Positions 1 through 64,000 are shown, counted from the stretch's first letter. The stretch: 64,000 nucleotides of DNA from Selaginella moellendorffii (GCF_000143415.4 NW_003314317.1:1231150-1295149), one strand, 5' to 3'. The notes: generated by a model from the sequence alone, not told the origin. Numbers and translations: made by a program.

Positions 1-482
1 ATGAATGAAACATAAGGAAGTATGAGACAAGGGGGAGAAACCTCAAAGTCACACTTGGCATGATTGTGCTGCAACCAATCCATACCAAGAATGAGGTCAA
101 AAGCTTGACTCGGCACCACCCGCAACGACTGCAACTCAAGCTCGAGATCGCCCACACGCACAACCAAATCTGCCTCATCTCGTGCACATGCATGTGTACG
201 GCCGTTGCCATAAAGAATGAAAACTGGATCTGCCGCACGACGCAAGTGTAGACGACAACGTGTGGCAACAGGTCGAGCAATAGAAGATAAACTCGAACCT
301 GTATTAACCAACACGGAGAGAAGAATAGGAGACCTCTTGTTATAAAAACGAGCTTGGAAAGTAAACACTGGATGAACCGGTGCCGAGTGAACCCCTTGAT
401 GATACTTCCGAAAGAAAGATGGAGGGGTCACTAACTTATTCGCGCAAGGTCCCTCCATTACTCGCGCGACTCCTCGTTTCCC
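1..482 (-). CDS. pol: Pol N-terminus (aspartic protease) in the -1 frame relative to gag, partial
   Basis: The -1 frame is open from the slippery site to the window edge. It translates VLVNTGSS (the D-T-G position reads N, 303-305) and FDLILGMDWL (D at 96-98). Confidence 0.8.
419..482 (-). promoter_or_regulatory. -1 programmed ribosomal frameshift signal (slippery heptamer plus H-type pseudoknot)
   Basis: G GGA AAC in the gag frame (476-482), 6-nt spacer, stem1 UCGCGCGAG/CUUGCGCGA, and loop AUGGAGGG pairing with downstream CCCUCCAU. Confidence 0.85.
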
Positions 483-1390
483 GAATGCACCTCAGTATCC
501 AAACCTTCCACCACAACAGCACCAACGGGACGTTGCTGACGCCAAGGTCTCCACCCAGGAAATGGAGGTCGCCAATCCGGAAAGCGCCGACAACGCCGAT
601 AAGTATGACCAACTTCATCACACGCCCAGCAACGAACGTCACGGCCACGACCACGTCCTCGCCCTTGTCCTTGGACTCGAGTAGCAGCAGCATCAACCTC
701 CACGGGAACAGGACCATCACTCATAGGAAGTGGAGTTGAAGGACGTGTAGCAAGAAGTGGAAGAGGCGACGTCTCATAATGTTGTGCCAAGCGAAGAGCA
801 TCGTCAAGAGTGGCAGGAGCAAGTGCATGCACAAGTCCAACAAGATCTTGACGAAGTGCTGGCCACAGCATTCCTAGCTTGATCCGCTCCGACATATTTG
901 GCTCCGCACGAAGCAAAAGACTTCGGAAACGAACGCCAAATTGCATCACTGACTCAGATGGCCCTTGGCGAAGACGATGCAATTGTTGGAAGGCATCATC
1001 ACAATCGTCGGCATGTCCGAAGGCGCGTTTGAAGACGTCCGGAAGAACACTCCAATCGCCACGAGTAGCTGCACTCAATCCATTGTACCACTGCAATGCC
1101 GTCCCTTGGAGACATGTGGGGAACTCACGCAAACGTCGAGCATCATCCCAAGAATGATATGTGGCGATCACCGTGAAGTGATCGAACCAATGGTACACAT
1201 CATCCCCAGGATTCCCACGAAAGAACTCCGGCCGAACGCGAGGATTGGCACCAAAAGCAGGAGGAGTTGTACCATATGCCGTAAATGCCACCATCAACTG
1301 AGTTTGGTTGTTCAATTGCAAGCGCATAACATCAAGCAATTGAACCAACTGCTGCTCTAGAGTCAAAGGAGGAGATTGCGGATCGGCCAT
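458..1390 (-). CDS. gag: Retrotransposon Gag (capsid-like domain plus CCHC zinc knuckle)
   Basis: ORF 458..1465 with likely ATG at 1390 (MADPQ). Motifs: PEFFRG..W, LQGTALQWY, LRQG..ESV, and CWACDEVGHTYRRC. Confidence 0.92.
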   Translation of the reverse strand: MADPQSPPLTLEQQLVQLLDVMRLQLNNQTQLMVAFTAYGTTPPAFGANPRVRPEFFRGNPGDDVYHWFDHFTVIATYHSWDDARRLREFPTCLQGTALQWYNGLSAATRGDWSVLPDVFKRAFGHADDCDDAFQQLHRLRQGPSESVMQFGVRFRSLLLRAEPNMSERIKLGMLWPALRQDLVGLVHALAPATLDDALRLAQHYETSPLPLLATRPSTPLPMSDGPVPVEVDAAATRVQGQGRGRGRGRDVRCWACDEVGHTYRRCRRFPDWRPPFPGWRPWRQQRPVGAVVVEGLDTEVHSGNEESRE

Positions 1391-1625
1391 GAAAATGAAT
1401 GAAAAAAGAAAGAGCAAAAGAAGAGAAATGACAAAAAGCTGGAAAGAAATGGTAGATCTAGACAATGCAAAAAGCTAGATCTAAACCAAAATCCTGAAAG
1501 GAAAAAACAAATGAAAGGAAATGAAAAAAGCTAGATCTAGACAATGCAAAAGCTAGATCTAAACCGAAATCCCAAATCCAAGCACTCCCCAAGGACAATC
1601 AAAAGTGCCCCTCACATTGGTGGTG

Positions 1626-1641
1626 CCCCTCACTTCCACCA
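1626..1641 (-). promoter_or_regulatory. Primer-binding site, tRNA-Ala-like
   Basis: Minus-strand TGGTGGAAGTGAGGGG lies 1 nt after the LTR end. It resembles the complement of the plant tRNA-Ala 3' end as I recall it (TGGTGGAGATGCGGGG). Confidence 0.6.
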
Positions 1642-1642
1642 A

Positions 1643-1816
1643 TGTGAGTGCATGGAATATGGAAAGGGAATATAGAAATATGCATATCAATTAGCCCAAA
1701 AACCCTAGTTTATATACAAAAGCGAGTGGTCCGGATTGAAATCAATCCGATGGCTACCAAAATCCACTACGCTAATATTAGTATACGGCATCATAGCCGT
1801 ACACTTGGCCCTCACA
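1643..1816 (-). repeat. 5' LTR (174 bp) of the gypsy element
   Basis: On the minus strand it begins TGTGAGGGCC (1816) and ends CACTCACA (1643), directly before the PBS. Confidence 0.75.
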
Positions 1817-1938
1817 ACACAAATTTATAGATATTTAATTATTATTTAAAGTAATTTCTTATTTTAATTGCATTAACATTGGCAATATATACCAAAGCTT
1901 TCGTTTGAAATAAATACATGTAGATACAGAATGATTAT

Positions 1939-2783
1939 TCAGTGAATGAACAGGCTATAAAGTTTTACACCCTCTGTTCTTTTCCCACTCTTTGGTTGGA
2001 TGATAATTTAACGAGCGGAGTTCTCCTTCGGCCCTTGCAAGCTTCGTTCTATTGCTGTTCTGTACAGTGAAAAGCTCGAGGAATGTCAAAAGCCAGTCTC
2101 TACACATGAAAACTTACAAGATTCCTTTGCAGCCTCTGCATTTGTTCCCTGCAAACTTTAACCTCCATTTCGAGATTGTGCCTGTGACTGTCTGGATCCA
2201 CCAATTGCTGCTGCTGTATCACTTGCTGGTGTCGAGTTCTTACCGCTTGCGGTTGCCAGATTTGAAGAGCAGTCGAGGCTTGCCTGCACTGACATAAGTG
2301 GTCTTTCTTTCTCAATCCAAAGCCATTACCTTGCATTGTCTGCTCTGATTAGTTCTCTACTTGCTAATGCCACTCTCCTCTTCTCAAGCACAAAATCTCG
2401 TGCCAAAGTCTTGGACTCCCTCTGGAGCAGCAAGATCTGGCTCTGGATCCTCAGCATACGCCGGTTATAATCGTTCTGTCTGGAGAGTTTGATCCTTCCA
2501 TACCTGGAGAAGGAAAAATGAAAATTTTCTCAAGAACTAGGCTAGGAGAACCTCACCTTGTTGCAAATCGCCTCTTCCACGCCACCGCTGTCTCTCCTTC
2601 TGTCATGCTACTGCTGCTGCCCAGCTCCTGGTCCCAAAGCAGCCTCCAAATGCAATCCAATTCACTCACGCGTCGCAACGCCCGGCACGCCATCGAGATC
2701 AAACACACATCCCTGTAATCCAACCGCGATCGCTCCACGGCGCCAAGGATCACTCGCTGCCACAGCTCGTCTGGAAGATCCAT
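1939..2783 (-). CDS. F-box protein, SKIP24-like (exons 2783-2557, 2503-2330, 2283-2118, 2059-1939)
   Basis: N-terminal F-box (LPDELWQRVI...LDYRDVCLISMACRALRR), then RQASTALQIWQPQAVR and LNYHP motifs. GT-AG splicing gives an open frame. Confidence 0.85.
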
Positions 2784-2940
2784 AATCGAAGAGCCCTAAC
2801 ATTTCGAAGGGTTAAAAAAGTGCCAAGGGGAAAAGGATCTTTTAGGGTTTAAAGAAAATTAACGCGGAATTTTTAGGGTTTTGGGAAATGGCGATAGATG
2901 GAGGGTGGTGGAGCGGCTGATTTGCGTGTAGCGATTATTT

Positions 2941-4512
2941 TGTGCGGAATTCAAGGAAGAGTGGCTGACGTCCAATCCACCTACAGGGCGGGCAAAGAAG
3001 GATCTTGAGGAGGAGTTGGAAATTGCTGGCAATCTCAAGATATTTCTCAGGTTTGCTGTCCAGCCTGGGGAGGGCACTTACCGCTTTCGAACCAACACAG
3101 TCGGGCAGCCGGACCTGTTTGTCAAGGGCGCAACAGATCGGCCTCTCATCGTTGGGATTGTCGACTTCCATCATGCTGTAGAAGAAGCTGTAATGTCTGT
3201 CTTGTGGTTTCCTTGTTCATGAACTCATCCAAAGTGTTACAGGAGGCTTTTCACGTACATGATGATCACCGGTGCTTGTTTTGGTGTGGTCGTGGATGCT
3301 GGATCCATCCAGTATGCCAAGATGAGTCAAGGAGACACGCTCCAACTTTACCTGTTCGCTCCGGTTACTGCATGGTCGGCACTCGGTTTTCTGCTTCAGC
3401 TCGCAAGAGACGAACCTGAACCTCCACAGCAGTCGATTGGTGATTACTCGCTAAGCTTATCCAAGCTCACACCCAGGGATTCTCGTGTGGTGGAAAGCTT
3501 CAAGTCCATAGCCAAACAGCACAGGTCATATCATTCAATCGTTCAAGACATGGAGAATCTCAGCTTTGAAAACTTGGAGGATGTCTCTTGCAAGTGGCTG
3601 AGAGACGCTAAGTCATCCGTCGTCTCCGCCAAGTACAAGCAGCAGCAGGTGCGGGACTTGACTACTCCCTGGCTTCTGGACGTGGAGACGTACCTCCGGA
3701 AGGTCATCACCGAGGTGGACGCGAACAAGACGCTCCACACACTGCAGGGCGTGCAGATACCACGCCTAGTCTCGTGGGGCTTCTTGTGTGGGACAATGTT
3801 CGCCTACGTGATGACCAGCGACGAAGGTTGGCCTCTGAGTAGCTACTTGACGTTTAGCGTGCGAGACATACAAGCAGCACTTGCTCCTGCCTATGAGGCT
3901 CTTGCCAGGATTCACGCCAGGGGTCTCATCCACGGGGACTTGACTCCTCCTCAGAAGAGGAAGCAGCAGCAGCCGGTTAAGGTCATTGGCTTCTCCTCTG
4001 CTTCCTACGTCAGCCCCAAGGAGATCCATGTTGCTGCAGGGAGGGAGATGGCTAAGTTTCATCAATGTTTTGAGGAGGTCTTCGAGTTCGTTCGGGTGGA
4101 GGAGGGCATGGCAGTGGATCGCTTCCTCCTTGCTTTGCAGAAAAGCTCGTCGATTGTCCACAAGTTCCCCAAGATTCGAGATCTTCTCAACGCGTACGTG
4201 TATGTTCCAATCGTAGGTACATGTGTGCTTGGTCAACCTGCAAGGAGATGACGACGAGTCGTTATCCAAGACGGGGCATCTGAAGCGTCTGCTTTGTAAG
4301 CTCACGTCTCTCCTGCCGTGTTCATTCTTTTTGATCCGTGTTTTCAGGTTGTCTCACGACTTCAAAGAGTACACATGCTGCTCGATGCGTTGACGGCTCT
4401 GGTCGACAACCCGAAACTCCTTGAAGAGGAGCTTCGCTTCGATGGGCTCATGAGGTTCCTGGCAGATGAAGAAAAGAAACATAAAGGCGCCAGCCTACCC
4501 GCCCTTGCATAA
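2941..4512 (+). CDS. Crinkler-like protein, copy 1: putative PD-(D/E)xK-like region plus protein-kinase-like domain; start uncertain
   Basis: Contains QPDLFV, a 45-bp intron at 3190-3234, CYRRLFTYMMITGACFGVVVD, and kinase-like LQGVQIPRLVSWG...LARIHARGLIHGDL. Paralogues lie at 51.5-52.2 kb and 55-56.6 kb. Confidence 0.6.
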
Positions 4513-4603
4513 TACATGAGCCATTCTAGCAAAATCGCATATCAATCAAGTTCCTCACTGTCCTAACAGATGTTTTTTTATTCTTCACCATTTGTTGTTT
4601 GCA

Positions 4604-4945
4604 ATGGCCACCGCTTGCTGCTACCACGCCCACCTGCGGCTCCACTGCGCGGTGTGCTTGTGGGAATCCATGCCCATGGATCTTGATTGATCGACAAATC
4701 CTTGGATCACGGATGTGCAGCAATTGGTGCTGCTGCACGAAGGTAAGCTTATGTTTTCCTATCGATTAAATGCTGGTTTGCCAACTCCTTTGATCCTGTG
4801 CTAGTGGCCACGACGGAGTTTTCTGCGAATGCGATGGGAACTGCAAGTGTGAGACATGCACCTGTGGCCTCAGGCGAGCCCTTCTGCAAGTGCGGCCGGA
4901 CGTGCAGCTGCGAGACTTTGCTTTTGCCCCAAGCCAGTGCAAGGT
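4604..4945 (+). pseudogene. Metallothionein-like (Cys-rich) gene remnant
   Basis: Removing one T after MATA gives ...TPTCGSTARCACGNPCP...CSNWCCCTK, then a GTAAG donor (~4743), and a second exon ending GEPFCKCGRTCSCET. Confidence 0.45.
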
Positions 4946-5373
4946 TGATGGACTCAACAGGGATTTTTTTTGCAATTTTTTGCCGAACAATATTTTGCAA
5001 GTTTTGCTTTGAGAAATAAATCCCTGACCATAGTTTTATAATTTCAATGCTTTAGATCCTCGATCTTTTGATGAAGAACTGGAACAACGCTCGCTTGTTG
5101 TCATCCAGCTTTCTATACTTCTAAAATCTCTTCCAACGAGGAGATCTTCCATTACCATCATCACGTCCGAAAATCAAAACTCTGTCCGAAAAAGAGAGAC
5201 ATTTTCTCTTCTCTATGGCCTGTGACTATTGGCAAAGAAACGGCAAAGAAGCTGGTCCAGAGTGCTCACCAAGAGGAAGCCATGTTTTCTTGTGAGGCTA
5301 AGCGTTTTTTAAAAATCACTCCATAGTAACATTGTGTGTACTTTTATCCTTAACATTTGGAACCAAGTTTTTT

Positions 5374-5946
5374 TCATTCCAGCAATCCATAAACCAACAC
5401 TTTTGATTCCTCCTCCCAAGGTATTTCCACTTCTATTGTCCGTTGCCTATGTGGCCGGCCACTGGGCAGTCTATCTGGACGTTGTTTCGGGCCTGGATAT
5501 GGAATTGACTCTTCCCATCCCTCCATTCCTGGAACTATCCACAACTCATTTTCCTGTCGACTATCCAAGTATTGGAAGATTTCAGGCTCCATGCCTGGAA
5601 ATAGCAATTTGTTAACATCTTCCCAAATGTAAGGATGCTCCTTTGGGTGTTGATCAACTCTGTAGATACTAAATCTCACCTCCTCCACCTTGTCAAACAC
5701 GCCTGCCAGCCACAAAATCCTCAAAGAGCACAACATTTGCAAGGTGTCTTCATCCATGCCAGTCTCCCAACGCTGGATTTCAAAGTTGTAGCCCCTCCAG
5801 TTCGTCTCCATGGTGATGGCAAGGGCGCGTTCGTTTTTGTGGTAGTGTATCCGTCCCCACAGTGCCACAAACTTTTCAACTATCAAATCTTGAGCTTCAG
5901 CCGGGAGGCTTGAGAGATGCTCAATAAACGTTTTTTCGCTGTCCAT
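5374..5946 (-). CDS. Hypothetical protein, 190 aa, intronless
   Basis: ATG-initiated ORF with protein-like composition and an upstream AAACCTAAACC telobox-like motif. No family recognised. Confidence 0.4.
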   Translation of the reverse strand: MDSEKTFIEHLSSLPAEAQDLIVEKFVALWGRIHYHKNERALAITMETNWRGYNFEIQRWETGMDEDTLQMLCSLRILWLAGVFDKVEEVRFSIYRVDQHPKEHPYIWEDVNKLLFPGMEPEIFQYLDSRQENELWIVPGMEGWEESIPYPGPKQRPDRLPSGRPHRQRTIEVEIPWEEESKVLVYGLLE

Positions 5947-6399
5947 TGAAATTAATAAAACCTAAACCTTATGAGCATTTAAATAGCGTAAAGGCTTAGC
6001 AAAAGGTGACATAACTAATATCCCTTTTTACATTGTTAAGTAAGTAATAATATACAGGAGGGTGCGATGGAAGAAGACATCGATCCCAATTTCAAAATTT
6101 GTTGCTCGGAGCCATAACGCTTCAGGAACTTCCCTCCACTGTGCAACCTCAGCATCATTGGAAAGCACCTTGGACTTAGGAAGAGGTGACACGTACAAGT
6201 TTATGCCAAAGTAGTCACTTCAGAGCCAAGTTAAAACCTCCTGAGCTTGGGCTCCAGAAGGAACCAGACGTGGCGCGGAACGATCTGGTTGAGGATCATG
6301 ATGGAGCCCACGAGAGATCCGGATGCGATACCATCGCCATCTTGCTCGGCTGCTGCTGCGAGAATGAGAGTAACACTGCGTCGCTCTTATTCTGGTGTT

Positions 6400-7620
6400 G
6401 GCGTGAAGATGAAGCCACAACGAAGCTAGCTCCCGCGTATTTTCTAGTAGAGAAAATCTCGTGACTGCCAAGCTCACGACGCTCAAAGAACTGTGTCATC
6501 CAAGGGGTGGGAGATGGAGCTCTCGATCCCCGAGTACGTCCGCAACAACACCCAAACACGATCCACTGGCAAGCCGAATCGCAACCTCACCAGGGGCGAG
6601 CCATTAGAGGACAAGTGCAAAGGCGTCACATTCTCCTGGATCTTCAACGTCACGGAGCCCTCCAGCAGTGGACGCTTCAGCTATTTCGATCGAAGCGGAG
6701 GAACACACCGAGAGTACGTTGTCCAACCAAGTTCACAGGAGGCACAAGTATATACTCTTGCCGGAGTACATGAGGGAAGTCATCAAGCTCGGCGAGAGTT
6801 TGAAGCGACAGAACCAAGACCGGCAGCTCTACGGGGTTATATGGACGCCACGAGCCTGGCGCTGGATCCCGAGCTCAAAAACAAGATCATCTAGGACCTG
6901 AAGTCGTTCATGGCTAGCAAGAAGTTCTTTAGCAGAGTAGGGAGAGCTTGGAAGCGCAGGTATATCTTGTATGGGCCTCCGGGGACGGGGAAGTCGTCAC
7001 TCATCGCGGCCATAGCGAACTACACGCAGTACGATGTCTACGATATGAAGCTGACTGAGGTAAAGAGCAATGCCGACTTGAGGAAGCTGTTCATGGGGAT
7101 TTCCAACAAGGCGATCATCGTGACCGAGGACATCGACTGCTCTCTGGAGCTCAAGAAGAGGGGGAAGCCAGCGCCACCATAGGAAGAAACCAAGAAGAAA
7201 GATAGAGAGCCCAAGAAAAAAGTTAAGAAAAGAGCAGCAGGGTCACACTGTCGGGGTTACTAAATTCCATCGATGGGCTGTGGTCTTGTAGCGGGAGCGA
7301 GAGGATCATCATCTTCACGACGAACCACAAAGAGGATTTGGATCCCGCACTGCTGAGGTCGGGCAGGATGGACCTCCACATTTTCATGGATTCGAGGCGT
7401 TCAAGGTGCTTGCATGTAAGGTCTCGCAGTTTGAGGAAAAGTTTGGAGAGATCGAAGAGCTGATCGTCAAGGTTGATATCACTCCTGCTGACATCACCGA
7501 GGTGTTGATCCAGCGCAGGGGGGACTCTCTAAAGAAAGTGATTGAGGCACTGTAGGATCGAAAGGAGCAGGCTGCAAAGAAAGAGCTGCGACACAAAAGT
7601 CGCAAGCTCGCTTGTTGGAG
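6400..7620 (+). pseudogene. BCS1-like plant AAA-ATPase pseudogene
   Basis: Motifs: AWKRRYILYGPPGTGKSSLIAA (Walker A), TEDIDC (Walker B), VTLSGLLNSIDGLWS and IFTTNHKEDLDPALLRSGRMD. It has in-frame stops (6892-6894, 7180-7182) and frameshifts. Confidence 0.9.
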
Positions 7621-7723
7621 CGCAGACCATTTTTGAGCTCGTGTCAATGAAAGTCAACCCTAACATTTCAAAGCGTTAAAAGTGCCAAAGGGGAAAAAGA
7701 TTTTAGGGTTTAAAGACACCACC

Positions 7724-9004
7724 ATGGCTGTGGAGGACTACGCTGCTAGTCTCGACTCGATCCAGGCAGCTAGGAATCGCATCCAGGGCCAAATCCGCGT
7801 GACTCAGGTGATTACGTCGTCGTCGCTCGATGCGCTCGCCGGAAGGAGCTTGTTCTTCAAATGCGAGCTATTCCAACGCGGGTAAAATCCTTTCTTTCGT
7901 TTTTCCAGTGTAGAGTTCTCCTCTTCGTTCTTCCTCCAGTGGCGCATTTAAGATCAGAGGCGCCTCCAATGCGATCTTCTCTCTCTCGGACGAGCAAGCC
8001 GAGAGAGGAGTCGTGACGCACAGCAGGTAAGAAGATCGAGCTTCCATTCCTTGTCGATGTTCTTTTAGTTTTTGTTCTTGAGTGTTTCTAGATCGTTGCA
8101 GTGGCAACCACGCGGCGGCGGTTGCTCTGGCGGCCAAGCTACGAGGAATTCCAGCGCACATCGTCGTGCCTCGAAATGCTCCAAAGTGTAAAGTCGAGAA
8201 TGTGGAGCGCTATGGAGGGAAGATCTCGTGGTGCGATCCAAGCGTTGAGTCGAGAGAGGCCGTGTGTGCCTCCGTGAAGAGCAAAACCAATGCGGTTCTC
8301 GTCCATCCTTTCAACGATCCACAAGTTATCAGGTGTGAGTTTGACAATCTTCTTTCTCGCTGATGTTCTTGGAGTTTTCTTTTCCAGTGGTCAAGGCACT
8401 GTTGCTCTCGAGTTTCTTGAGCAAGTTCCGCAGCTCGATGTGATCATCGCTCCGATAAGTGGTAATGAACCTTGTTTTTTCTTCTTTGAGCCAGCTTAAA
8501 TGTTCCATCTTTCGTTTGAAGGTGGTGGCTTGATATCTGGTATTTCCATCGCTGCAAAAGCGATCAAGCCCGAGATTAAAATTATCGCCGCCGAGCCAAC
8601 CGGTGCTGATGATGCCGCGCGTTCCAAAGCAGCCAATTCAGTGCAGACGAACAAACAGACTTGCACCATAGCAGATGGACTGCGAGCATCGCTTGGATCT
8701 CTCACTTGGTATTTCAGTTACGTGATATCTTTCCAGGTCTAAAAATGCTTCCTTTAGGCCCATCGTTCGTGATTTTGTGGATGAAGTCGTGACCGTCGAC
8801 GACTCCGCAATCCTCGAAGCAATGAAGATGTGCTACGAGAGGCTCAAAGTTGTAGTGGAGCCGAGCGGAGCCATCGGTCTAGCGGTGGCTTTGTCTGATA
8901 AGTTTCGCTCGAATCCGGCTGTCAAGCATTGCACCAACGTTGGGATCGTTCTTTCCGGTGGAAACTGTGATCTCACAGGACTTTGGGAGTCCCTTCCCAA
9001 CTAG
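7724..9004 (+). CDS. SR: Serine racemase (PLP-dependent), multi-exon
   Basis: Motifs: LFFKCELFQRGGAFKIRGASNA, SSGNHAAAVALAA, HPFND, GQGTVALEFLEQ, GGGLISG, TIADGL, VVEPSGAIGLA and LSGGN, split by short GT-AG introns. Confidence 0.95.
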
Positions 9005-9195
9005 ACCAAGTTCTCTATTCCAATGTAAGGCTTTTCAATGTTTTGTTTTCATTCCTGACGTGTTCCTCTTTCTCTTCCACTTTAAGTATGGCGTGGAATC
9101 TTGGGCAAGGCAGAGTACAAGTCACGTATGACAACTTCGATGAATTGGTAAGCACTCAGTGGTGTTTCCTGTCTGAAACTCTTTTGCCACCTAAC

Positions 9196-11081
9196 TTAGC
9201 TTTCGTGCTGTGACTTCAGAATTTCCATCATGTCATCCACGACCTTGCGTATTTGCTCGCGCGAGTGCAGCGGAGCAGGATAAACAACATTGCAGTGAAG
9301 GCAGCCGTCCCGGATGGAATCAAACAGTGCAAGCGAGGGTCCAACTCCGTGCACGGAAGCACAGCCGACGTAGTCCTCCAGACCAAGCGTGTGTTTCGTC
9401 TCCTCCTCCGACTCGTCAGCTATGACATCCTGGAAGACAACCATGAGAGACGTCCTCAAGGTCCCGGAAGGCGTGAGGTTCGGGTGCTGCAAGGCCTGGA
9501 ACATGAGATAGTTGATATCTCCCATGTCGGTGAAGTGCTTGCGGTTCTTTATGGCGTTGGAAAAAGAGTCGGAGCATCGCCTAGACAGGTCCCAGAAGCC
9601 CGTGTCTTGGTTCACGTGATGCGTGTTCAAGATGGCCGAATGGTAGAATCCTGGATGGATGGAGCAAAGCAGGCTTTTAGAAAGGAAAACGAAGTCACGG
9701 GAACAGGAAGTTTTGGTTTGACAACGTACCAGCAGTGGATCGTGAGAGCGAGTCAATGTGGTTGCGGCAGTCGACGAGGCCGATGATCGCAAAGTGCTCG
9801 GATCTATTGCCGAGCTGCTTGTAGATTGTGGTGGCCCTGAGCCCAGCAGCGACGAGAGCTCCAAACAGGTTGGTTTTCTCGAGAACACAGCGCTACAAGC
9901 ACAGAAAAACGACCCAGGAGTGAGAACAAGATGGAAAGAAGAAAGAGGCTGGGAAGAAATTATTGCCAGGACAAACGAGCTTGGAAGAAATGATAGAGCC
10001 AAAAAAAGCTTCGCAACTCAAGAGAAGAACACCCGAGCAAGCAACCAAAACTATGAAAAAAGTCAGGAGTGAAAACAAGATCGAAAAGGAAAGAAGCTCG
10101 GAAGTAACTATTGCCAGGAAGAAAACATCAACATCGTGGAGACGCGAATTATCTGAGACAAGTTTCGCAGAGGCAGCAAGAAGATCGTAGCTTCGAAGTC
10201 AAGGAAGGAATGATAGAACATGAAAGCATGGATTCAACTTCGCAACTCCAAGAGAACACCCAAGCAAAAAATACTATGAAAACAAAGAAGATCACAGCTG
10301 GGAAGAACTCGAAAAGGATGGAAGAAGATCATACCTTTGTGAGGCTCTTGGTGTGCTCCAAGCTGAGAGAAGCTCGGACGAGCTCCGTCCTCCTGGGCGC
10401 TTCAACGTTGTCAAAAGGAAGCAGTGCATGGCGCAGTGATCCCAGCGAGTAGCCCAGCAAATCCACGCCGTGAGCCCAAAAGGGCTTGTTCGCCTGGCCC
10501 CTGGGAATCGCGTCCTCGATCGAGACAAGCTCCTCCACTCCATCGCCATCTTTTCCTTCTTGCTCGTCATCACCCCTCAGGCGATGGAGGAATTCGGACA
10601 TGATCACCGCGGCCGCGGCTCTATCGCACGCCGCGGTGTGGACTCTGATGACAAAGAGAGATTTCTCGCCCAGGCGGTGGAGGCGAGCGAAGAACACCGG
10701 CACTGGCGCGTCGCGATCCGTCCAGGGATTGGAATTCATCTCGGATTCGATCGTCTGGAGCAGCCAATCTTCGCGATCGTCGTCGCCATGCGCTAGCTCC
10801 TGGATCGCTACAGTGGCATTGGCATTCACCTGGAAGGCGGGCTTGTCGGGCTCGATCCACACCAGCTGCGAGAGGAGGCGCGGATGCCTGGCCAGGACGG
10901 CGTCGAGCGCGCATTGGAAGACGCCCACATTCACGGATCGGCAGAACAAGAGGCCGAGGACTGTGATTCCAGTGCCGCTCTCCACCGCGCGGCACCAATT
11001 GTGCTCCGTGGCGCCCAGGATTCGATTGAAAGGACCTTCCTCCAGCCGAGGCGGTCGTGAGGAGCTCTCATCGTCCGCCAT
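9196..11081 (-). CDS. CoA-dependent acyltransferase/condensation-domain-like protein (exons 11081-10335, 9892-9730, 9650-9196)
   Basis: Motifs: RILGATEHNWCRAV..GTGITVL, HTAACDR (HxxxD-like), FYHSAILNTH and GCASVHGVGPS...VYPAPLHSREQ, typical of this conserved plant family. Confidence 0.85.
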
Positions 11082-12090
11082 AGCTAAAGTCGGGAAGAGT
11101 AAACCTAAGATTATAAAGTAGAACGTGTGGTTTGCCTAAATGTTAGCTTCTTACCTTTAACATATAATAGTAAAGAAATTTGTACCAATTTAGGGCTTGT
11201 ACTATCCAAACCCCAAAAACAATGGAAGGCTCAACTAGAGCAAGAAGACTAAAATATATTCCTTTTGATTTGGGTGCATAAAATTTTCACTACAAGACAA
11301 AGGGTTTTGATTTGATTTTGAGATATTTGTTTGAGAAGGAGGCGACATGGAGGGTTAAAGTGGAAAAAGTGTTTTTGGAATCCTTAAGCTAGTGGTGTGA
11401 GTGCATAAGCTTGGATTTTGATAAGGATTGGAGAGATTTTAGTGGCTCATGGTTGGTTGTGGAAACACTTGAAAGAGCTCTACAAGATGCTATTGTGATC
11501 CTAGCACAAAGAAAATGTTATTTTAATTATGTAAGTCATGTTAAGTGTTATGCTAAAATGCTGTATATATTACCAGTATAATTTGGAAATTTTTAGCTGA
11601 ATATTATCAGCTATAATCTTACATTTATTGTTTAATCAAAGATAATGTTAAAAAAAACATGCAATATCAAGATTATCTTTGTGGATATTATTAAGACCAC
11701 CCATACTATAGTCTCATTTCCTAAAGACTAGGTTATCCATCAATCAGGCCTTCAAACCCTAACTCAGTGGCAGTGTTTGTGAGCACAACCATGGATAGAA
11801 AGGGACTTAATAGGGATCAAAGAAAAGTGTTCCCCATGTCTCCAAACATTTTAAGGATGCTAAGGTGTGGTCATGGGATGAACACTCATGGCATTACGTC
11901 CCATTGATATTTGGGACTTTCTTGACACGTGACTATAACTTTGGTCATTACACAAGAGGATTGCTCTTTTTCTTTTCTATAGTCTAAGACTTTAGAATAA
12001 CATTTCAAAACACCATAGCCTAACCTAAGCTTTGTGGGTATTCTCCTCACCTTCTACCTCTAGGTGCCTAACCATGTGGCTAAAGCAAGG

Positions 12091-12285
12091 TGTAAGCAAC
12101 CAAAGGGAACGACTCGAGAGACGATCTGTTGGGGTTCAAATATAGAGGGAAAGGGCCCATGAACAAGAGTGCACCCCCTTTTCCAAATGGTTAAGGGTCT
12201 TGGGATACTTGGGGTTAAGCGTCCTTGGGTTTGAATAGTACTGGGCTGGGTGACCTCCCGGGAAGTCCAAATTCAGGAGCTTACA
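12091..12285 (+). mobile_element. Cassandra-type TRIM solo LTR carrying a 5S rRNA internal-promoter segment
   Basis: Termini TGTAAGC...GCTTACA and TSD CAAGG (12086-12090, 12286-12290). Bases 12214-12268 (GTTAAGCGTCCTTGGG...TAGTACTGGGCTGGGTGACCTCCCGGGAAGTCC) match plant 5S rRNA boxes A, IE and C. Confidence 0.88.
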
Positions 12286-13425
12286 CAAGGTTCCAATAAG
12301 CTATGCTAGATATCTAAGTAGGTAGTGTAACCCATATTTAGATTGGGAGCATCAACTATTTGATCTCCTGAAGGAGTTAGAGTTGGCTCTTGAACACTTT
12401 ACTAGATTACCCCACATTTTGTCCATATTTACTCTAGCCTTAAACTCCTTAGTAGTTATATCATCAATGTCGCGAATGTGACTTCAGATATCGAAAGTTA
12501 CTTGTCGACTAGTCCTTACGGACACTGTTACCTTACTGCCACGATGGTAGGAGCTCGGTATTGCTGGGCCCGTTATCAGTCTCCATCTAAGCTAGTTGAG
12601 AAACTGGTCTTCGCGTGTGCACTTGACCAGATGGGCATAAGGACGGAATTCCTACGTGCTATTTGTCAAGCATACTTGACCTGGTTAGAGAAACTCATTC
12701 GTTGACTTGCACTTGCTAGTGTTGGGAACCCCCGCGATATTGAGATTGGTCCCTCAATATCACTAGATGATAGCTTACCGTGTTTGCCAAACACCCTCGC
12801 TATCATGCCCTTTGTGTTGGTCTCATTTCGGTCCTAAATGCTATTTATGGAAATTTATGGAAAGTGTCCAGATTTGCTCATTTGGCATATCTACAGAATG
12901 TAGAGATCGTCCTGAACACAATGGTGTTCGTCCCATGTTCAAATTCGCAATCTAAGGACATTCCATATTTAGTAAGTTTCGAACTTGTCCCAAAGACTAA
13001 CTCTTGATACTAAGGGAGGCTTGGGGTGAAAGCCCAAAGCGTGTGTTCCTCAAGGAGGGGGCGAGGGGGGGCTATGGGGGGTTCCAAATGTATAGTAAGG
13101 ATAGTGGGTAGGTCAGGCATGGCCGACCAACTTAAGGCATAGTCTAGCTCCCGCTTGCATGCCTGTCCTTGTTCTGCGTCCGGTTTGGGTCTAAGTGTGA
13201 GACACAAAATCCCTAGGCCCCAAAGTGGAGCCGGAAGGGCGCCACATGGTAGTGGCCGAAGCGAGAGCCAAACGAGCGTAACACGTTTGGACCCAAAGCT
13301 CCGACTTGAAAAGTCAAGAGCGGGAGTGGAACTCCCAACGAAGTGCTCAAGGAACGAGCACGAAGCGAGCAAAAGGCGAGGCTCCAAAAAGGGACCCAAA
13401 AGGGCCAACACATAACACGTGGGAG

Positions 13426-13890
13426 TGTCCGAGATGGACTCGAGTTGGAGTCCGAAGTGGAGTCCGAGATGGACCCGAGTTGGAGTCCGAAGTGGAGTCT
13501 GAGATGGACCCGAGTTGGAGTCCGAAGTGGAGTCCAAGATGGACCCGAGATGGAGTCCGAGATGGAGTCCGAGATGGAGTCCGAGGTGGACCCGAGATGG
13601 ACCCGAAATGGAGTCCGAGATGGAGTCCGAGATGGACCCGAGATGGAGTCCGAGATGGAGTCCGAGATGGACCCGAGATGGACCCGAGATGGAGTCCGAG
13701 ATGGAGTCCGAGATGGAGTCTGAAGTCGAGACCGAGACCGGGACCGAGACCGAGACCGAGATCGGGACCGAGACCGAGATCGAGGCCAAGGCCGAGACCG
13801 AGCCCGAGCCCGAGCCCGAGCCCGAGTCCGAGTCCGAGTCCGAGTCCGAGTCCGAGTCCGAGTCCGAGTCCGAGTCCGAGTCTGGAGCCT
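13426..13890 (+). repeat. Compound minisatellite within the 5' LTR of B
   Basis: ~35-bp units grade into GAGATGGAGTCC/GAGATGGACCC, then into GAGACC, GAGCCC and GAGTCC hexamer runs. Confidence 0.95.
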
Positions 13891-16800
13891 GAGAGGGTGA
13901 AAGCCCAAAGCGTTCGTCTCCCAGACCCTGGGGGGTTTGGTGAGCTCCAAAAGTATAGTGGGGGGAGGACTGCAGTGGAGCCAGTTTGGCCAGGAAAGGC
14001 CAGTTTGGCCCAGGAAAGGCCAGTTTGGCCCAGGAAGGCCGGACCCAGTGTTGGGTGATGAGCTGCCCACTGGGAAGTCCAAGACTAGAGTGAACACAGA
14101 CCTGGTGAAGTGTTCAAGAGCCGGCTCTAGTTCCCCCGGGAGATCGACTGGCCGATGCTCCCAGTCCAAGTGTGGGTGGCACTACCTACTTGGATACCTG
14201 GTGTGGCTCAACGGAACCTGCTCTAAGCCCATGGCTAGAGCACCCAAGGGCAGAAGGCGAGGAGAGTACCCAGGTGGCTCGCGTAAGGCCACGGTGTTCC
14301 GAAATGTTGTCCCAAAGGCCCAGACTGTGGAAAGGAAGAGGAGCAGTCCTTTGGGGTAGTGACCAAGGACACAGTCGTGTGGTGAGGAAGTCCCAGAGGA
14401 CCGTGGGACTTAGTGGTCGGGCCTATGGGTCTCGATCCAGTGGCAGTGTTGGCAAACACGGCCAAGGGCAGAAAGGGACTTAGTGGGGACTGACAGAGGG
14501 ATATTGGGGAAGGCTATTCCCCTTGTCGGTGGGCATCCTAAGGATGCTAAGGAGTGGATCTGAGATGACCACTCACGGATGGTTTGCCTAGTCTTGGAGA
14601 GCCAAGACGGTGATGCAAGTGGTATTGGACTACCAGTGTGGCAAAGGTGATTGGGCATGGCCTTAGCGTAACGGGCTGCTATGTCGGTGGTACCTTTGAG
14701 TGTCGGTCATGGGATCGGACACGTGGAGCACTTGGACCAAGTGCAAATGTTGAGTGGCATGGATGGCATTCTCGGGGCTAGCAAGTCCCAAGTCCTGGAT
14801 TGGACTTATGGAGGTTGTGAATAAGACTCCTTCAAGTGGTCAGAGGTGTGGTTAAGTGACTAAAGTAGAATGGAAAATTTAGTCGCTTACAACTTGGTAT
14901 CGGAGCTGTTCCTTAGTCCGACTTTTATTGGTGCTCAAGTATATCACCACTAGTGTTGGCATCGGAAGGTCCGAGGAGTGGGCCTATCCTTGAGGAGTAG
15001 CAAGTCGGGAAGACATGGCTCTCCATTACAGTTCATGTGTGAACTTGTAGACGAGGTGGTGGATAGAAAAGGGCCAATAATGGAACGACTTTGGGATCTT
15101 GGGAACAGTATATGGTTTTCCTCAAAGAGTTGAGGATGTGATCCAGATGAGCGTTTGACTTAGCAAACTGGCTAATGTAGTTGTGGTAAACAACTACAGT
15201 TGGGATCACGGGAAAGATAAAGACTCCAAAGCAATAAAGGAGTCACAAGATTTTCCTCATATAGTTGAGGTTGGTGCTCATGAATGTGAGACCAGAAGTA
15301 ATGACCGTGGGAGGTCAAATACGGAAGAGGACTCAAGTCCTTGAAAAGGTAGCCGGGGCTACCTCTAATAAATGCTGGAACAACCCCAGGAGTTGGGGGT
15401 GTATTAAGTGGATGAGTTGGTGTTCTCATCACATGGACAAGTAGTCCTAAGGGGCAAAGGTTGCCCCCAGAGAACAAAATCAAGTGTCGGAGTAACACTT
15501 GTGAAAATAGTCCTTTTGAGTAGGACAGGAATGCAAGAAGTGTATTCCAGTGAGCTAGTGCCTCACAAGTAGGACCTTACGGGTCTGTGGATTAACTAAG
15601 TCCAAAACTGCTGGATGACTCAAGCAAAGTCAACGGATGGTCCTAAAAGGACTGATGGAAGCATTTGGACTGAGGTGTGTTGTACCCCACAAAGGATGGG
15701 GGGGGGATCATAGGATCCAAGGATGAGAACAAAGGGTATCTCATCGATGGCAAAATGTGCCATGCTAAAGTTATGGGAAAGGTGTTCCCAGAAGAAAACA
15801 ACTTTGACATAAAGTTGTGTGTGACCTCTATGGTGCAGTGCTAACGGATGGTTGGCATGAGAAAGAGCGGTGTTGGTCTTGGCAAAGACTTAGACACGAA
15901 GGGGAAATGTCATAGAGGTAGGCTCGTGGAGCCGATGGTGTGGAGACACCAAATGTGCCAAGGTGTGATACCTTGAGGCTATGTTGGTGGGTTCATGAGA
16001 ACCCCTTGCCAAAGGAATCCCAATGGAAATGGGAATAGCATAGCCTAAGCTGCAGAGCATGCAGTTAGAGTGTGGTGACCCAGATAATGATGGAGGTGTG
16101 AAAGCACCAAGCAATGAGTTGTAGGACTTAACAACTATGAGGCAACTAAGCAAGAGGTGCAAAATAAGTGGTTAAACGGGTAGAAGGTAGTTACCCAAGA
16201 CTTCTTAATAGCATAGGGAAGTTGGATATACCCTTACGGGGGATAAGTTGCTTGTGTTGCGATATAGTAAGTCAATGTCATAAAAGGAAATACTCATTGT
16301 CAAGAAAGCCATCGTTGGGACACCCGAACACTCTAGAACACCAAAGGGTGGTGTTTGATGTCGCGAGGGCAATGGATAAAGCCCAAGGGACTAAGTCCCT
16401 AGCGAATGATGGATAGAAGGTGCTATCCAAATGTCCAAGGTTGCGGAGACAAGAGAGGACTGTCTACCCGAGTTGGACAAAGCCAAAAATGGAATTTTGG
16501 CAAGGCTAGTGATGGGCATGTAAAGGCCCATAAGCAACAATGTAATCCCAGTGTGTGGGATTATAAGGTGAGCATACCCGGATTGAGGAACCATTCCCTA
16601 GGCTATTGGGTAGGTTCATCCCTAAGAATACTTGCTAAAGCATGATAGAAAGTGCAAAGCTATCCTCCTGGTCTGGAGGAGAATGACCAAAGGAAAGGTG
16701 TGAAGCCAAAAAGCAAGAAGTAAGGGGATAAAACCGAACCGTAGGAATCAAAGGGCATAACCAAGGTTAGTTATGCCAGCTGGGAGTGGAGAATCAAGTG

Positions 16801-18617
16801 GGGGCTCGAGGGTGTTGCCGCTAGCAACCGTGATGCCATGGAGAGTCTAAAATATGGAATTGTCCATGTTAGACTATGTGGCATTTGGAAGGCTTGCAAA
16901 AAGGGAGGCCTTAGCAAGCTGAGGGACAGAGTTCCTTCAAGGTTCCCAAAGACGATTCTAGGTAGCTTAGTACCTAGAAAGGCCAAGTGTAAATGGTTCA
17001 TGGAACGCGCGAAATCAGAGTGGCGCAGCAGAAGCGTGGTCTTGAAGCTTGCCATGAGGCAAGGCTATCAAAGTTAGGGAAGTAGTTCCCGAGTGTTCAA
17101 GGAGAGGGCTTTGAATGAAAGTCGATGGTCAAGGACTTTCACGCTTATGCAGGAACCATGTTACAGTGGTCGGAGGACTCGCCAAGCGAGATTGGCACGT
17201 CGGGGGAACAAATACCCTAGTTGAAGGTGATAACTTCAAAAAGGGTGGGCCATGGGGCCGAGCATGGAGGAGTCCATGCATGATCACAGACATGTCAAGT
17301 GAGAGGACTTGGCAGTGTGGAGGAACTAGGTTCCTAAACTGTGATCTGTAGCGCGCTTTAAAAATAAGTTGGTGCACCGGCGTGGGGAGTCACGCCAGGC
17401 ATCTTGTGTGATGCCGTCCGTAGATGCATATACGAAGGTTGGGTTCGAGTCCCGACCCTCTAGTGCTTGGGTTCGAGTCCCAAATCACTAGGGCGTGGTG
17501 ATGGTTTGGAATATGAGGACACTCATATTTCGGTGGTCATGGACTCTCAGTGGGGAGACTGGTTTGGGCCAAGTGTGGGGGATGCCCCCGGGGTTATAGT
17601 CAACAACTTGGAGGTCTAGAAGACCAAGTACCTCTTGGCAACTCTGTTAAGGTGCCAAGGTGAGATCACTAGGTGATCTTATGGCCAGATAAGGACAAGG
17701 TCCTTGGTTGGCTAAGGAATGAAGTTCCTGGTTCAAAATGTTGAAATTGAACTGTTTAAGGTGGTGTGGCTTGGTCGTGATGACCAAGTGGGAAGAGCAC
17801 CTAAGGGAAATAAACTATGTCCGTGCGATGGCATAGTGAGTCCGAGGAAAGTAGTCTTTATAAAAGACCCATGGGAGGGTCACGAAGTTGGGCCGTGGAT
17901 AGAGCCCATAGCAGAAGATGCTAAAGAGACGTACTAGGGGTGAACATCCTCCGGACTTGGCAAAGAAGAGTCTTTGCTATGGAACCGAAACAATACCTCA
18001 AGGAGGGAGGTAGAGATTCGATGTTGCTTGGTGGAACAATCAACGGATAGGAGCAAAAGATGAGTGGCCAAGATAGGGCCGTGGAATCCCTTGGAAGGAA
18101 TCCAAGTGACAAAGTTAGGCGAGGAACACTAATGTGTTGGACGCTAACAAGTTGCGGGAAAGGAAGTGTGTTTCCAAGGAGGGATTCCGAAATGCTCCGA
18201 TTTGGCGAAAGTGGAAGCTCCAAGGGAGGGAGCGGTAAGGTAGCCAAATGATAGGGCCATGAACAGCCCTAGCACAAAGTATGATAACTGGAACTTTGGC
18301 ACGAAATAGAAGAGAGGATGATGGTGCCCTCGAGTAGAGAACTTCCTAGGATGGGAAGTGGAGTTGCACAAAAGGTGCAAGGCAAGGTGTCGGAGACACC
18401 TAGGAAATTGACTCCAAGAAGTCAAAATTCAAAGTTCCAAAGTCCAAAGGTTATATCGATGGAAATTGAGACTACTCGAGAAAGAGTAATGGGATTGACT
18501 TAGAGAAGGGTCTCTAAGAGGTTTAGCGAGAACTAAACCAATAAAAGGAGAGAACCACTATATGTGGTCCAATCAGTCTCTAAGTTGGAGAGACTACCCT
18601 CCTTAGAGGATATGCAA

Positions 18618-18750
18618 AAGGCATGGTGAGCCTTCAATGTCCAACCATTGGCGAATATGGAGAAGGCATGGTGAGCCTTCAATGTCCAACCATTGACGAA
18701 TACGGAGAAGGCATGGTGAGCCTTCAATGTCACACCATTGATAAATATTG
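18618..18750 (+). repeat. 45-bp tandem repeat (~3 copies) in the 3' internal region of B
   Basis: Unit AAGGCATGGTGAGCCTTCAATGTCCAACCATTG(G/A)CGAATA(T/C)GGAG. Confidence 0.9.
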
Positions 18751-19082
18751 GCTACGCGCCAAGGATGGAAATGGTAACACATGCGGGTGTTACTTTATAA
18801 AATGGTTCACCGTTCGATGAGGACATCGAACTTCTTCTATGGGTGGTGGAGTTGTGAGACACAAAATCCCTAGGCCCCAAAGTGGAGCCGGAAGGGCGCC
18901 ACATGGTAGTGGCCGAAGCGAGAGCCAAACGAGCGTAACACGTTTGGACCCAAAGCTCCGACTTGAAAAGTCAAGAGCGGGAGTGGAACTCTCAACGAAG
19001 TGCTCAAGGAACGAGCACGAAGCGAGCAAAAGGCGAGGCTCCAAAAAGGGACCCAAAAGGGCCAACACATAACACGTGGGAG

Positions 19083-19398
19083 TGTCCGAGATGGACTAGA
19101 GTTGGAGTCCGAAGTGGAGTCCGAGATGGACCCGAGTTGGAGTCCGAAGTGGAGTCCGAGATGGACCCGAGTTGGAGTCCGAAGTGGAGTCCGAGATGGA
19201 CCCGAGATGGAGTCCGAGATGGAGTCCGAGATGGAGTCCGAGGTGGACCCGAGATGGACCCGAAATGGAGTCCGAGATGGAGTCCGAGATGGACCCGAGA
19301 TGGAGTCCGAGATGGAGTCCGAGATGGACCCGAGATGGACCCGAGATGGAGTCCGAGATGGAGTCCGAGATGGAGTCCGAAGTCAAGACCGAGACCGG

Positions 19399-19430
<32 letters not shown>

Positions 19431-19546
19431 TCGGGACCGAGACCGAGACCGAGGCCGAGGCCGAGACCGAGCCCGAGCCCGAGCCCGAGTCCGAGTCCGA
19501 GTCCGAGTCCGAGTCCGAGTCCGAGTCCGAGTCCGAGTCCGGAGCC
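19083..19546 (+). repeat. Compound minisatellite within the 3' LTR of B
   Basis: Same array as 13426-13890 with different hexamer unit counts. Confidence 0.95.
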
Positions 19547-22500
19547 TGAGAGGGTGAAAGCCCAAAGCGTTCGTCTCCCAGACCCTGGGGGGTTTGGTGA
19601 GCTCCAAAAGTATAGTGGGGGGAGGACTGCAGTGGAGCCAGTTTGGCCAGGAAAGGCCAGTTTGGCCCAGGAAGGCCGGACCCAGTGTTGGGTGATGAGC
19701 TGCCCACTGGGAAGTCCAAGATTAGAGTGAACACAGACCGACAAGCGGGGTAGCTTGGTGAAGTGTTCAAGAGCCGGCTCTAGTTCCCCCGGGAGATCGA
19801 CTGGCCGATGGTCCCAGTCCAAGTGTGGGTGGCACTACCTACTTGGATACCTGGTGTGGCTCAACGGAACCCGCTCTAAGCCCATGGCTAGAGCACCCAA
19901 GGGCAGAAGGCGAGGAGAGTACCCAGGTGGCTCGCGTAAGGCCACGGTGTTCCGAAATGTTGTCCCAAAGGCCCAGACTGTGGAAAGGAAGAGGAGCAGT
20001 CCTTTGGGGTAGTGACCAAGGACACAGTCGTGTGGTGAGGAAGTCCCAGAGGACCGTGGGACTTAGTGGTCGGGCCTATGGGTCTCGATCCAGTGGCAGT
20101 GTTGGCAAACACGGCCAAGGGCAGAAAGGGACTTAGTGGGGACTGACAGAGGGATATTGGGGAAGGCTATTCCCCTTGTCGGTGGGCATCCTAAGGATGC
20201 TAAGGAGTGGATCTGAGATGACCACTCACGGATGGTTTGCCTAGTCTTGGAGAGCCAAGATGGTGATGCAAGTGGTATTGGACTACCAGTGTGGCAAAGG
20301 TGATTGGGCATGGCCTTAGCGTAACGGGCTGCTATGTCGGTGGTACCTTTGAGTGTCGGTCATGGGATTGGACACGTGGAGCACTTGGACCAAGTGCAAA
20401 TGTTGAGTGGCATGGATGCCATTCTCGGGGCTAGCAAGTCCCAAGTCCTGGATTGGACTTATGGAGGTTGTGAATGAGACTCCTCTAAGTGGTCAGAGGT
20501 GTGGTTAAGTGACTAAAGTAGAATGGAAAATTTAGTCGCTTACACTAAGCCCAAGTTCCATTCCATGCTAGTTGGTGGAGTACCCATGTCCTCGCGTTAG
20601 GCCACCGGTATGCCGAAATAGCGCCAAACTCCATTTGGCTTCGTTTTGCATGCTGGTCCTGGCATTGGGATGCTGGTTGCTCCAAGACTGTTCCAAGTCG
20701 CTCCAGGCTCCTGTCCCTTCGCTCTTTGGGCTTTATGCTCAGAAGTTGCTCCGTGGTTCGGTTCCATCACTCCTTGGCTCCATGCTTGGGAGTTTGGCAC
20801 CGTTCTTTCGTTCAATGGCCCAAGGCCCTAAACCTCGGGTTCCTATGGACACGTGGCATCTGTCACATGGCACAAAGAGGGTTTAGGTTCCGCTTCGTGG
20901 TGTTATCCTATGGTAAATCACCATAGGATAAAGGGTCAAAACCACGTGCGCTACATTTGGTATCAAAGGATGAGTATCAGTGAGTACTATTCAATGAGAT
21001 TGGGCAACTAGTCTCGTTGCATACGCAGAGATGAAAACGATGATCCGAGTGGGTACACGTTTGGTGCAAAGGGTTTGCAATTGTTCCTTGGGTATGGATT
21101 TGGTTACCTTGTTGTACCTTATGATCTAAGCTTGCTCTTGGGCTCATAGGATGGATTTGAGATGCTTCGTTAGCACGAGCTTGCGCTTAGGCTCGTGAGT
21201 GAGGCACATTAGCAACTCAAGTGTATACTTTGAGTTGGCAGGATTAATGTTAGCCTATCGGTCATTCCATGGGTTGTTCCAATGGTTCCATGAGTTGTTC
21301 CATGTACCATGGGTAAAAGCAAACCTCCCCTGAGTTTGCTATGAGTGGCAAATAGGCTGGTCCATAGCTGTTTAGCACGGCACTAGTGGGTCCTTCCTAG
21401 GCATGAATACAAGTGGTAGTCTATTGATTCAAGTGTTCATTGCTGTGCTCTCTCATAAACTTTTCTTGGATTGGACTGAAGGCAGTGCGAAAGCAAGCTT
21501 GAGGTTTAGTCAAAGATGAGACCAAAAAGAGAGTCATCGGGGACGAAGGATCAAACACGTAAATCATTTTCTCGTCTTGAAGAAATGATTCGCAACGAGG
21601 TGTTGACTCATTGCTCGTGTTCACATTATGCAATTAAGAATCCCTGTTGGAAATGATGGTCTTACAAATGGTGAGTTGTGGGATGGATAGCGGTGAAGCG
21701 TTATACCATTTTGTCTAGGCTTGCTATTGGAAGACTTGGGTTGCAATGCTCAATTCTTTTTCGAGGAACCTTGCTATTGCTCCTTGAGTAGCTTGGTGTT
21801 GGTTTAGTTTTGAGTTTGGTCAAAAAGAAAGTGGCATGAACTTATCCATGTTGTGAACAAAAGTTAGTGGTGTCGGGTGTTGTAAGTCTCTATCGGTGGA
21901 GTGTGGCATTTATGTTGCATTTTGTCGAATCGAGTTGGCACTTGATAGTCACATAAACCTTTGAAGTAATGACATTGGCATTGCTCGTGATGTTGCTTAA
22001 TTGATGATCAAGTCATTGTGATACTTATATCATATCTATATGATAGTGAGCAATGTGTTTACGACGTTGTTTGGTTAAATGATGATTAACCCCAAAGTGG
22101 TTGATAGTGAAGCTAGTCTACTTGCACGAAATAGCATTGTAGTAGCTTTGACTGGATTCTCATTGGTGGTCCATTATGCTAAGCTTAAGTTGGTTCCTTG
22201 TTTCCTTGAGGGTTTGCCCATAAGGTGTTGGAAAAGGGTTGTAGCATTCACTTGCTATAGCTCATTAGTTGATCCGTTAACACTTGGAGTAGATTGTTGG
22301 ATAGAGAAGGTGTGAGGTTGAGGCATTGACATTACTAACACTTATGTTAGTGGAAGTGGCATTGTTATTTTAAGTGATGAGGAAGTTTCCTTAAAGCTTG
22401 ATTTTCCATGTCATTTTTCTTGTTAGTGTTTTAGCTTCATATTAGATCTTGAAGGTGGTTGAAGAAGAGTGTTAGTGCAATGTGGATATCCGAAGATGTT

Positions 22501-25500
22501 GTCTTCGTGATCAAGCCTTGGATGTTCCATTTGCATTTTACGGATGTCGGTGTTGGATGTCGAAAGAATGGGCAAAAAGATGTTCGAGGCTTAAGCATAT
22601 TATGGGTCATGAGAATTTATGTTGAGGTGAACCTATGTGAAGTTGTAAGTAGGAGGAAGTTGGTTGAGTCTTGAAAGTTTGCATTTCTAGACTGAGAGTC
22701 ATTCTTTCTCTAGGATGAAAAATTTTCTACAAATTTTCTTAGACTTATCCAATGGCTGATCTGTTGATCACTTTGCTCGAAAACCATTCCGTTTTCGTAA
22801 GCCAGTACAAACTAGTGAAAGGGTTGGAATTGACTTCGGTTGGCTTAGACCTTAGTAGGTAGTTTGTATAATGTAGCCCGAAAGGGATGCTAACTTTTGG
22901 GGCTAAAGCAATTGAGTTGGATAAAGTCTAGAGTTAGTGTAGAAAAGTGGCCGTTGCACTTTTCTAGAAAGGTGACCCGTGTGCCTTTCTTTTGTAGCAT
23001 TATGCTTGGTGGCAGGTTGCACTTTGCATTTCCTTAGACTCTATGAGAGTAGTGAGCTCTCACTGATCTTGACTTGGTCTTGGTGGCCCTGCGCCTTGGC
23101 TGAGGATGGTGATATCCAACTTAGTTGTTTAAGGTTAAGATGTTGGTACCCGTACTATAGCTTTGTTTATGAGGAGGTTGTGTACCGATATGGATCCATC
23201 TCATGGTCTTCACTTTAGTTTCGACTAAGTGTTGATCATGCATAGCTAGCCTCTTCAAGGCATGCTCAGAGCTATTGACTAAACGTGTTAGTGAGTTTAT
23301 CGCAGTTGAGTTGGATTTGAGTGGTCATTTAGTTTGTGCTTGTCCATGAACCTTTATCTCATATCTAGGGTATTACGTTAATGTTGGACAAGTGTGTAAC
23401 TCAATGGCATGAGTTAGTGTTTGGGTCTTGTGAAAGGCAAGACAAGTGATTGTTGGTTGCTTTGCAACTAGTGATTGCTTGTAGACTTTGTCAAGGGCTT
23501 TTGACATTTGCTTCACTCGATAATGATTTAGCAGTGATGGGCTTGCTTTACCGGATGGGGTTGTGGAAGATCGTGTCGTTAGACTTATATGGGTTTTCCA
23601 TGTTGGCATGTCGACTCTACCTCTATTGATATCATTTGGTTGCGTTTAGTTCATAGTGTTAGATTTCATTAAGTCTTGGACGTGGTGATTCACTCCTTGA
23701 GGAAGTGTTATCTATAACTGAGTTTTGCTAAAGGATTGGTCTCAGATACTAATTATAGTATCTTCGACTTTGGTTAGCTTAGTTGCTAAAGAGTTTTGGG
23801 TGGTGATTCACTCTTGCTTTATTCTAGCTTTGTTATGGTGTTGATGGCATTGAAGTGATTCCTTGTCATTGATATTATTGATGTTGGGATTCAAGTGAGA
23901 TGAGATGTCTATCCTTAGGATTGATATTGAGTTTCATTAGTTTCAATAGAGATAGTGTTGATGATTTGGTTGTAGCTTTGTGTTATTAGCATTCGTGCAT
24001 TTGCTAGTTAGCAACTGTATTGATGTTCAAATGAACTGAGTGGCAAGTTTGAGTTAGTTGTGTTCTAAACGAGATTGTTTAGTAGAAGTTGAGCTTTGAC
24101 TTTTCCTTGAAAAGTGATTTCAGTCATGGACTATGGTAACTTTACGAGAGGAAGAGTTAGTGATCGATATTGAAGTGTTTGAATCCTTCTTGGATTTGAG
24201 TTAAAATATATTGATCATTGATGGTTCTTCTTGTGCTTGTTATGAAGTGAGTTACGTCTTGTTAGATGAATTCATGGAGGATCGGTTAGTGATCACTAGT
24301 CGAGCATAACTTCGTTATGCTTAGCTTTTGGATTGATGCAGACATGCTCTTCATTAGCTTTGGCATTATGAAGTTTGGCTTATGGATGTGTTGATGAAGA
24401 CATTGTGGGTTGCATCATGATTTTTTCTTTAGCATTGAAGTTAGCTTCTATGAGACTTATGATTATTATTACGCAAGACTTAGCTATAGGCTTCTTCGAG
24501 CTTTTGGTTCCTTGAGTTTTGTGCTTATTATTCCATTTGTTAGAAGTTATTGGGGAAGGCATTTTGGCTCCTAGCTTCGATGTTAAAGTTAGTATTTGCA
24601 TTTAGCAATTATTGGTAATGATTGACTATCATCTAGGATAATTGATTATCCTTGTCGAAGGTTTTGTTTGATTATCGTTGATCTAGAATGATTTGCTATT
24701 CTTCGGGATGGTAGATTCCTTCTTTGACAATGATTATGCATCACTGCATTGATGGGATGATTGATGATCTTTCATGATAGTTAGTTGTTTTCTTTGATGG
24801 CTTTTGGCTTTTCGCCATACCATATGTTCTTTGTGGTTTGCTCTAGATTGGTCTCTTGGGTTTGAGACATCGGTAGGATGTTGCTGACACTTGCTTAGGC
24901 AACTTAAGTTCCTTGGTATTGTTGGTTGGGATCTATTTAGATTGGCTTTTGTGATAGTTGGCAGGAATGAGTGTTTGTTGGTCTTACCGCATTCATTCTC
25001 TTCTGTTGATTGTTGCTCGAGTTAGTTTTGATAGATTTAGATGTTATTTCCTTTGAGTGATACATTCGCGAGCATTTTGCTTGTCAGTCAATGATACTTT
25101 GTGTTCTTTGAGTTATTTTTCGTAAGTTGTTTGGCATTCTGTCTGCAATATTTAATAGTTAAACTTTTTCATTGAGTTTACTTGATGATATACTTGCAAT
25201 TGAATTTTGTTTGATGGTGAATCCTATGTTTACCAATTATGATGATCTTGGTGGTTCTTGCACTATTGTACTGGTTTATTGGATGATAACTTGCTTAGAA
25301 TACTTTTGACTCTAAGATATAATCACTGATAATTAAGCTTCTAAGATATCATTGTCTCTGACTTTGATGTTGTCCATCTATTGATCTTTGAGTTTGGGCT
25401 AGTAATGGGCAGACTGGCTTCGGCACTTCGTGTGCATGGGGAAATCTCTAGTCATGGGGTAGCTACTGTCGACTGGTCATATCACCCACCTTTCTGTCGA

Positions 25501-27795
25501 TGTTCCTTATTCCGTTAAAAGAGCGTGACCGTGTAAACAACTCTAACTGCCTGTTTACAGTAGTTTATCTAAACCTTACCGACGGGTTTGGTTTCTTTGC
25601 TTAGGAGGGTTGGGGCCTTTGGTTTCTCTTTCTATGTTCCTGCGGGCAGGGGTGTATCACACTTTTGTAAGCTGGGTGACTCCCAGAGTAGCAAGGGTGG
25701 CTGACTCCGTTGGTCATTTCCTTGTCGGCGACGGCCGGAAGGTGTCTGAGCTGGTAGCGCATCCGCGTTAGACAAAGAGGTTGCCTCCTAACTCATTTAA
25801 ATTGGTGCATTTCTCACATAGTGTGAGTACCGTGAACTTTTTCTGGAGTTGTTTCTTTGGCAGTATTCTAGACTCGAGTATGCATCAACGAGGACGTCGA
25901 TCTTCCCTAGGGGGGGAGAGTGTCGCGAATGTGACTTCGGGTATCGAAAGTTACCTGTTGACTAGTCCTTACGGACACTGTTACCTTACTGCCACGATGG
26001 CAGGAGCTCAGTATTGCTGGGCTCGTTATCAGTCTCCACCTAAGCTAGTTGAGAAACTGGTCTTCACGTGTGCACTTGACCAGATGGGCATAAGGACGGA
26101 ATTCCTACGTGCTATTTGTCAAGCATACTTGACCTGGTTAGAGAAACTCATTCGTTGGCTTGCACTTGCTAGTGTTGGGAACCCCCGCGATATTGAGATT
26201 GGTCCCTCAATATCACTAGATGATAGCTTACCGTGTCTGCCAAACACCCTCGCTATCATGCCCTTTGTGTTGGTCTCATTTCAGTCCCAAATGCTATTTA
26301 TGGAAAGTGTCCAGATTTGTTCATTTGGCATATCTACGGAATGTAGAGATCGTCCTGAACACAATGGTGTTCGTCCCATGTCCAAATTCGCAATCTAAGG
26401 ATATTCCATATTTAGTAAGTTTCGAATTTGTCCCAGAGACTAACTCTTAATACTAAGGGAGGCTTGGGGTGAAAGCCCAAAGCGTGTGTTCCTCAAGGGG
26501 GGGGGGGGGGGGGGGGGCTATGGGGGGTTCCAAATGTATAGTAAAGATAGTAGGTAGGTCGGGCATGGCCGACCAACCTGAGGCATAGTCTAGCTCTTGC
26601 TTGCATGCCTGTCCTTGTTCTGCGTCCAGTTTGGGTCTAAGCCCAAGTTCCATTCCATGCTAGTTGGTGGAGTACCCATGTCCTCGCGTTAGGCCACCGA
26701 TATGCCGAAATAGTGCCAAACTCCATTTGGCTCCGTTTTGCATGCTGGTCCTGGCATTGGGATGCTAGTTGCTCTAGGACTGTTCCAAGTCGCTCCGGGC
26801 TCCTGTCCCTTCGCTCCTTGGGCTTTATGCTCAGGAGTTGCTCTGTGGTTCGGTTCCATCACTCCTTGGCTCCATGCTTGGGAGTTTGGCACCGTTCTTT
26901 CGTTCAGTGGTCCAAGGCCCTGAACCTCGGGTTCCTATGGACACGTGGCATGGACACGTGGCATCTGTCACGTGGCACAAAGAAGGTTTAGGTTCCGCTT
27001 TGTGGTGTTATCCTATGGTAAATCACCATAGGATAAAGGGTTAAAACCACGTGCGCTACAATCAACCACCACATAGGTATACATTTCTTTAATCACATTG
27101 GCCTTTCCTAGCCAAACTAGTTCCACTAGAGTCCTCCCTCTACTATCTTTTTGGAGTTCACCAAACCCCCCAAGGTCTGGGAGATGATTGCTTTGGTCTT
27201 TCACCCTCAGACTTAGACTTGGACTCAAACTTGGACTTGATCTTAATCTTGGTCCCAATCCCGGTCTCGGTTTCGGTCTTGGTCTTGGTCTCGAACTCTT
27301 TCTCGGACTTCATCTCAAACTCTATCTCAGATTCTTGCTTGGACTCTATCTCTGACTCCTTATCGGATTCCATTTTGGACTCCTTCTTGGACTCTATTTA
27401 GAACTCCTTCTTAGACTCTGTCTTGGACTTCATATTGGATTCTTGCTTGCACTCCATCTTAGACTCCATTTTGGATTTTTATTTGAACTCCATCTCGAAC
27501 TCCTTCTCAAATTCCATCGCTGACCTCTTCTTCGAACTCCATATCAGACTCAATCCTAATACTTCCATATATTACGACACTTGCTATGTGTGCCACTTTC
27601 TAAAGATTCATTCACTGATTGCTTTGTACTCATTCCATAAGCACTTTATTTGGAATTTCACTCCCACTCTTGACTTTCTGAGTTAGAGCTTTTGGTCTAA
27701 ATATATTACGCTCGTTGGACTTTTACTTTGGCACTGCCATATAGCACATCTTCAGCTCCACTTTTGGGCTTAGGGATTTGTGTTTCACAACTTAT

Positions 27796-29575
27796 TGTAA
27801 GCAACTAAAGGGAATAACTCAAGAGACAATCCATAAGGGTTCAAATATAGAAGGAAAAGGCCAACTTAATTTTTTATTCTACTTTAGTCACTTTTAACCA
27901 TTTAAAGGAGTTTCACTCATAACTTTCATATGTTCTATTCTGGACTTGGGGACTTACTAGCCCTGTGAATGGCATCTATACCATTCAACCTTTACATTTA
28001 GTCCAAGTGCTTCATATATTCAATCTTATAATCAATACTCCAAAGGTATTACTAACATATCAGTCTGTTATGCTAAGGCCATGTCCATTTACCCTTGTTT
28101 CATTAGTAGTCCTAAATTACCCATGCCATAGTCCCATCTTTCAAAGACTAGGCCATCCATCCATGAGTGGTCATCCTAAAATTACTCTTTAGCATCCTTA
28201 AGATGTCTAGAAACATAGAAAACAACCTTCCCCAACATCCCTTTTTTGGTCTCTACCAAATCTTTCTTCGTCCCCAGTTATGTTTGCCAATACTGCCACT
28301 AAGTCAGGGCCCAAATACCCAACCATGATGTCCTATAGATCTTTGGGACTTGCCATATGACTGCATCTTTGGTCATTACACAAGATTTCTATCCTCTTTT
28401 TTTCCACAATCTAAGACTTTGGAATAACATTTTGAAACATTGTGGCCTTACATAAGCCTCATGGGTACTCTCCCCATCTTTCGCCTTTAGGTGCCCTAGC
28501 CATATGGCTTGAGCGAGGTTCCGATAAATCACACTAGGTATTTAAGTAGGTAGTGCCACCCACACTTAAATTGGGAGCATTAATCATTTGATCTTCTGAA
28601 GGAGTTAAAGTTAGCTTTTGAACACTTCACCAAGTTACCCTATTTGTCTATCTATATTCACTCTAGTCTTGGACTCCTTAGTGGTTATATCATCACTCAC
28701 TACATGGGTATAACCTTCCTTAGTCATATTGGCCTTTCCTACCTAAATTGTCTCTATTGGAGTTTTCCCCCTATTATACTTTTGGAGCTCACCAAACCCC
28801 TTAGAGTCTAGGAGATAATCACTTTGGGCTTTCACCCTCGACTCAGATACGGACTTAGATTTGGACTTGGACTCAGACTCGGATTTGAACTTGGACTCGG
28901 TCTCAGACTCAGTCTCGGTTTTAGTCTCGGTCTCGGTCTCTTTCTCGGCCTTGACCTCGGACTCCATCTCAGGTCTATCTTGGACTTGACCTCGGACTTC
29001 ATCTCAGGTCCATCTCGAACTCCATCTCAAGTCCATCTTGGGTCTATCTCAGGTCCATCTTGAATCCATATTGGACTTTATCTCGGACTCCATTTTAGGT
29101 CCATATCGAACTCCATCTCAAGTCCATCTTGGGTCCATCTCAAGTTCATCTTGGATCCATATTGGACTCCACCTCGAACTCCATCTTAAATCCATCTCAG
29201 TTTATATTGGACTCCATCTTGGACTCCATCTTGGACTCATTCCTAACACTTCCATGTGTCATGACACTTGTTATGTGTCAGTCCTTCTTGTGTCCCTTTT
29301 TAGAGACTCATTCATAGATTTCTTTGTATACATTCTTTGAACACTTTGTTTGGAGTTTTATTCTCACTCTCGACTTTCCAAGTAGGAGCTTTTGGTTTAA
29401 ATATGTTACACTTATTGGACTTCTGGTTCGACCACTACCATGTGGCATCCTTTCTACTCCACTTTTGGGCTTAGGGATTTGTGTCTCACATTTATGAAAA
29501 AAAATGCACCCTTTTCAATTAAAGGTCTTTAGGTATTTAGGGTTAAGTGTCGTTATGTTTGAATAATACTAAGCA
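27796..29575 (+). mobile_element. Second, degenerate Cassandra-type LTR split by a B-family LTR (pieces 27796-~27862 and ~29491-29575)
   Basis: TGTAAGCAACTAAAGGGAA...GGTTCAAATATAGAAGGAAAAGGCC matches 12091-12158. The match resumes at ~29494 with ATGAAAAAAAATGCACCC...GGGTTAAGTGTC...GTTTGAATAATACT. Confidence 0.75.
27863..29490 (-). repeat. Degenerate solo LTR of the element-B family
   Basis: Reverse-complement match to the full B LTR, including a decayed minisatellite (28840-29240). Ends GGATTTGTGTCTCACA at 29490. Confidence 0.8.
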
Positions 29576-30044
29576 AATGCAAGAGCATAGTACTAAACAA
29601 GTGGAAGCTACAAAGAAAAGTTTTGTGAGTCGATATTAGAGATGGTTTTAAAGGCTAATTGAAAGAACTACATAAATACAAGGTTTTGCATTTGTTGTAG
29701 TTATATTTTGGATTTTAACCTCTTATTTTGGTTTAAAGTTATTGCTTTGAGAGGTTATAATTGGTTCATCGAAATTCCATATATAGATGATGCTTATGGT
29801 ATAGCTTTTAGTTATATTGTTATTATAGTTGACAGCAACTATATTGTAAGTCGGTGGTGTTATGGAAGTTTTACAGTAGTGTGCAATAGCTCAGTAAAAG
29901 TTTCAAATGTTTTATCAAATTTACTTTAATTAGGCCTTTTCATCTTATTGAAGAAGTCTATATATATAGATAGATAGATAGATAGATAAATATGCTAATT
30001 AGTAGTGTAATATATGGACTATATAAGGTCTATTTTTCTTATAT

Positions 30045-30150
30045 ATGAGTAGAGGTATTTACCCCTGTTGGATTAATTTCAATTCAAACCATTTGTTCAT
30101 ATGGTTTTTGGGCTAATTGATATGCACATTTTTGTATTCCATTTCCATAG
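30045..30150 (+). repeat. Relic of the short gypsy LTR seen at 1643-1816
   Basis: 30103-30126 GGTTTTTGGGCTAATTGATATGCA is the exact reverse complement of 1681-1704, with weaker similarity on both flanks. Confidence 0.7.
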
Positions 30151-30399
30151 ATTTAATCTTTCACTCCAAAAAGCTTTCAATATATTTTTTTCTATAAAGA
30201 TTTTTTGTTATATATTGATCCTTATATATAGATACATTATTAGAAATAATAATAAAATATAAGATTATTAATTTTTTTAAGAATCAACTACTACTATAGT
30301 ATGATTCTTTAAAGTTTTGATCAATAATAATTACTTATCTCCTGTTTAGGGAATATATAAATAGAAAAAATTTCAGGAAAATATAATTTTTATAAATAC

Positions 30400-33250
30400 A
30401 TATGTTAAAATGAATCTCCATCTTTAGCCTCATGAACCACAGGCATTAGTTCATAGAAAACTACCTCTGAATGATTTTCTTTTAGAATTGCATATCGAGT
30501 TTTTACAACTTGGACATAATCCCTTATTAAGTTCCCCACTACTACATGCTCTATCTTTATAGCCATACCTTTGGCCCCTCAGTAAGCACTATATAAAACT
30601 TATCTAACTTCCCTCACTCATGGATTCTTCATCAACATCTTTACCACTTAGCCTTTTATCATTTGATGAAGCTTTGAGCTCCTTAACTTGTGTCACAACC
30701 TAAAAAACAAAAAAAATATATACATTAAGTAATGCCTTCTTGGTGCCTTTCATGCCCTTTTAGAAGCCTCCCCTAAGCATCTTCATCATTGATGACAACA
30801 TTTATTCTTAGCTACTCTCTACCTCCTATTATATTTGATTTTTGCCTAGATACCTTGAGAAGCATCTTTATCTCTAACATTTGCCTCTCAAACTCCTAGG
30901 TTTCCTTCACTAACAGCTTAGTTTAGTGCTTTGCTATGAATATCTTCTCAATCTGGGCATCACTTGCCTACTTAGCCTTTTGAGATTCCCTTGCTTGAAC
31001 TGCTGACTAGTCCAACTCACTAATGCATGCATGTAAGCAAGCTTCATCACAAGCCTCTACCTGGTCAAGACAATTTTTTAGCCACCCATACTCTATAAGT
31101 AACTTGGAGCTAGCATCTTCTTAGTGCCTCATCTTTGCATGAGATGTTTTTGCTAGCATCCAGGTTCTATATATCCATGTCAAAGGCCAGTGTTTATCTA
31201 TTCCTCACACTTGCAATTTGTACTCCTCTTGGATTTGTTAAATTCTAATTTTCACTAGCTTCTAGATAATTGCCTCATGTGTTAAAATCCTAGAATGTCC
31301 TATATTCCTCCATAATTGGGAAAACCACTCATCGCAACTCAACAATCTCCCCTTATACCTACTGTGAGATATCTTAATGCATTCCCAGTAGTAAAACTGG
31401 ATAGTTAAAGGAATCCTTATTACAAATCTTCCATAAGCATTCTTTTATAAAGATAGCCACTACTTTATATAACTTTTTCATCTCAAGGCTTTCATAGTTA
31501 TTATATAAATCTACTACAAAAATCTCCTAACACCTAAAGATTTCCCCAACCTTGACTTTTTGTCCATCCCCAAAAGTAAGTGGCATACTTTTCGTGAGTA
31601 GGGTTGATATGATCATCAACTCCACAATCTATAGCCTAGTTTCAAATTTAATCCCCATGTGGGATATAAGCAAATTGCTTTCTCACAAAAGATTTTATAT
31701 TTTGCCAATAGCCCCTACAAAATCATAATCTTTCACATATGAAGATCTATTACCTAAAGTATTGTGGAATCAATAAGATCACCACCTAAGCCCCAATTCA
31801 AAAACCATTAAGGTTGAAGGAGGTCAATTTCATTAATGAGCCTCTATGGATATAATAGTTTGTTTGTTTCTTCATGTCAAATTCTCCTCCTCTAGGTTAC
31901 ATATAATAATTCTTCCCTCACCTTCTTGGGTGTAGGTTTGCCCTCTACTTCAAGATCTTGGATCAGAATTTCCTTTCAAACTTTCTTTACTGACTTCAAG
32001 GTCATTTAATGGTAACTCTTCCTCTTTGGTTTTTAATGCTTCTTGCTGTTATAAGATTTTGGCACATAAATCTCTTCATTAACACTTAATGCCCAAAAGC
32101 TTATCTTCAGATTCTTTTAAGGCTGAACACCCTTTCCCTTTCCCCAAATTATCACCCACAAGAACTTAGAATCCACCAAGAATTTTCCCATGCATACACT
32201 AAAGTATTTATGCCAACTAGTTTGGTTACTTAATTCTGATGGGCAATCACTTTCATAGTTAATTTTGTGCCATATGTCAAGGGTTGCCATGTGTTTTTTA
32301 ACTCTTTTTTTCTCTCACTTTTCTTTTCTTTGTTTTTTTCTTCACTCTCTTTCTTTGCCACTTTTCTTACTTCTCTCATTTTTTTTCCTGCTTCCTATAG
32401 TCCTAATACAACCTAGATGTCTCTATAATATCTTCCTTAAGGAAAACATATGAGTAGTGTCTAGCAATTTAATGCCGTTCTTTATCTTTAAGGATTAAAT
32501 TTTGGTTATGTCCTTCTTTTTAGCCTATAACTTTGTATGGTCCCTTTATCATTGCCTCAGAATACACCCAAAACATTTTTTCTTCTTTTGCATTGATATT
32601 GGCTTGTGCAGTACTTTTTGTAACTCCAAAACTAACACATATAGACTTTGGATAGTAGCCACTTCACTCTTCCTCGCTTCTAGGATTTGTCATATCATTT
32701 TGTGGTAGGAGTCATAAAAATTCTTAACCAAACTGTGGGAAACTAACATTTTTAGATTTTGTATGAGAGGGACCATTCCATCAAGATTCAATAACACGAC
32801 TAAAATGAACTTTTGACATATTTAAGGTGTCATGCTAATCTTGAGCTCATCTAGAGAATAGTGAAAATACGTCCAAAAGAAGATTTTCCTTAGCAAAAAA
32901 ATGTAGAAAGATTTGTCGCCACCACCTCACCATTTAAGCCTTGATATGTGCCAATTGTGATCCTCCTGTGAAATCTCTCATCCAAGGAAAAATTGCTCCT
33001 TCTCATTTTCTTGATTTTGGGTATGTCCTCCTTACTCTTAAACTCCAAACATATTTGCACCACCCTCTTAAGCATCTTTTCCTTTGGCATTGGCTTGAGA
33101 TATTATTAATAGTATTTTCCTTGGGCATACTTCTTTTCTTTCTCAGCAATAACAGCCAAACTTTGCTTCTTAGATTTTACAAAAGATTCACTTGGTCATG
33201 AATTAAATCCACCACCAACCATCTTTTTGCATTCAACTCTTCAGAAAAGT
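30400..33250 (-). mobile_element. Possible highly decayed retroelement gag/protease remnant
   Basis: Strand-biased composition and stop-riddled coding-like stretches on the minus strand, with a LIDS-like motif near 31770. Family not identifiable. Confidence 0.3.
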
Positions 33251-33928
33251 GTTGCAATAGTATTAAGTTAAAGATTAACAAAAGAAACTCATATTTTAGA
33301 AGTTAATTCTTTCCCCACATGCAAGAATTGTCAAACAATCTTTATAATATTAAGAAAGGTGTAATGAACAAACTTAAACCACATGACATAGAATATTTAA
33401 CATATCAGCCTAGCAATGCTTCTTTGGTCTCTTGCTAACATAGCCTAGTTGTTTTATGCTTATTAATGGTAGCTTTATGGAAGGTGTATTGATGTAAGAG
33501 AGCATGAGTTTTATGACCTAACATTATAGCACATTGTATATGCCAACATAAAATCTCCAAACATGCTCACTCTAAGGTACTTGGGATATTAAAATAAACA
33601 TAATTGTTGTTCAAATAAAAAATCCCACATCCACAAAACTAATGTGAGCACACTCTAATTTAAGTTGTAAGCAACAAAACACTCTTTACTCTAGAGCACA
33701 CTCCAAGAAACATTATTAAACACAAAATCCCTGAAGGGTGGGGTGAGGCTCAATTTAACCAAGTTCTCTATTACTTCCCACTCTTATTTTTCAATTCCTT
33801 CTTGGGATCTCAGAATTCTCTACATGTGCTATAGCTCTACCACCTCTTTCCATCATGAGTATGTCCTTTAGAAACCCAATTAGTTAGGGTGAACGTTAAC
33901 TTTTTTACTTTTTTTTGCAATAAAATTA

Positions 33929-34832
33929 GGGGGTTTTCGCACCCACCATTAATTTAGGGCTTTTACATCAGAGGATTTTAGCCTAATTTAAAATTTTAAT
34001 GTTATTCTTTTCACACCAATATTAGTTAATAATAGCATTAGTAGTTATTAGTCATTTTGGGTGATAAAAACTTTGGATAATGTTAACTGGTTCACACTCC
34101 CATTAAATTAGTTAATTTAATGATGCTCTGTTCACACCAGCTATTAAGTTATACCTTATAACATGCAGCAGTGCAAAAGGCGACAACAATCACGAAGATC
34201 TTGGCACCAGCCACCCCCATCAATCTCCCTCACCCTCTTTGCACTAGCTCCTCCATCTCCCCACTCCCTCCTCAAAAAGTGGCAGTGGAGGAGGCGGCAG
34301 CAATGACAACGATAGGAGGAGCTTCCACAGCGGCGGCAATGGCCTCGTCCCCCAGCCTGGCGGCGGTAATGGCGTCGAGTGGCATGGCGGAGCAAAGCAA
34401 CGGGGAGGCAAGTGCTCTGGAATGTGGTGTTGGGCACAAGTGCAAGAGCCCCAACAAGCCCAGTGGGCTTCTCCAGTGGGGGCAGCGGAATGGGTGTGTC
34501 ATGGAAGCAACCAAGGGAGGAGGAAGAGGTGGCGTTTGGAGAGTTGTGCACATGAAGAAGCAGCAGCAGCACGGATCTAACATTGCCCTATAGAATATTC
34601 GTGGAATAATTTAATCCTAATGCTACAAAAGTGTAGCATTAGGATTTTAGCGAAAAATGTGAAAGAAATGCTAATTGTAACATTAGCTTACTTTAATGTT
34701 TATTTCTGGTGTGAACAAGTTACCATTAAATTATCTATTAAATTAGAGTTTACAAAATCTAATATAATAGTGTGGTGGTGTGAACGAATTACCATTAAAT
34801 TTACTAATTTAATGGTGGGTGCGAAACCCCCC
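33929..34832. mobile_element. Non-autonomous TIR DNA transposon (~0.9 kb, MITE-like)
   Basis: TIRs GGGGGTTTTCGCACCCACCATTA / TAATGGTGGGTGCGAAACCCCCC flanked by TTA and TAA. Subterminal TTCACAC and GGTGTGAAC repeats. No transposase. Confidence 0.85.
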
Positions 34833-34875
34833 TAAGACTTTTGAATTTTTTACCACTTTAGGGTTTATAGGGCTT

Positions 34876-35679
34876 ATGCTCCGGGCATGGATTGGAGCTA
34901 GGTCGCGGTCGAGAGCGCTGCTCCAGCAGTGCCGACGGCTGAGCGCGCCACCTCCTCAAATTGTGGATCCCGCCGATGGATCGCCTCCGCCTCCGCCTCC
35001 ATCTCCGCCTCCTCCCGCCGTGATCGACAGTGAGGAGACGAGGCGCGCCAAGCAGCGCGCGGCGGATCTCAAGGCCATCTATGAAGGTAGGATGGATTTC
35101 GAGATCGCTACCAGGGTCGCATTTGGGGAATCTAAGAATCCAAATCCCAAGGAGCTCGGGTATGTTGCTAGAGTCCTCTTTGAAATAAGTGTCTTCCTCT
35201 TTCTTCCAGGCTTGATTGGCACTTGTGGCAGTTCTTCGTATGCGTCGTCGTCCCGGTTTCTCGTAAGCGACCAAAGTTCTAGCTCGATTTTTCTTTGTGG
35301 CTGAGCATTTTGATTCTCTTGTCTGGAGCAGTGATCTACATGGTGGCAATGTACGCGCGTCGAGAGATTCGAAGATTGGAGAAGGTAAGGATGGAACTTG
35401 GAGAGCTTTCTCTAACCGTTTTTTTCTCTTTTCCAGGAGAGAGGGATTGAGCCACTGCCAAAGAAGACATGGGCGAATAGATACGAGATCGATCGATTGC
35501 AAAAGGAGTACCAAGCCAAACGAACAGTGAGGCGCGCGGGATTAGACGTCGAAGAGCTCAAATCTCTCAAAGGCAGGCTCGATTCGATCGATGACAAACT
35601 CGCCAAACTGGAAACGTTTTTAAATCGCCCAGCGCTTCCAGAGATACCTTCAAGTCCTCCAGCAAATCAATCAAAGTGA
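34876..35679 (+). CDS. Uncharacterised single-pass membrane/coiled-coil protein, probably mitochondrial (4 exons)
   Basis: Arg-rich presequence-like N-terminus. The spliced frame gives DWHLWQFFVCVVVPVSLIYMVAMYARREIRRLEK, then a coiled coil ending at TGA 35679. Confidence 0.7.
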
Positions 35680-35767
35680 CGAGCTTGTAAAAATCATGGT
35701 TTCAATCCCCACCGTCAAATTTGCCGGGCCATCTGACGGTCACGGTTTTACGTTATTAGGGTTCTTC

Positions 35768-37976
35768 ATGGGTAGTGTTTCGTGGTTGAGGCATATTTCC
35801 AGCGCTAGGGTTTTAGGCTTGAGGATCGATCGTCGGCGTTTTTACAGCGTGATGCCGCGAGGAGAGGAATCAGCAGCTGGGGCGGAGGCATCGGCTTCGG
35901 CGGTGGAAGCATCGCCAGGTATGAGCAAGAAAGCCGCACAGAAGGCCGCGAAGAAAGCCGAGAAGGAGCTCCGCCAGGCTGCTGCGCTCGCCGCGGCTGC
36001 CGCGGAGGAGGAAGAAATTGATCCACTGGCGGACAAGTACGGGGATACGAAGCTGGAGGATTTGCAATCCAAGGCTGTGACTGGGCGGAAGTGGACCGAG
36101 ATTTCGGAGCTTGGGACCGATCTGGAGGGCTCTACTGTGCTGGTTCGTGGGAGAGTTCACAGCAAGAGAGCGAAAGGGAAGATGGCATTTCTGGTGCTTC
36201 GTGAGACTATCCATACCGTGCAATGCGTGGTTTCTATGGAGAACGTTGGGAGCAAACAGTTTGTAAAGTATGCGAGCTTGCTGAGCAAAGAGTCCGTTGT
36301 GGACGTGACGGGAAATGTGTCAAATCCAAGAAATCCAGTGTCCGGGACGACACAACCGGTAAGTCCTTTTCTTTTGTCGTGAAGTCATCTTCATCGTGTT
36401 CGTGCTTTGTTCTTCACAGGTGGAAATCCAGGTGACAGAACTCCATTGTATATCCAAGTCGACCAACGAGCTCCCTCTTCTGTTGGAAGATGCCGCTCGC
36501 AGTGACCAGGATATTGAGAAAGCTGCAAAGGTGAGTCGAGTCTCTTTTCTATTGCGTGGGTTAGTTTGATTTGTTTCTCTTCAGGAAGGCATTCAATATG
36601 CACGCGTTCTACAAGACACGAGGCTGAATAACAGGGTCCTTGATCTTAGAATCCCTGCCAATCAAGCGATCTTTACCGTTCAGTCGGAAATCTCAAGCGT
36701 ATGTGCTTTGTTCGTTTTGTGACGAATTGTGGCGCTGAGAAGCTTGTTATGGTTTTTTTCAGCTCTTTCACGACTTTCTACGGGCTAACAAGTTTCGCCA
36801 GATCCACACGCCAAAGCTTATCGCTGGTGCTAGCGAAGGTGGCTCTGCAGTGTTCAAGCTGCAGTACGCAAATGATCAACCTGCATGTCTGGCTCAATCA
36901 CCGCAGCTGCACAAACAGATGGCAATTTGTGGTGACTTCCGTCGAGTTTTCGAGATAGGTCCTGTTTTCAGAGCCGAAAAATCTTTTACTCATCGGCACC
37001 TGTGTGAATTTATCGGACTCGATTTTGAAATGGAGATCAAGGAACACTATTTCGAGGTAGAGTTTATTTGAACTAGACGATGGGTAACTTTTCCACTTGC
37101 AGATCATCGACCTGATTGGCAAACTCTTCATCTATGTGTTCAACGAGCTTAACAAAAACTGCAAGAAAGAGCTTGAAACGATCAACAGCCAGTATCCTTT
37201 TGAGCCATTGCAGGTTTGATTACTTGTAAATTCAGTATAAATTGTTTCAACTGTGTACTTCTTTCAGTATCTTGACGAAACCCTGGTACTCGCATTTGCC
37301 GAGGGGATTCAGATGTTAAAGGTGATTGTTTCTATCATTGATTTTTGCAAGACCTGACGCGTGATAACAGGAAGCTGGGTTTGAGACTGATCCTCTTGGA
37401 GACCTTGACACAGAAACTGAGAGGAGACTGGGACTTCTTGTGAAGGAGAGGTGAGTAGTTTGTTTAACCCCTCTCATGCTCTTACGATTGATTCTTCTTC
37501 ACAGATACAAGACTGATTTTTATATTCTGCATCGATATCCACTTGCTGTCCGGCCATTCTATACCATGCCTGCTGTCGACGATCCTAAATATTCAAACTC
37601 ATTCGACGTTTTCATTCGGGGTTAGTCATCGTTGTTTCCTGTCGTTATTTGTTTGTTCTGATTGTCTTTTGTAGGCGAGGAAATCATCTCCGGTGCCCAG
37701 CGTGTTCATGACAAGGATCTTCTTCTAAAGCGGATCGAGGAGTGCAACATTGATCCAAACGCTATTGGCTTGCAGAACTACATAAATTCTTTCAGGTGAA
37801 TAGCGAAAACATTAAACTTTTTGTGTGACAAATTTCCTGTTACTGGCAGCTATGGTGCACCACCTCACGGAGGCATTGGCGTCGGCTTGGAACGAGTAGC
37901 GATGCTCTTCTGCAATCTGGACAACATAAGGAAGGCCTCTTTGTTTCCTCGTGATCCTAATAGGCTGGCACCTTAG
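35768..37976 (+). CDS. AspRS: Aspartyl-tRNA synthetase, cytosolic (eukaryotic) type; in-frame ATGs at 35768 and 35852
   Basis: Lys-rich [13 protein letters not shown] fold (VLVRGRVH...MAFLVLRE), [10 protein letters not shown], motif 2 [28 protein letters not shown], motif 3 [10 protein letters not shown], and C-terminal [11 protein letters not shown]. Confidence 0.96.
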
Positions 37977-38001
37977 GTCGAAGACAACGGTGTCCTGATA
38001 A

Positions 38002-39094
38002 TCAGGCACCAGATTTTGCACAAGTGTTACAACCCATATTGACGCAAGGGATGTGACCACCAGGTTCTTCTTCTTCTTGCTGCTTCTTGTTGATCTTTCT
38101 CTTTGGAAAGACAGGAGGCCTTTCGTCCCTGAGCAGTGGTATCTTCTGTAAGTTGTTGATCTTGTGAGGTACATTTTTGAACTTGGAAATGACAAATCTT
38201 TGCTTAGGCCTCGGCGGGTTCCTCCAGTAGAACCAGCGTATTATTCTCATGTCGGTGGTCTTGTTGTTCTTGACAGGGACAAAGACTGGCCTGATAACTT
38301 GGAAGTCGTGATGGTGTTGGGTATTCATCCTGATGAAATCGTATCCATAAGCATAGCGAATGACTTCATCCATGCTGTCGCCCCTGTTTCAGGAAAAGAA
38401 GAACACGATCATATTAAGCAAAGATTGACGAAGACACCACTTTGGTTCAAACCTTTCGAGCGGTGTGCCGTAGACGTGGTCTGGATTTACTACCGATGGA
38501 AGTGGAGCAACGTTTGCCTGGTACAAAGCAAAGTTGTCATGGTGGAACTAGCAATTCGAGGTAAAGTTTACCAGTCTCTGCTTGACTTTGAGCTTGATTG
38601 GATGCTCTCTTCGGTACATTCTCTGTTCGTCTGCCCGTGTGACTTTCCTGAGAGAAGAAAGTGACGAAAAGAAGTAAAGTTTGAGTTTTGGAGTGTTGGA
38701 TCTTACATTTTGGGAGCCTTCTTGTTCATAGCTCGCAGATCAGTGCCTTTGGCAGCGCTTGGGTCAGGGACGTTCTCTCGGAAGACCATCACTGCGAGGA
38801 ACCAACACCGAGTTAGTGTTTCCTTCATCGAGTGATCGAACAGGCCTGGACTAACTTACGTTCTTTCACTGTAGGAGAATACTCGTTGAGCACTCCATAG
38901 ATGAAGTTGTCGCTGGGAAGATTTCTGGTGGATCGTTTTCCCTGGAACGAGGACTGACATGAGCAAAGACAATGAAGAAACTTGACGCAAGATAGAGGTA
39001 CCGCTCCCAGCTTCGGTTTGATGAGAATCTCATCCTTTGCAGATGAGCTCCGGACATTCCCCATTCTGGGATGATCCGACTCGTCGTAAGTCAT
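38002..39094 (-). CDS. CFAP77: Cilia- and flagella-associated protein 77-like (DUF4483), multi-exon; alternative ATG at 39112
   Basis: ILIKPKLG..KRSTRNLPSDNFIYG, TDLRAMNKKA, RADEQRMYRREHPI, HVYG and MDEVIRYAY follow the CFAP77 pattern as I recall it. Confidence 0.72.
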
Positions 39095-39401
39095 GTTGCC
39101 TGGATTCGACATCGCGGAACAAAGCTTGAAATCGATCCGCCAAAGCCGACTTCTTCGACCAATCAGCCTATCAAAATTTGAGAACGGGGGAATATGCCAT
39201 TGCGCGGCAACCAATTGGCGCCCACTCGTAGGCGCGTCATCCGCACCGTCCACGTGTCCAGGTGTATCGAATTCAAAGTTTGAATAAAAGAATATACCTA
39301 AAACTGACCTATCTCTGTTCAAGGCTTGATATGCTATTTTGATTCTAGCAATGTGGGCTGGGAGAGAGGTGTAGGGTTCTTGGATTCTTATGATCCAAGA
39401 A

Positions 39402-40604
39402 ATGGGGAAGAGGCGGCACCGTCTCTCGCTGGGCGGCGTGATCTTCAGCGCCGGCGCCGTGGTTGCGCTCGTCGTTGTGCTGCTCGAGGTGTCGTCCGCC
39501 TCGAAGCCAAAGAAGGCGGCTTCCACTCGCCAGGTGCCGATCAATTCGGGATTTCGGATCGTCCGTGAGTATCCGCACGATGCGAAGGCATTCACTCAGG
39601 TTCGATCGATCCATTTCGCTGCTGAATTTCCAGCTCAAAGAAGAATTTTTCTTTTTTTGCGATAAAAGGGGCTTTTGTACCATGGAAACAATACACTCTA
39701 TGAATCCACTGGGCTGCATGGAGAGGTACGCGAAAGTTTGGTAAAGTTCGTTCTGGTTCATTTACGAGGGTTTGGTGCTAACAGTCGTCAGTACGTGAAG
39801 TTGATCTTCAAACGGGAGAGGTTTGTTTTCTTTCTTTTATCTTTTTGCAGAAAATATATGTTCCAATGTCTGTGCAGGTTAGAAGGATTTATCGTCTGCA
39901 AAGCAGGGATTTTGGAGAAGGATTGGCACTTTGGGAAAACAAGTAACCTCTTTTTAAGATTCGGTGATGGTTTTGTTAATTCTAGCAGATTTTTACAGGT
40001 TATTTGGCAAACTAACAAAGGATATCTCTACGATGAGAAAACACTGAGTCTCGTAACTTTATACTGTTTCAGAGGTATATGATCACGATACTTTGCATTT
40101 CTTTCCAGCTAGGAACATTCAAGCATCCCATGACGGATGGCTGGGGATTGACGCACGACAACAAGCATATCATAGGAAGCGATGGAAGCTCCACTTTGTA
40201 CTTTCTAGACCCACACAACTTTGCAGGTTTGATGGTTTTTTCAGTGATAGATTTTGCAAGAAGAGTTGATCGCGCATTTCAGAGATAAGAAGAATCACAG
40301 TTAAGGACAATGGAGAAGCTGTGGAGCTTTTGAACGAGCTGGAGTATGTGAAAGGAGAGATCTGGGCGAATGTTTGGCAGGTACTTCGAAGCAGCGTATT
40401 CTCACTTTTCTATCGTTTTCTTTTCTTTTGACTCCGCAGATGAATTCTATTGCTCGAATCTCTCCCAAGGACGGTAGAGTCGTAGGATGGATAGTTTTGG
40501 ATGCACTAAGGCAAGTTGCTACCGTTTGTCGTGTTCCTGCTTAACATTTCTTATCCCGCACGCAGGAAGAGCCTCATTTCTGCTGGAAACAGGGTATGAA
40601 AAGT
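39402..40604 (+). CDS. QCT: Glutaminyl-peptide cyclotransferase (plant glutaminyl cyclase), 3' end lost in the gap
   Basis: Signal-anchor, then YPHDAKAFTQGL, LYESTGL, FGEGL, DGWGL, GSDGSSTLYFLDP and LNELEYVKGEIWANVW. Confidence 0.93.
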
Positions 40605-41304
40605 NNNNNNNNNNNNNNNNNNNNNNNNNNNNNNNNNNNNNNNNNNNNNNNNNNNNNNNNNNNNNNNNNNNNNNNNNNNNNNNNNNNNNNNNNNNNNNNN
40701 NNNNNNNNNNNNNNNNNNNNNNNNNNNNNNNNNNNNNNNNNNNNNNNNNNNNNNNNNNNNNNNNNNNNNNNNNNNNNNNNNNNNNNNNNNNNNNNNNNNN
40801 NNNNNNNNNNNNNNNNNNNNNNNNNNNNNNNNNNNNNNNNNNNNNNNNNNNNNNNNNNNNNNNNNNNNNNNNNNNNNNNNNNNNNNNNNNNNNNNNNNNN
40901 NNNNNNNNNNNNNNNNNNNNNNNNNNNNNNNNNNNNNNNNNNNNNNNNNNNNNNNNNNNNNNNNNNNNNNNNNNNNNNNNNNNNNNNNNNNNNNNNNNNN
41001 NNNNNNNNNNNNNNNNNNNNNNNNNNNNNNNNNNNNNNNNNNNNNNNNNNNNNNNNNNNNNNNNNNNNNNNNNNNNNNNNNNNNNNNNNNNNNNNNNNNN
41101 NNNNNNNNNNNNNNNNNNNNNNNNNNNNNNNNNNNNNNNNNNNNNNNNNNNNNNNNNNNNNNNNNNNNNNNNNNNNNNNNNNNNNNNNNNNNNNNNNNNN
41201 NNNNNNNNNNNNNNNNNNNNNNNNNNNNNNNNNNNNNNNNNNNNNNNNNNNNNNNNNNNNNNNNNNNNNNNNNNNNNNNNNNNNNNNNNNNNNNNNNNNN
41301 NNNN
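40605..41304. other. Assembly gap (700 N)
   Basis: Run of N. Confidence 1.
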
Positions 41305-42664
41305 CTGGGACGGGAGGAATATTCTAGAATATGCTTCTGTGCCGAGGCATATTCGGGGAGGCCTTTTAAAAAGCAGTTTCTAGAATATACTTTATGGCGG
41401 GGCATATTCGTATTTTTGACTTTTTCATTTCTTTTGTTAAAGGTTTTTGTTGCTCATAGAGTCCACGCTCCTTTTTGTGCGATTTTGAATCATTGCATCG
41501 ATCTTGACGAGAATGCAATGCATTTGGGTGGACGCAAGAGAAAAAGAGGCGAAGAAATTGATAGAGATTTATTGGTGGTCCAAGTTTTTTTCTGGTTTTT
41601 TTTTTTCTAGCCTTTGATAGAGCTCTTGCTACAAGGCATTTCTAGTGGCGCTTCATGGTTCCGGAATCTCCATTATTGGGGCAGGGGGGGAGGACTTTCT
41701 CAAATCGAGACTCAGCTTGGCTTTTTGACAATGGGGAAGAGCGCAAAATCTCTACACAAAATCAAAAGATTCGCACCGGATCAAAGCATCCAAGACTCTC
41801 TCCCCCTTCTTGGCATATGCGGCGAATCGCGCGGGGGACTTTTCCTCCCTCCCATTGTTCGTTATGATTGTTCCCCGGGACACAATGGGCGACCGCCACG
41901 TGTACGTCCGCCCGCGGGGCGATCGAGCTGTCAGATCCGGTGGACGGCCAGGATTCACTCTCCCGTGGATCCTCTTCTTTTTCGCGCCAGTATTTGATTG
42001 GGAAATGCACGATATGGACATTCGGGGCCACATTTTTTATTTCTTTTTCATGCATCCATCCTAGTGTTTAGAAATTAGGCGCTCTTTCGGTGGGCTCTAG
42101 GGATATTCCATGTCTCGCGTAGAAATTACTGTTCCAGCGATTGCCCACCCACAACACAACCTGTCAAGCCCTAAAGGTAAAGACAAGCCTCCCAAACAAA
42201 TGGGAAAGACCAGCCGGATTCCAAACGGGATATCAAATCCGGCTTTTAATACCGCTGTACTTGGGCACCATGGGCCAGCCGTACAAGTGGCCCAAAACCG
42301 CGTCTGTGTGTGTGTTTTAGCTGCCGTGGGGTTTCCGCCCGTCCGCGTTCTTCCCAGGGAGAGAGTAAGTGATGATCAAGCTAGGGATTGCTCGTCCGCG
42401 GAGTGGCGCTGGCTGTAAATCCTTGCCAGGCGCCTCTTGTTTTGCCGGCATCGCGAGGTTTGCAGGAAATCTTGCGCGCTCGGGAAAATCCAGGTGCTAG
42501 AACACGCGGATTTCCAGTGCATGCGAGTAATGCAAGTTGTGGCGCCGGAAATTTCATGCTGGGAGGGAGGGATCGAGGAGCCAGTCCGGCGCTAGCGAGG
42601 AGCTTAGAGAGGGTTTCGTTTTTTCTTCTCGGCCGGCTTTAGATCTTTTGGGGGGGATTTTTGG

Positions 42665-43018
42665 ATGACAGTCTCCGTGAGGATGATGAAGGTCATGAGA
42701 TGGCCGCTGCGGTCGCTCATGACGAAAAAGTTCTATGTGACAATGGTGCTGCACGGGATGGACAAGCTGCTGGCGGCCGACGATTCGAAATTCGTGGTGG
42801 ATGTCAAGTGGAAGGGGCCGAAACGATCGTTGGGGCCTCGTTTCCGGAGCGTGAAGAGGGAGCGAAGCGCCGAAGCTGCTGCTACCATGGACGGAGCGCT
42901 GGAGTGGGAGCAAGGATTTGACTGCGAGTGTACTCTGGCTCTTGCCAAGGAGAATGGGTTCTACCCATGGGACGTTTACCTGGTCGTGCGCAAGGTAAAG
43001 AAATCTTTGGTTTTTAAT

Positions 43019-43049
<31 letters not shown>

Positions 43050-45058
43050 GAGACTGACGATTCGAATTTTGTAGATCACTCTTAATGGGGCCAAGGCCAA
43101 GGCGTCAGTCTTTGGCTCGGGATATCTGAATCTTGGGGAGTTTGCTCCTCTAGCTGGGAGTGCACGACATAGAACGAAAGTTTCCATTTTGGGGGGCGAA
43201 AGTGAGGAAGCGATTGGTGTAAGTTTGTGCTTGTTAGGAAAAGCTTTGTCTCGTGCAGCCTAGCTGACAAGAGCTGTGCATGTCGCAGGTCACTTTGAGC
43301 TTTGAGGAAGTCCCGGAAGCTGTGGAGACCAACTTTAGGATCATGGCACCGGCGATCCCATGCATCTCGCTGTGGGAGAGGGATGACTTGGGGGATGGCG
43401 GAGATAAACCGATGCTGCGTACGAAGAAGTCGCGGGTGGAGGACGCTGCCATCGACATCAGAACAAGTGACGAGAGCTCGCAGGATTCCCCCGATCGCTT
43501 CGAATCCGATTCTGTTGACAACTTTGAGGACAGTGACGCTGTCGATGACGAGGAATTCACTTCTTTCCGCTATGGAAGAATCGCGGGGGCCAACCAGCTG
43601 ATAGGAAAGAGCCACGATCAGAGGGCGTCGAATGACGAGGAAGTTTTGGTGTTCAATGGCGGGACAGCGCTAAAGCTGGCGGAGGAAACTTCATCGTCGG
43701 ATTCAGACCAGGCGGCGTCTCAGTCGTCCATGAGAAGGATGTTGTCGTGGAGGAAGAGAAAGCTGAGCTTCCGATCCCCGCGGGCCAGGCGAGGCGAGCC
43801 ACTTCTCAACAAGGCATACGGTGACAATGGAGGTGATGAAATCGACTGGGACCGAAGGCAAGCCGAGTCACCAGAAGAGTCTCTTGGAAGCATGGTAAGT
43901 GTGTTTCCTTTAATATCTCCTTTTTCTTTTCTATCTGTTTCACGTGCTAACATGTGAACCTTCTTCCAGCTCCGACTAAACAACGAGAAGAAGACGGCCA
44001 TCGAAGGAACCTGGGATTTTGGCGAGACGTTTCAAGTAGGCAGCTGGGAAGCGAAAGAGCTGACGAGCCGAGACGGGCAGATGATGCTCTCGGCCAGCGT
44101 CTTCTTTGCGTCCATCGATCAGAGAAGCGAGAGCGCAGCCGGCGAAAGCGCGTGCACCGCTCTGGTTGCCGTTATAGCCGACTGGCTCCACAGGTTCCCG
44201 GCGTTCATGCCAAGCCGAGCCGAGTTTGATCTGCTGATACGCGAAGGCTCGGCCGAGTGGAGGAAGCTGTGCCAGGACGCCACCTACAAGGACCGCTTCC
44301 CGGATGGGCATTTTGATCTGGAGACCGTGATCGAGGCGGCGGTCCGGCCGCTGACGGTCGTCCCGGAGAAGTCGTTCGTGGGGTTCTTCCGGCCGGAAGG
44401 GCTGGGGGAGTCGAGCGAGTTCCTCGAGGGGGCCATGTCCTTCGACAACATCTGGGACGAGGTGGAGCGGTCCGGGCCGGCGGTGTACATTGTCAGCTGG
44501 AACGACCACTTCTTCGTCGTCAAAGTTGACGAGCAGAGCGTGCACATCATCGACACGCTGGGGGAGCGGCTGTTCGAGGGGTGCGATCAGGCGTACGTTC
44601 TCAAGTTCAACGAGGCAGCGCGGCTGTCCTTTGTGCCACCGGCGGAGGCAGCGGCTCCAAAACAGGAGCAAGGAAGTAGCAGCGGCAGTGGCAGCGACAG
44701 AGAGAGCGACGATGGAAAGAAAGAAGAGGCAGCAGCAGCAGCAGCAGCAGCAAAGAAGGATGATTCTCAAAAGGAGTCCGAGGAAGCAAAGCAGGAAGAA
44801 CAGGCTAGCGAGGAAGCGGAGAATAGCGAGAGGAAGATGAGGGAGTTCTCCGGAAGGAACGCGTGCAAGGAGTTTGTCAAAGGCTTTCTGGCGGCGATTC
44901 CACTGGGGCAATTGCAGAGCGACGTGAAAAAGGGGCTGGTTGGAAAGGACCATCTCCACCGGCGGCTGCAAATCGAGTTCCATTACACTGAATGCAAGGT
45001 ACGTGAGAAAAATGCTAGTGCTGCTATTTCTATTGTCAACAGGGAAACGCAGGCATGA
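42665..45058 (+). CDS. NT-C2 (EEIG1/EHBP1 N-terminal C2) domain plant protein, multi-exon; 3' end uncertain
   Basis: Motifs: VDVKWKGPK...FYPWDV, LSWRKRKLSFRSP...GEPLL..AYGDNGGDEID, FFASIDQRSESAAGESACTALVAVIADW, YIVSWNDHFF and LHRRLQIEFHYT. Confidence 0.88.
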
Positions 45059-45265
45059 GAAAAGATAGCGAAGAAAAGAAAAAGGAAAGAAAGGCACAAA
45101 GGTGCTTACCCGGTACTGTAAAGAGATTGTCTTGTAATCTACATACACAGTTGTTGATAACAGCTTCTCTCTTGTCGCGAGCGTAGCGAATTCTCGTTAG
45201 CTTCTCTCCCGTCTCGTCTCGCCTCGAATGGATCTTTTCATGGCCTTTCCTTCTCGTTTCGCTCG

Positions 45266-47607
45266 TCACGGCCTCCAGAGCTTCATCGTTGAATCCAAAC
45301 TGTACGTGACGAGGAGGTTTCGATGCGGGTGGTGGCTGATCCCGATAATGTCCTTGTCGTGTGCCTGTTCATTAGGACTGTCAGGAACCAGACGAGCTCT
45401 CCAGGTGGAAGAGTGTTTTTGCAAGTCTCACCTTTAAGAGATGCTCCAGCTTCCCTGCTTGATTGCTAAAGCAGTAGACATTCCTGCACAGGGAAAAAGG
45501 AGAAAAAAGGAGCATTAATACCACAGCTGTGAGGAGTGTGACTTGTGTAGTTTACATGTCTTCTCCAACGCAATAAATCCAGTCTCCTTTTGGCGAGACG
45601 CAGGCCGCGACGAAATCGCCACCCTCTCTTTTGCCAGACGAGAAGCTCTTGACAACCTGCCAATGCAAAGCCGGAAGGGAAAAATCAGGCACAAAGAAAA
45701 GGAGAAATGCACCTGGCCTTGCAAAGTCATCACGTATATAGACGACGATCTGCTGCAAACGACGATGTGTTCTGGGCTTTTTGGAAGTAGATGCACGGAG
45801 TTGATAGCAGCGTCCCCTCCCTACAACACCACCAAAATGTCAAAAGTGTTTGAGCAGAGAAAAAAAAAACTTTCTCTTCCTTACCCTCAAAGGTGGGGGA
45901 GGTTTCAACGTTTGTAAGCAGTCAGTGGTTCTCATGTCCCACACCTGCATTATAATCAAACCAGATATCAAAAATAAACGAGAGAGGGATATCTCATAAT
46001 GTAGAAAGCACCACCCACCTTGACAGTGCCGTCGCTCGAGGCTGTAATAATTCGATTCACTTCCGTTGCAAAGATGGCGTCGTTGACATAGGAAGTGTGA
46101 CCGCGAAACTCTTTTAATTGCTTCCCAGACTTGAGTCCATGAATCCTGCAAATAATTGCCGCATGTGAGAGCGCACAAAAAAAATTAAAAATAAACAGTC
46201 TAAAACTCTGTAAGTTGACCTCGCAGTTTCATCGAACGAGGCACTAAGAATCTGGCTGTTGTCCCTTGAGAACGAAACCGTTGTCACGCCCATCCCATGC
46301 GCTTTGTCAAAACGTTTCAGGCATTGGCCTGTTCGTATCCTCCAAACCTGCAATAAAACTGTAGTGATAACACAAGTCAAGCTTGGACATTCTATACTCA
46401 CCTTGATTTTTCCATCTTGAGCACCAGAGGCAAGCATTTCAGAGTCGCGGCTCACGGCAACCGTCAAAACTGCATCTTCATGCATCATAAACGAGTCCTC
46501 CGCTTGATACTGCAGGTCCTTTTTCAACTTTCCAGTGATATAATCCCAGACCTGGAAAAAAAAAAAACGCTGAAGTAAGAGCCTGGCAATCACGATAAAA
46601 AAAATCGAACCTCTATGAAGCCATCAACGGAGGATGAAACCAAAAATTGTCCATCAGGAGAGAAACAAGCACACTCGCAATTTTGCTTCCCAAACTGTCA
46701 TAAAAAAATTCAGATTATAAAAAACAGAAAAGAAAAAGAAAATAAAAGCTTTTCTAGTTTGAGAACCTTGATGGAGTGTTGCAACGTCGTTGGATAAGTT
46801 TCTTCTATATCAGCCTTCGCAGCGGCAGTACCCTTGAACAAGTCGAACTGCGTCCCAGGAGGAAGCATGCCTGAAAGTTTAGAATGTCAGAACGCATGAA
46901 AAAACTTAAACAAAAGACCTTGATGCTGTTGCCACTTGAGAGCCTGGCCAATGAGCGACATTAATCTCGACGGTGGCACCACCTCGACTTCGGCAGCTAT
47001 AGCTTGAGCAATTTGACTCCTTCGTTTCTCCTTGGAAGAATCCTGATATACCTGGTCCACGAAAAAATGTAGTGGAAAAGAACCATGAGACAAGGAAAAC
47101 AACTACCTCTCGAGCATCGAAGTATGTCCTCACAAGGAGATGCTCTAAACGAAGGTACCGCTCAGGCTGTTCTTGCTTCATGTAATCCATTGCCTGGGTC
47201 TGCCTCAAAATCGCCCTCGCGGTATCGAGCTCTCTCACTTCAATCATCTCTAGAACCACCTAGAGAGAAAAAGAGAAGAAGAAACATAAAAATTCTCCAG
47301 AGAACAAGCAAAAATACCTGCTCGTATAAATCCTCCAGTTTTTTCTTTGGAAGCTTAAGCTGCGCGACTTGAGGCAAGACAGCGTCCCAGCGGCCATCGT
47401 TCATGTCGGACACAAACGCATCGTAGTTCTCCACACTGTTGAGCGAGACCTGGCACTCGTTCTGGATCGTCTGGAAGGTCTGGTGGAGGGAATTCTCCTT
47501 GCAAAACTGGAGCATCACCTTGATCACGCTGGAGAATGCGGCAGCGCTCAGAGAATCGGCATTTACAAGGGAAGCGCTTACTCTCGTGCTTCGATCTCCA
47601 GCGCCAT
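45266..47607 (-). CDS. SMU1: SMU1 (suppressor of mec-8 and unc-52), LisH/CTLH/WD40 spliceosomal protein
   Basis: [62 protein letters not shown]40 repeats, and C-terminal MKLWRP*. Confidence 0.96.
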
Positions 47608-47776
47608 AGCTAGTCGCTCCCGCCTAAACCCTAGGTAGCCGAGTTTTAGGGTTCTTCAAAAAATTTGAAATTGAGCTCCATCTTTTAGGGTTCTTCCGAG
47701 AGAGGCGGAGAAGGCGCTGCTACTCCATGAATCTCTTGCGTCGAGGAGCGAATCTCCAGGTTCTTCTCCTTCTTCT

Positions 47777-50434
47777 ATGCATGGCGCTCCTCTCGGGAGA
47801 AATGGCGCATCATCCACAAAGCTAAAGACCAAAATTTTGGTCTTTCTCGAAGAACTCAAGGAATGTGGCCGATGTGGGGATCTAGACAGGGGCAGGAGGA
47901 TCCATGCCGAGATCGTCCACAGTGGAGACGACTCCAATCTCTACGTAGCAAACGCGCTCATCCACATGTACTCCAAGTGTGGGAGCTTGCCGGAAGCGCG
48001 ACGAGCATTCGACAGGATGGATCATCGCAGTGCCGTGTCTTGGAACTCCTTGATCCTGGGCTATGCCAAGAATGGTGGAAGTGGAATGAATGGGGGAAGT
48101 GGTGGAACGAGATCAAGGAACTTGGAAGAAGCGAAGAGTGGTGGAAGTGGTGGAGCGAGATCAAAGAACTTGGATGAAGCGAAGAATGGTGGAAGTGGTG
48201 GAACGAGATCAAAAAGGTTGGATGAAGTGAAGAATGGTGGAAAGAGATCGAAAAACTTGGATGAAGCACGGATGATCTTCGAGAGAATGCCATGGCACAG
48301 TGTGTTCTCCTGGACGGATCTCATCCACGGCTATGCCGAGAATGGACGCGAAGAGAACGCGCTCGGTTTGTTCTCCTCCATGACTAGCCGAGGCTGCGAG
48401 CCGGATGCTCGGACGTTCCAGGCAGCTTTCAAGGCCTTGGCTGGGCTCGCAGCGAAGGCCAAAGAATCTCACAGGTTTCTCGAGAGAGCCATCGCCCTCC
48501 ACACTCAAGCTGCGAGTTCTTCGTCTTGCGAGTGGGACGTTCTTCTCGCAAACTCGGTGATGGATCTGTATGGGAAGTGTGGCGGCCAGGATCACTGCCG
48601 GATGGTTTTCGAGAGGATGCCACAGCACGACGTCGTGTCCTGGAACGCGGTGATGCTCGGCTACTGCGACAACGGCGAGGAAGAGGTGGCGCTGGAGTTC
48701 TTCGAGACGATGAGAACTCGGGGCTACGTAGCGGACGCCAGAACTTACGTTGCTGCGATCAAGGCTTGCGTCGCCAGCCTGGGAAAGCTCGATCGAGAGA
48801 AAGCTTTCGAGAGAGGGATGGAGATCCATTGTCGAGCTGGAGCTACCGGCTGCGACTCCAACGTTTACGTAGCGGCCTCACTGGTGAATCTCTACGCCAA
48901 GTGTGGCAAGATGGTGGACGCTCGGCGAGTGTTTGACAAGATCTTCCAGCCGGACGTGGTCTCGTGGAGCGCGCTCATACTCGGGTATGCCGAAAACGGG
49001 CAACCCGAGCTGGCGCTGGAACTCTTCGCGCGGATGCAACAGCGGCAGGGAGCTGGATCTTCCGATGCTCTCGCGTTTGTTGCCGCGCTTAAGGCCTGTG
49101 CTCGTCTCGCAAGCTCGGAAGAAGCTCACGGTGATCTCAAGCTCAAATCTATGGCGCTCGAGCAGGGAATGGCCGTCCACGCTCAAGCCGCGAGGAATGG
49201 CTGCGAGCTCGACGTGTTCGTGGCGTCTACGCTGGTGGACATGTACGCCAAGTGTGGCAGCTTGCTCGACGCGAGGAGAGTTTTCGATCGAGTAGCCGTC
49301 CACAACGCGGTGTTCTGGAACTCGTTGATGCTGGGCTACTGCGAGAACGAGCAAGCCGGCTTGGTGCTGGTGCTCTTCCACTTCATGCAGCTCGAGGGCT
49401 GTGGTCTAGACGCTGGATCCTTCGTTCCTCCGCTCAAGGCCTTGGCGAGTCTAGCATCGATCGAGAGGAACCTGGAGATCAAGCCCAACTTGCTCGTCTT
49501 GCGGAGGAGCACGGCCTCGCTCCACTCGCAAGCGTCCGAGCGTGGCTTCGACTTGAATCCCCGGGTGGCGAGCAGCCTCGTCGACTGCTACTCCAAATCC
49601 GGGAGCTTGATCGAGGGAAGGAGAGTCTTCGATCGGATCGAGCAGCGCGATCCAGTGCTGTGGACTTCGCTCATCGTCGCCTGTGCCGACGCCGGTGAGT
49701 CGCAGCTCGCGCTATCTTTGTTCTCTCGGATGAAAGTTGACTTGTCCTTTGCTCTCGCAGTGGACGCTGCTGCTCTGTCCGCGGCGATCAAAGCTTGCGC
49801 GAGTGGCCCGGCGGCGCTGCTCGAGACGGGGAAGAGCGTCCATGGCGATGCATGTCGACACGGCCTGGAAGTCGACCCGGGGGTGGTGGTCTCTCTCGTC
49901 GACTTCTACGGGAAGTGTGGCAGCATGGTCGATGCTCGCTGCGCTTTTGATGCAAGCTCGCAGCTGGGAATGGTGGCCTGGAACGCGCTGTTGGCTGGGT
50001 ATGGTCGCCGAGGTGATAGCAAACTGGTGCTCGAGATGTTCCACAGGGCCGCGGGCGAAGGCTTGCGGCCGAATGCGAGTAGCCTTGTCTCGGTTCTCGC
50101 GGCTCTCAGCGGTGGTGGTCTTGTTGATCAAGGCCGGAGGATCTTCCAGGTGATGGAGTGCCGGTATGGTGTTCGTCCCGGGATGGAGCACTACGCGTGC
50201 TTGGTGGATATCTTGAGCCGGGCGGACAAGATGGATGAAGCTGTGGAGCTTGCGAGGAGGATGTCGAGTGGTGATCCCGGAGACTTCTCCGTTGGCGTGG
50301 CATGGACCAGCATTCTGGCGGCTTGTAGAAAGTGGAAGAACTTTGAGGTGGCAAAGGTTGCTTTCGAGGAGCTGAGAGATGAAGCTCGTCATCCTGCTGT
50401 ATACAATCTTATGGCAAATGCTTGCTCCACCTGA
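47777..50434 (+). CDS. PLS-class pentatricopeptide repeat protein with a partial E domain and no DYW domain, intronless, 885 aa
   Basis: Repeated VANALIHMYSKCG..EARRAFDRM...VSWN motifs, then PGMEHYACLVDILSRA and WTSILAACR. Confidence 0.95.
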   Translation: MHGAPLGRNGASSTKLKTKILVFLEELKECGRCGDLDRGRRIHAEIVHSGDDSNLYVANALIHMYSKCGSLPEARRAFDRMDHRSAVSWNSLILGYAKNGGSGMNGGSGGTRSRNLEEAKSGGSGGARSKNLDEAKNGGSGGTRSKRLDEVKNGGKRSKNLDEARMIFERMPWHSVFSWTDLIHGYAENGREENALGLFSSMTSRGCEPDARTFQAAFKALAGLAAKAKESHRFLERAIALHTQAASSSSCEWDVLLANSVMDLYGKCGGQDHCRMVFERMPQHDVVSWNAVMLGYCDNGEEEVALEFFETMRTRGYVADARTYVAAIKACVASLGKLDREKAFERGMEIHCRAGATGCDSNVYVAASLVNLYAKCGKMVDARRVFDKIFQPDVVSWSALILGYAENGQPELALELFARMQQRQGAGSSDALAFVAALKACARLASSEEAHGDLKLKSMALEQGMAVHAQAARNGCELDVFVASTLVDMYAKCGSLLDARRVFDRVAVHNAVFWNSLMLGYCENEQAGLVLVLFHFMQLEGCGLDAGSFVPPLKALASLASIERNLEIKPNLLVLRRSTASLHSQASERGFDLNPRVASSLVDCYSKSGSLIEGRRVFDRIEQRDPVLWTSLIVACADAGESQLALSLFSRMKVDLSFALAVDAAALSAAIKACASGPAALLETGKSVHGDACRHGLEVDPGVVVSLVDFYGKCGSMVDARCAFDASSQLGMVAWNALLAGYGRRGDSKLVLEMFHRAAGEGLRPNASSLVSVLAALSGGGLVDQGRRIFQVMECRYGVRPGMEHYACLVDILSRADKMDEAVELARRMSSGDPGDFSVGVAWTSILAACRKWKNFEVAKVAFEELRDEARHPAVYNLMANACST
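48068..48270 (+). repeat. In-frame 48-bp coding tandem repeat (NGGSGGTRSKNLDEAK)
   Basis: About 4 degenerate units inside the PPR ORF. Confidence 0.9.
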
Positions 50435-50529
50435 AAAAGTGAAATTCTTCCCGAGCAAATAGCTTGTTTATCTATTGAGAAGAATGGAACGAACGAGCTT
50501 ACAGTACGTCAATGCGATCGAACTCCTTG

Positions 50530-51050
50530 ATCTTTTTTACGCTGCCAGGCTCTTGGAGGCGATCTCAAACACATTCTCCGACAGGACATCGGGTTTAGCA
50601 ATGCGTTCCAGTCGGGCCTAGAAGCACAACACACGTGATTGAGCAAAGATCTGGGAAACAAACACTGCTTCTCCAACCTTAGCCAGCGATTGTCTGCCTC
50701 GAGAAAGGATACCATTCGCAATGCCACCTGTGAGAGCAAGGTTAAGGCACACAAACAAGTGTGCTTGCGAGTTACCTGAAGATTCATTTTGGTCTCCTCG
50801 ACCAAAAATTCGTAACCAAATCAATCTTTTAGCATGAAAGTTAACAGTGGTCCAGCAGAAAGGACTGATCAAAGGCACCAAGAAAAGCCGTAGCTCCTGA
50901 GAAACCTTTGCTAAAAAGACAGAACCTTGTTCGGGTTCTTCATATCGAATGACGGATGATCTAGCAATCGTTTTATGTTCCGAACATTTCCAGGGATATC
51001 AGACATTGATTATGGATCTCCTGCGCGTTGTTTTGTGATCGAATATTTAG
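50530..51050 (-). pseudogene. Truncated, decayed duplicate of the aminopeptidase N 3' exons
   Basis: Colinear with 58519-59030 ([29 protein letters not shown]) but carries deletions. Confidence 0.85.
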
Positions 51051-51080
51051 TGAAATAGAGAAAAAAAGACGATAACACCA

Positions 51081-51134
51081 CAGTACCGTTGAACAAGTCC
51101 AACTACGTCCCAGGAGGAAGCATGCCTGAAAGTT
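51081..51134 (-). pseudogene. Small duplicated SMU1 exon fragment
   Basis: CAGTACCGTTGAACAAGTCCAACTACGTCCCAGGAGGAAGCATGCCTGAAAGTT closely matches 46826-46880. Confidence 0.8.
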
Positions 51135-51494
51135 ATGTAAGAATGCATGAAAAAAAGTGAAAGCAATTATACCCTTTCATTTATCCTTGTTTACAAACAT
51201 ATTGACTTTCATTCTGTGGATGTGAGTTCTTTTGTTTGAATGTGTTTCTTTTAATGTCTTGAATACCTTGGAGTGAGTGTGTCTGTGTGTGGCATTTGCA
51301 ATGCACTTTGATATTGGATCACATGCCTGTGCTTCTTTTGTGTCGTGAGGCCACCATTGGCAAATAAAGAGCAACTGGTTGTGTTGGTGAGAGACAAGGA
51401 AGCACTGCCAGATATTCTATGCCACGTGGCTTGGGTGACTACACTTCTAAGGCGGTACAAGCTTTTCATCTTCCATTCAAGCAACACAGTTACA

Positions 51495-52242
51495 CTCCAC
51501 CTGTGTTGCCTCCAGGAACATCTTAAGATCATGGAAGCGAGGCTCTTCTTCAATGAGCTTTGGGTGTCGACCAGGTCGTCAGCACCTCAATGAAGTCGTC
51601 AATCAACCTGAACACACGAATGAACACGGACATGAACATGGCAGGAGGAGAGACGTGAGCTTACGAATCGGCCTGAGAAGCAGATGCTTCATCCATCTTG
51701 GGTGACTCGTTGGCAACCTGAAATTCAAGAGAGAGGGAGGGAGAGAGAGGGAGATGGAGAGGGAGAGGGACGTACGTATGCATTGAGAAGATCACGAATC
51801 TTGGGGAACTTATGGACAAGCTCTTCCACAAAGCGAGTAGGAAGCGAACCGCTGCCATGCCCTCCTAAGACCTTCTCTAAACATTGATGAAGCTTAGCGA
51901 TCTCCCTCCCTGCAGCAACATGGATCTCCTTGGGGCCGACGTAGGAGGCAAGCCAAATGATCTTAACCAGGAAGACTGGCTACTGCTCCTGCAGCTTCCT
52001 CTTCCGAAGAGGATCTTGAGAGGCGACAAGTCCCCGTGGATGACACCCCTGGCATGAATCGTGGCAAGAGCCTCATGGGCAGGGCACGCTGTAAGAGGTG
52101 TACCTTCATCGCTGGTCATCACGTAGGCGAACATTGTCCCACACAAGAAACCCCACGAGACGAGGCGTGGTATCTGCACGCCCTGCAGTTTGTGGAGCGT
52201 CTTGTACGCGTCCACCTCGGTGACGACCTTCCGGAGGTTGTT
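51495..52242 (-). pseudogene. Crinkler-like kinase-fold gene, copy 2 (5'-truncated, frameshifted)
   Basis: LRKVVTEVDAYKTLHKLQGVQIPRLVSWG...HARGVIHGDL, with 3' exons matching 55070-55270. Confidence 0.8.
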
Positions 52243-52774
52243 CAGGTGGAGTGTAACTGTGTTGCACATGAAGAACAGAAGATGAAAAAGAAATTGAAAA
52301 GCCATAAAAAAGGAAGAAGGAAACCAACCATTGTTGTGTGTTTGCCAAAAACACGGCACTGTTACATGGTTCCAACAAGTATCAAACGCATTCTTTCTTT
52401 CCAGCGCTGGACAAAACCCAGTCAATGCGAAGCCAATAAAGGTCTTCAAAGACTGTGTTGGACTTCCATTGACTACCGTTGAGCTCAATTGTGGACCCTC
52501 CCCTCAAGATCGTCATCCGCGCAACGGCGCCTTCGCGCAGTCGAGGCTCGTCAATCAGGCACAAGTAGTGCTGGACACTCTGGGCGATACCAAACTGGAA
52601 ACGCTCCCGTCCCCGGTCGATCTCTCCGGTGTGAGAGGAAAGTGAACTCGCAAGCTCTCGTCCCTCATTCTCTGGAACAGCGACAATGCGTGATCAGATC
52701 GAGCGTAGACGTTTATGCGGGAAGGCTCAAATGTTTCCAACAGCTTAGCTCGGAGTATCCTTCAATCGAAAGTG

Positions 52775-53074
52775 TTAGAACCTGAATTTCTTATGAATCG
52801 TAGATGCTACTGTTCTACAACGAGCCAACAAGGCGAGTATGTTGTTTACAATGTCTTCTGTTTTTAATGCTTCCGATCTTAATGAACTGAAGGTACCATC
52901 TTCATAAAACCAGCTTTCGTATTGCAGGACGCAGCGGCCGAGCTGGTCTGCCAGGAAAGGTTTTGACACTGTACCTTTGAAAACGGAGCTAGCGTCACGC
53001 TCTTTGTTCTCCAGAGGCTTCATTGGTGTAAGCAGAAAAAGCTCGAGCACAGACAAATCTATATGAGCAACCAT
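52775..53074 (-). mobile_element. Possible hAT transposase relic
   Basis: VAHIDLSVLELFL...LLARCRTVASTIHK resembles the CxAHxLxL...xxKCRxIVxxF region of hAT transposases. Short and isolated. Confidence 0.3.
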
Positions 53075-55059
53075 TAGATGAAATAAAACGAGCAGCTACC
53101 AGCAAGTGAGCAAATTATCGGTGGATGTTTTAATGTTAATGTAGGTGCTCGGGCAGGAGACTTTCGCCGATCGAATTTCGATCGTAAGGAAGATCTTTTG
53201 TTTGTTATCTCAGCTTTGATCGAAGTCTCTCGTTTTCACGAATAACATTTTGAGTGATGTTGATCACGGGAGATTGCAAAACAATTATGCGTAGAACACG
53301 AGCTCGAGTTTTCCAAAGCTGTGAGTTGTTTGGAATGATTATCGTTTTTTCACGCTCTTTCTCCCTGCAGGCATCCTTTGACAACCTACGCTTTCTGACT
53401 GTCATTCTGGAGTACGTGCCTCTTTAAAGTGACCAAGGTTCCATTCTTATGTGCTCAAGAGCCGTTTGCTCTAGCTCACAAGGTTTGTTTGTTGAAACTA
53501 CTCTGAACATGACCGATCGTTGGGCTCTTGTTGCAGAAACCAAAGCTTTCCCTTCTGTGCAACTTGCTGGATCTCTTGCAATCGCCCTGTTCCTGAGCAG
53601 CTGTAATTGGCATTAGCTGCAGACTGGTATATATCTTGTTTTGCAAAGAAACTCTTTTTTTCTTATTGTAGAAAAACGAAGTGAGATCTCATTTTTCACA
53701 ATGCAAGATATTTTTCTTCCTCCTTCCACCAGGTAACCTTTCTTCGTCAACTCCTAGTGCATATTACCTCCAGTCGAAAACCTGGCTCAGCATGCCCAAG
53801 TGAATAAGCTGGCAGAACTGGATCTTAGTCCAAGAAATATTATTGACTCCCTGAGAAGATCACACAGTTCACTGGCGAGGAAAAAATTCACATAATGCTT
53901 GCAAACTGGTGATGCACAGATTGTAAAGTTGACAATGATGTAGATGCTTACAAAGGGATGTATGCCCAAGTGAGGTGTATAATCACAAGAAAAGCGCTTC
54001 AAAGACACTCATAATAACTCATAATAATTATTAATAGGCTAACATTAATCTTGTTAACTCAAAGTAAAAACTTAGATTGCTAAATTTAATTTAATTATTT
54101 TAATTACCAAATTTTTTAGCATATAGTTAATGAGCGAAAAAAGAAGATCACAGAGTAACACTCAATGCCAAAGCTAACACAAAAAATAGAGTTAATATAC
54201 CAATGGCCTAATGCACAGATATAGGTATTCCAATAGCTAGCATAATATGGAATTTGTAACCCCATAAATTAGACACTTAAGTTGGAGGGAAATTTTAAAA
54301 CATCTTTTTTTTACATTTCATTTTACTAAAAAACAAACATGAGTATTATGAGCTATAATGGAAAAATAGAAGAGGATTTCAAGAGAATTAGATTGGCCAT
54401 CACAAATTATGCTTCATTTTCCATTCCAACCTCATTATAAATAGGGTTTTTTATTCAATCTAGTTATACTAAAGAGAACAATTTAAAGTTTAATAATAAT
54501 GCATCCTTTTTCTATTTATTTAAAGGTTTGTTTATATTTAAGGTCTTTAAATCCGATTTTATTGCTAAGATTGATATCTGATACAAAGCATGGTGGATTG
54601 TACATAACCAAATGAAACACTTTTAAAGATAAAAGTTCCAAGTTTTTAAACTAAATCCTTAAATTTGAAACTCCAAGCCAACCAATTTTAACTTATCCAA
54701 TTCCAAACCATCCAACTTTAAAGTATCAAACTGTAAAATTGTAAAAAAAAAAGAGGCAAGGGAGGAAAAAATAATGTAAAAGGAAGTGAAATGAGAAGAA
54801 ATGAAAGATGAAATAAACTATTAAGTGTTATAATTAATCTATATTAAATTTAAGATAGAATATAGTCATGAGTGTTTGTCCAAACTTTGACTAAGAATTT
54901 TATATATTGTAAGAACAAGTGGAAACAAATGTGAAAAAACAAATAAGAAAGTTATGTTTAAAATCCATTTCTAATTATAGCAAAATTTAAGATTTGTTAA
55001 ACCACTAATGGAATAATAATTAAAACATTTATGTATAAATTTCAACTTTCCTAGTATGA

Positions 55060-56620
55060 AATCCAGTTTCACTCCACCTGAACTACTCAGTTGCCTCCTT
55101 TCTGCCAGGAACCTCCTGAGCTCATCGAAGCGAGGCTCCTTTTTAAGGAGCTTGGGGTTGTCAACTGGAGTCGTCAATGCATCGACCACCACATACTCTT
55201 TGAAGTAGCGAGATAACCTGAAAGCACGGATCAAAACGGATAAACACGGCAGGAAGAGAGACGTGCGCTTACATTTCAGATGCTTCAGACGCTTCGTCCG
55301 TCTTGGGTGATGACTCGTCATCTCCTTGCAGGTTAGCACCCAACCTGAAAACCAAGCACACATGTAACGATTGATTGCATCAGGAACACACACGTACGCG
55401 TTGAGAAGATCACAAATCTTGGGGAACTTGTGGAAGACAATCGATGAGCTCTTCCGCAAGGCAAGGAGGAAGCGATCCACTGCCATGTCCTCCTCCGCCC
55501 GAACGAACATCAAGACCTCCTCGAAACATTGCTGAAGCTTAGCCATCTCCCTCCCTGCAGAAACATGGATCTCCTTGGGGCCGACGTAAGAGGCAGTTGA
55601 GAAGCCGATGATCGTCACCCAAGAAGACTGGCTGCTGCGGCTTTCTCTCCTGACGAGGATCTTGAGAGGCACCAAGTCCCCGTGGATGAGACCCCTGGCC
55701 TGAATCCTGGCAAGAGCCTCATAGGCAGGAGCAAGTGCTGCTTGTATGTCTCGCACGCTAAACGTCAAGTAGCTACTCAGAGGCCAACCTTCGTCGCTGG
55801 TCATCACGTAGGCGAACATTGTCCCACACAAGAAGCCCCACGAGACGAGGCGTGGTATCTGAACTCCCTGCAGTTTGTGGAGCGTCTTGTACGCGTCCAC
55901 CTCGGTGATGACCTTCCGGAGGTTCGTCTCCACGTCCAGAAGCCAGGGATTAGTCAAGTCCCGCACCTTGAGAACCACGGGCTGCTGTTTGTACTTCGCG
56001 GAGACGACGGATGACTTAGCGTCTCTCGGCCACTTGCAAGAGAAAGCTGAGATTCTTCATGCCATGAATGATCGCCCCTGCATGAGATGACCTTTGTTGT
56101 TATCTCCGATCGACTGCTGGGGATCGTCTCTTGCCAGCTGAAGAACAAACCCGAGAGCCCACCATGATGAAACTGGAGCGGAAAGTAGCGTGTCTCCTCT
56201 ACTTATCTTGGCATACCGGATGGATTCACCATCCACCAGAACACCAAAGGAAGCACCGGTGAGCAGCATGTATGTGAAAAGCCTCCTGTAACACTTGGAT
56301 GAGTGCAAAGAACAAGGAAAACCAAGCCAGACCTTACAACATCTTGTATAGCGTGATCACAGTCGACAATCCCAACGAGAAGAGGCCGATCGGTTGCGCG
56401 ACAAAGAGGTCCGGCTGGCCAATTGTGTTGGTTCCCCAGGGTGGAGGAAGTTTTGGGCAGCAAACCGGAGAAATACCTTGAGAGTGCCAGCGATTTCCAG
56501 CTGCTCCCCAATTGCCCGCTCTGTGGGTGGATTGGACTTGAGCCACTCTGCATGAGCGTGCTTGAATTCCACCCAGGGGCGCACACCGTTGACGTTACAC
56601 ACCCAGCGCCCGGACGCAGC
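55060..56620 (-). pseudogene. Crinkler-like nuclease/kinase-fold gene, copy 3 (frameshifted)
   Basis: EWLKSNPPT..ELEIAG, GQPDLFV, CYRRLFTYMLLTGASFGVLVD and LIHGDLVPLKILV. Same intron position as copy 1; the reading frame is broken in the 5' half. Confidence 0.75.
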
Positions 56621-56623
56621 AAA

Positions 56624-58430
56624 TTCTTCTTCTATGAATGGGCCTTCTCTCGGGGGAATGACGCATCATCCACGAGCAAAGTCTTGGTCGTTCTCGAAGA
56701 ACTCAAGGAATGTGCCCAAGATGGACATCGTCCACATTGGAGCTGTGGAGCCTCCAATCTCTACGCTCTCATCCCAAATGCACGCGTGACGAGCATTGGA
56801 TCATCGCAGTGCCGTGGCTTAAAATTCCTTGATCCTGGGCCACGCGAAGAATGGTGGAAGTGGTGGGGCTAGATCAAAGAACTGGGATGCAGCCAAGAAT
56901 GGTGAAAGTGGTGGGAGCGAGATCAAAGAAGTTGGATGAAGCGAAGTGAAGAACGGTGGAAGCGGTGGAACGAGATCAAAGAACTTGGATGAAATGAATG
57001 AATGGTGGAAGTGGTTGAAGAATTTAGATGAAGCATAGAATCGATATTGAAGTAAAGCTGACAACCAAGGCGTGGCAGGAGTCTGTCGAAGCCCATTTTC
57101 CAACATATGACTTGGATGAAGCCAAGAACGGTGGAACGAGATCAAAGAACTTGAATGCTGAAAGTGGTGGAGCGAGATCAAAGAATGGAAGTGAAGAGAA
57201 CGCTCTCGGCTTGTTCTGCTATAGCCGAGCTGCGAGCCGGATGCTCAAGCAGCTTTCAAGGCCTTATGGATCTGGTGAATCTTTGTCGCCGCCTGCGCTC
57301 ATCTCGCAAGCTCAGAAGAAGCTCGTGATCTCAAGCTAAAAGCTATGGCGCTCGAGCAGGGAATGGTCGTCCACAATCAACCCGCGAGGAATGGCTGCGA
57401 GCTCGACGTGTTCTGTTGGACACGTACGTGTGGGAGCTTGAGGAGCTTTTGTGTTCTGGAACTCCTTGATGCTGGGCTACTGCGAGAACAAGCAAGCCGG
57501 CATGGTGGTGCTGCTCTTCCCCTTCATGCAGCTCGAGGGCTGTGGTCTAGACGCTGGATCCTTCGTTCCTCCGCTCAAGGCCTTGGCGAGTCTAGCATCG
57601 ATCGAGAGAAGCCCGGAGATCAAGCCCAACTTGCTCGTCATGCGGAGGAGCACGGCCTCGCTGCACTCGCAAGCGTCCGAGCGTGGCTTCGACTTGAATC
57701 CCCGGGTGGCGAGCAGCCTCGTCGACTGCTACTCCAAATCCGGGAGCTTGATCGAGGCAAGGAGAGTCTACGACCGGATCGAGCAGCGCGATCCAGTGCT
57801 GTGGACTTCGCTCATCGTCGCCTGTGCCGATGCCGGTGAGTCGCAGCTCGCGCCAGCTTTGTTCTCTCAGATGAAAGTTGACGAGTGGAAGCTGCTCTGT
57901 CCGCGGCGATCAAAGCTTGCGGGAGTGGCCCCGCGGCGCTGCTCGAGACGGGGAAGCTCGTCCATGGCGATGCATGTTGACACGGCCTGGAAGTCGACCC
58001 GGGGGTGGTGGTCTCTCTCGTTGACTTCTACAGGAACATGGTCGATGCTCGCTGCGCTTTTGATGCAAGCTCGCAGCTCCTAGAGCGCGCTCTTGGCTGG
58101 CTATGGTTGCCGAGGTGATAACAAACTGGTGCTCGAGATGTTCCACAGGACCACGGACGAAGGCTTGCGGCTTGAGCGTGGTGGTGGTCTTGTTGATCAA
58201 AGCCGAGAGTGCCGGTATGTGTTCGTCCCGGGATGGAGGACGGATATCTTGAGCCGGGCGGACGAGATGAGTGAAGCTCGCGAGGACGATGTCTAGACGA
58301 AGCGGTGGTGATTTCTCCGTTGGCGTGGCACCAGCGGCTTGTAGAAAGTGGAAGAATTGAGGTGGCTTTTGAGGAGCTGAGTGGTGAAGCTGTATACTAT
58401 CTTATGGCAAATGCTTGCTCGACCTGAAAA
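56624..58430 (+). pseudogene. Decayed duplicate of the PPR gene at 47777
   Basis: Near-identical core (FWNSLMLGYCEN...ACADAGESQLA), but with many deletions, frameshifts and stops. Includes the Gly-rich repeat. Confidence 0.92.
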
Positions 58431-58518
58431 GGTGTGATTTTTCCCAAGCAAATAGCTTGTATATCTATCAAGAAGAATGCAACAACGAGCTTACGATCGC
58501 GAACTCCTTGGATCTTTT

Positions 58519-61500
58519 TTACGCTGCCAGGCTCTTGGAGGCGATCTCAAACACATTCTCTGACAGGCCATCGGTTTTAGCAATGCGTTCCAGTTGAGCC
58601 TACAAGGACAAAGTCACACACATTTGAGAAGAGAAGACCTGGAAAACAAACACTGCTTAACCTTAGCCAGCGATTGTCTGCCTTCATCAAAGCGTTTCCA
58701 CCTCGACAATGACGATACCATTCGCGATGCCACCTGTGAGGACGAAGTTAAGATACGAAGAAAGTGTGCTTGCGAGTTACCTGAGGGTTCATTTTGTCCA
58801 ACTGCAAAGTCACCTCTGCCAGAAACTCGTAGCCAGAGCCATCTTTAGCGTGAAAGTTGACAGCGGTCCGACAGAAAGGACCGATCAAAGAATACACCTG
58901 TGTAGCAAGGGATGTTTTAGCTCCTGAGAAAGGTGATCTGAAACACGGAACCTTGTTTGGGTTCTTCATATCGAAGGACGGATGATCTAGCAATCGCCTC
59001 ATGTTCTTAACATTTCCAGGGATATCAGACATAGATTGTAACACCAGCCATTTGTTCACAACCTGCATGTTTTTGCTCAGTCTCCATGAAAAAAGAAGCA
59101 AAGGAAATTCTTACCAAAGTTTCGTCCTTCCACTGCTCGTAGAAGTTTGCCAAAGCTTCATCACGCACGTCCCCAGGATTCTGGCAAAGTGACGAGAGGG
59201 CTGCAAATTGATCTGTCATGTTTGTTGCGCTTTTGTATTCCTTCAAAGCAAGCTCAGTAGTGTCCGCCTCGTCCAGAGAGCAGAGGTAGCCTGCAAATCA
59301 CGCACTCAACTCTAAGAGAACAACTATCAAGGAAGCGACTCACCGAGAGCGAGGTTTTTTAAGGATCTCCTGGCTTTGTTTTTGTGATCGAATGTGTAGT
59401 GCGGATCAGAACTTCGGTTTTCAGTCACCTGCATCAGAAAACGGATGTCATGGCAGAAACAAACACGATAAGTCTATACTCACAGTTTTCAGGAAATCTT
59501 GCTTCAGTTTCGACGCAAGCTCTCTTATCACAAATTTTCGGACAGTATGTACTGCATCTGGATCTGCAACCTCCATCAAGTCCATCAGTTCGCTTTCTCC
59601 AGGAAGTGTTAGTGCCTTTGCCACAAATTCCTGTAATATGTCCGTCAGCTAGAGCCTAGAAGCATGAGAAAAACATGCCTTATCTAACGAGGAATCGTTG
59701 AGAATACTGCGCATGCCTTCCACAAATGCGGATGGAACCGCGAGCTGTTCGTTTCTTTGTGCTTTCGGAATAAGATCCAGCATAAGTTTTCTTCCCATCG
59801 TCTGTCCAGCCTCCCATCTGTTAAACTCGTCGGAGTCATGCGCGAGCAAAAAGAGCAAATCGTCATCCGTCACAGTCGGCGTCACAAGGCGCACGGGAGC
59901 ACTAAAGTTTCTTAGGAAAGATGGCACAGGTTTCTCAGGCAAATTGAGAAAAGTGAACTCTTGCTCTTCCTGCAAAAGTACACTGGTTAGAACACCAAAA
60001 CCAAACAAGATGCACCCTCACCTTATCAACAACAAGTACGGCTGTCTTTGCAGGTCCCCCCGCTGTGTCTTTCAATGACTTGAGTGATCCTCCATCAAGC
60101 AACTCGGTCAACACCATGTCTTCGCCTTTTGAATTTAGTAGACCCACAGCCAATGGTATTAACGTCGGCTCCTTCACAGGTTGCCCAGGTGTAGAAGGAA
60201 TTTCTTGCCTAAGGAGAAAACGCAGGAGAAATAAAGAATAGAAAGGCCACCTCTTACTTGCACTTTACAGTATAGCTACGAGCTGCAGCATCATACGCTG
60301 TCGAAACAGTAAGAATGGGTGTTCCAGCTTGAGAATACCTGTAAGAACATGGTCAGGCAGGTGAACACTTGTGCATTAGCTTACCATCTCAAGAAAACTG
60401 AAAGATTGGCGGAATTAGCGTCTCGCATAGCAGCAAAGAAATCCTCGCAAGTTACAGCTTGTCCGTCGTGGCGTTCAAAGTACAAGTCCATGCCCTGTGC
60501 AACACCGTCTGCAAAGATATAAGATACTGAACACAAACCTTCCGAAACCCATCTTTCCCAAGCAATGTTTGGTACATGCGAACGACTTCCGCACCCTTTT
60601 CATACACCTGTAGACATAGACGTAGAATTAAGACGCCTAACAATATCGTTTTCGAACTTCTTACCGTCACTACGTAAATATGAAGGACAGATAACAAAAT
60701 GTCAGTCGCGGGAAAACTACAATTCTAAAGCTCATACCCGTATAGAAGTTGTCCATCTGCAAATAAGCTCTTTTTTAGTAAGAGTTTTTGCAAATGAGGA
60801 GTACCTTAATGTAAGAATGCGGACGGACAGGGTGCGCCATGGGACCAGCGTCCTATTGCGGACAACAAGGTCAGTGTGATTTGAAGAGAAAGAAGAAGGA
60901 AAAAACCTCTGGTACCTCTGAGAATTGTGCTGTTCTGAGAAGAGCGACATCACCGATACGTTTGACAGGTCGAGAGCCCATATCAGAAGAAAACTCCTGT
61001 AACTTGGCATTTCAGTACACAAAGAAACCAACGCAAAAACTATACGCACCTGATCCCTGAAAACTGTAAGACCCTCCTTCAGACTCAATTGAAACCAATC
61101 ACGGCATGTCACCCTGTATTACATGACTATAGCTAAAGCAGTGACAATGCGACGACGTACCTATTCCCAGTCCAATTGTGGAAGTACTGCAAAGCAAACG
61201 TAGAGGTTAGTGGTTGTAGAACCTCTAATTCAGACCAACCTCATGACCGATCACACCCAAAATTGCCGCGTAGTCAACATCTGTAGCAGTTTCAGCAGAT
61301 GCCAGAACAAGTTTCGAGTTGAATATCTGATACGAATAGAAAAATTAAGTGAATACAACAGCAAAAAAGAGACTCACATTCAAGCTCTTGTTCTCCATAG
61401 CACCCCTACACCATGCATCAGTTACCAAAAACGAACAAAAACAACGGCATCTTACATGTTGAAATCGGGAACAGCGACAATGTTAAACAGGTCAAGATCA

Positions 61501-63049
61501 TACTCCAACCCATACACCTGTGCGAAGTTGAGATAAAAGAGACAGAGAGAGAAAAAAGACTTCTACTTACATCCTCATCCCACTTCATTGAAAGCTTGAG
61601 AGCATGCATAGCATGCTCTGTCTTTGGGACGTCTTGTGCAGGAGTCCAAATCCTCAGTTGAACATCCCTTCCTGAACGCGTTTTAAAAGTATCGTCTCTG
61701 GACGTGAGTTGCCCCGCTACCAAGGCAAAGAGGTAGCAAGGCTTTTTGAAAGGATCCTCCCACACAGCATAATGAAATCCATTCTGACCACAGCACGTCA
61801 GGCTCTACACAATGCCAGTGAAGAAACAATGCCAACCTCGAGGTCTCCGGAGTCTATAAGGTTGCCATTCGACAAAAGAACGGGATACTGTGCTTTGTCC
61901 GCTTCTATCCTGGTAGTGAACTTTGCCATAACGTCTGGCCGATCCTGTAATAGCTCGCCAGAATGTCAGCCAAACATTGTCACAAAAAAGACCTGGTAAA
62001 AGGTTATCTTTCTAAAACCTTCAGCTTCGCATTGTGTACAAAACATGCCGCTGGAAGACTTGTAGAGCCCCTGTTGGAGAAAAAAAAGTAACCATACTAA
62101 AAAAACTTGATCCCACTTACTTCGAGAGACAAGTTAGTCTCCGGGTGTATCTCAGAGCCAATCTCTAAATCAAAAGGCTGAACAGGAAGTGACTTCAACG
62201 TCAGATGACGGCTGGTCAGCTCAACTTCTTCCAGCTTCCGTTCTTCGCCGTTGATTTTAACAAAGAGAAGTTTCACGTCACGACCATCCAAAACCAATGG
62301 CGGGCTTTCACCTGCATGGCTTCTGGTTAATGACTACCAAGATAGCGAACGAAACAACGAAAGTGAAAAAGAAAATACTTGAGTTTCTCGGCAAAACCCG
62401 GATCTTAGACACCACGGTTGTCTTTTTCTCAGACAGAACAAATTTCAGCTCGACCTGGGTGGAAAAAACGAAATCAGCATCCAAGTAGTACGGTGCGTTA
62501 CCGTGTCAAAGTGATAGCCAGTGGGCTTGTAATCCTTCAAAAAAATCTCCTTGGGAGCCTCCTTGACAGCCATCTCTTCAGCTACAGGAGAAGCTCCAAC
62601 ACTCACTGTGGAGAATTGGCTAGACCCTGCAAAAGCACGCTACAGTTCACGACATGTGTTAGTCCGTAAGCTTCACGAAAATGAAAGAAAAAAAAAGTAC
62701 CGGCAATTTCAATCGGCTTCCACGCACGCAACCAAGTTCCTACAGTTTTTGTTCGAAGATGAGAACCATAAACAATGCTTGCAACATCTACCTTGAATTT
62801 CGAAGACAAGGCAAACGTGGAACTGGATTTACAGTACCGAGTGAAGCTCCTTGCCTGCAAAAGCAAGTAGCAAATTAGAGGAAGTAAAATTGACATGAAA
62901 AGGAAGAACCGAGAGAGAACAAAAAGAAGAATCTGAAGCAAGAAGAAATAAAGCACCGGGAAAGCTCTGGTGGCTAATGACAGTCGCGAGGAGACGGCCA
63001 AGACGAAACTAAGCCCTGGTCTCTGGCAAGGCGCCACGACGGTGGCCAT
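58519..63049 (-). CDS. M1-family aminopeptidase N (PepN-type/puromycin-sensitive) with a transit-peptide-like N-terminus, many exons
   Basis: [80 protein letters not shown], and C-terminal [11 protein letters not shown]. Confidence 0.95.
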
Positions 63050-63731
63050 TTCTCCTCTAAAACCCCTAAAATCCAAAGACACAACACAGGCAGCTCCATT
63101 CTTTTAGAATCTCTACTGCTGGAGATCATCAAAGCACGAATGCGCTGCGCACAAAATCGCGAAAAACCTCACCCGATCGGCGCCTACGCCCAGCGCCTCG
63201 AGCAAATATTATCGCTCGCCTCTTTTAGGTCAACACGGCACTAAAAGTTAGCGAGGTATCTAAGGATTAAAAGTTACCAAGGATTTCAAAGTTACTACTC
63301 GTGGCCCCGCGACCAAGACTGATTGGTTTAATCTTCCTTTGCCTGACAGAAAGGATCGATCACCTCATTGATAAGATGATTTCATTCAAGAACAGACCGA
63401 GCCTGGTCTTAGGAACATTGTTTTCTCCACGACTTCCGGGAAGTACTGGACAATCTGCTATGGCCAGTTCACACAGAGCACCTTATGGAAACTGCTACTG
63501 AGCCTTACACTGCCCATCTCTATGCTTGTCCCGGCTCCAGTTGCACTGCTCTACTTGCAAAACAGAAGAACACGAGTAACGAGCTCATCGATTCCATCTC
63601 GGGAGTTCCATGGCAGTTCACGTTCCCAGAGCTAGTGCTAACTTTAGAAGGATGAGACGAAGACTAAAAAGCAAGCTATCATCAAAGTGCTTATAGCATC
63701 AGGGCTCCTATATATTATTTATAAAAAAAAG

Positions 63732-63765
63732 GACCTCCCGGGAAGTTCAAATTTAGGAGTTTACA
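63732..63765 (+). repeat. 3'-terminal fragment of a Cassandra-type LTR (5S box C part)
   Basis: GACCTCCCGGGAAGTTCAAATTTAGGAGTTTACA versus 12252-12285 GACCTCCCGGGAAGTCCAAATTCAGGAGCTTACA. Confidence 0.75.
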
Positions 63766-64000
63766 CTACCCTAAACTTAGAAATAACCATTGCTTGGCAC
63801 GATCTGTACAAAAAAGACTTCAATAAAAGCAAAAAAATATTAATTTATATATAAACACAAAAAGGAATATCTTGTGATAAATTAGTCCATTGCCGGCCTG
63901 TCATTAAATTTGTCTGGAAGGCAATAAAAAAAGAAATGATGGTTGATTGCAGTTGGGATGTTATCTAATATAACATTTCTGAATAAAAAAAAAATTAAAA

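Follow-up and report, generated by a model that had tools for sequence, protein, structure and literature searches.

Three REase-like plus kinase-like gene copies in Selaginella moellendorffii as probable dying relics of a lineage-specific family

A window of 64,000 nucleotides from Selaginella moellendorffii, part of scaffold GL377621.1, carries three related copies of a nuclease-kinase module. The original prediction placed two of them beside duplication breakpoints and took the family for a candidate mobile or duplication-driving system, which raises the question of whether such copies are agents of rearrangement or its passengers. The reading that we favor, with a probability of about 0.75, is that they are three paralogous, dying relics of a Selaginella family combining a REase-like and a kinase-like domain, and that they are passengers rather than agents.

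Self-blastn recovers all three copies where they were first reported: copy 1 at 2941-4512 on the forward strand, and copy 2 (51463-52243) and copy 3 (55064-56618) on the reverse strand. The motifs QIPRLVSWG and HGDL occur in each of them, as had been described. Copy 1 matches copy 3 at 76-82% identity (E 4e-101 to 0) and copy 2 at 71% (E 5e-118), and as the copies of the window are only 70-82% alike they must be old. An assembly gap at 40605-41304 falls within no copy, the nearest lying about 10 kb away; the sequence on its left flank looks spliced and appears to belong to some other gene. Only the GL377621.1 join across this gap links copy 1 to copies 2 and 3, because their second-haplotype counterparts are split over GL377571.1 (left) and GL377575.1 (right).

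At the fold level, two structure models of low to middling confidence (pLDDT 47.6 and 62.1) bear out the predicted nuclease-plus-kinase build of Crinkler type. Residues 30-188 of the copy 1 protein model match the REase folds of BpuSI (Z 8.3), Vibrio vulnificus HsdR (3h1t, Z 7.2), TT1808 (Z 7.2) and 9y1l (Z 7.1), Z-scores of 7-8 that draw their weight from the consistency among the matches and not from their height; the Foldseek REase matches of this model are weak. The C-terminal part is predicted to be a short kinase fold, with Z ~13-14 in a full-length paralogue: the C-terminal half of paralogue P0009 adopts a bilobal kinase fold (Foldseek E 4e-7, VIA Z up to 13.8) with at least 500 Foldseek matches at E <= 0.001, those listed being all kinases or pseudokinases, and the PDB sequence matches that were examined are likewise all kinases. 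In the ESM Atlas the structural neighbors of both queries, the copy 1 protein and a paralogue, include Crinkler+Pkinase proteins from Mucoromycota, together with HSDR_N for the former and Spok N-terminal domain clusters for the latter; the neighboring Crinkler+Pkinase, SPOK2_N, HSDR_N and BpuSI clusters have TM scores of 0.59-0.78. The family protein would consist of a REase-like N-terminal domain joined to a short Rio/Bud32/Kdo-like kinase domain, a build which it would share with the REase-kinase toxin modules found in Crinkler-type effectors and in the Spok spore killers of fungi.

An exhaustive phmmer search of 1.8 billion representatives returned 15 matches, all from S. moellendorffii save one unnamed metagenome kinase fragment, beyond which no sequence homology to non-Selaginella proteins was found. 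The family comprises about a dozen proteins, known from this search only in S. moellendorffii, and is at least partly intronless, P0012 being a single exon. Both haplotypes carry intact versions of its full-length paralogues, at 96.5-98.7% protein identity, so the family as a whole is not dead. The D ... (D/E)xK triad of active PD-(D/E)xK nucleases is incomplete throughout: most members retain the PD motif, and the ExK position, which had already been described as not evident, reads DFH (copy 1), DCD, DFF, TLD, AMD, AME or ELD, without a lysine in any member aligned. On the kinase side the helix-C Glu is kept and the strand-3 Lys is kept in most members, though not in copy 1, where it is deleted; HGD occurs in some members only, and the catalytic-loop Asn is mostly absent, this region being scrambled in copy 1. 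The DFG position reads GFG, GFS, GYS, GLS, TMS or SMS, and the Asp of an active protein kinase is absent in 13 of 13 members. With neither the nuclease lysine nor the DFG aspartate of the kinase left in any member, DNA cleavage and phosphorylation have probably both been lost across the family.

Copy 1 opens its frame at 2932, after a TAG stop. Its first exon (2941..3194, forward), part of the public model SELMODRAFT_422464, encodes the first half of the REase-like domain (GQPDLFV...IVGIVDFH) and contains no ATG, leaving the copy with no start codon of its own. Intron 1 (3195..3242; 48 nt, GT..AG) has a position in common with copy 3, as had been claimed, and also with both second-haplotype alleles, that of copy 2 included, and with a fourth copy elsewhere; the distant paralogues P0009 and P0012 lack it. 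Exon 2 (3243..4212) supplies the remainder of the REase-like domain (RLFTYM...FGVVVD), the linker and the kinase-like domain. Twelve nucleotides, the strand-3 lysine codon among them, are missing from it in this allele, and further deletions of ~11 and ~10 nt, mutually compensating in frame, scramble the catalytic loop after HGDL. Exon 3 with the stop codon occupies 4348..4512. Copies 1 and 3 had been called full-length, but both lack N-terminal residues of the full-length paralogues (~50-60 in copy 3 and a few more in copy 1), and copy 3 too has no start codon. The first exon (2553..2783, reverse) of an F-box-like gene standing head to head with copy 1 lies only ~150 bp away and leaves no room for the missing N-terminal part.

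It is conceivable that only copies 2 and 3 are dead and that copy 1 is a working gene for a non-catalytic pseudo-nuclease/pseudo-kinase, such as a scaffold or an immune decoy, but we consider this unlikely. Its frame on GL377621.1 is open over 462 codons with canonical splice sites, its three allele-specific coding deletions all preserve the frame (one in frame, two compensating; a chance of ~1 in 9), its dN/dS against copy 3 is 0.42-0.46, and copy 1 and the divergent F-box-like gene have a telo-box promoter region in common. However, the exon has no start codon, the annotated first exon of the model lying beyond the opposite-strand F-box-like gene, and the other-haplotype allele is full of frameshifts and carries a 114-bp inversion. 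The two alleles of copy 1 differ by 12 indels/kb, against none in the nearby genes called intact on both haplotypes (the F-box-like gene, a 190-aa ORF and a gene of the PALP, or pyridoxal-phosphate enzyme, family), and their substitution and indel load equals that of spacer DNA. Nor is the ratio of 14 synonymous to 21 non-synonymous changes on the copy 1 branch (omega ~0.5) any better than that of copy 3 (10 and 19), and only the older SELMODRAFT model turned up in searches. Some residual non-catalytic function of copy 1 is possible, given a 462-codon frame that has outlived three deletions and the omega of ~0.5.

The other two copies are pseudogenes whose lesions differ between the haplotypes. 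Copy 2 is a relic with internal deletions, reduced to the kinase core and the C-terminal part; its N-terminal half, still there in the second-haplotype allele, is missing on GL377621.1, where its site holds a piece of the 3' end of copy 2 itself, duplicated in inverted orientation (52243..52288; 23 of 23 nt matching 51481-51503, and 16 nt matching 51463-51478). In copy 3, deletions of 19 and 4 nt frameshift the REase-like part and others of 76 and 17 nt follow further on, leaving an ORF of 335 codons for the kinase part; its alleles carry different deletions and differ by 3.9% substitutions and 8 indels/kb. Overall the copies accumulate 8-12 indels/kb between haplotypes, compared with 13 in a neighboring PPR relic and 5-16 in that relic and the spacers together, a neutral-like load gained no faster than in most of the neighboring non-coding DNA. 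Between copies 1 and 3 the tract 3555..3920 is 95-100% identical to ~55690-56060, versus ~83% elsewhere, and as its dS of 0.065 is far below the 0.25-0.39 found outside it, we read it as putative gene conversion. In the history that we would propose for these dying relics, they arose in a PPR-rich region through segmental or tandem duplication of the ordinary, DNA-level kind, and this conversion came afterwards. The subfamily would now be dying in the window: every copy has lost the N-terminal leader, two are pseudogenes, and copy 1, open on this haplotype only, has lost key kinase residues.

A different past for the same copies would be as relics of a single-gene killer-rescue (toxin-antidote) drive family, once selfishly spreading and since inactivated, by analogy with the Spok spore killers of Podospora and other Ascomycota, in which a nuclease kills and a kinase protects (Vogan et al. 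2019, PMC6660238). The order and type of the domains match those of the Spok proteins, SPOK2_N clusters are among the closest neighbors (structural TM 0.78, feature 0.90-0.91), and V. vulnificus HsdR, the best HHpred match of SPOK3 (PMC6660238), is a top fold match here too; moreover, the family is confined to one lineage, partly intronless and multi-copy, with many members decayed. Yet sequence comparison ties the family to neither Spok nor Crinkler families, inspection by eye of the aligned family sequences shows no Spok-type cysteine cluster, and every member has lost catalytic residues in its nuclease-like as well as its kinase-like domain, and we hold such an origin to be very unlikely. 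The wider proposal that the Selaginella family is the plant counterpart of Spok-type killer-rescue elements, having spread selfishly through the lycophyte lineage and left the copies and intact paralogues as its remains, is more doubtful still; if it were true, transmission bias or a role in cell death might persist in some surviving member.

As for the supposed breakpoints, the ~60-bp segment upstream of copy 1 (2794..2855, forward) does recur, at 7658..7716 on the same strand, ~85% alike where no chance match is expected. It contains CCCTAA and TTTAGGGTTT (telo-box) motifs and precedes both copy 1, by ~90 nt, and the divergent F-box-like ORF, whose ATG is 11 nt away. The PALP-domain gene, annotated as starting at 7724, has the second occurrence 8 nt upstream. 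Telo-box motifs are enriched (9 found versus 1.7 expected) and sit at gene 5' ends. Judged from these motifs and positions, the repeat is a short promoter-type telo-box module and not a duplication breakpoint. The second supposed breakpoint, at the 5' end of copy 3, was correctly located: homology between the intact 885-codon gene PPR-A (47777..50434, forward) and its duplicate PPR-B (56626..59037, forward) starts at 56620-56626, directly abutting copy 3. However, PPR-B, whose start corresponds to a point ~12 nt ahead of the ATG in PPR-A, is by its sequence an old relic, 78% identical to PPR-A, with broken frames and present on both haplotypes, and the junction is simply the edge of this pseudogene. 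PPR-A itself has no indels and 1.9% substitutions between the haplotypes. Three of the four subfamily loci adjoin PPR genes or fragments.

Comparison of the haplotypes bears most directly on mobility, ruling out movement since the haplotype split only and leaving aside the origin of the old duplications. On GL377575.1, which is colinear with 47030-64000, PPR-A, copy 2, copy 3, PPR-B and peptidase M1 follow one another as they do here, and GL377571.1 is colinear with 1817-11747, copy 1 included. All three copies stand at syntenic sites on the second haplotype; empty sites there had been suggested as a check on mobility, and their absence is among the outcomes that the original prediction itself had set against its claim. 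This synteny already weakens any mobile or duplication-driving interpretation. Neither terminal repeats nor target-site duplications flank any copy of the window as element ends, there is no presence/absence difference between haplotypes, and no two copies are near-identical. Synteny on both haplotypes, decay, lost catalytic residues and the lack of element ends leave a mobile family without support. That an active element moves here, or that its nuclease breaks DNA and seeds tandem duplications nearby, is extremely improbable: the REase-like fold is real, copy 3 does abut the PPR duplicate, PPR sequences do lie beside most subfamily loci, and two small haplotype-specific inversions or inverted fill-ins lie inside copies, but the copies are syntenic, old and decayed, have an indel density inside or close to the range of the PPR-B relic and spacers, lack the catalytic lysine family-wide and are flanked by no element ends, and the 60-bp repeat is a promoter module. 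Nothing suggests that the copies move or cause duplications.

As found, this is routine genome decay, and its weight would become much greater only if toxicity or drive-like behavior came to light in an intact paralogue. For annotation, SELMODRAFT_422464, 422474 and 422475 are better classed as relics or pseudogenes, the label "Protein kinase domain-containing protein" being an overstatement for these three models, and the 60-bp repeat as a promoter module.

Among known systems, the Rio, Bud32 (PRPK) and Kdo-type minimal kinases resemble the kinase part in their short fold, which ends soon after the DFG-equivalent strand; its top fold matches include CASK, Rio2, PRPK and TkArkI, and the family has weak sequence matches to Rio2, RIO1 and Kdo. 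It differs from them in being fused to a REase-like domain, in the change of the DFG Asp to Gly, Thr or Ser and the mostly absent catalytic-loop Asn, and, in copy 1, in the deletion of the strand-3 Lys as well. Crinkler/CR-type effectors with REase and kinase C-terminal modules are described by Zhang et al. (2016, NAR 44:3513), as cited in PMC12957317, a paper that also places CRN homologues in land plants. The modeled Selaginella proteins have the same C-terminal module, a REase-like domain followed by a kinase-like domain, with PF20147 Crinkler + Pkinase Atlas clusters as neighbors (TM 0.71-0.76), and in both groups the copies are lineage-specific, numerous and often decayed. Unlike the Crinklers, the window copies have no N-terminal leader, starting downstream of it, and the PF20147 header (ubiquitin-like, LxLFLAK-type) had no match at E up to 10 in the window ORFs and 15 family members. 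No established CR family is detectably related to it in sequence, neither the nuclease lysine nor the kinase DFG aspartate is present, and the host is a free-living plant, so that the family's proteins are not secreted effectors. The Spok proteins likewise combine, in one polypeptide, an HsdR-like-fold PD-(D/E)xK nuclease and then a Kdo/ELK-like kinase, with a QxxxY-type helix whose Selaginella counterpart is RLxxY; SPOK2_N clusters are close structural neighbors, and 3h1t HsdR is the common best template. In contrast to them, the Selaginella family, in a plant and not a fungus, is not known to cause drive and has no counterpart of the catalytic lysine (K240 in SPOK3) or of the kinase metal-binding aspartate, and the C-x3-C-x13-C-x5-H-x7-H cluster of Spok (PMC6660238) was not seen by eye in its aligned sequences; the likeness is one of fold only. 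A modest wider point emerges, that a free-living vascular plant has a private family of Crinkler/Spok build with both catalytic centers degenerate, in keeping with the published view of such toxin-derived modules as surviving and decaying outside pathogens.

On Selaginella moellendorffii scaffold GL377621.1 (about 1.231-1.295 Mb), self-comparison of the window recovered three related gene copies at the places named in the original prediction: copy 1 on the plus strand at about 2935-4512 (model SELMODRAFT_422464, P0001), copy 2 on the minus strand at 51463-52243 (SELMODRAFT_422474, P0006) and copy 3, likewise on the minus strand, at 55064-56618 (SELMODRAFT_422475, P0003). Copies 1 and 3 are 76-82% identical, copy 2 is about 71% identical to either, and there is no fourth copy in the whole window. 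Copy 1 is seen linked to copies 2 and 3 on GL377621.1 only, as on the second haplotype the two sides have their counterparts on separate scaffolds. An assembly gap (40605-41304) is about 10 kb off the nearest copy and touches no part of the finding; its left flank (40400-40604) holds an apparent exon-intron stretch of another gene, the exon reading MNSIARISPKDGRVVGWIVLDAL, and the ORFs called across it are artefacts of the N run. Elsewhere, 12000-29500 is a nested, repeated LTR-type block with 12-nt and 35-nt tandem arrays (13196-14891 matches 18853-20544 at 96%), unlike the second-haplotype scaffold.

An exhaustive phmmer search with P0001 against 1.8 billion representatives returned 15 matches, all from S. 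moellendorffii bar one short metagenome kinase fragment; in a profile word-search using the family alignment, the matches listed were all close kin of the full-length distant paralogue P0009. Counting haplotype partners, the family comprises about 12 full-length proteins, 418-497 aa long, of which at least one is encoded by a single-exon gene, plus relics. Their alignment displays an N-terminal pattern of G-x-PD, then hhGhh-x-h-(D/E), then RLxxYMxLT...G(V/L)V and a linker, followed on the kinase side by VVxK-x-RDL, EVDxY..L..LQG..IP.L..(Y/W)GF..G.MF, IH.RG..HGD and (L/I)xGF(G/S)xA. Across the window ORFs and all family members Pfam gave nothing above threshold, with weak Pkinase, Kdo and RIO signals below it and zero matches for the N-domain.

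In the AlphaFold model of P0009 (pLDDT 62), the matches of the C-terminal half are all kinases or pseudokinases (Foldseek E 4e-7; CASK, PINK1, Rio2, PRPK), with VIA-align kinase Z-scores up to 13.8; the whole-model searches were filled by kinases and speak for this half only. All PDB sequence matches examined for P0002 are also kinases. The model of the copy 1 protein is poor (pLDDT 47.6, best in residues 95-160), and Foldseek gave it no match below E 0.001, only a weak but consistent mix of restriction endonuclease (REase) and kinase folds. In an exhaustive structural search its top matches are REase folds: BpuSI (Z 8.3, 125 residues aligned), Vibrio vulnificus HsdR (3h1t) and TT1808 (both Z 7.2), 9y1l (Z 7.1), 3ijm (Z 6.5), DrdV (Z 5.9) and EcoR124I HsdR (Z 5.7). 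These Z-scores are middling, and their weight comes from the consistency among the matches and from a motif order that fits the fold, with the PD where strand 2 begins and the RLxxY helix at the QxxxY place of RecB/HsdR nucleases. ESM Atlas models of P0009 (55-235) and P0001 (36-180) have structural neighbours at TM 0.59-0.78, among them Crinkler(PF20147)+Pkinase proteins of Mucoromycota, SPOK2_N clusters and fungal FunK1 kinases, as well as the bacterial HSDR_N, BpuSI and Eco57I nucleases. The combination of a nuclease fold with a kinase fold, first called by eye, thus holds at moderate confidence, and we regard the family of these copies as a predicted nuclease-type domain joined to a kinase-type one.

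The lysine of the (D/E)xK motif is present in no member of the family alignment, the position reading DFH in copy 1 and DCD, DFF, TLD, AMD, AME or ELD in others, and the DFG aspartate is equally missing throughout (GFG, GFS, GYS, GLS, TMS or SMS). The HGD and the catalytic-loop Asn are only sporadic, and with all these losses both catalytic centres look degenerate across the family. In copy 1 of this haplotype, moreover, a 12-nt deletion takes out the strand-3 lysine, and deletions of about 11 and 10 nt together restore the frame but leave the loop that follows HGDL scrambled. Both haplotypes carry intact full-length paralogues at other loci, with 96.5-98.7% protein identity, which suggests that the family as a whole may retain some non-catalytic role.

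Copies 1 and 3 had been taken as full-length, but both lack the N-terminal leader of the full-length paralogues, and copy 3 is frameshifted. The leader is missing in all copies, including a fourth on GL377571.1 (stretch L002); about 50-60 residues are lost in copy 3 and more in the others. The frame of copy 1 opens at 2932 behind a stop, with zero ATG in exon 1, and the space between it and a head-to-head F-box-like gene is only some 150 bp; its annotated first exon (2106-2204), lying beyond that opposite gene, is not credible. The nuclease-like part of copy 3 has frameshifting deletions of 19 and 4 nt, followed further on by deletions of 76 and 17 nt. Copy 2 consists of the kinase core and tail only, bracketed by a perfect 23-nt inverted repeat (23/23) with a further 16 nt at 88% (51463-51503 and 52243-52288). 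An inverted copy of its 3' end occupies the place of the missing N-terminal half, and the missing stretch of about 560 bp is still found in the second-haplotype allele (GL377575.1, L001 14744-15305); the lesion looks like a deletion with templated inverted fill-in, confined to this haplotype.

For substitution counts the codons of concatenated exons were used, and for sequence searches single exons or P0001. The dN/dS ratio is 0.42-0.46 for copy 1 versus copy 3 and 0.55-0.8 for other pairs; the branch of copy 1 carries 14 synonymous and 21 non-synonymous polarised changes, and that of copy 3 carries 10 and 19. Constraint is thus relaxed, with copy 1 not clearly different from copy 3, a known pseudogene. 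Tract 3555-3920 of copy 1 is 95-100% identical to about 55690-56060 of copy 3, 52 kb away in inverted orientation, with dS at 0.065, compared with 0.25-0.39 over the remainder of the gene. Such identity and low dS indicate probable gene conversion between the two copies; a functional non-coding core conserved in all copies was rejected, as dS is low for this pair only.

The original prediction saw in the copies a candidate mobile or duplication-driving system. The second-haplotype scaffold GL377575.1 (L001) is colinear with 47030-64000 and keeps the order of the intact gene PPR-A (47777-50434, plus strand), copy 2, copy 3, the PPR-B relic and peptidase M1. In its alleles, copy 2 keeps the N-terminal half and copy 3 has deletions other than those in the window. 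GL377571.1 (L004) is colinear with 1817-11747 and carries copy 1 at the same site, in an allele with several deletions of 5-14 nt that shift the frame and with 114 bp inverted in place (L004 12039-12152 against window 3815-3928, 99% identity in opposite orientation). The presence of all three copies at the same sites places their origin before the haplotype split, since when they have decayed independently on each haplotype. Between haplotypes copy 3 shows 8 indels per kb and 3.9% substitutions, copy 1 shows 12 and 3.8% (counted outside the inversion), the PPR-B relic 13 and 5.5%, and the spacers 5-16 and 3.0-4.8% where cleanly aligned, with 0 indels per kb and 1-2% substitutions in the intact ORFs (PPR-A, a 190-aa ORF, the pyridoxal-phosphate enzyme gene PALP and the F-box-like gene). 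By these rates the copies behave as neutral DNA rather than as break hot spots. No direct or inverted repeats were found as element ends in the flanks of any of the three copies. Being syntenic, decayed, free of such repeats and neutral-like in indel load, the copies do not support a mobile or duplication-driving system; what we observe is the ordinary decay of a lineage-specific gene family.

The supposed breakpoints were accurately located and partly misread. The 60-bp segment repeated near copy 1 (2794-2855 and 7658-7716) is real and contains CCCTAA...TTTAGGGTTT, but it is found 11 nt ahead of the F-box-like ATG and, in its other copy, 8 nt ahead of the annotated PALP start. In plants, telo-boxes are a common component of promoters. 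The window contains 9 instances of the telo-box motif AAACCCTA, where 1.7 would be expected (1700, 2843, 2874, 7704, 11754, 34859, 35806, 47626, 54442), and most of them sit a short way upstream of a gene start, as at the F-box-like/copy 1 pair, PALP and PPR-A. Its telo-box content and placement at gene starts make the segment a promoter module rather than a duplication scar.

Copy 3 does abut a PPR duplicate, in that the homology between copies 1 and 3 stops within about 10 nt of the edge of PPR-B (56626-59037), but PPR-B is an old, broken copy of PPR-A at 78% identity, spanning from about 12 nt before the ATG position to about 600 bp beyond the stop. Most simply, the copies would end where old duplicated segments end. 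At least two events are required to give the order PPR-A, copy 2, copy 3, PPR-B; a simple tandem unit of one copy and one PPR gene was considered, and no PPR-A-like coding sequence was found between copies 2 and 3. An origin of PPR-B as a retrocopy was also considered, and its edges show no clear poly(A) tail or target-site duplication. PPR sequence recurs beside members of the copies' subfamily: the fourth, decayed copy (models P0004 and P0007) and another PPR gene are arranged tail to tail (L002 9447-10723 and 13409-15949), and a 170-nt fragment resembling that gene lies just upstream of copy 2 (52531-52700). Tandem units of about 48 nt (GAATGGTGGAAGTGGTGGA...GATGAAGCGAA) in the 5' part of the PPR-A ORF (48088-48270) and in PPR-B (56849-57200) encode a repeated 16-residue unit in the PPR protein's N-terminal part.

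In its build the Selaginella family matches both the REase-kinase Crinkler/CR effectors, whose CRN homologues are stated in PMC12957317, citing Zhang et al. 2016, to occur in land plants, and the Spok spore killers, whose HsdR-like PD-(D/E)xK domain does the killing and whose Kdo-like kinase gives protection (PMC6660238). However, it lacks the Crinkler header domain, has no sequence homology to either system, is without the catalytic lysine and DFG aspartate, and shows no Spok-type cysteine cluster in the aligned sequences, so that membership in Crinkler or Spok fails on these defining features. To judge from its sequences, a family that shares the architecture of both systems would today work like neither.
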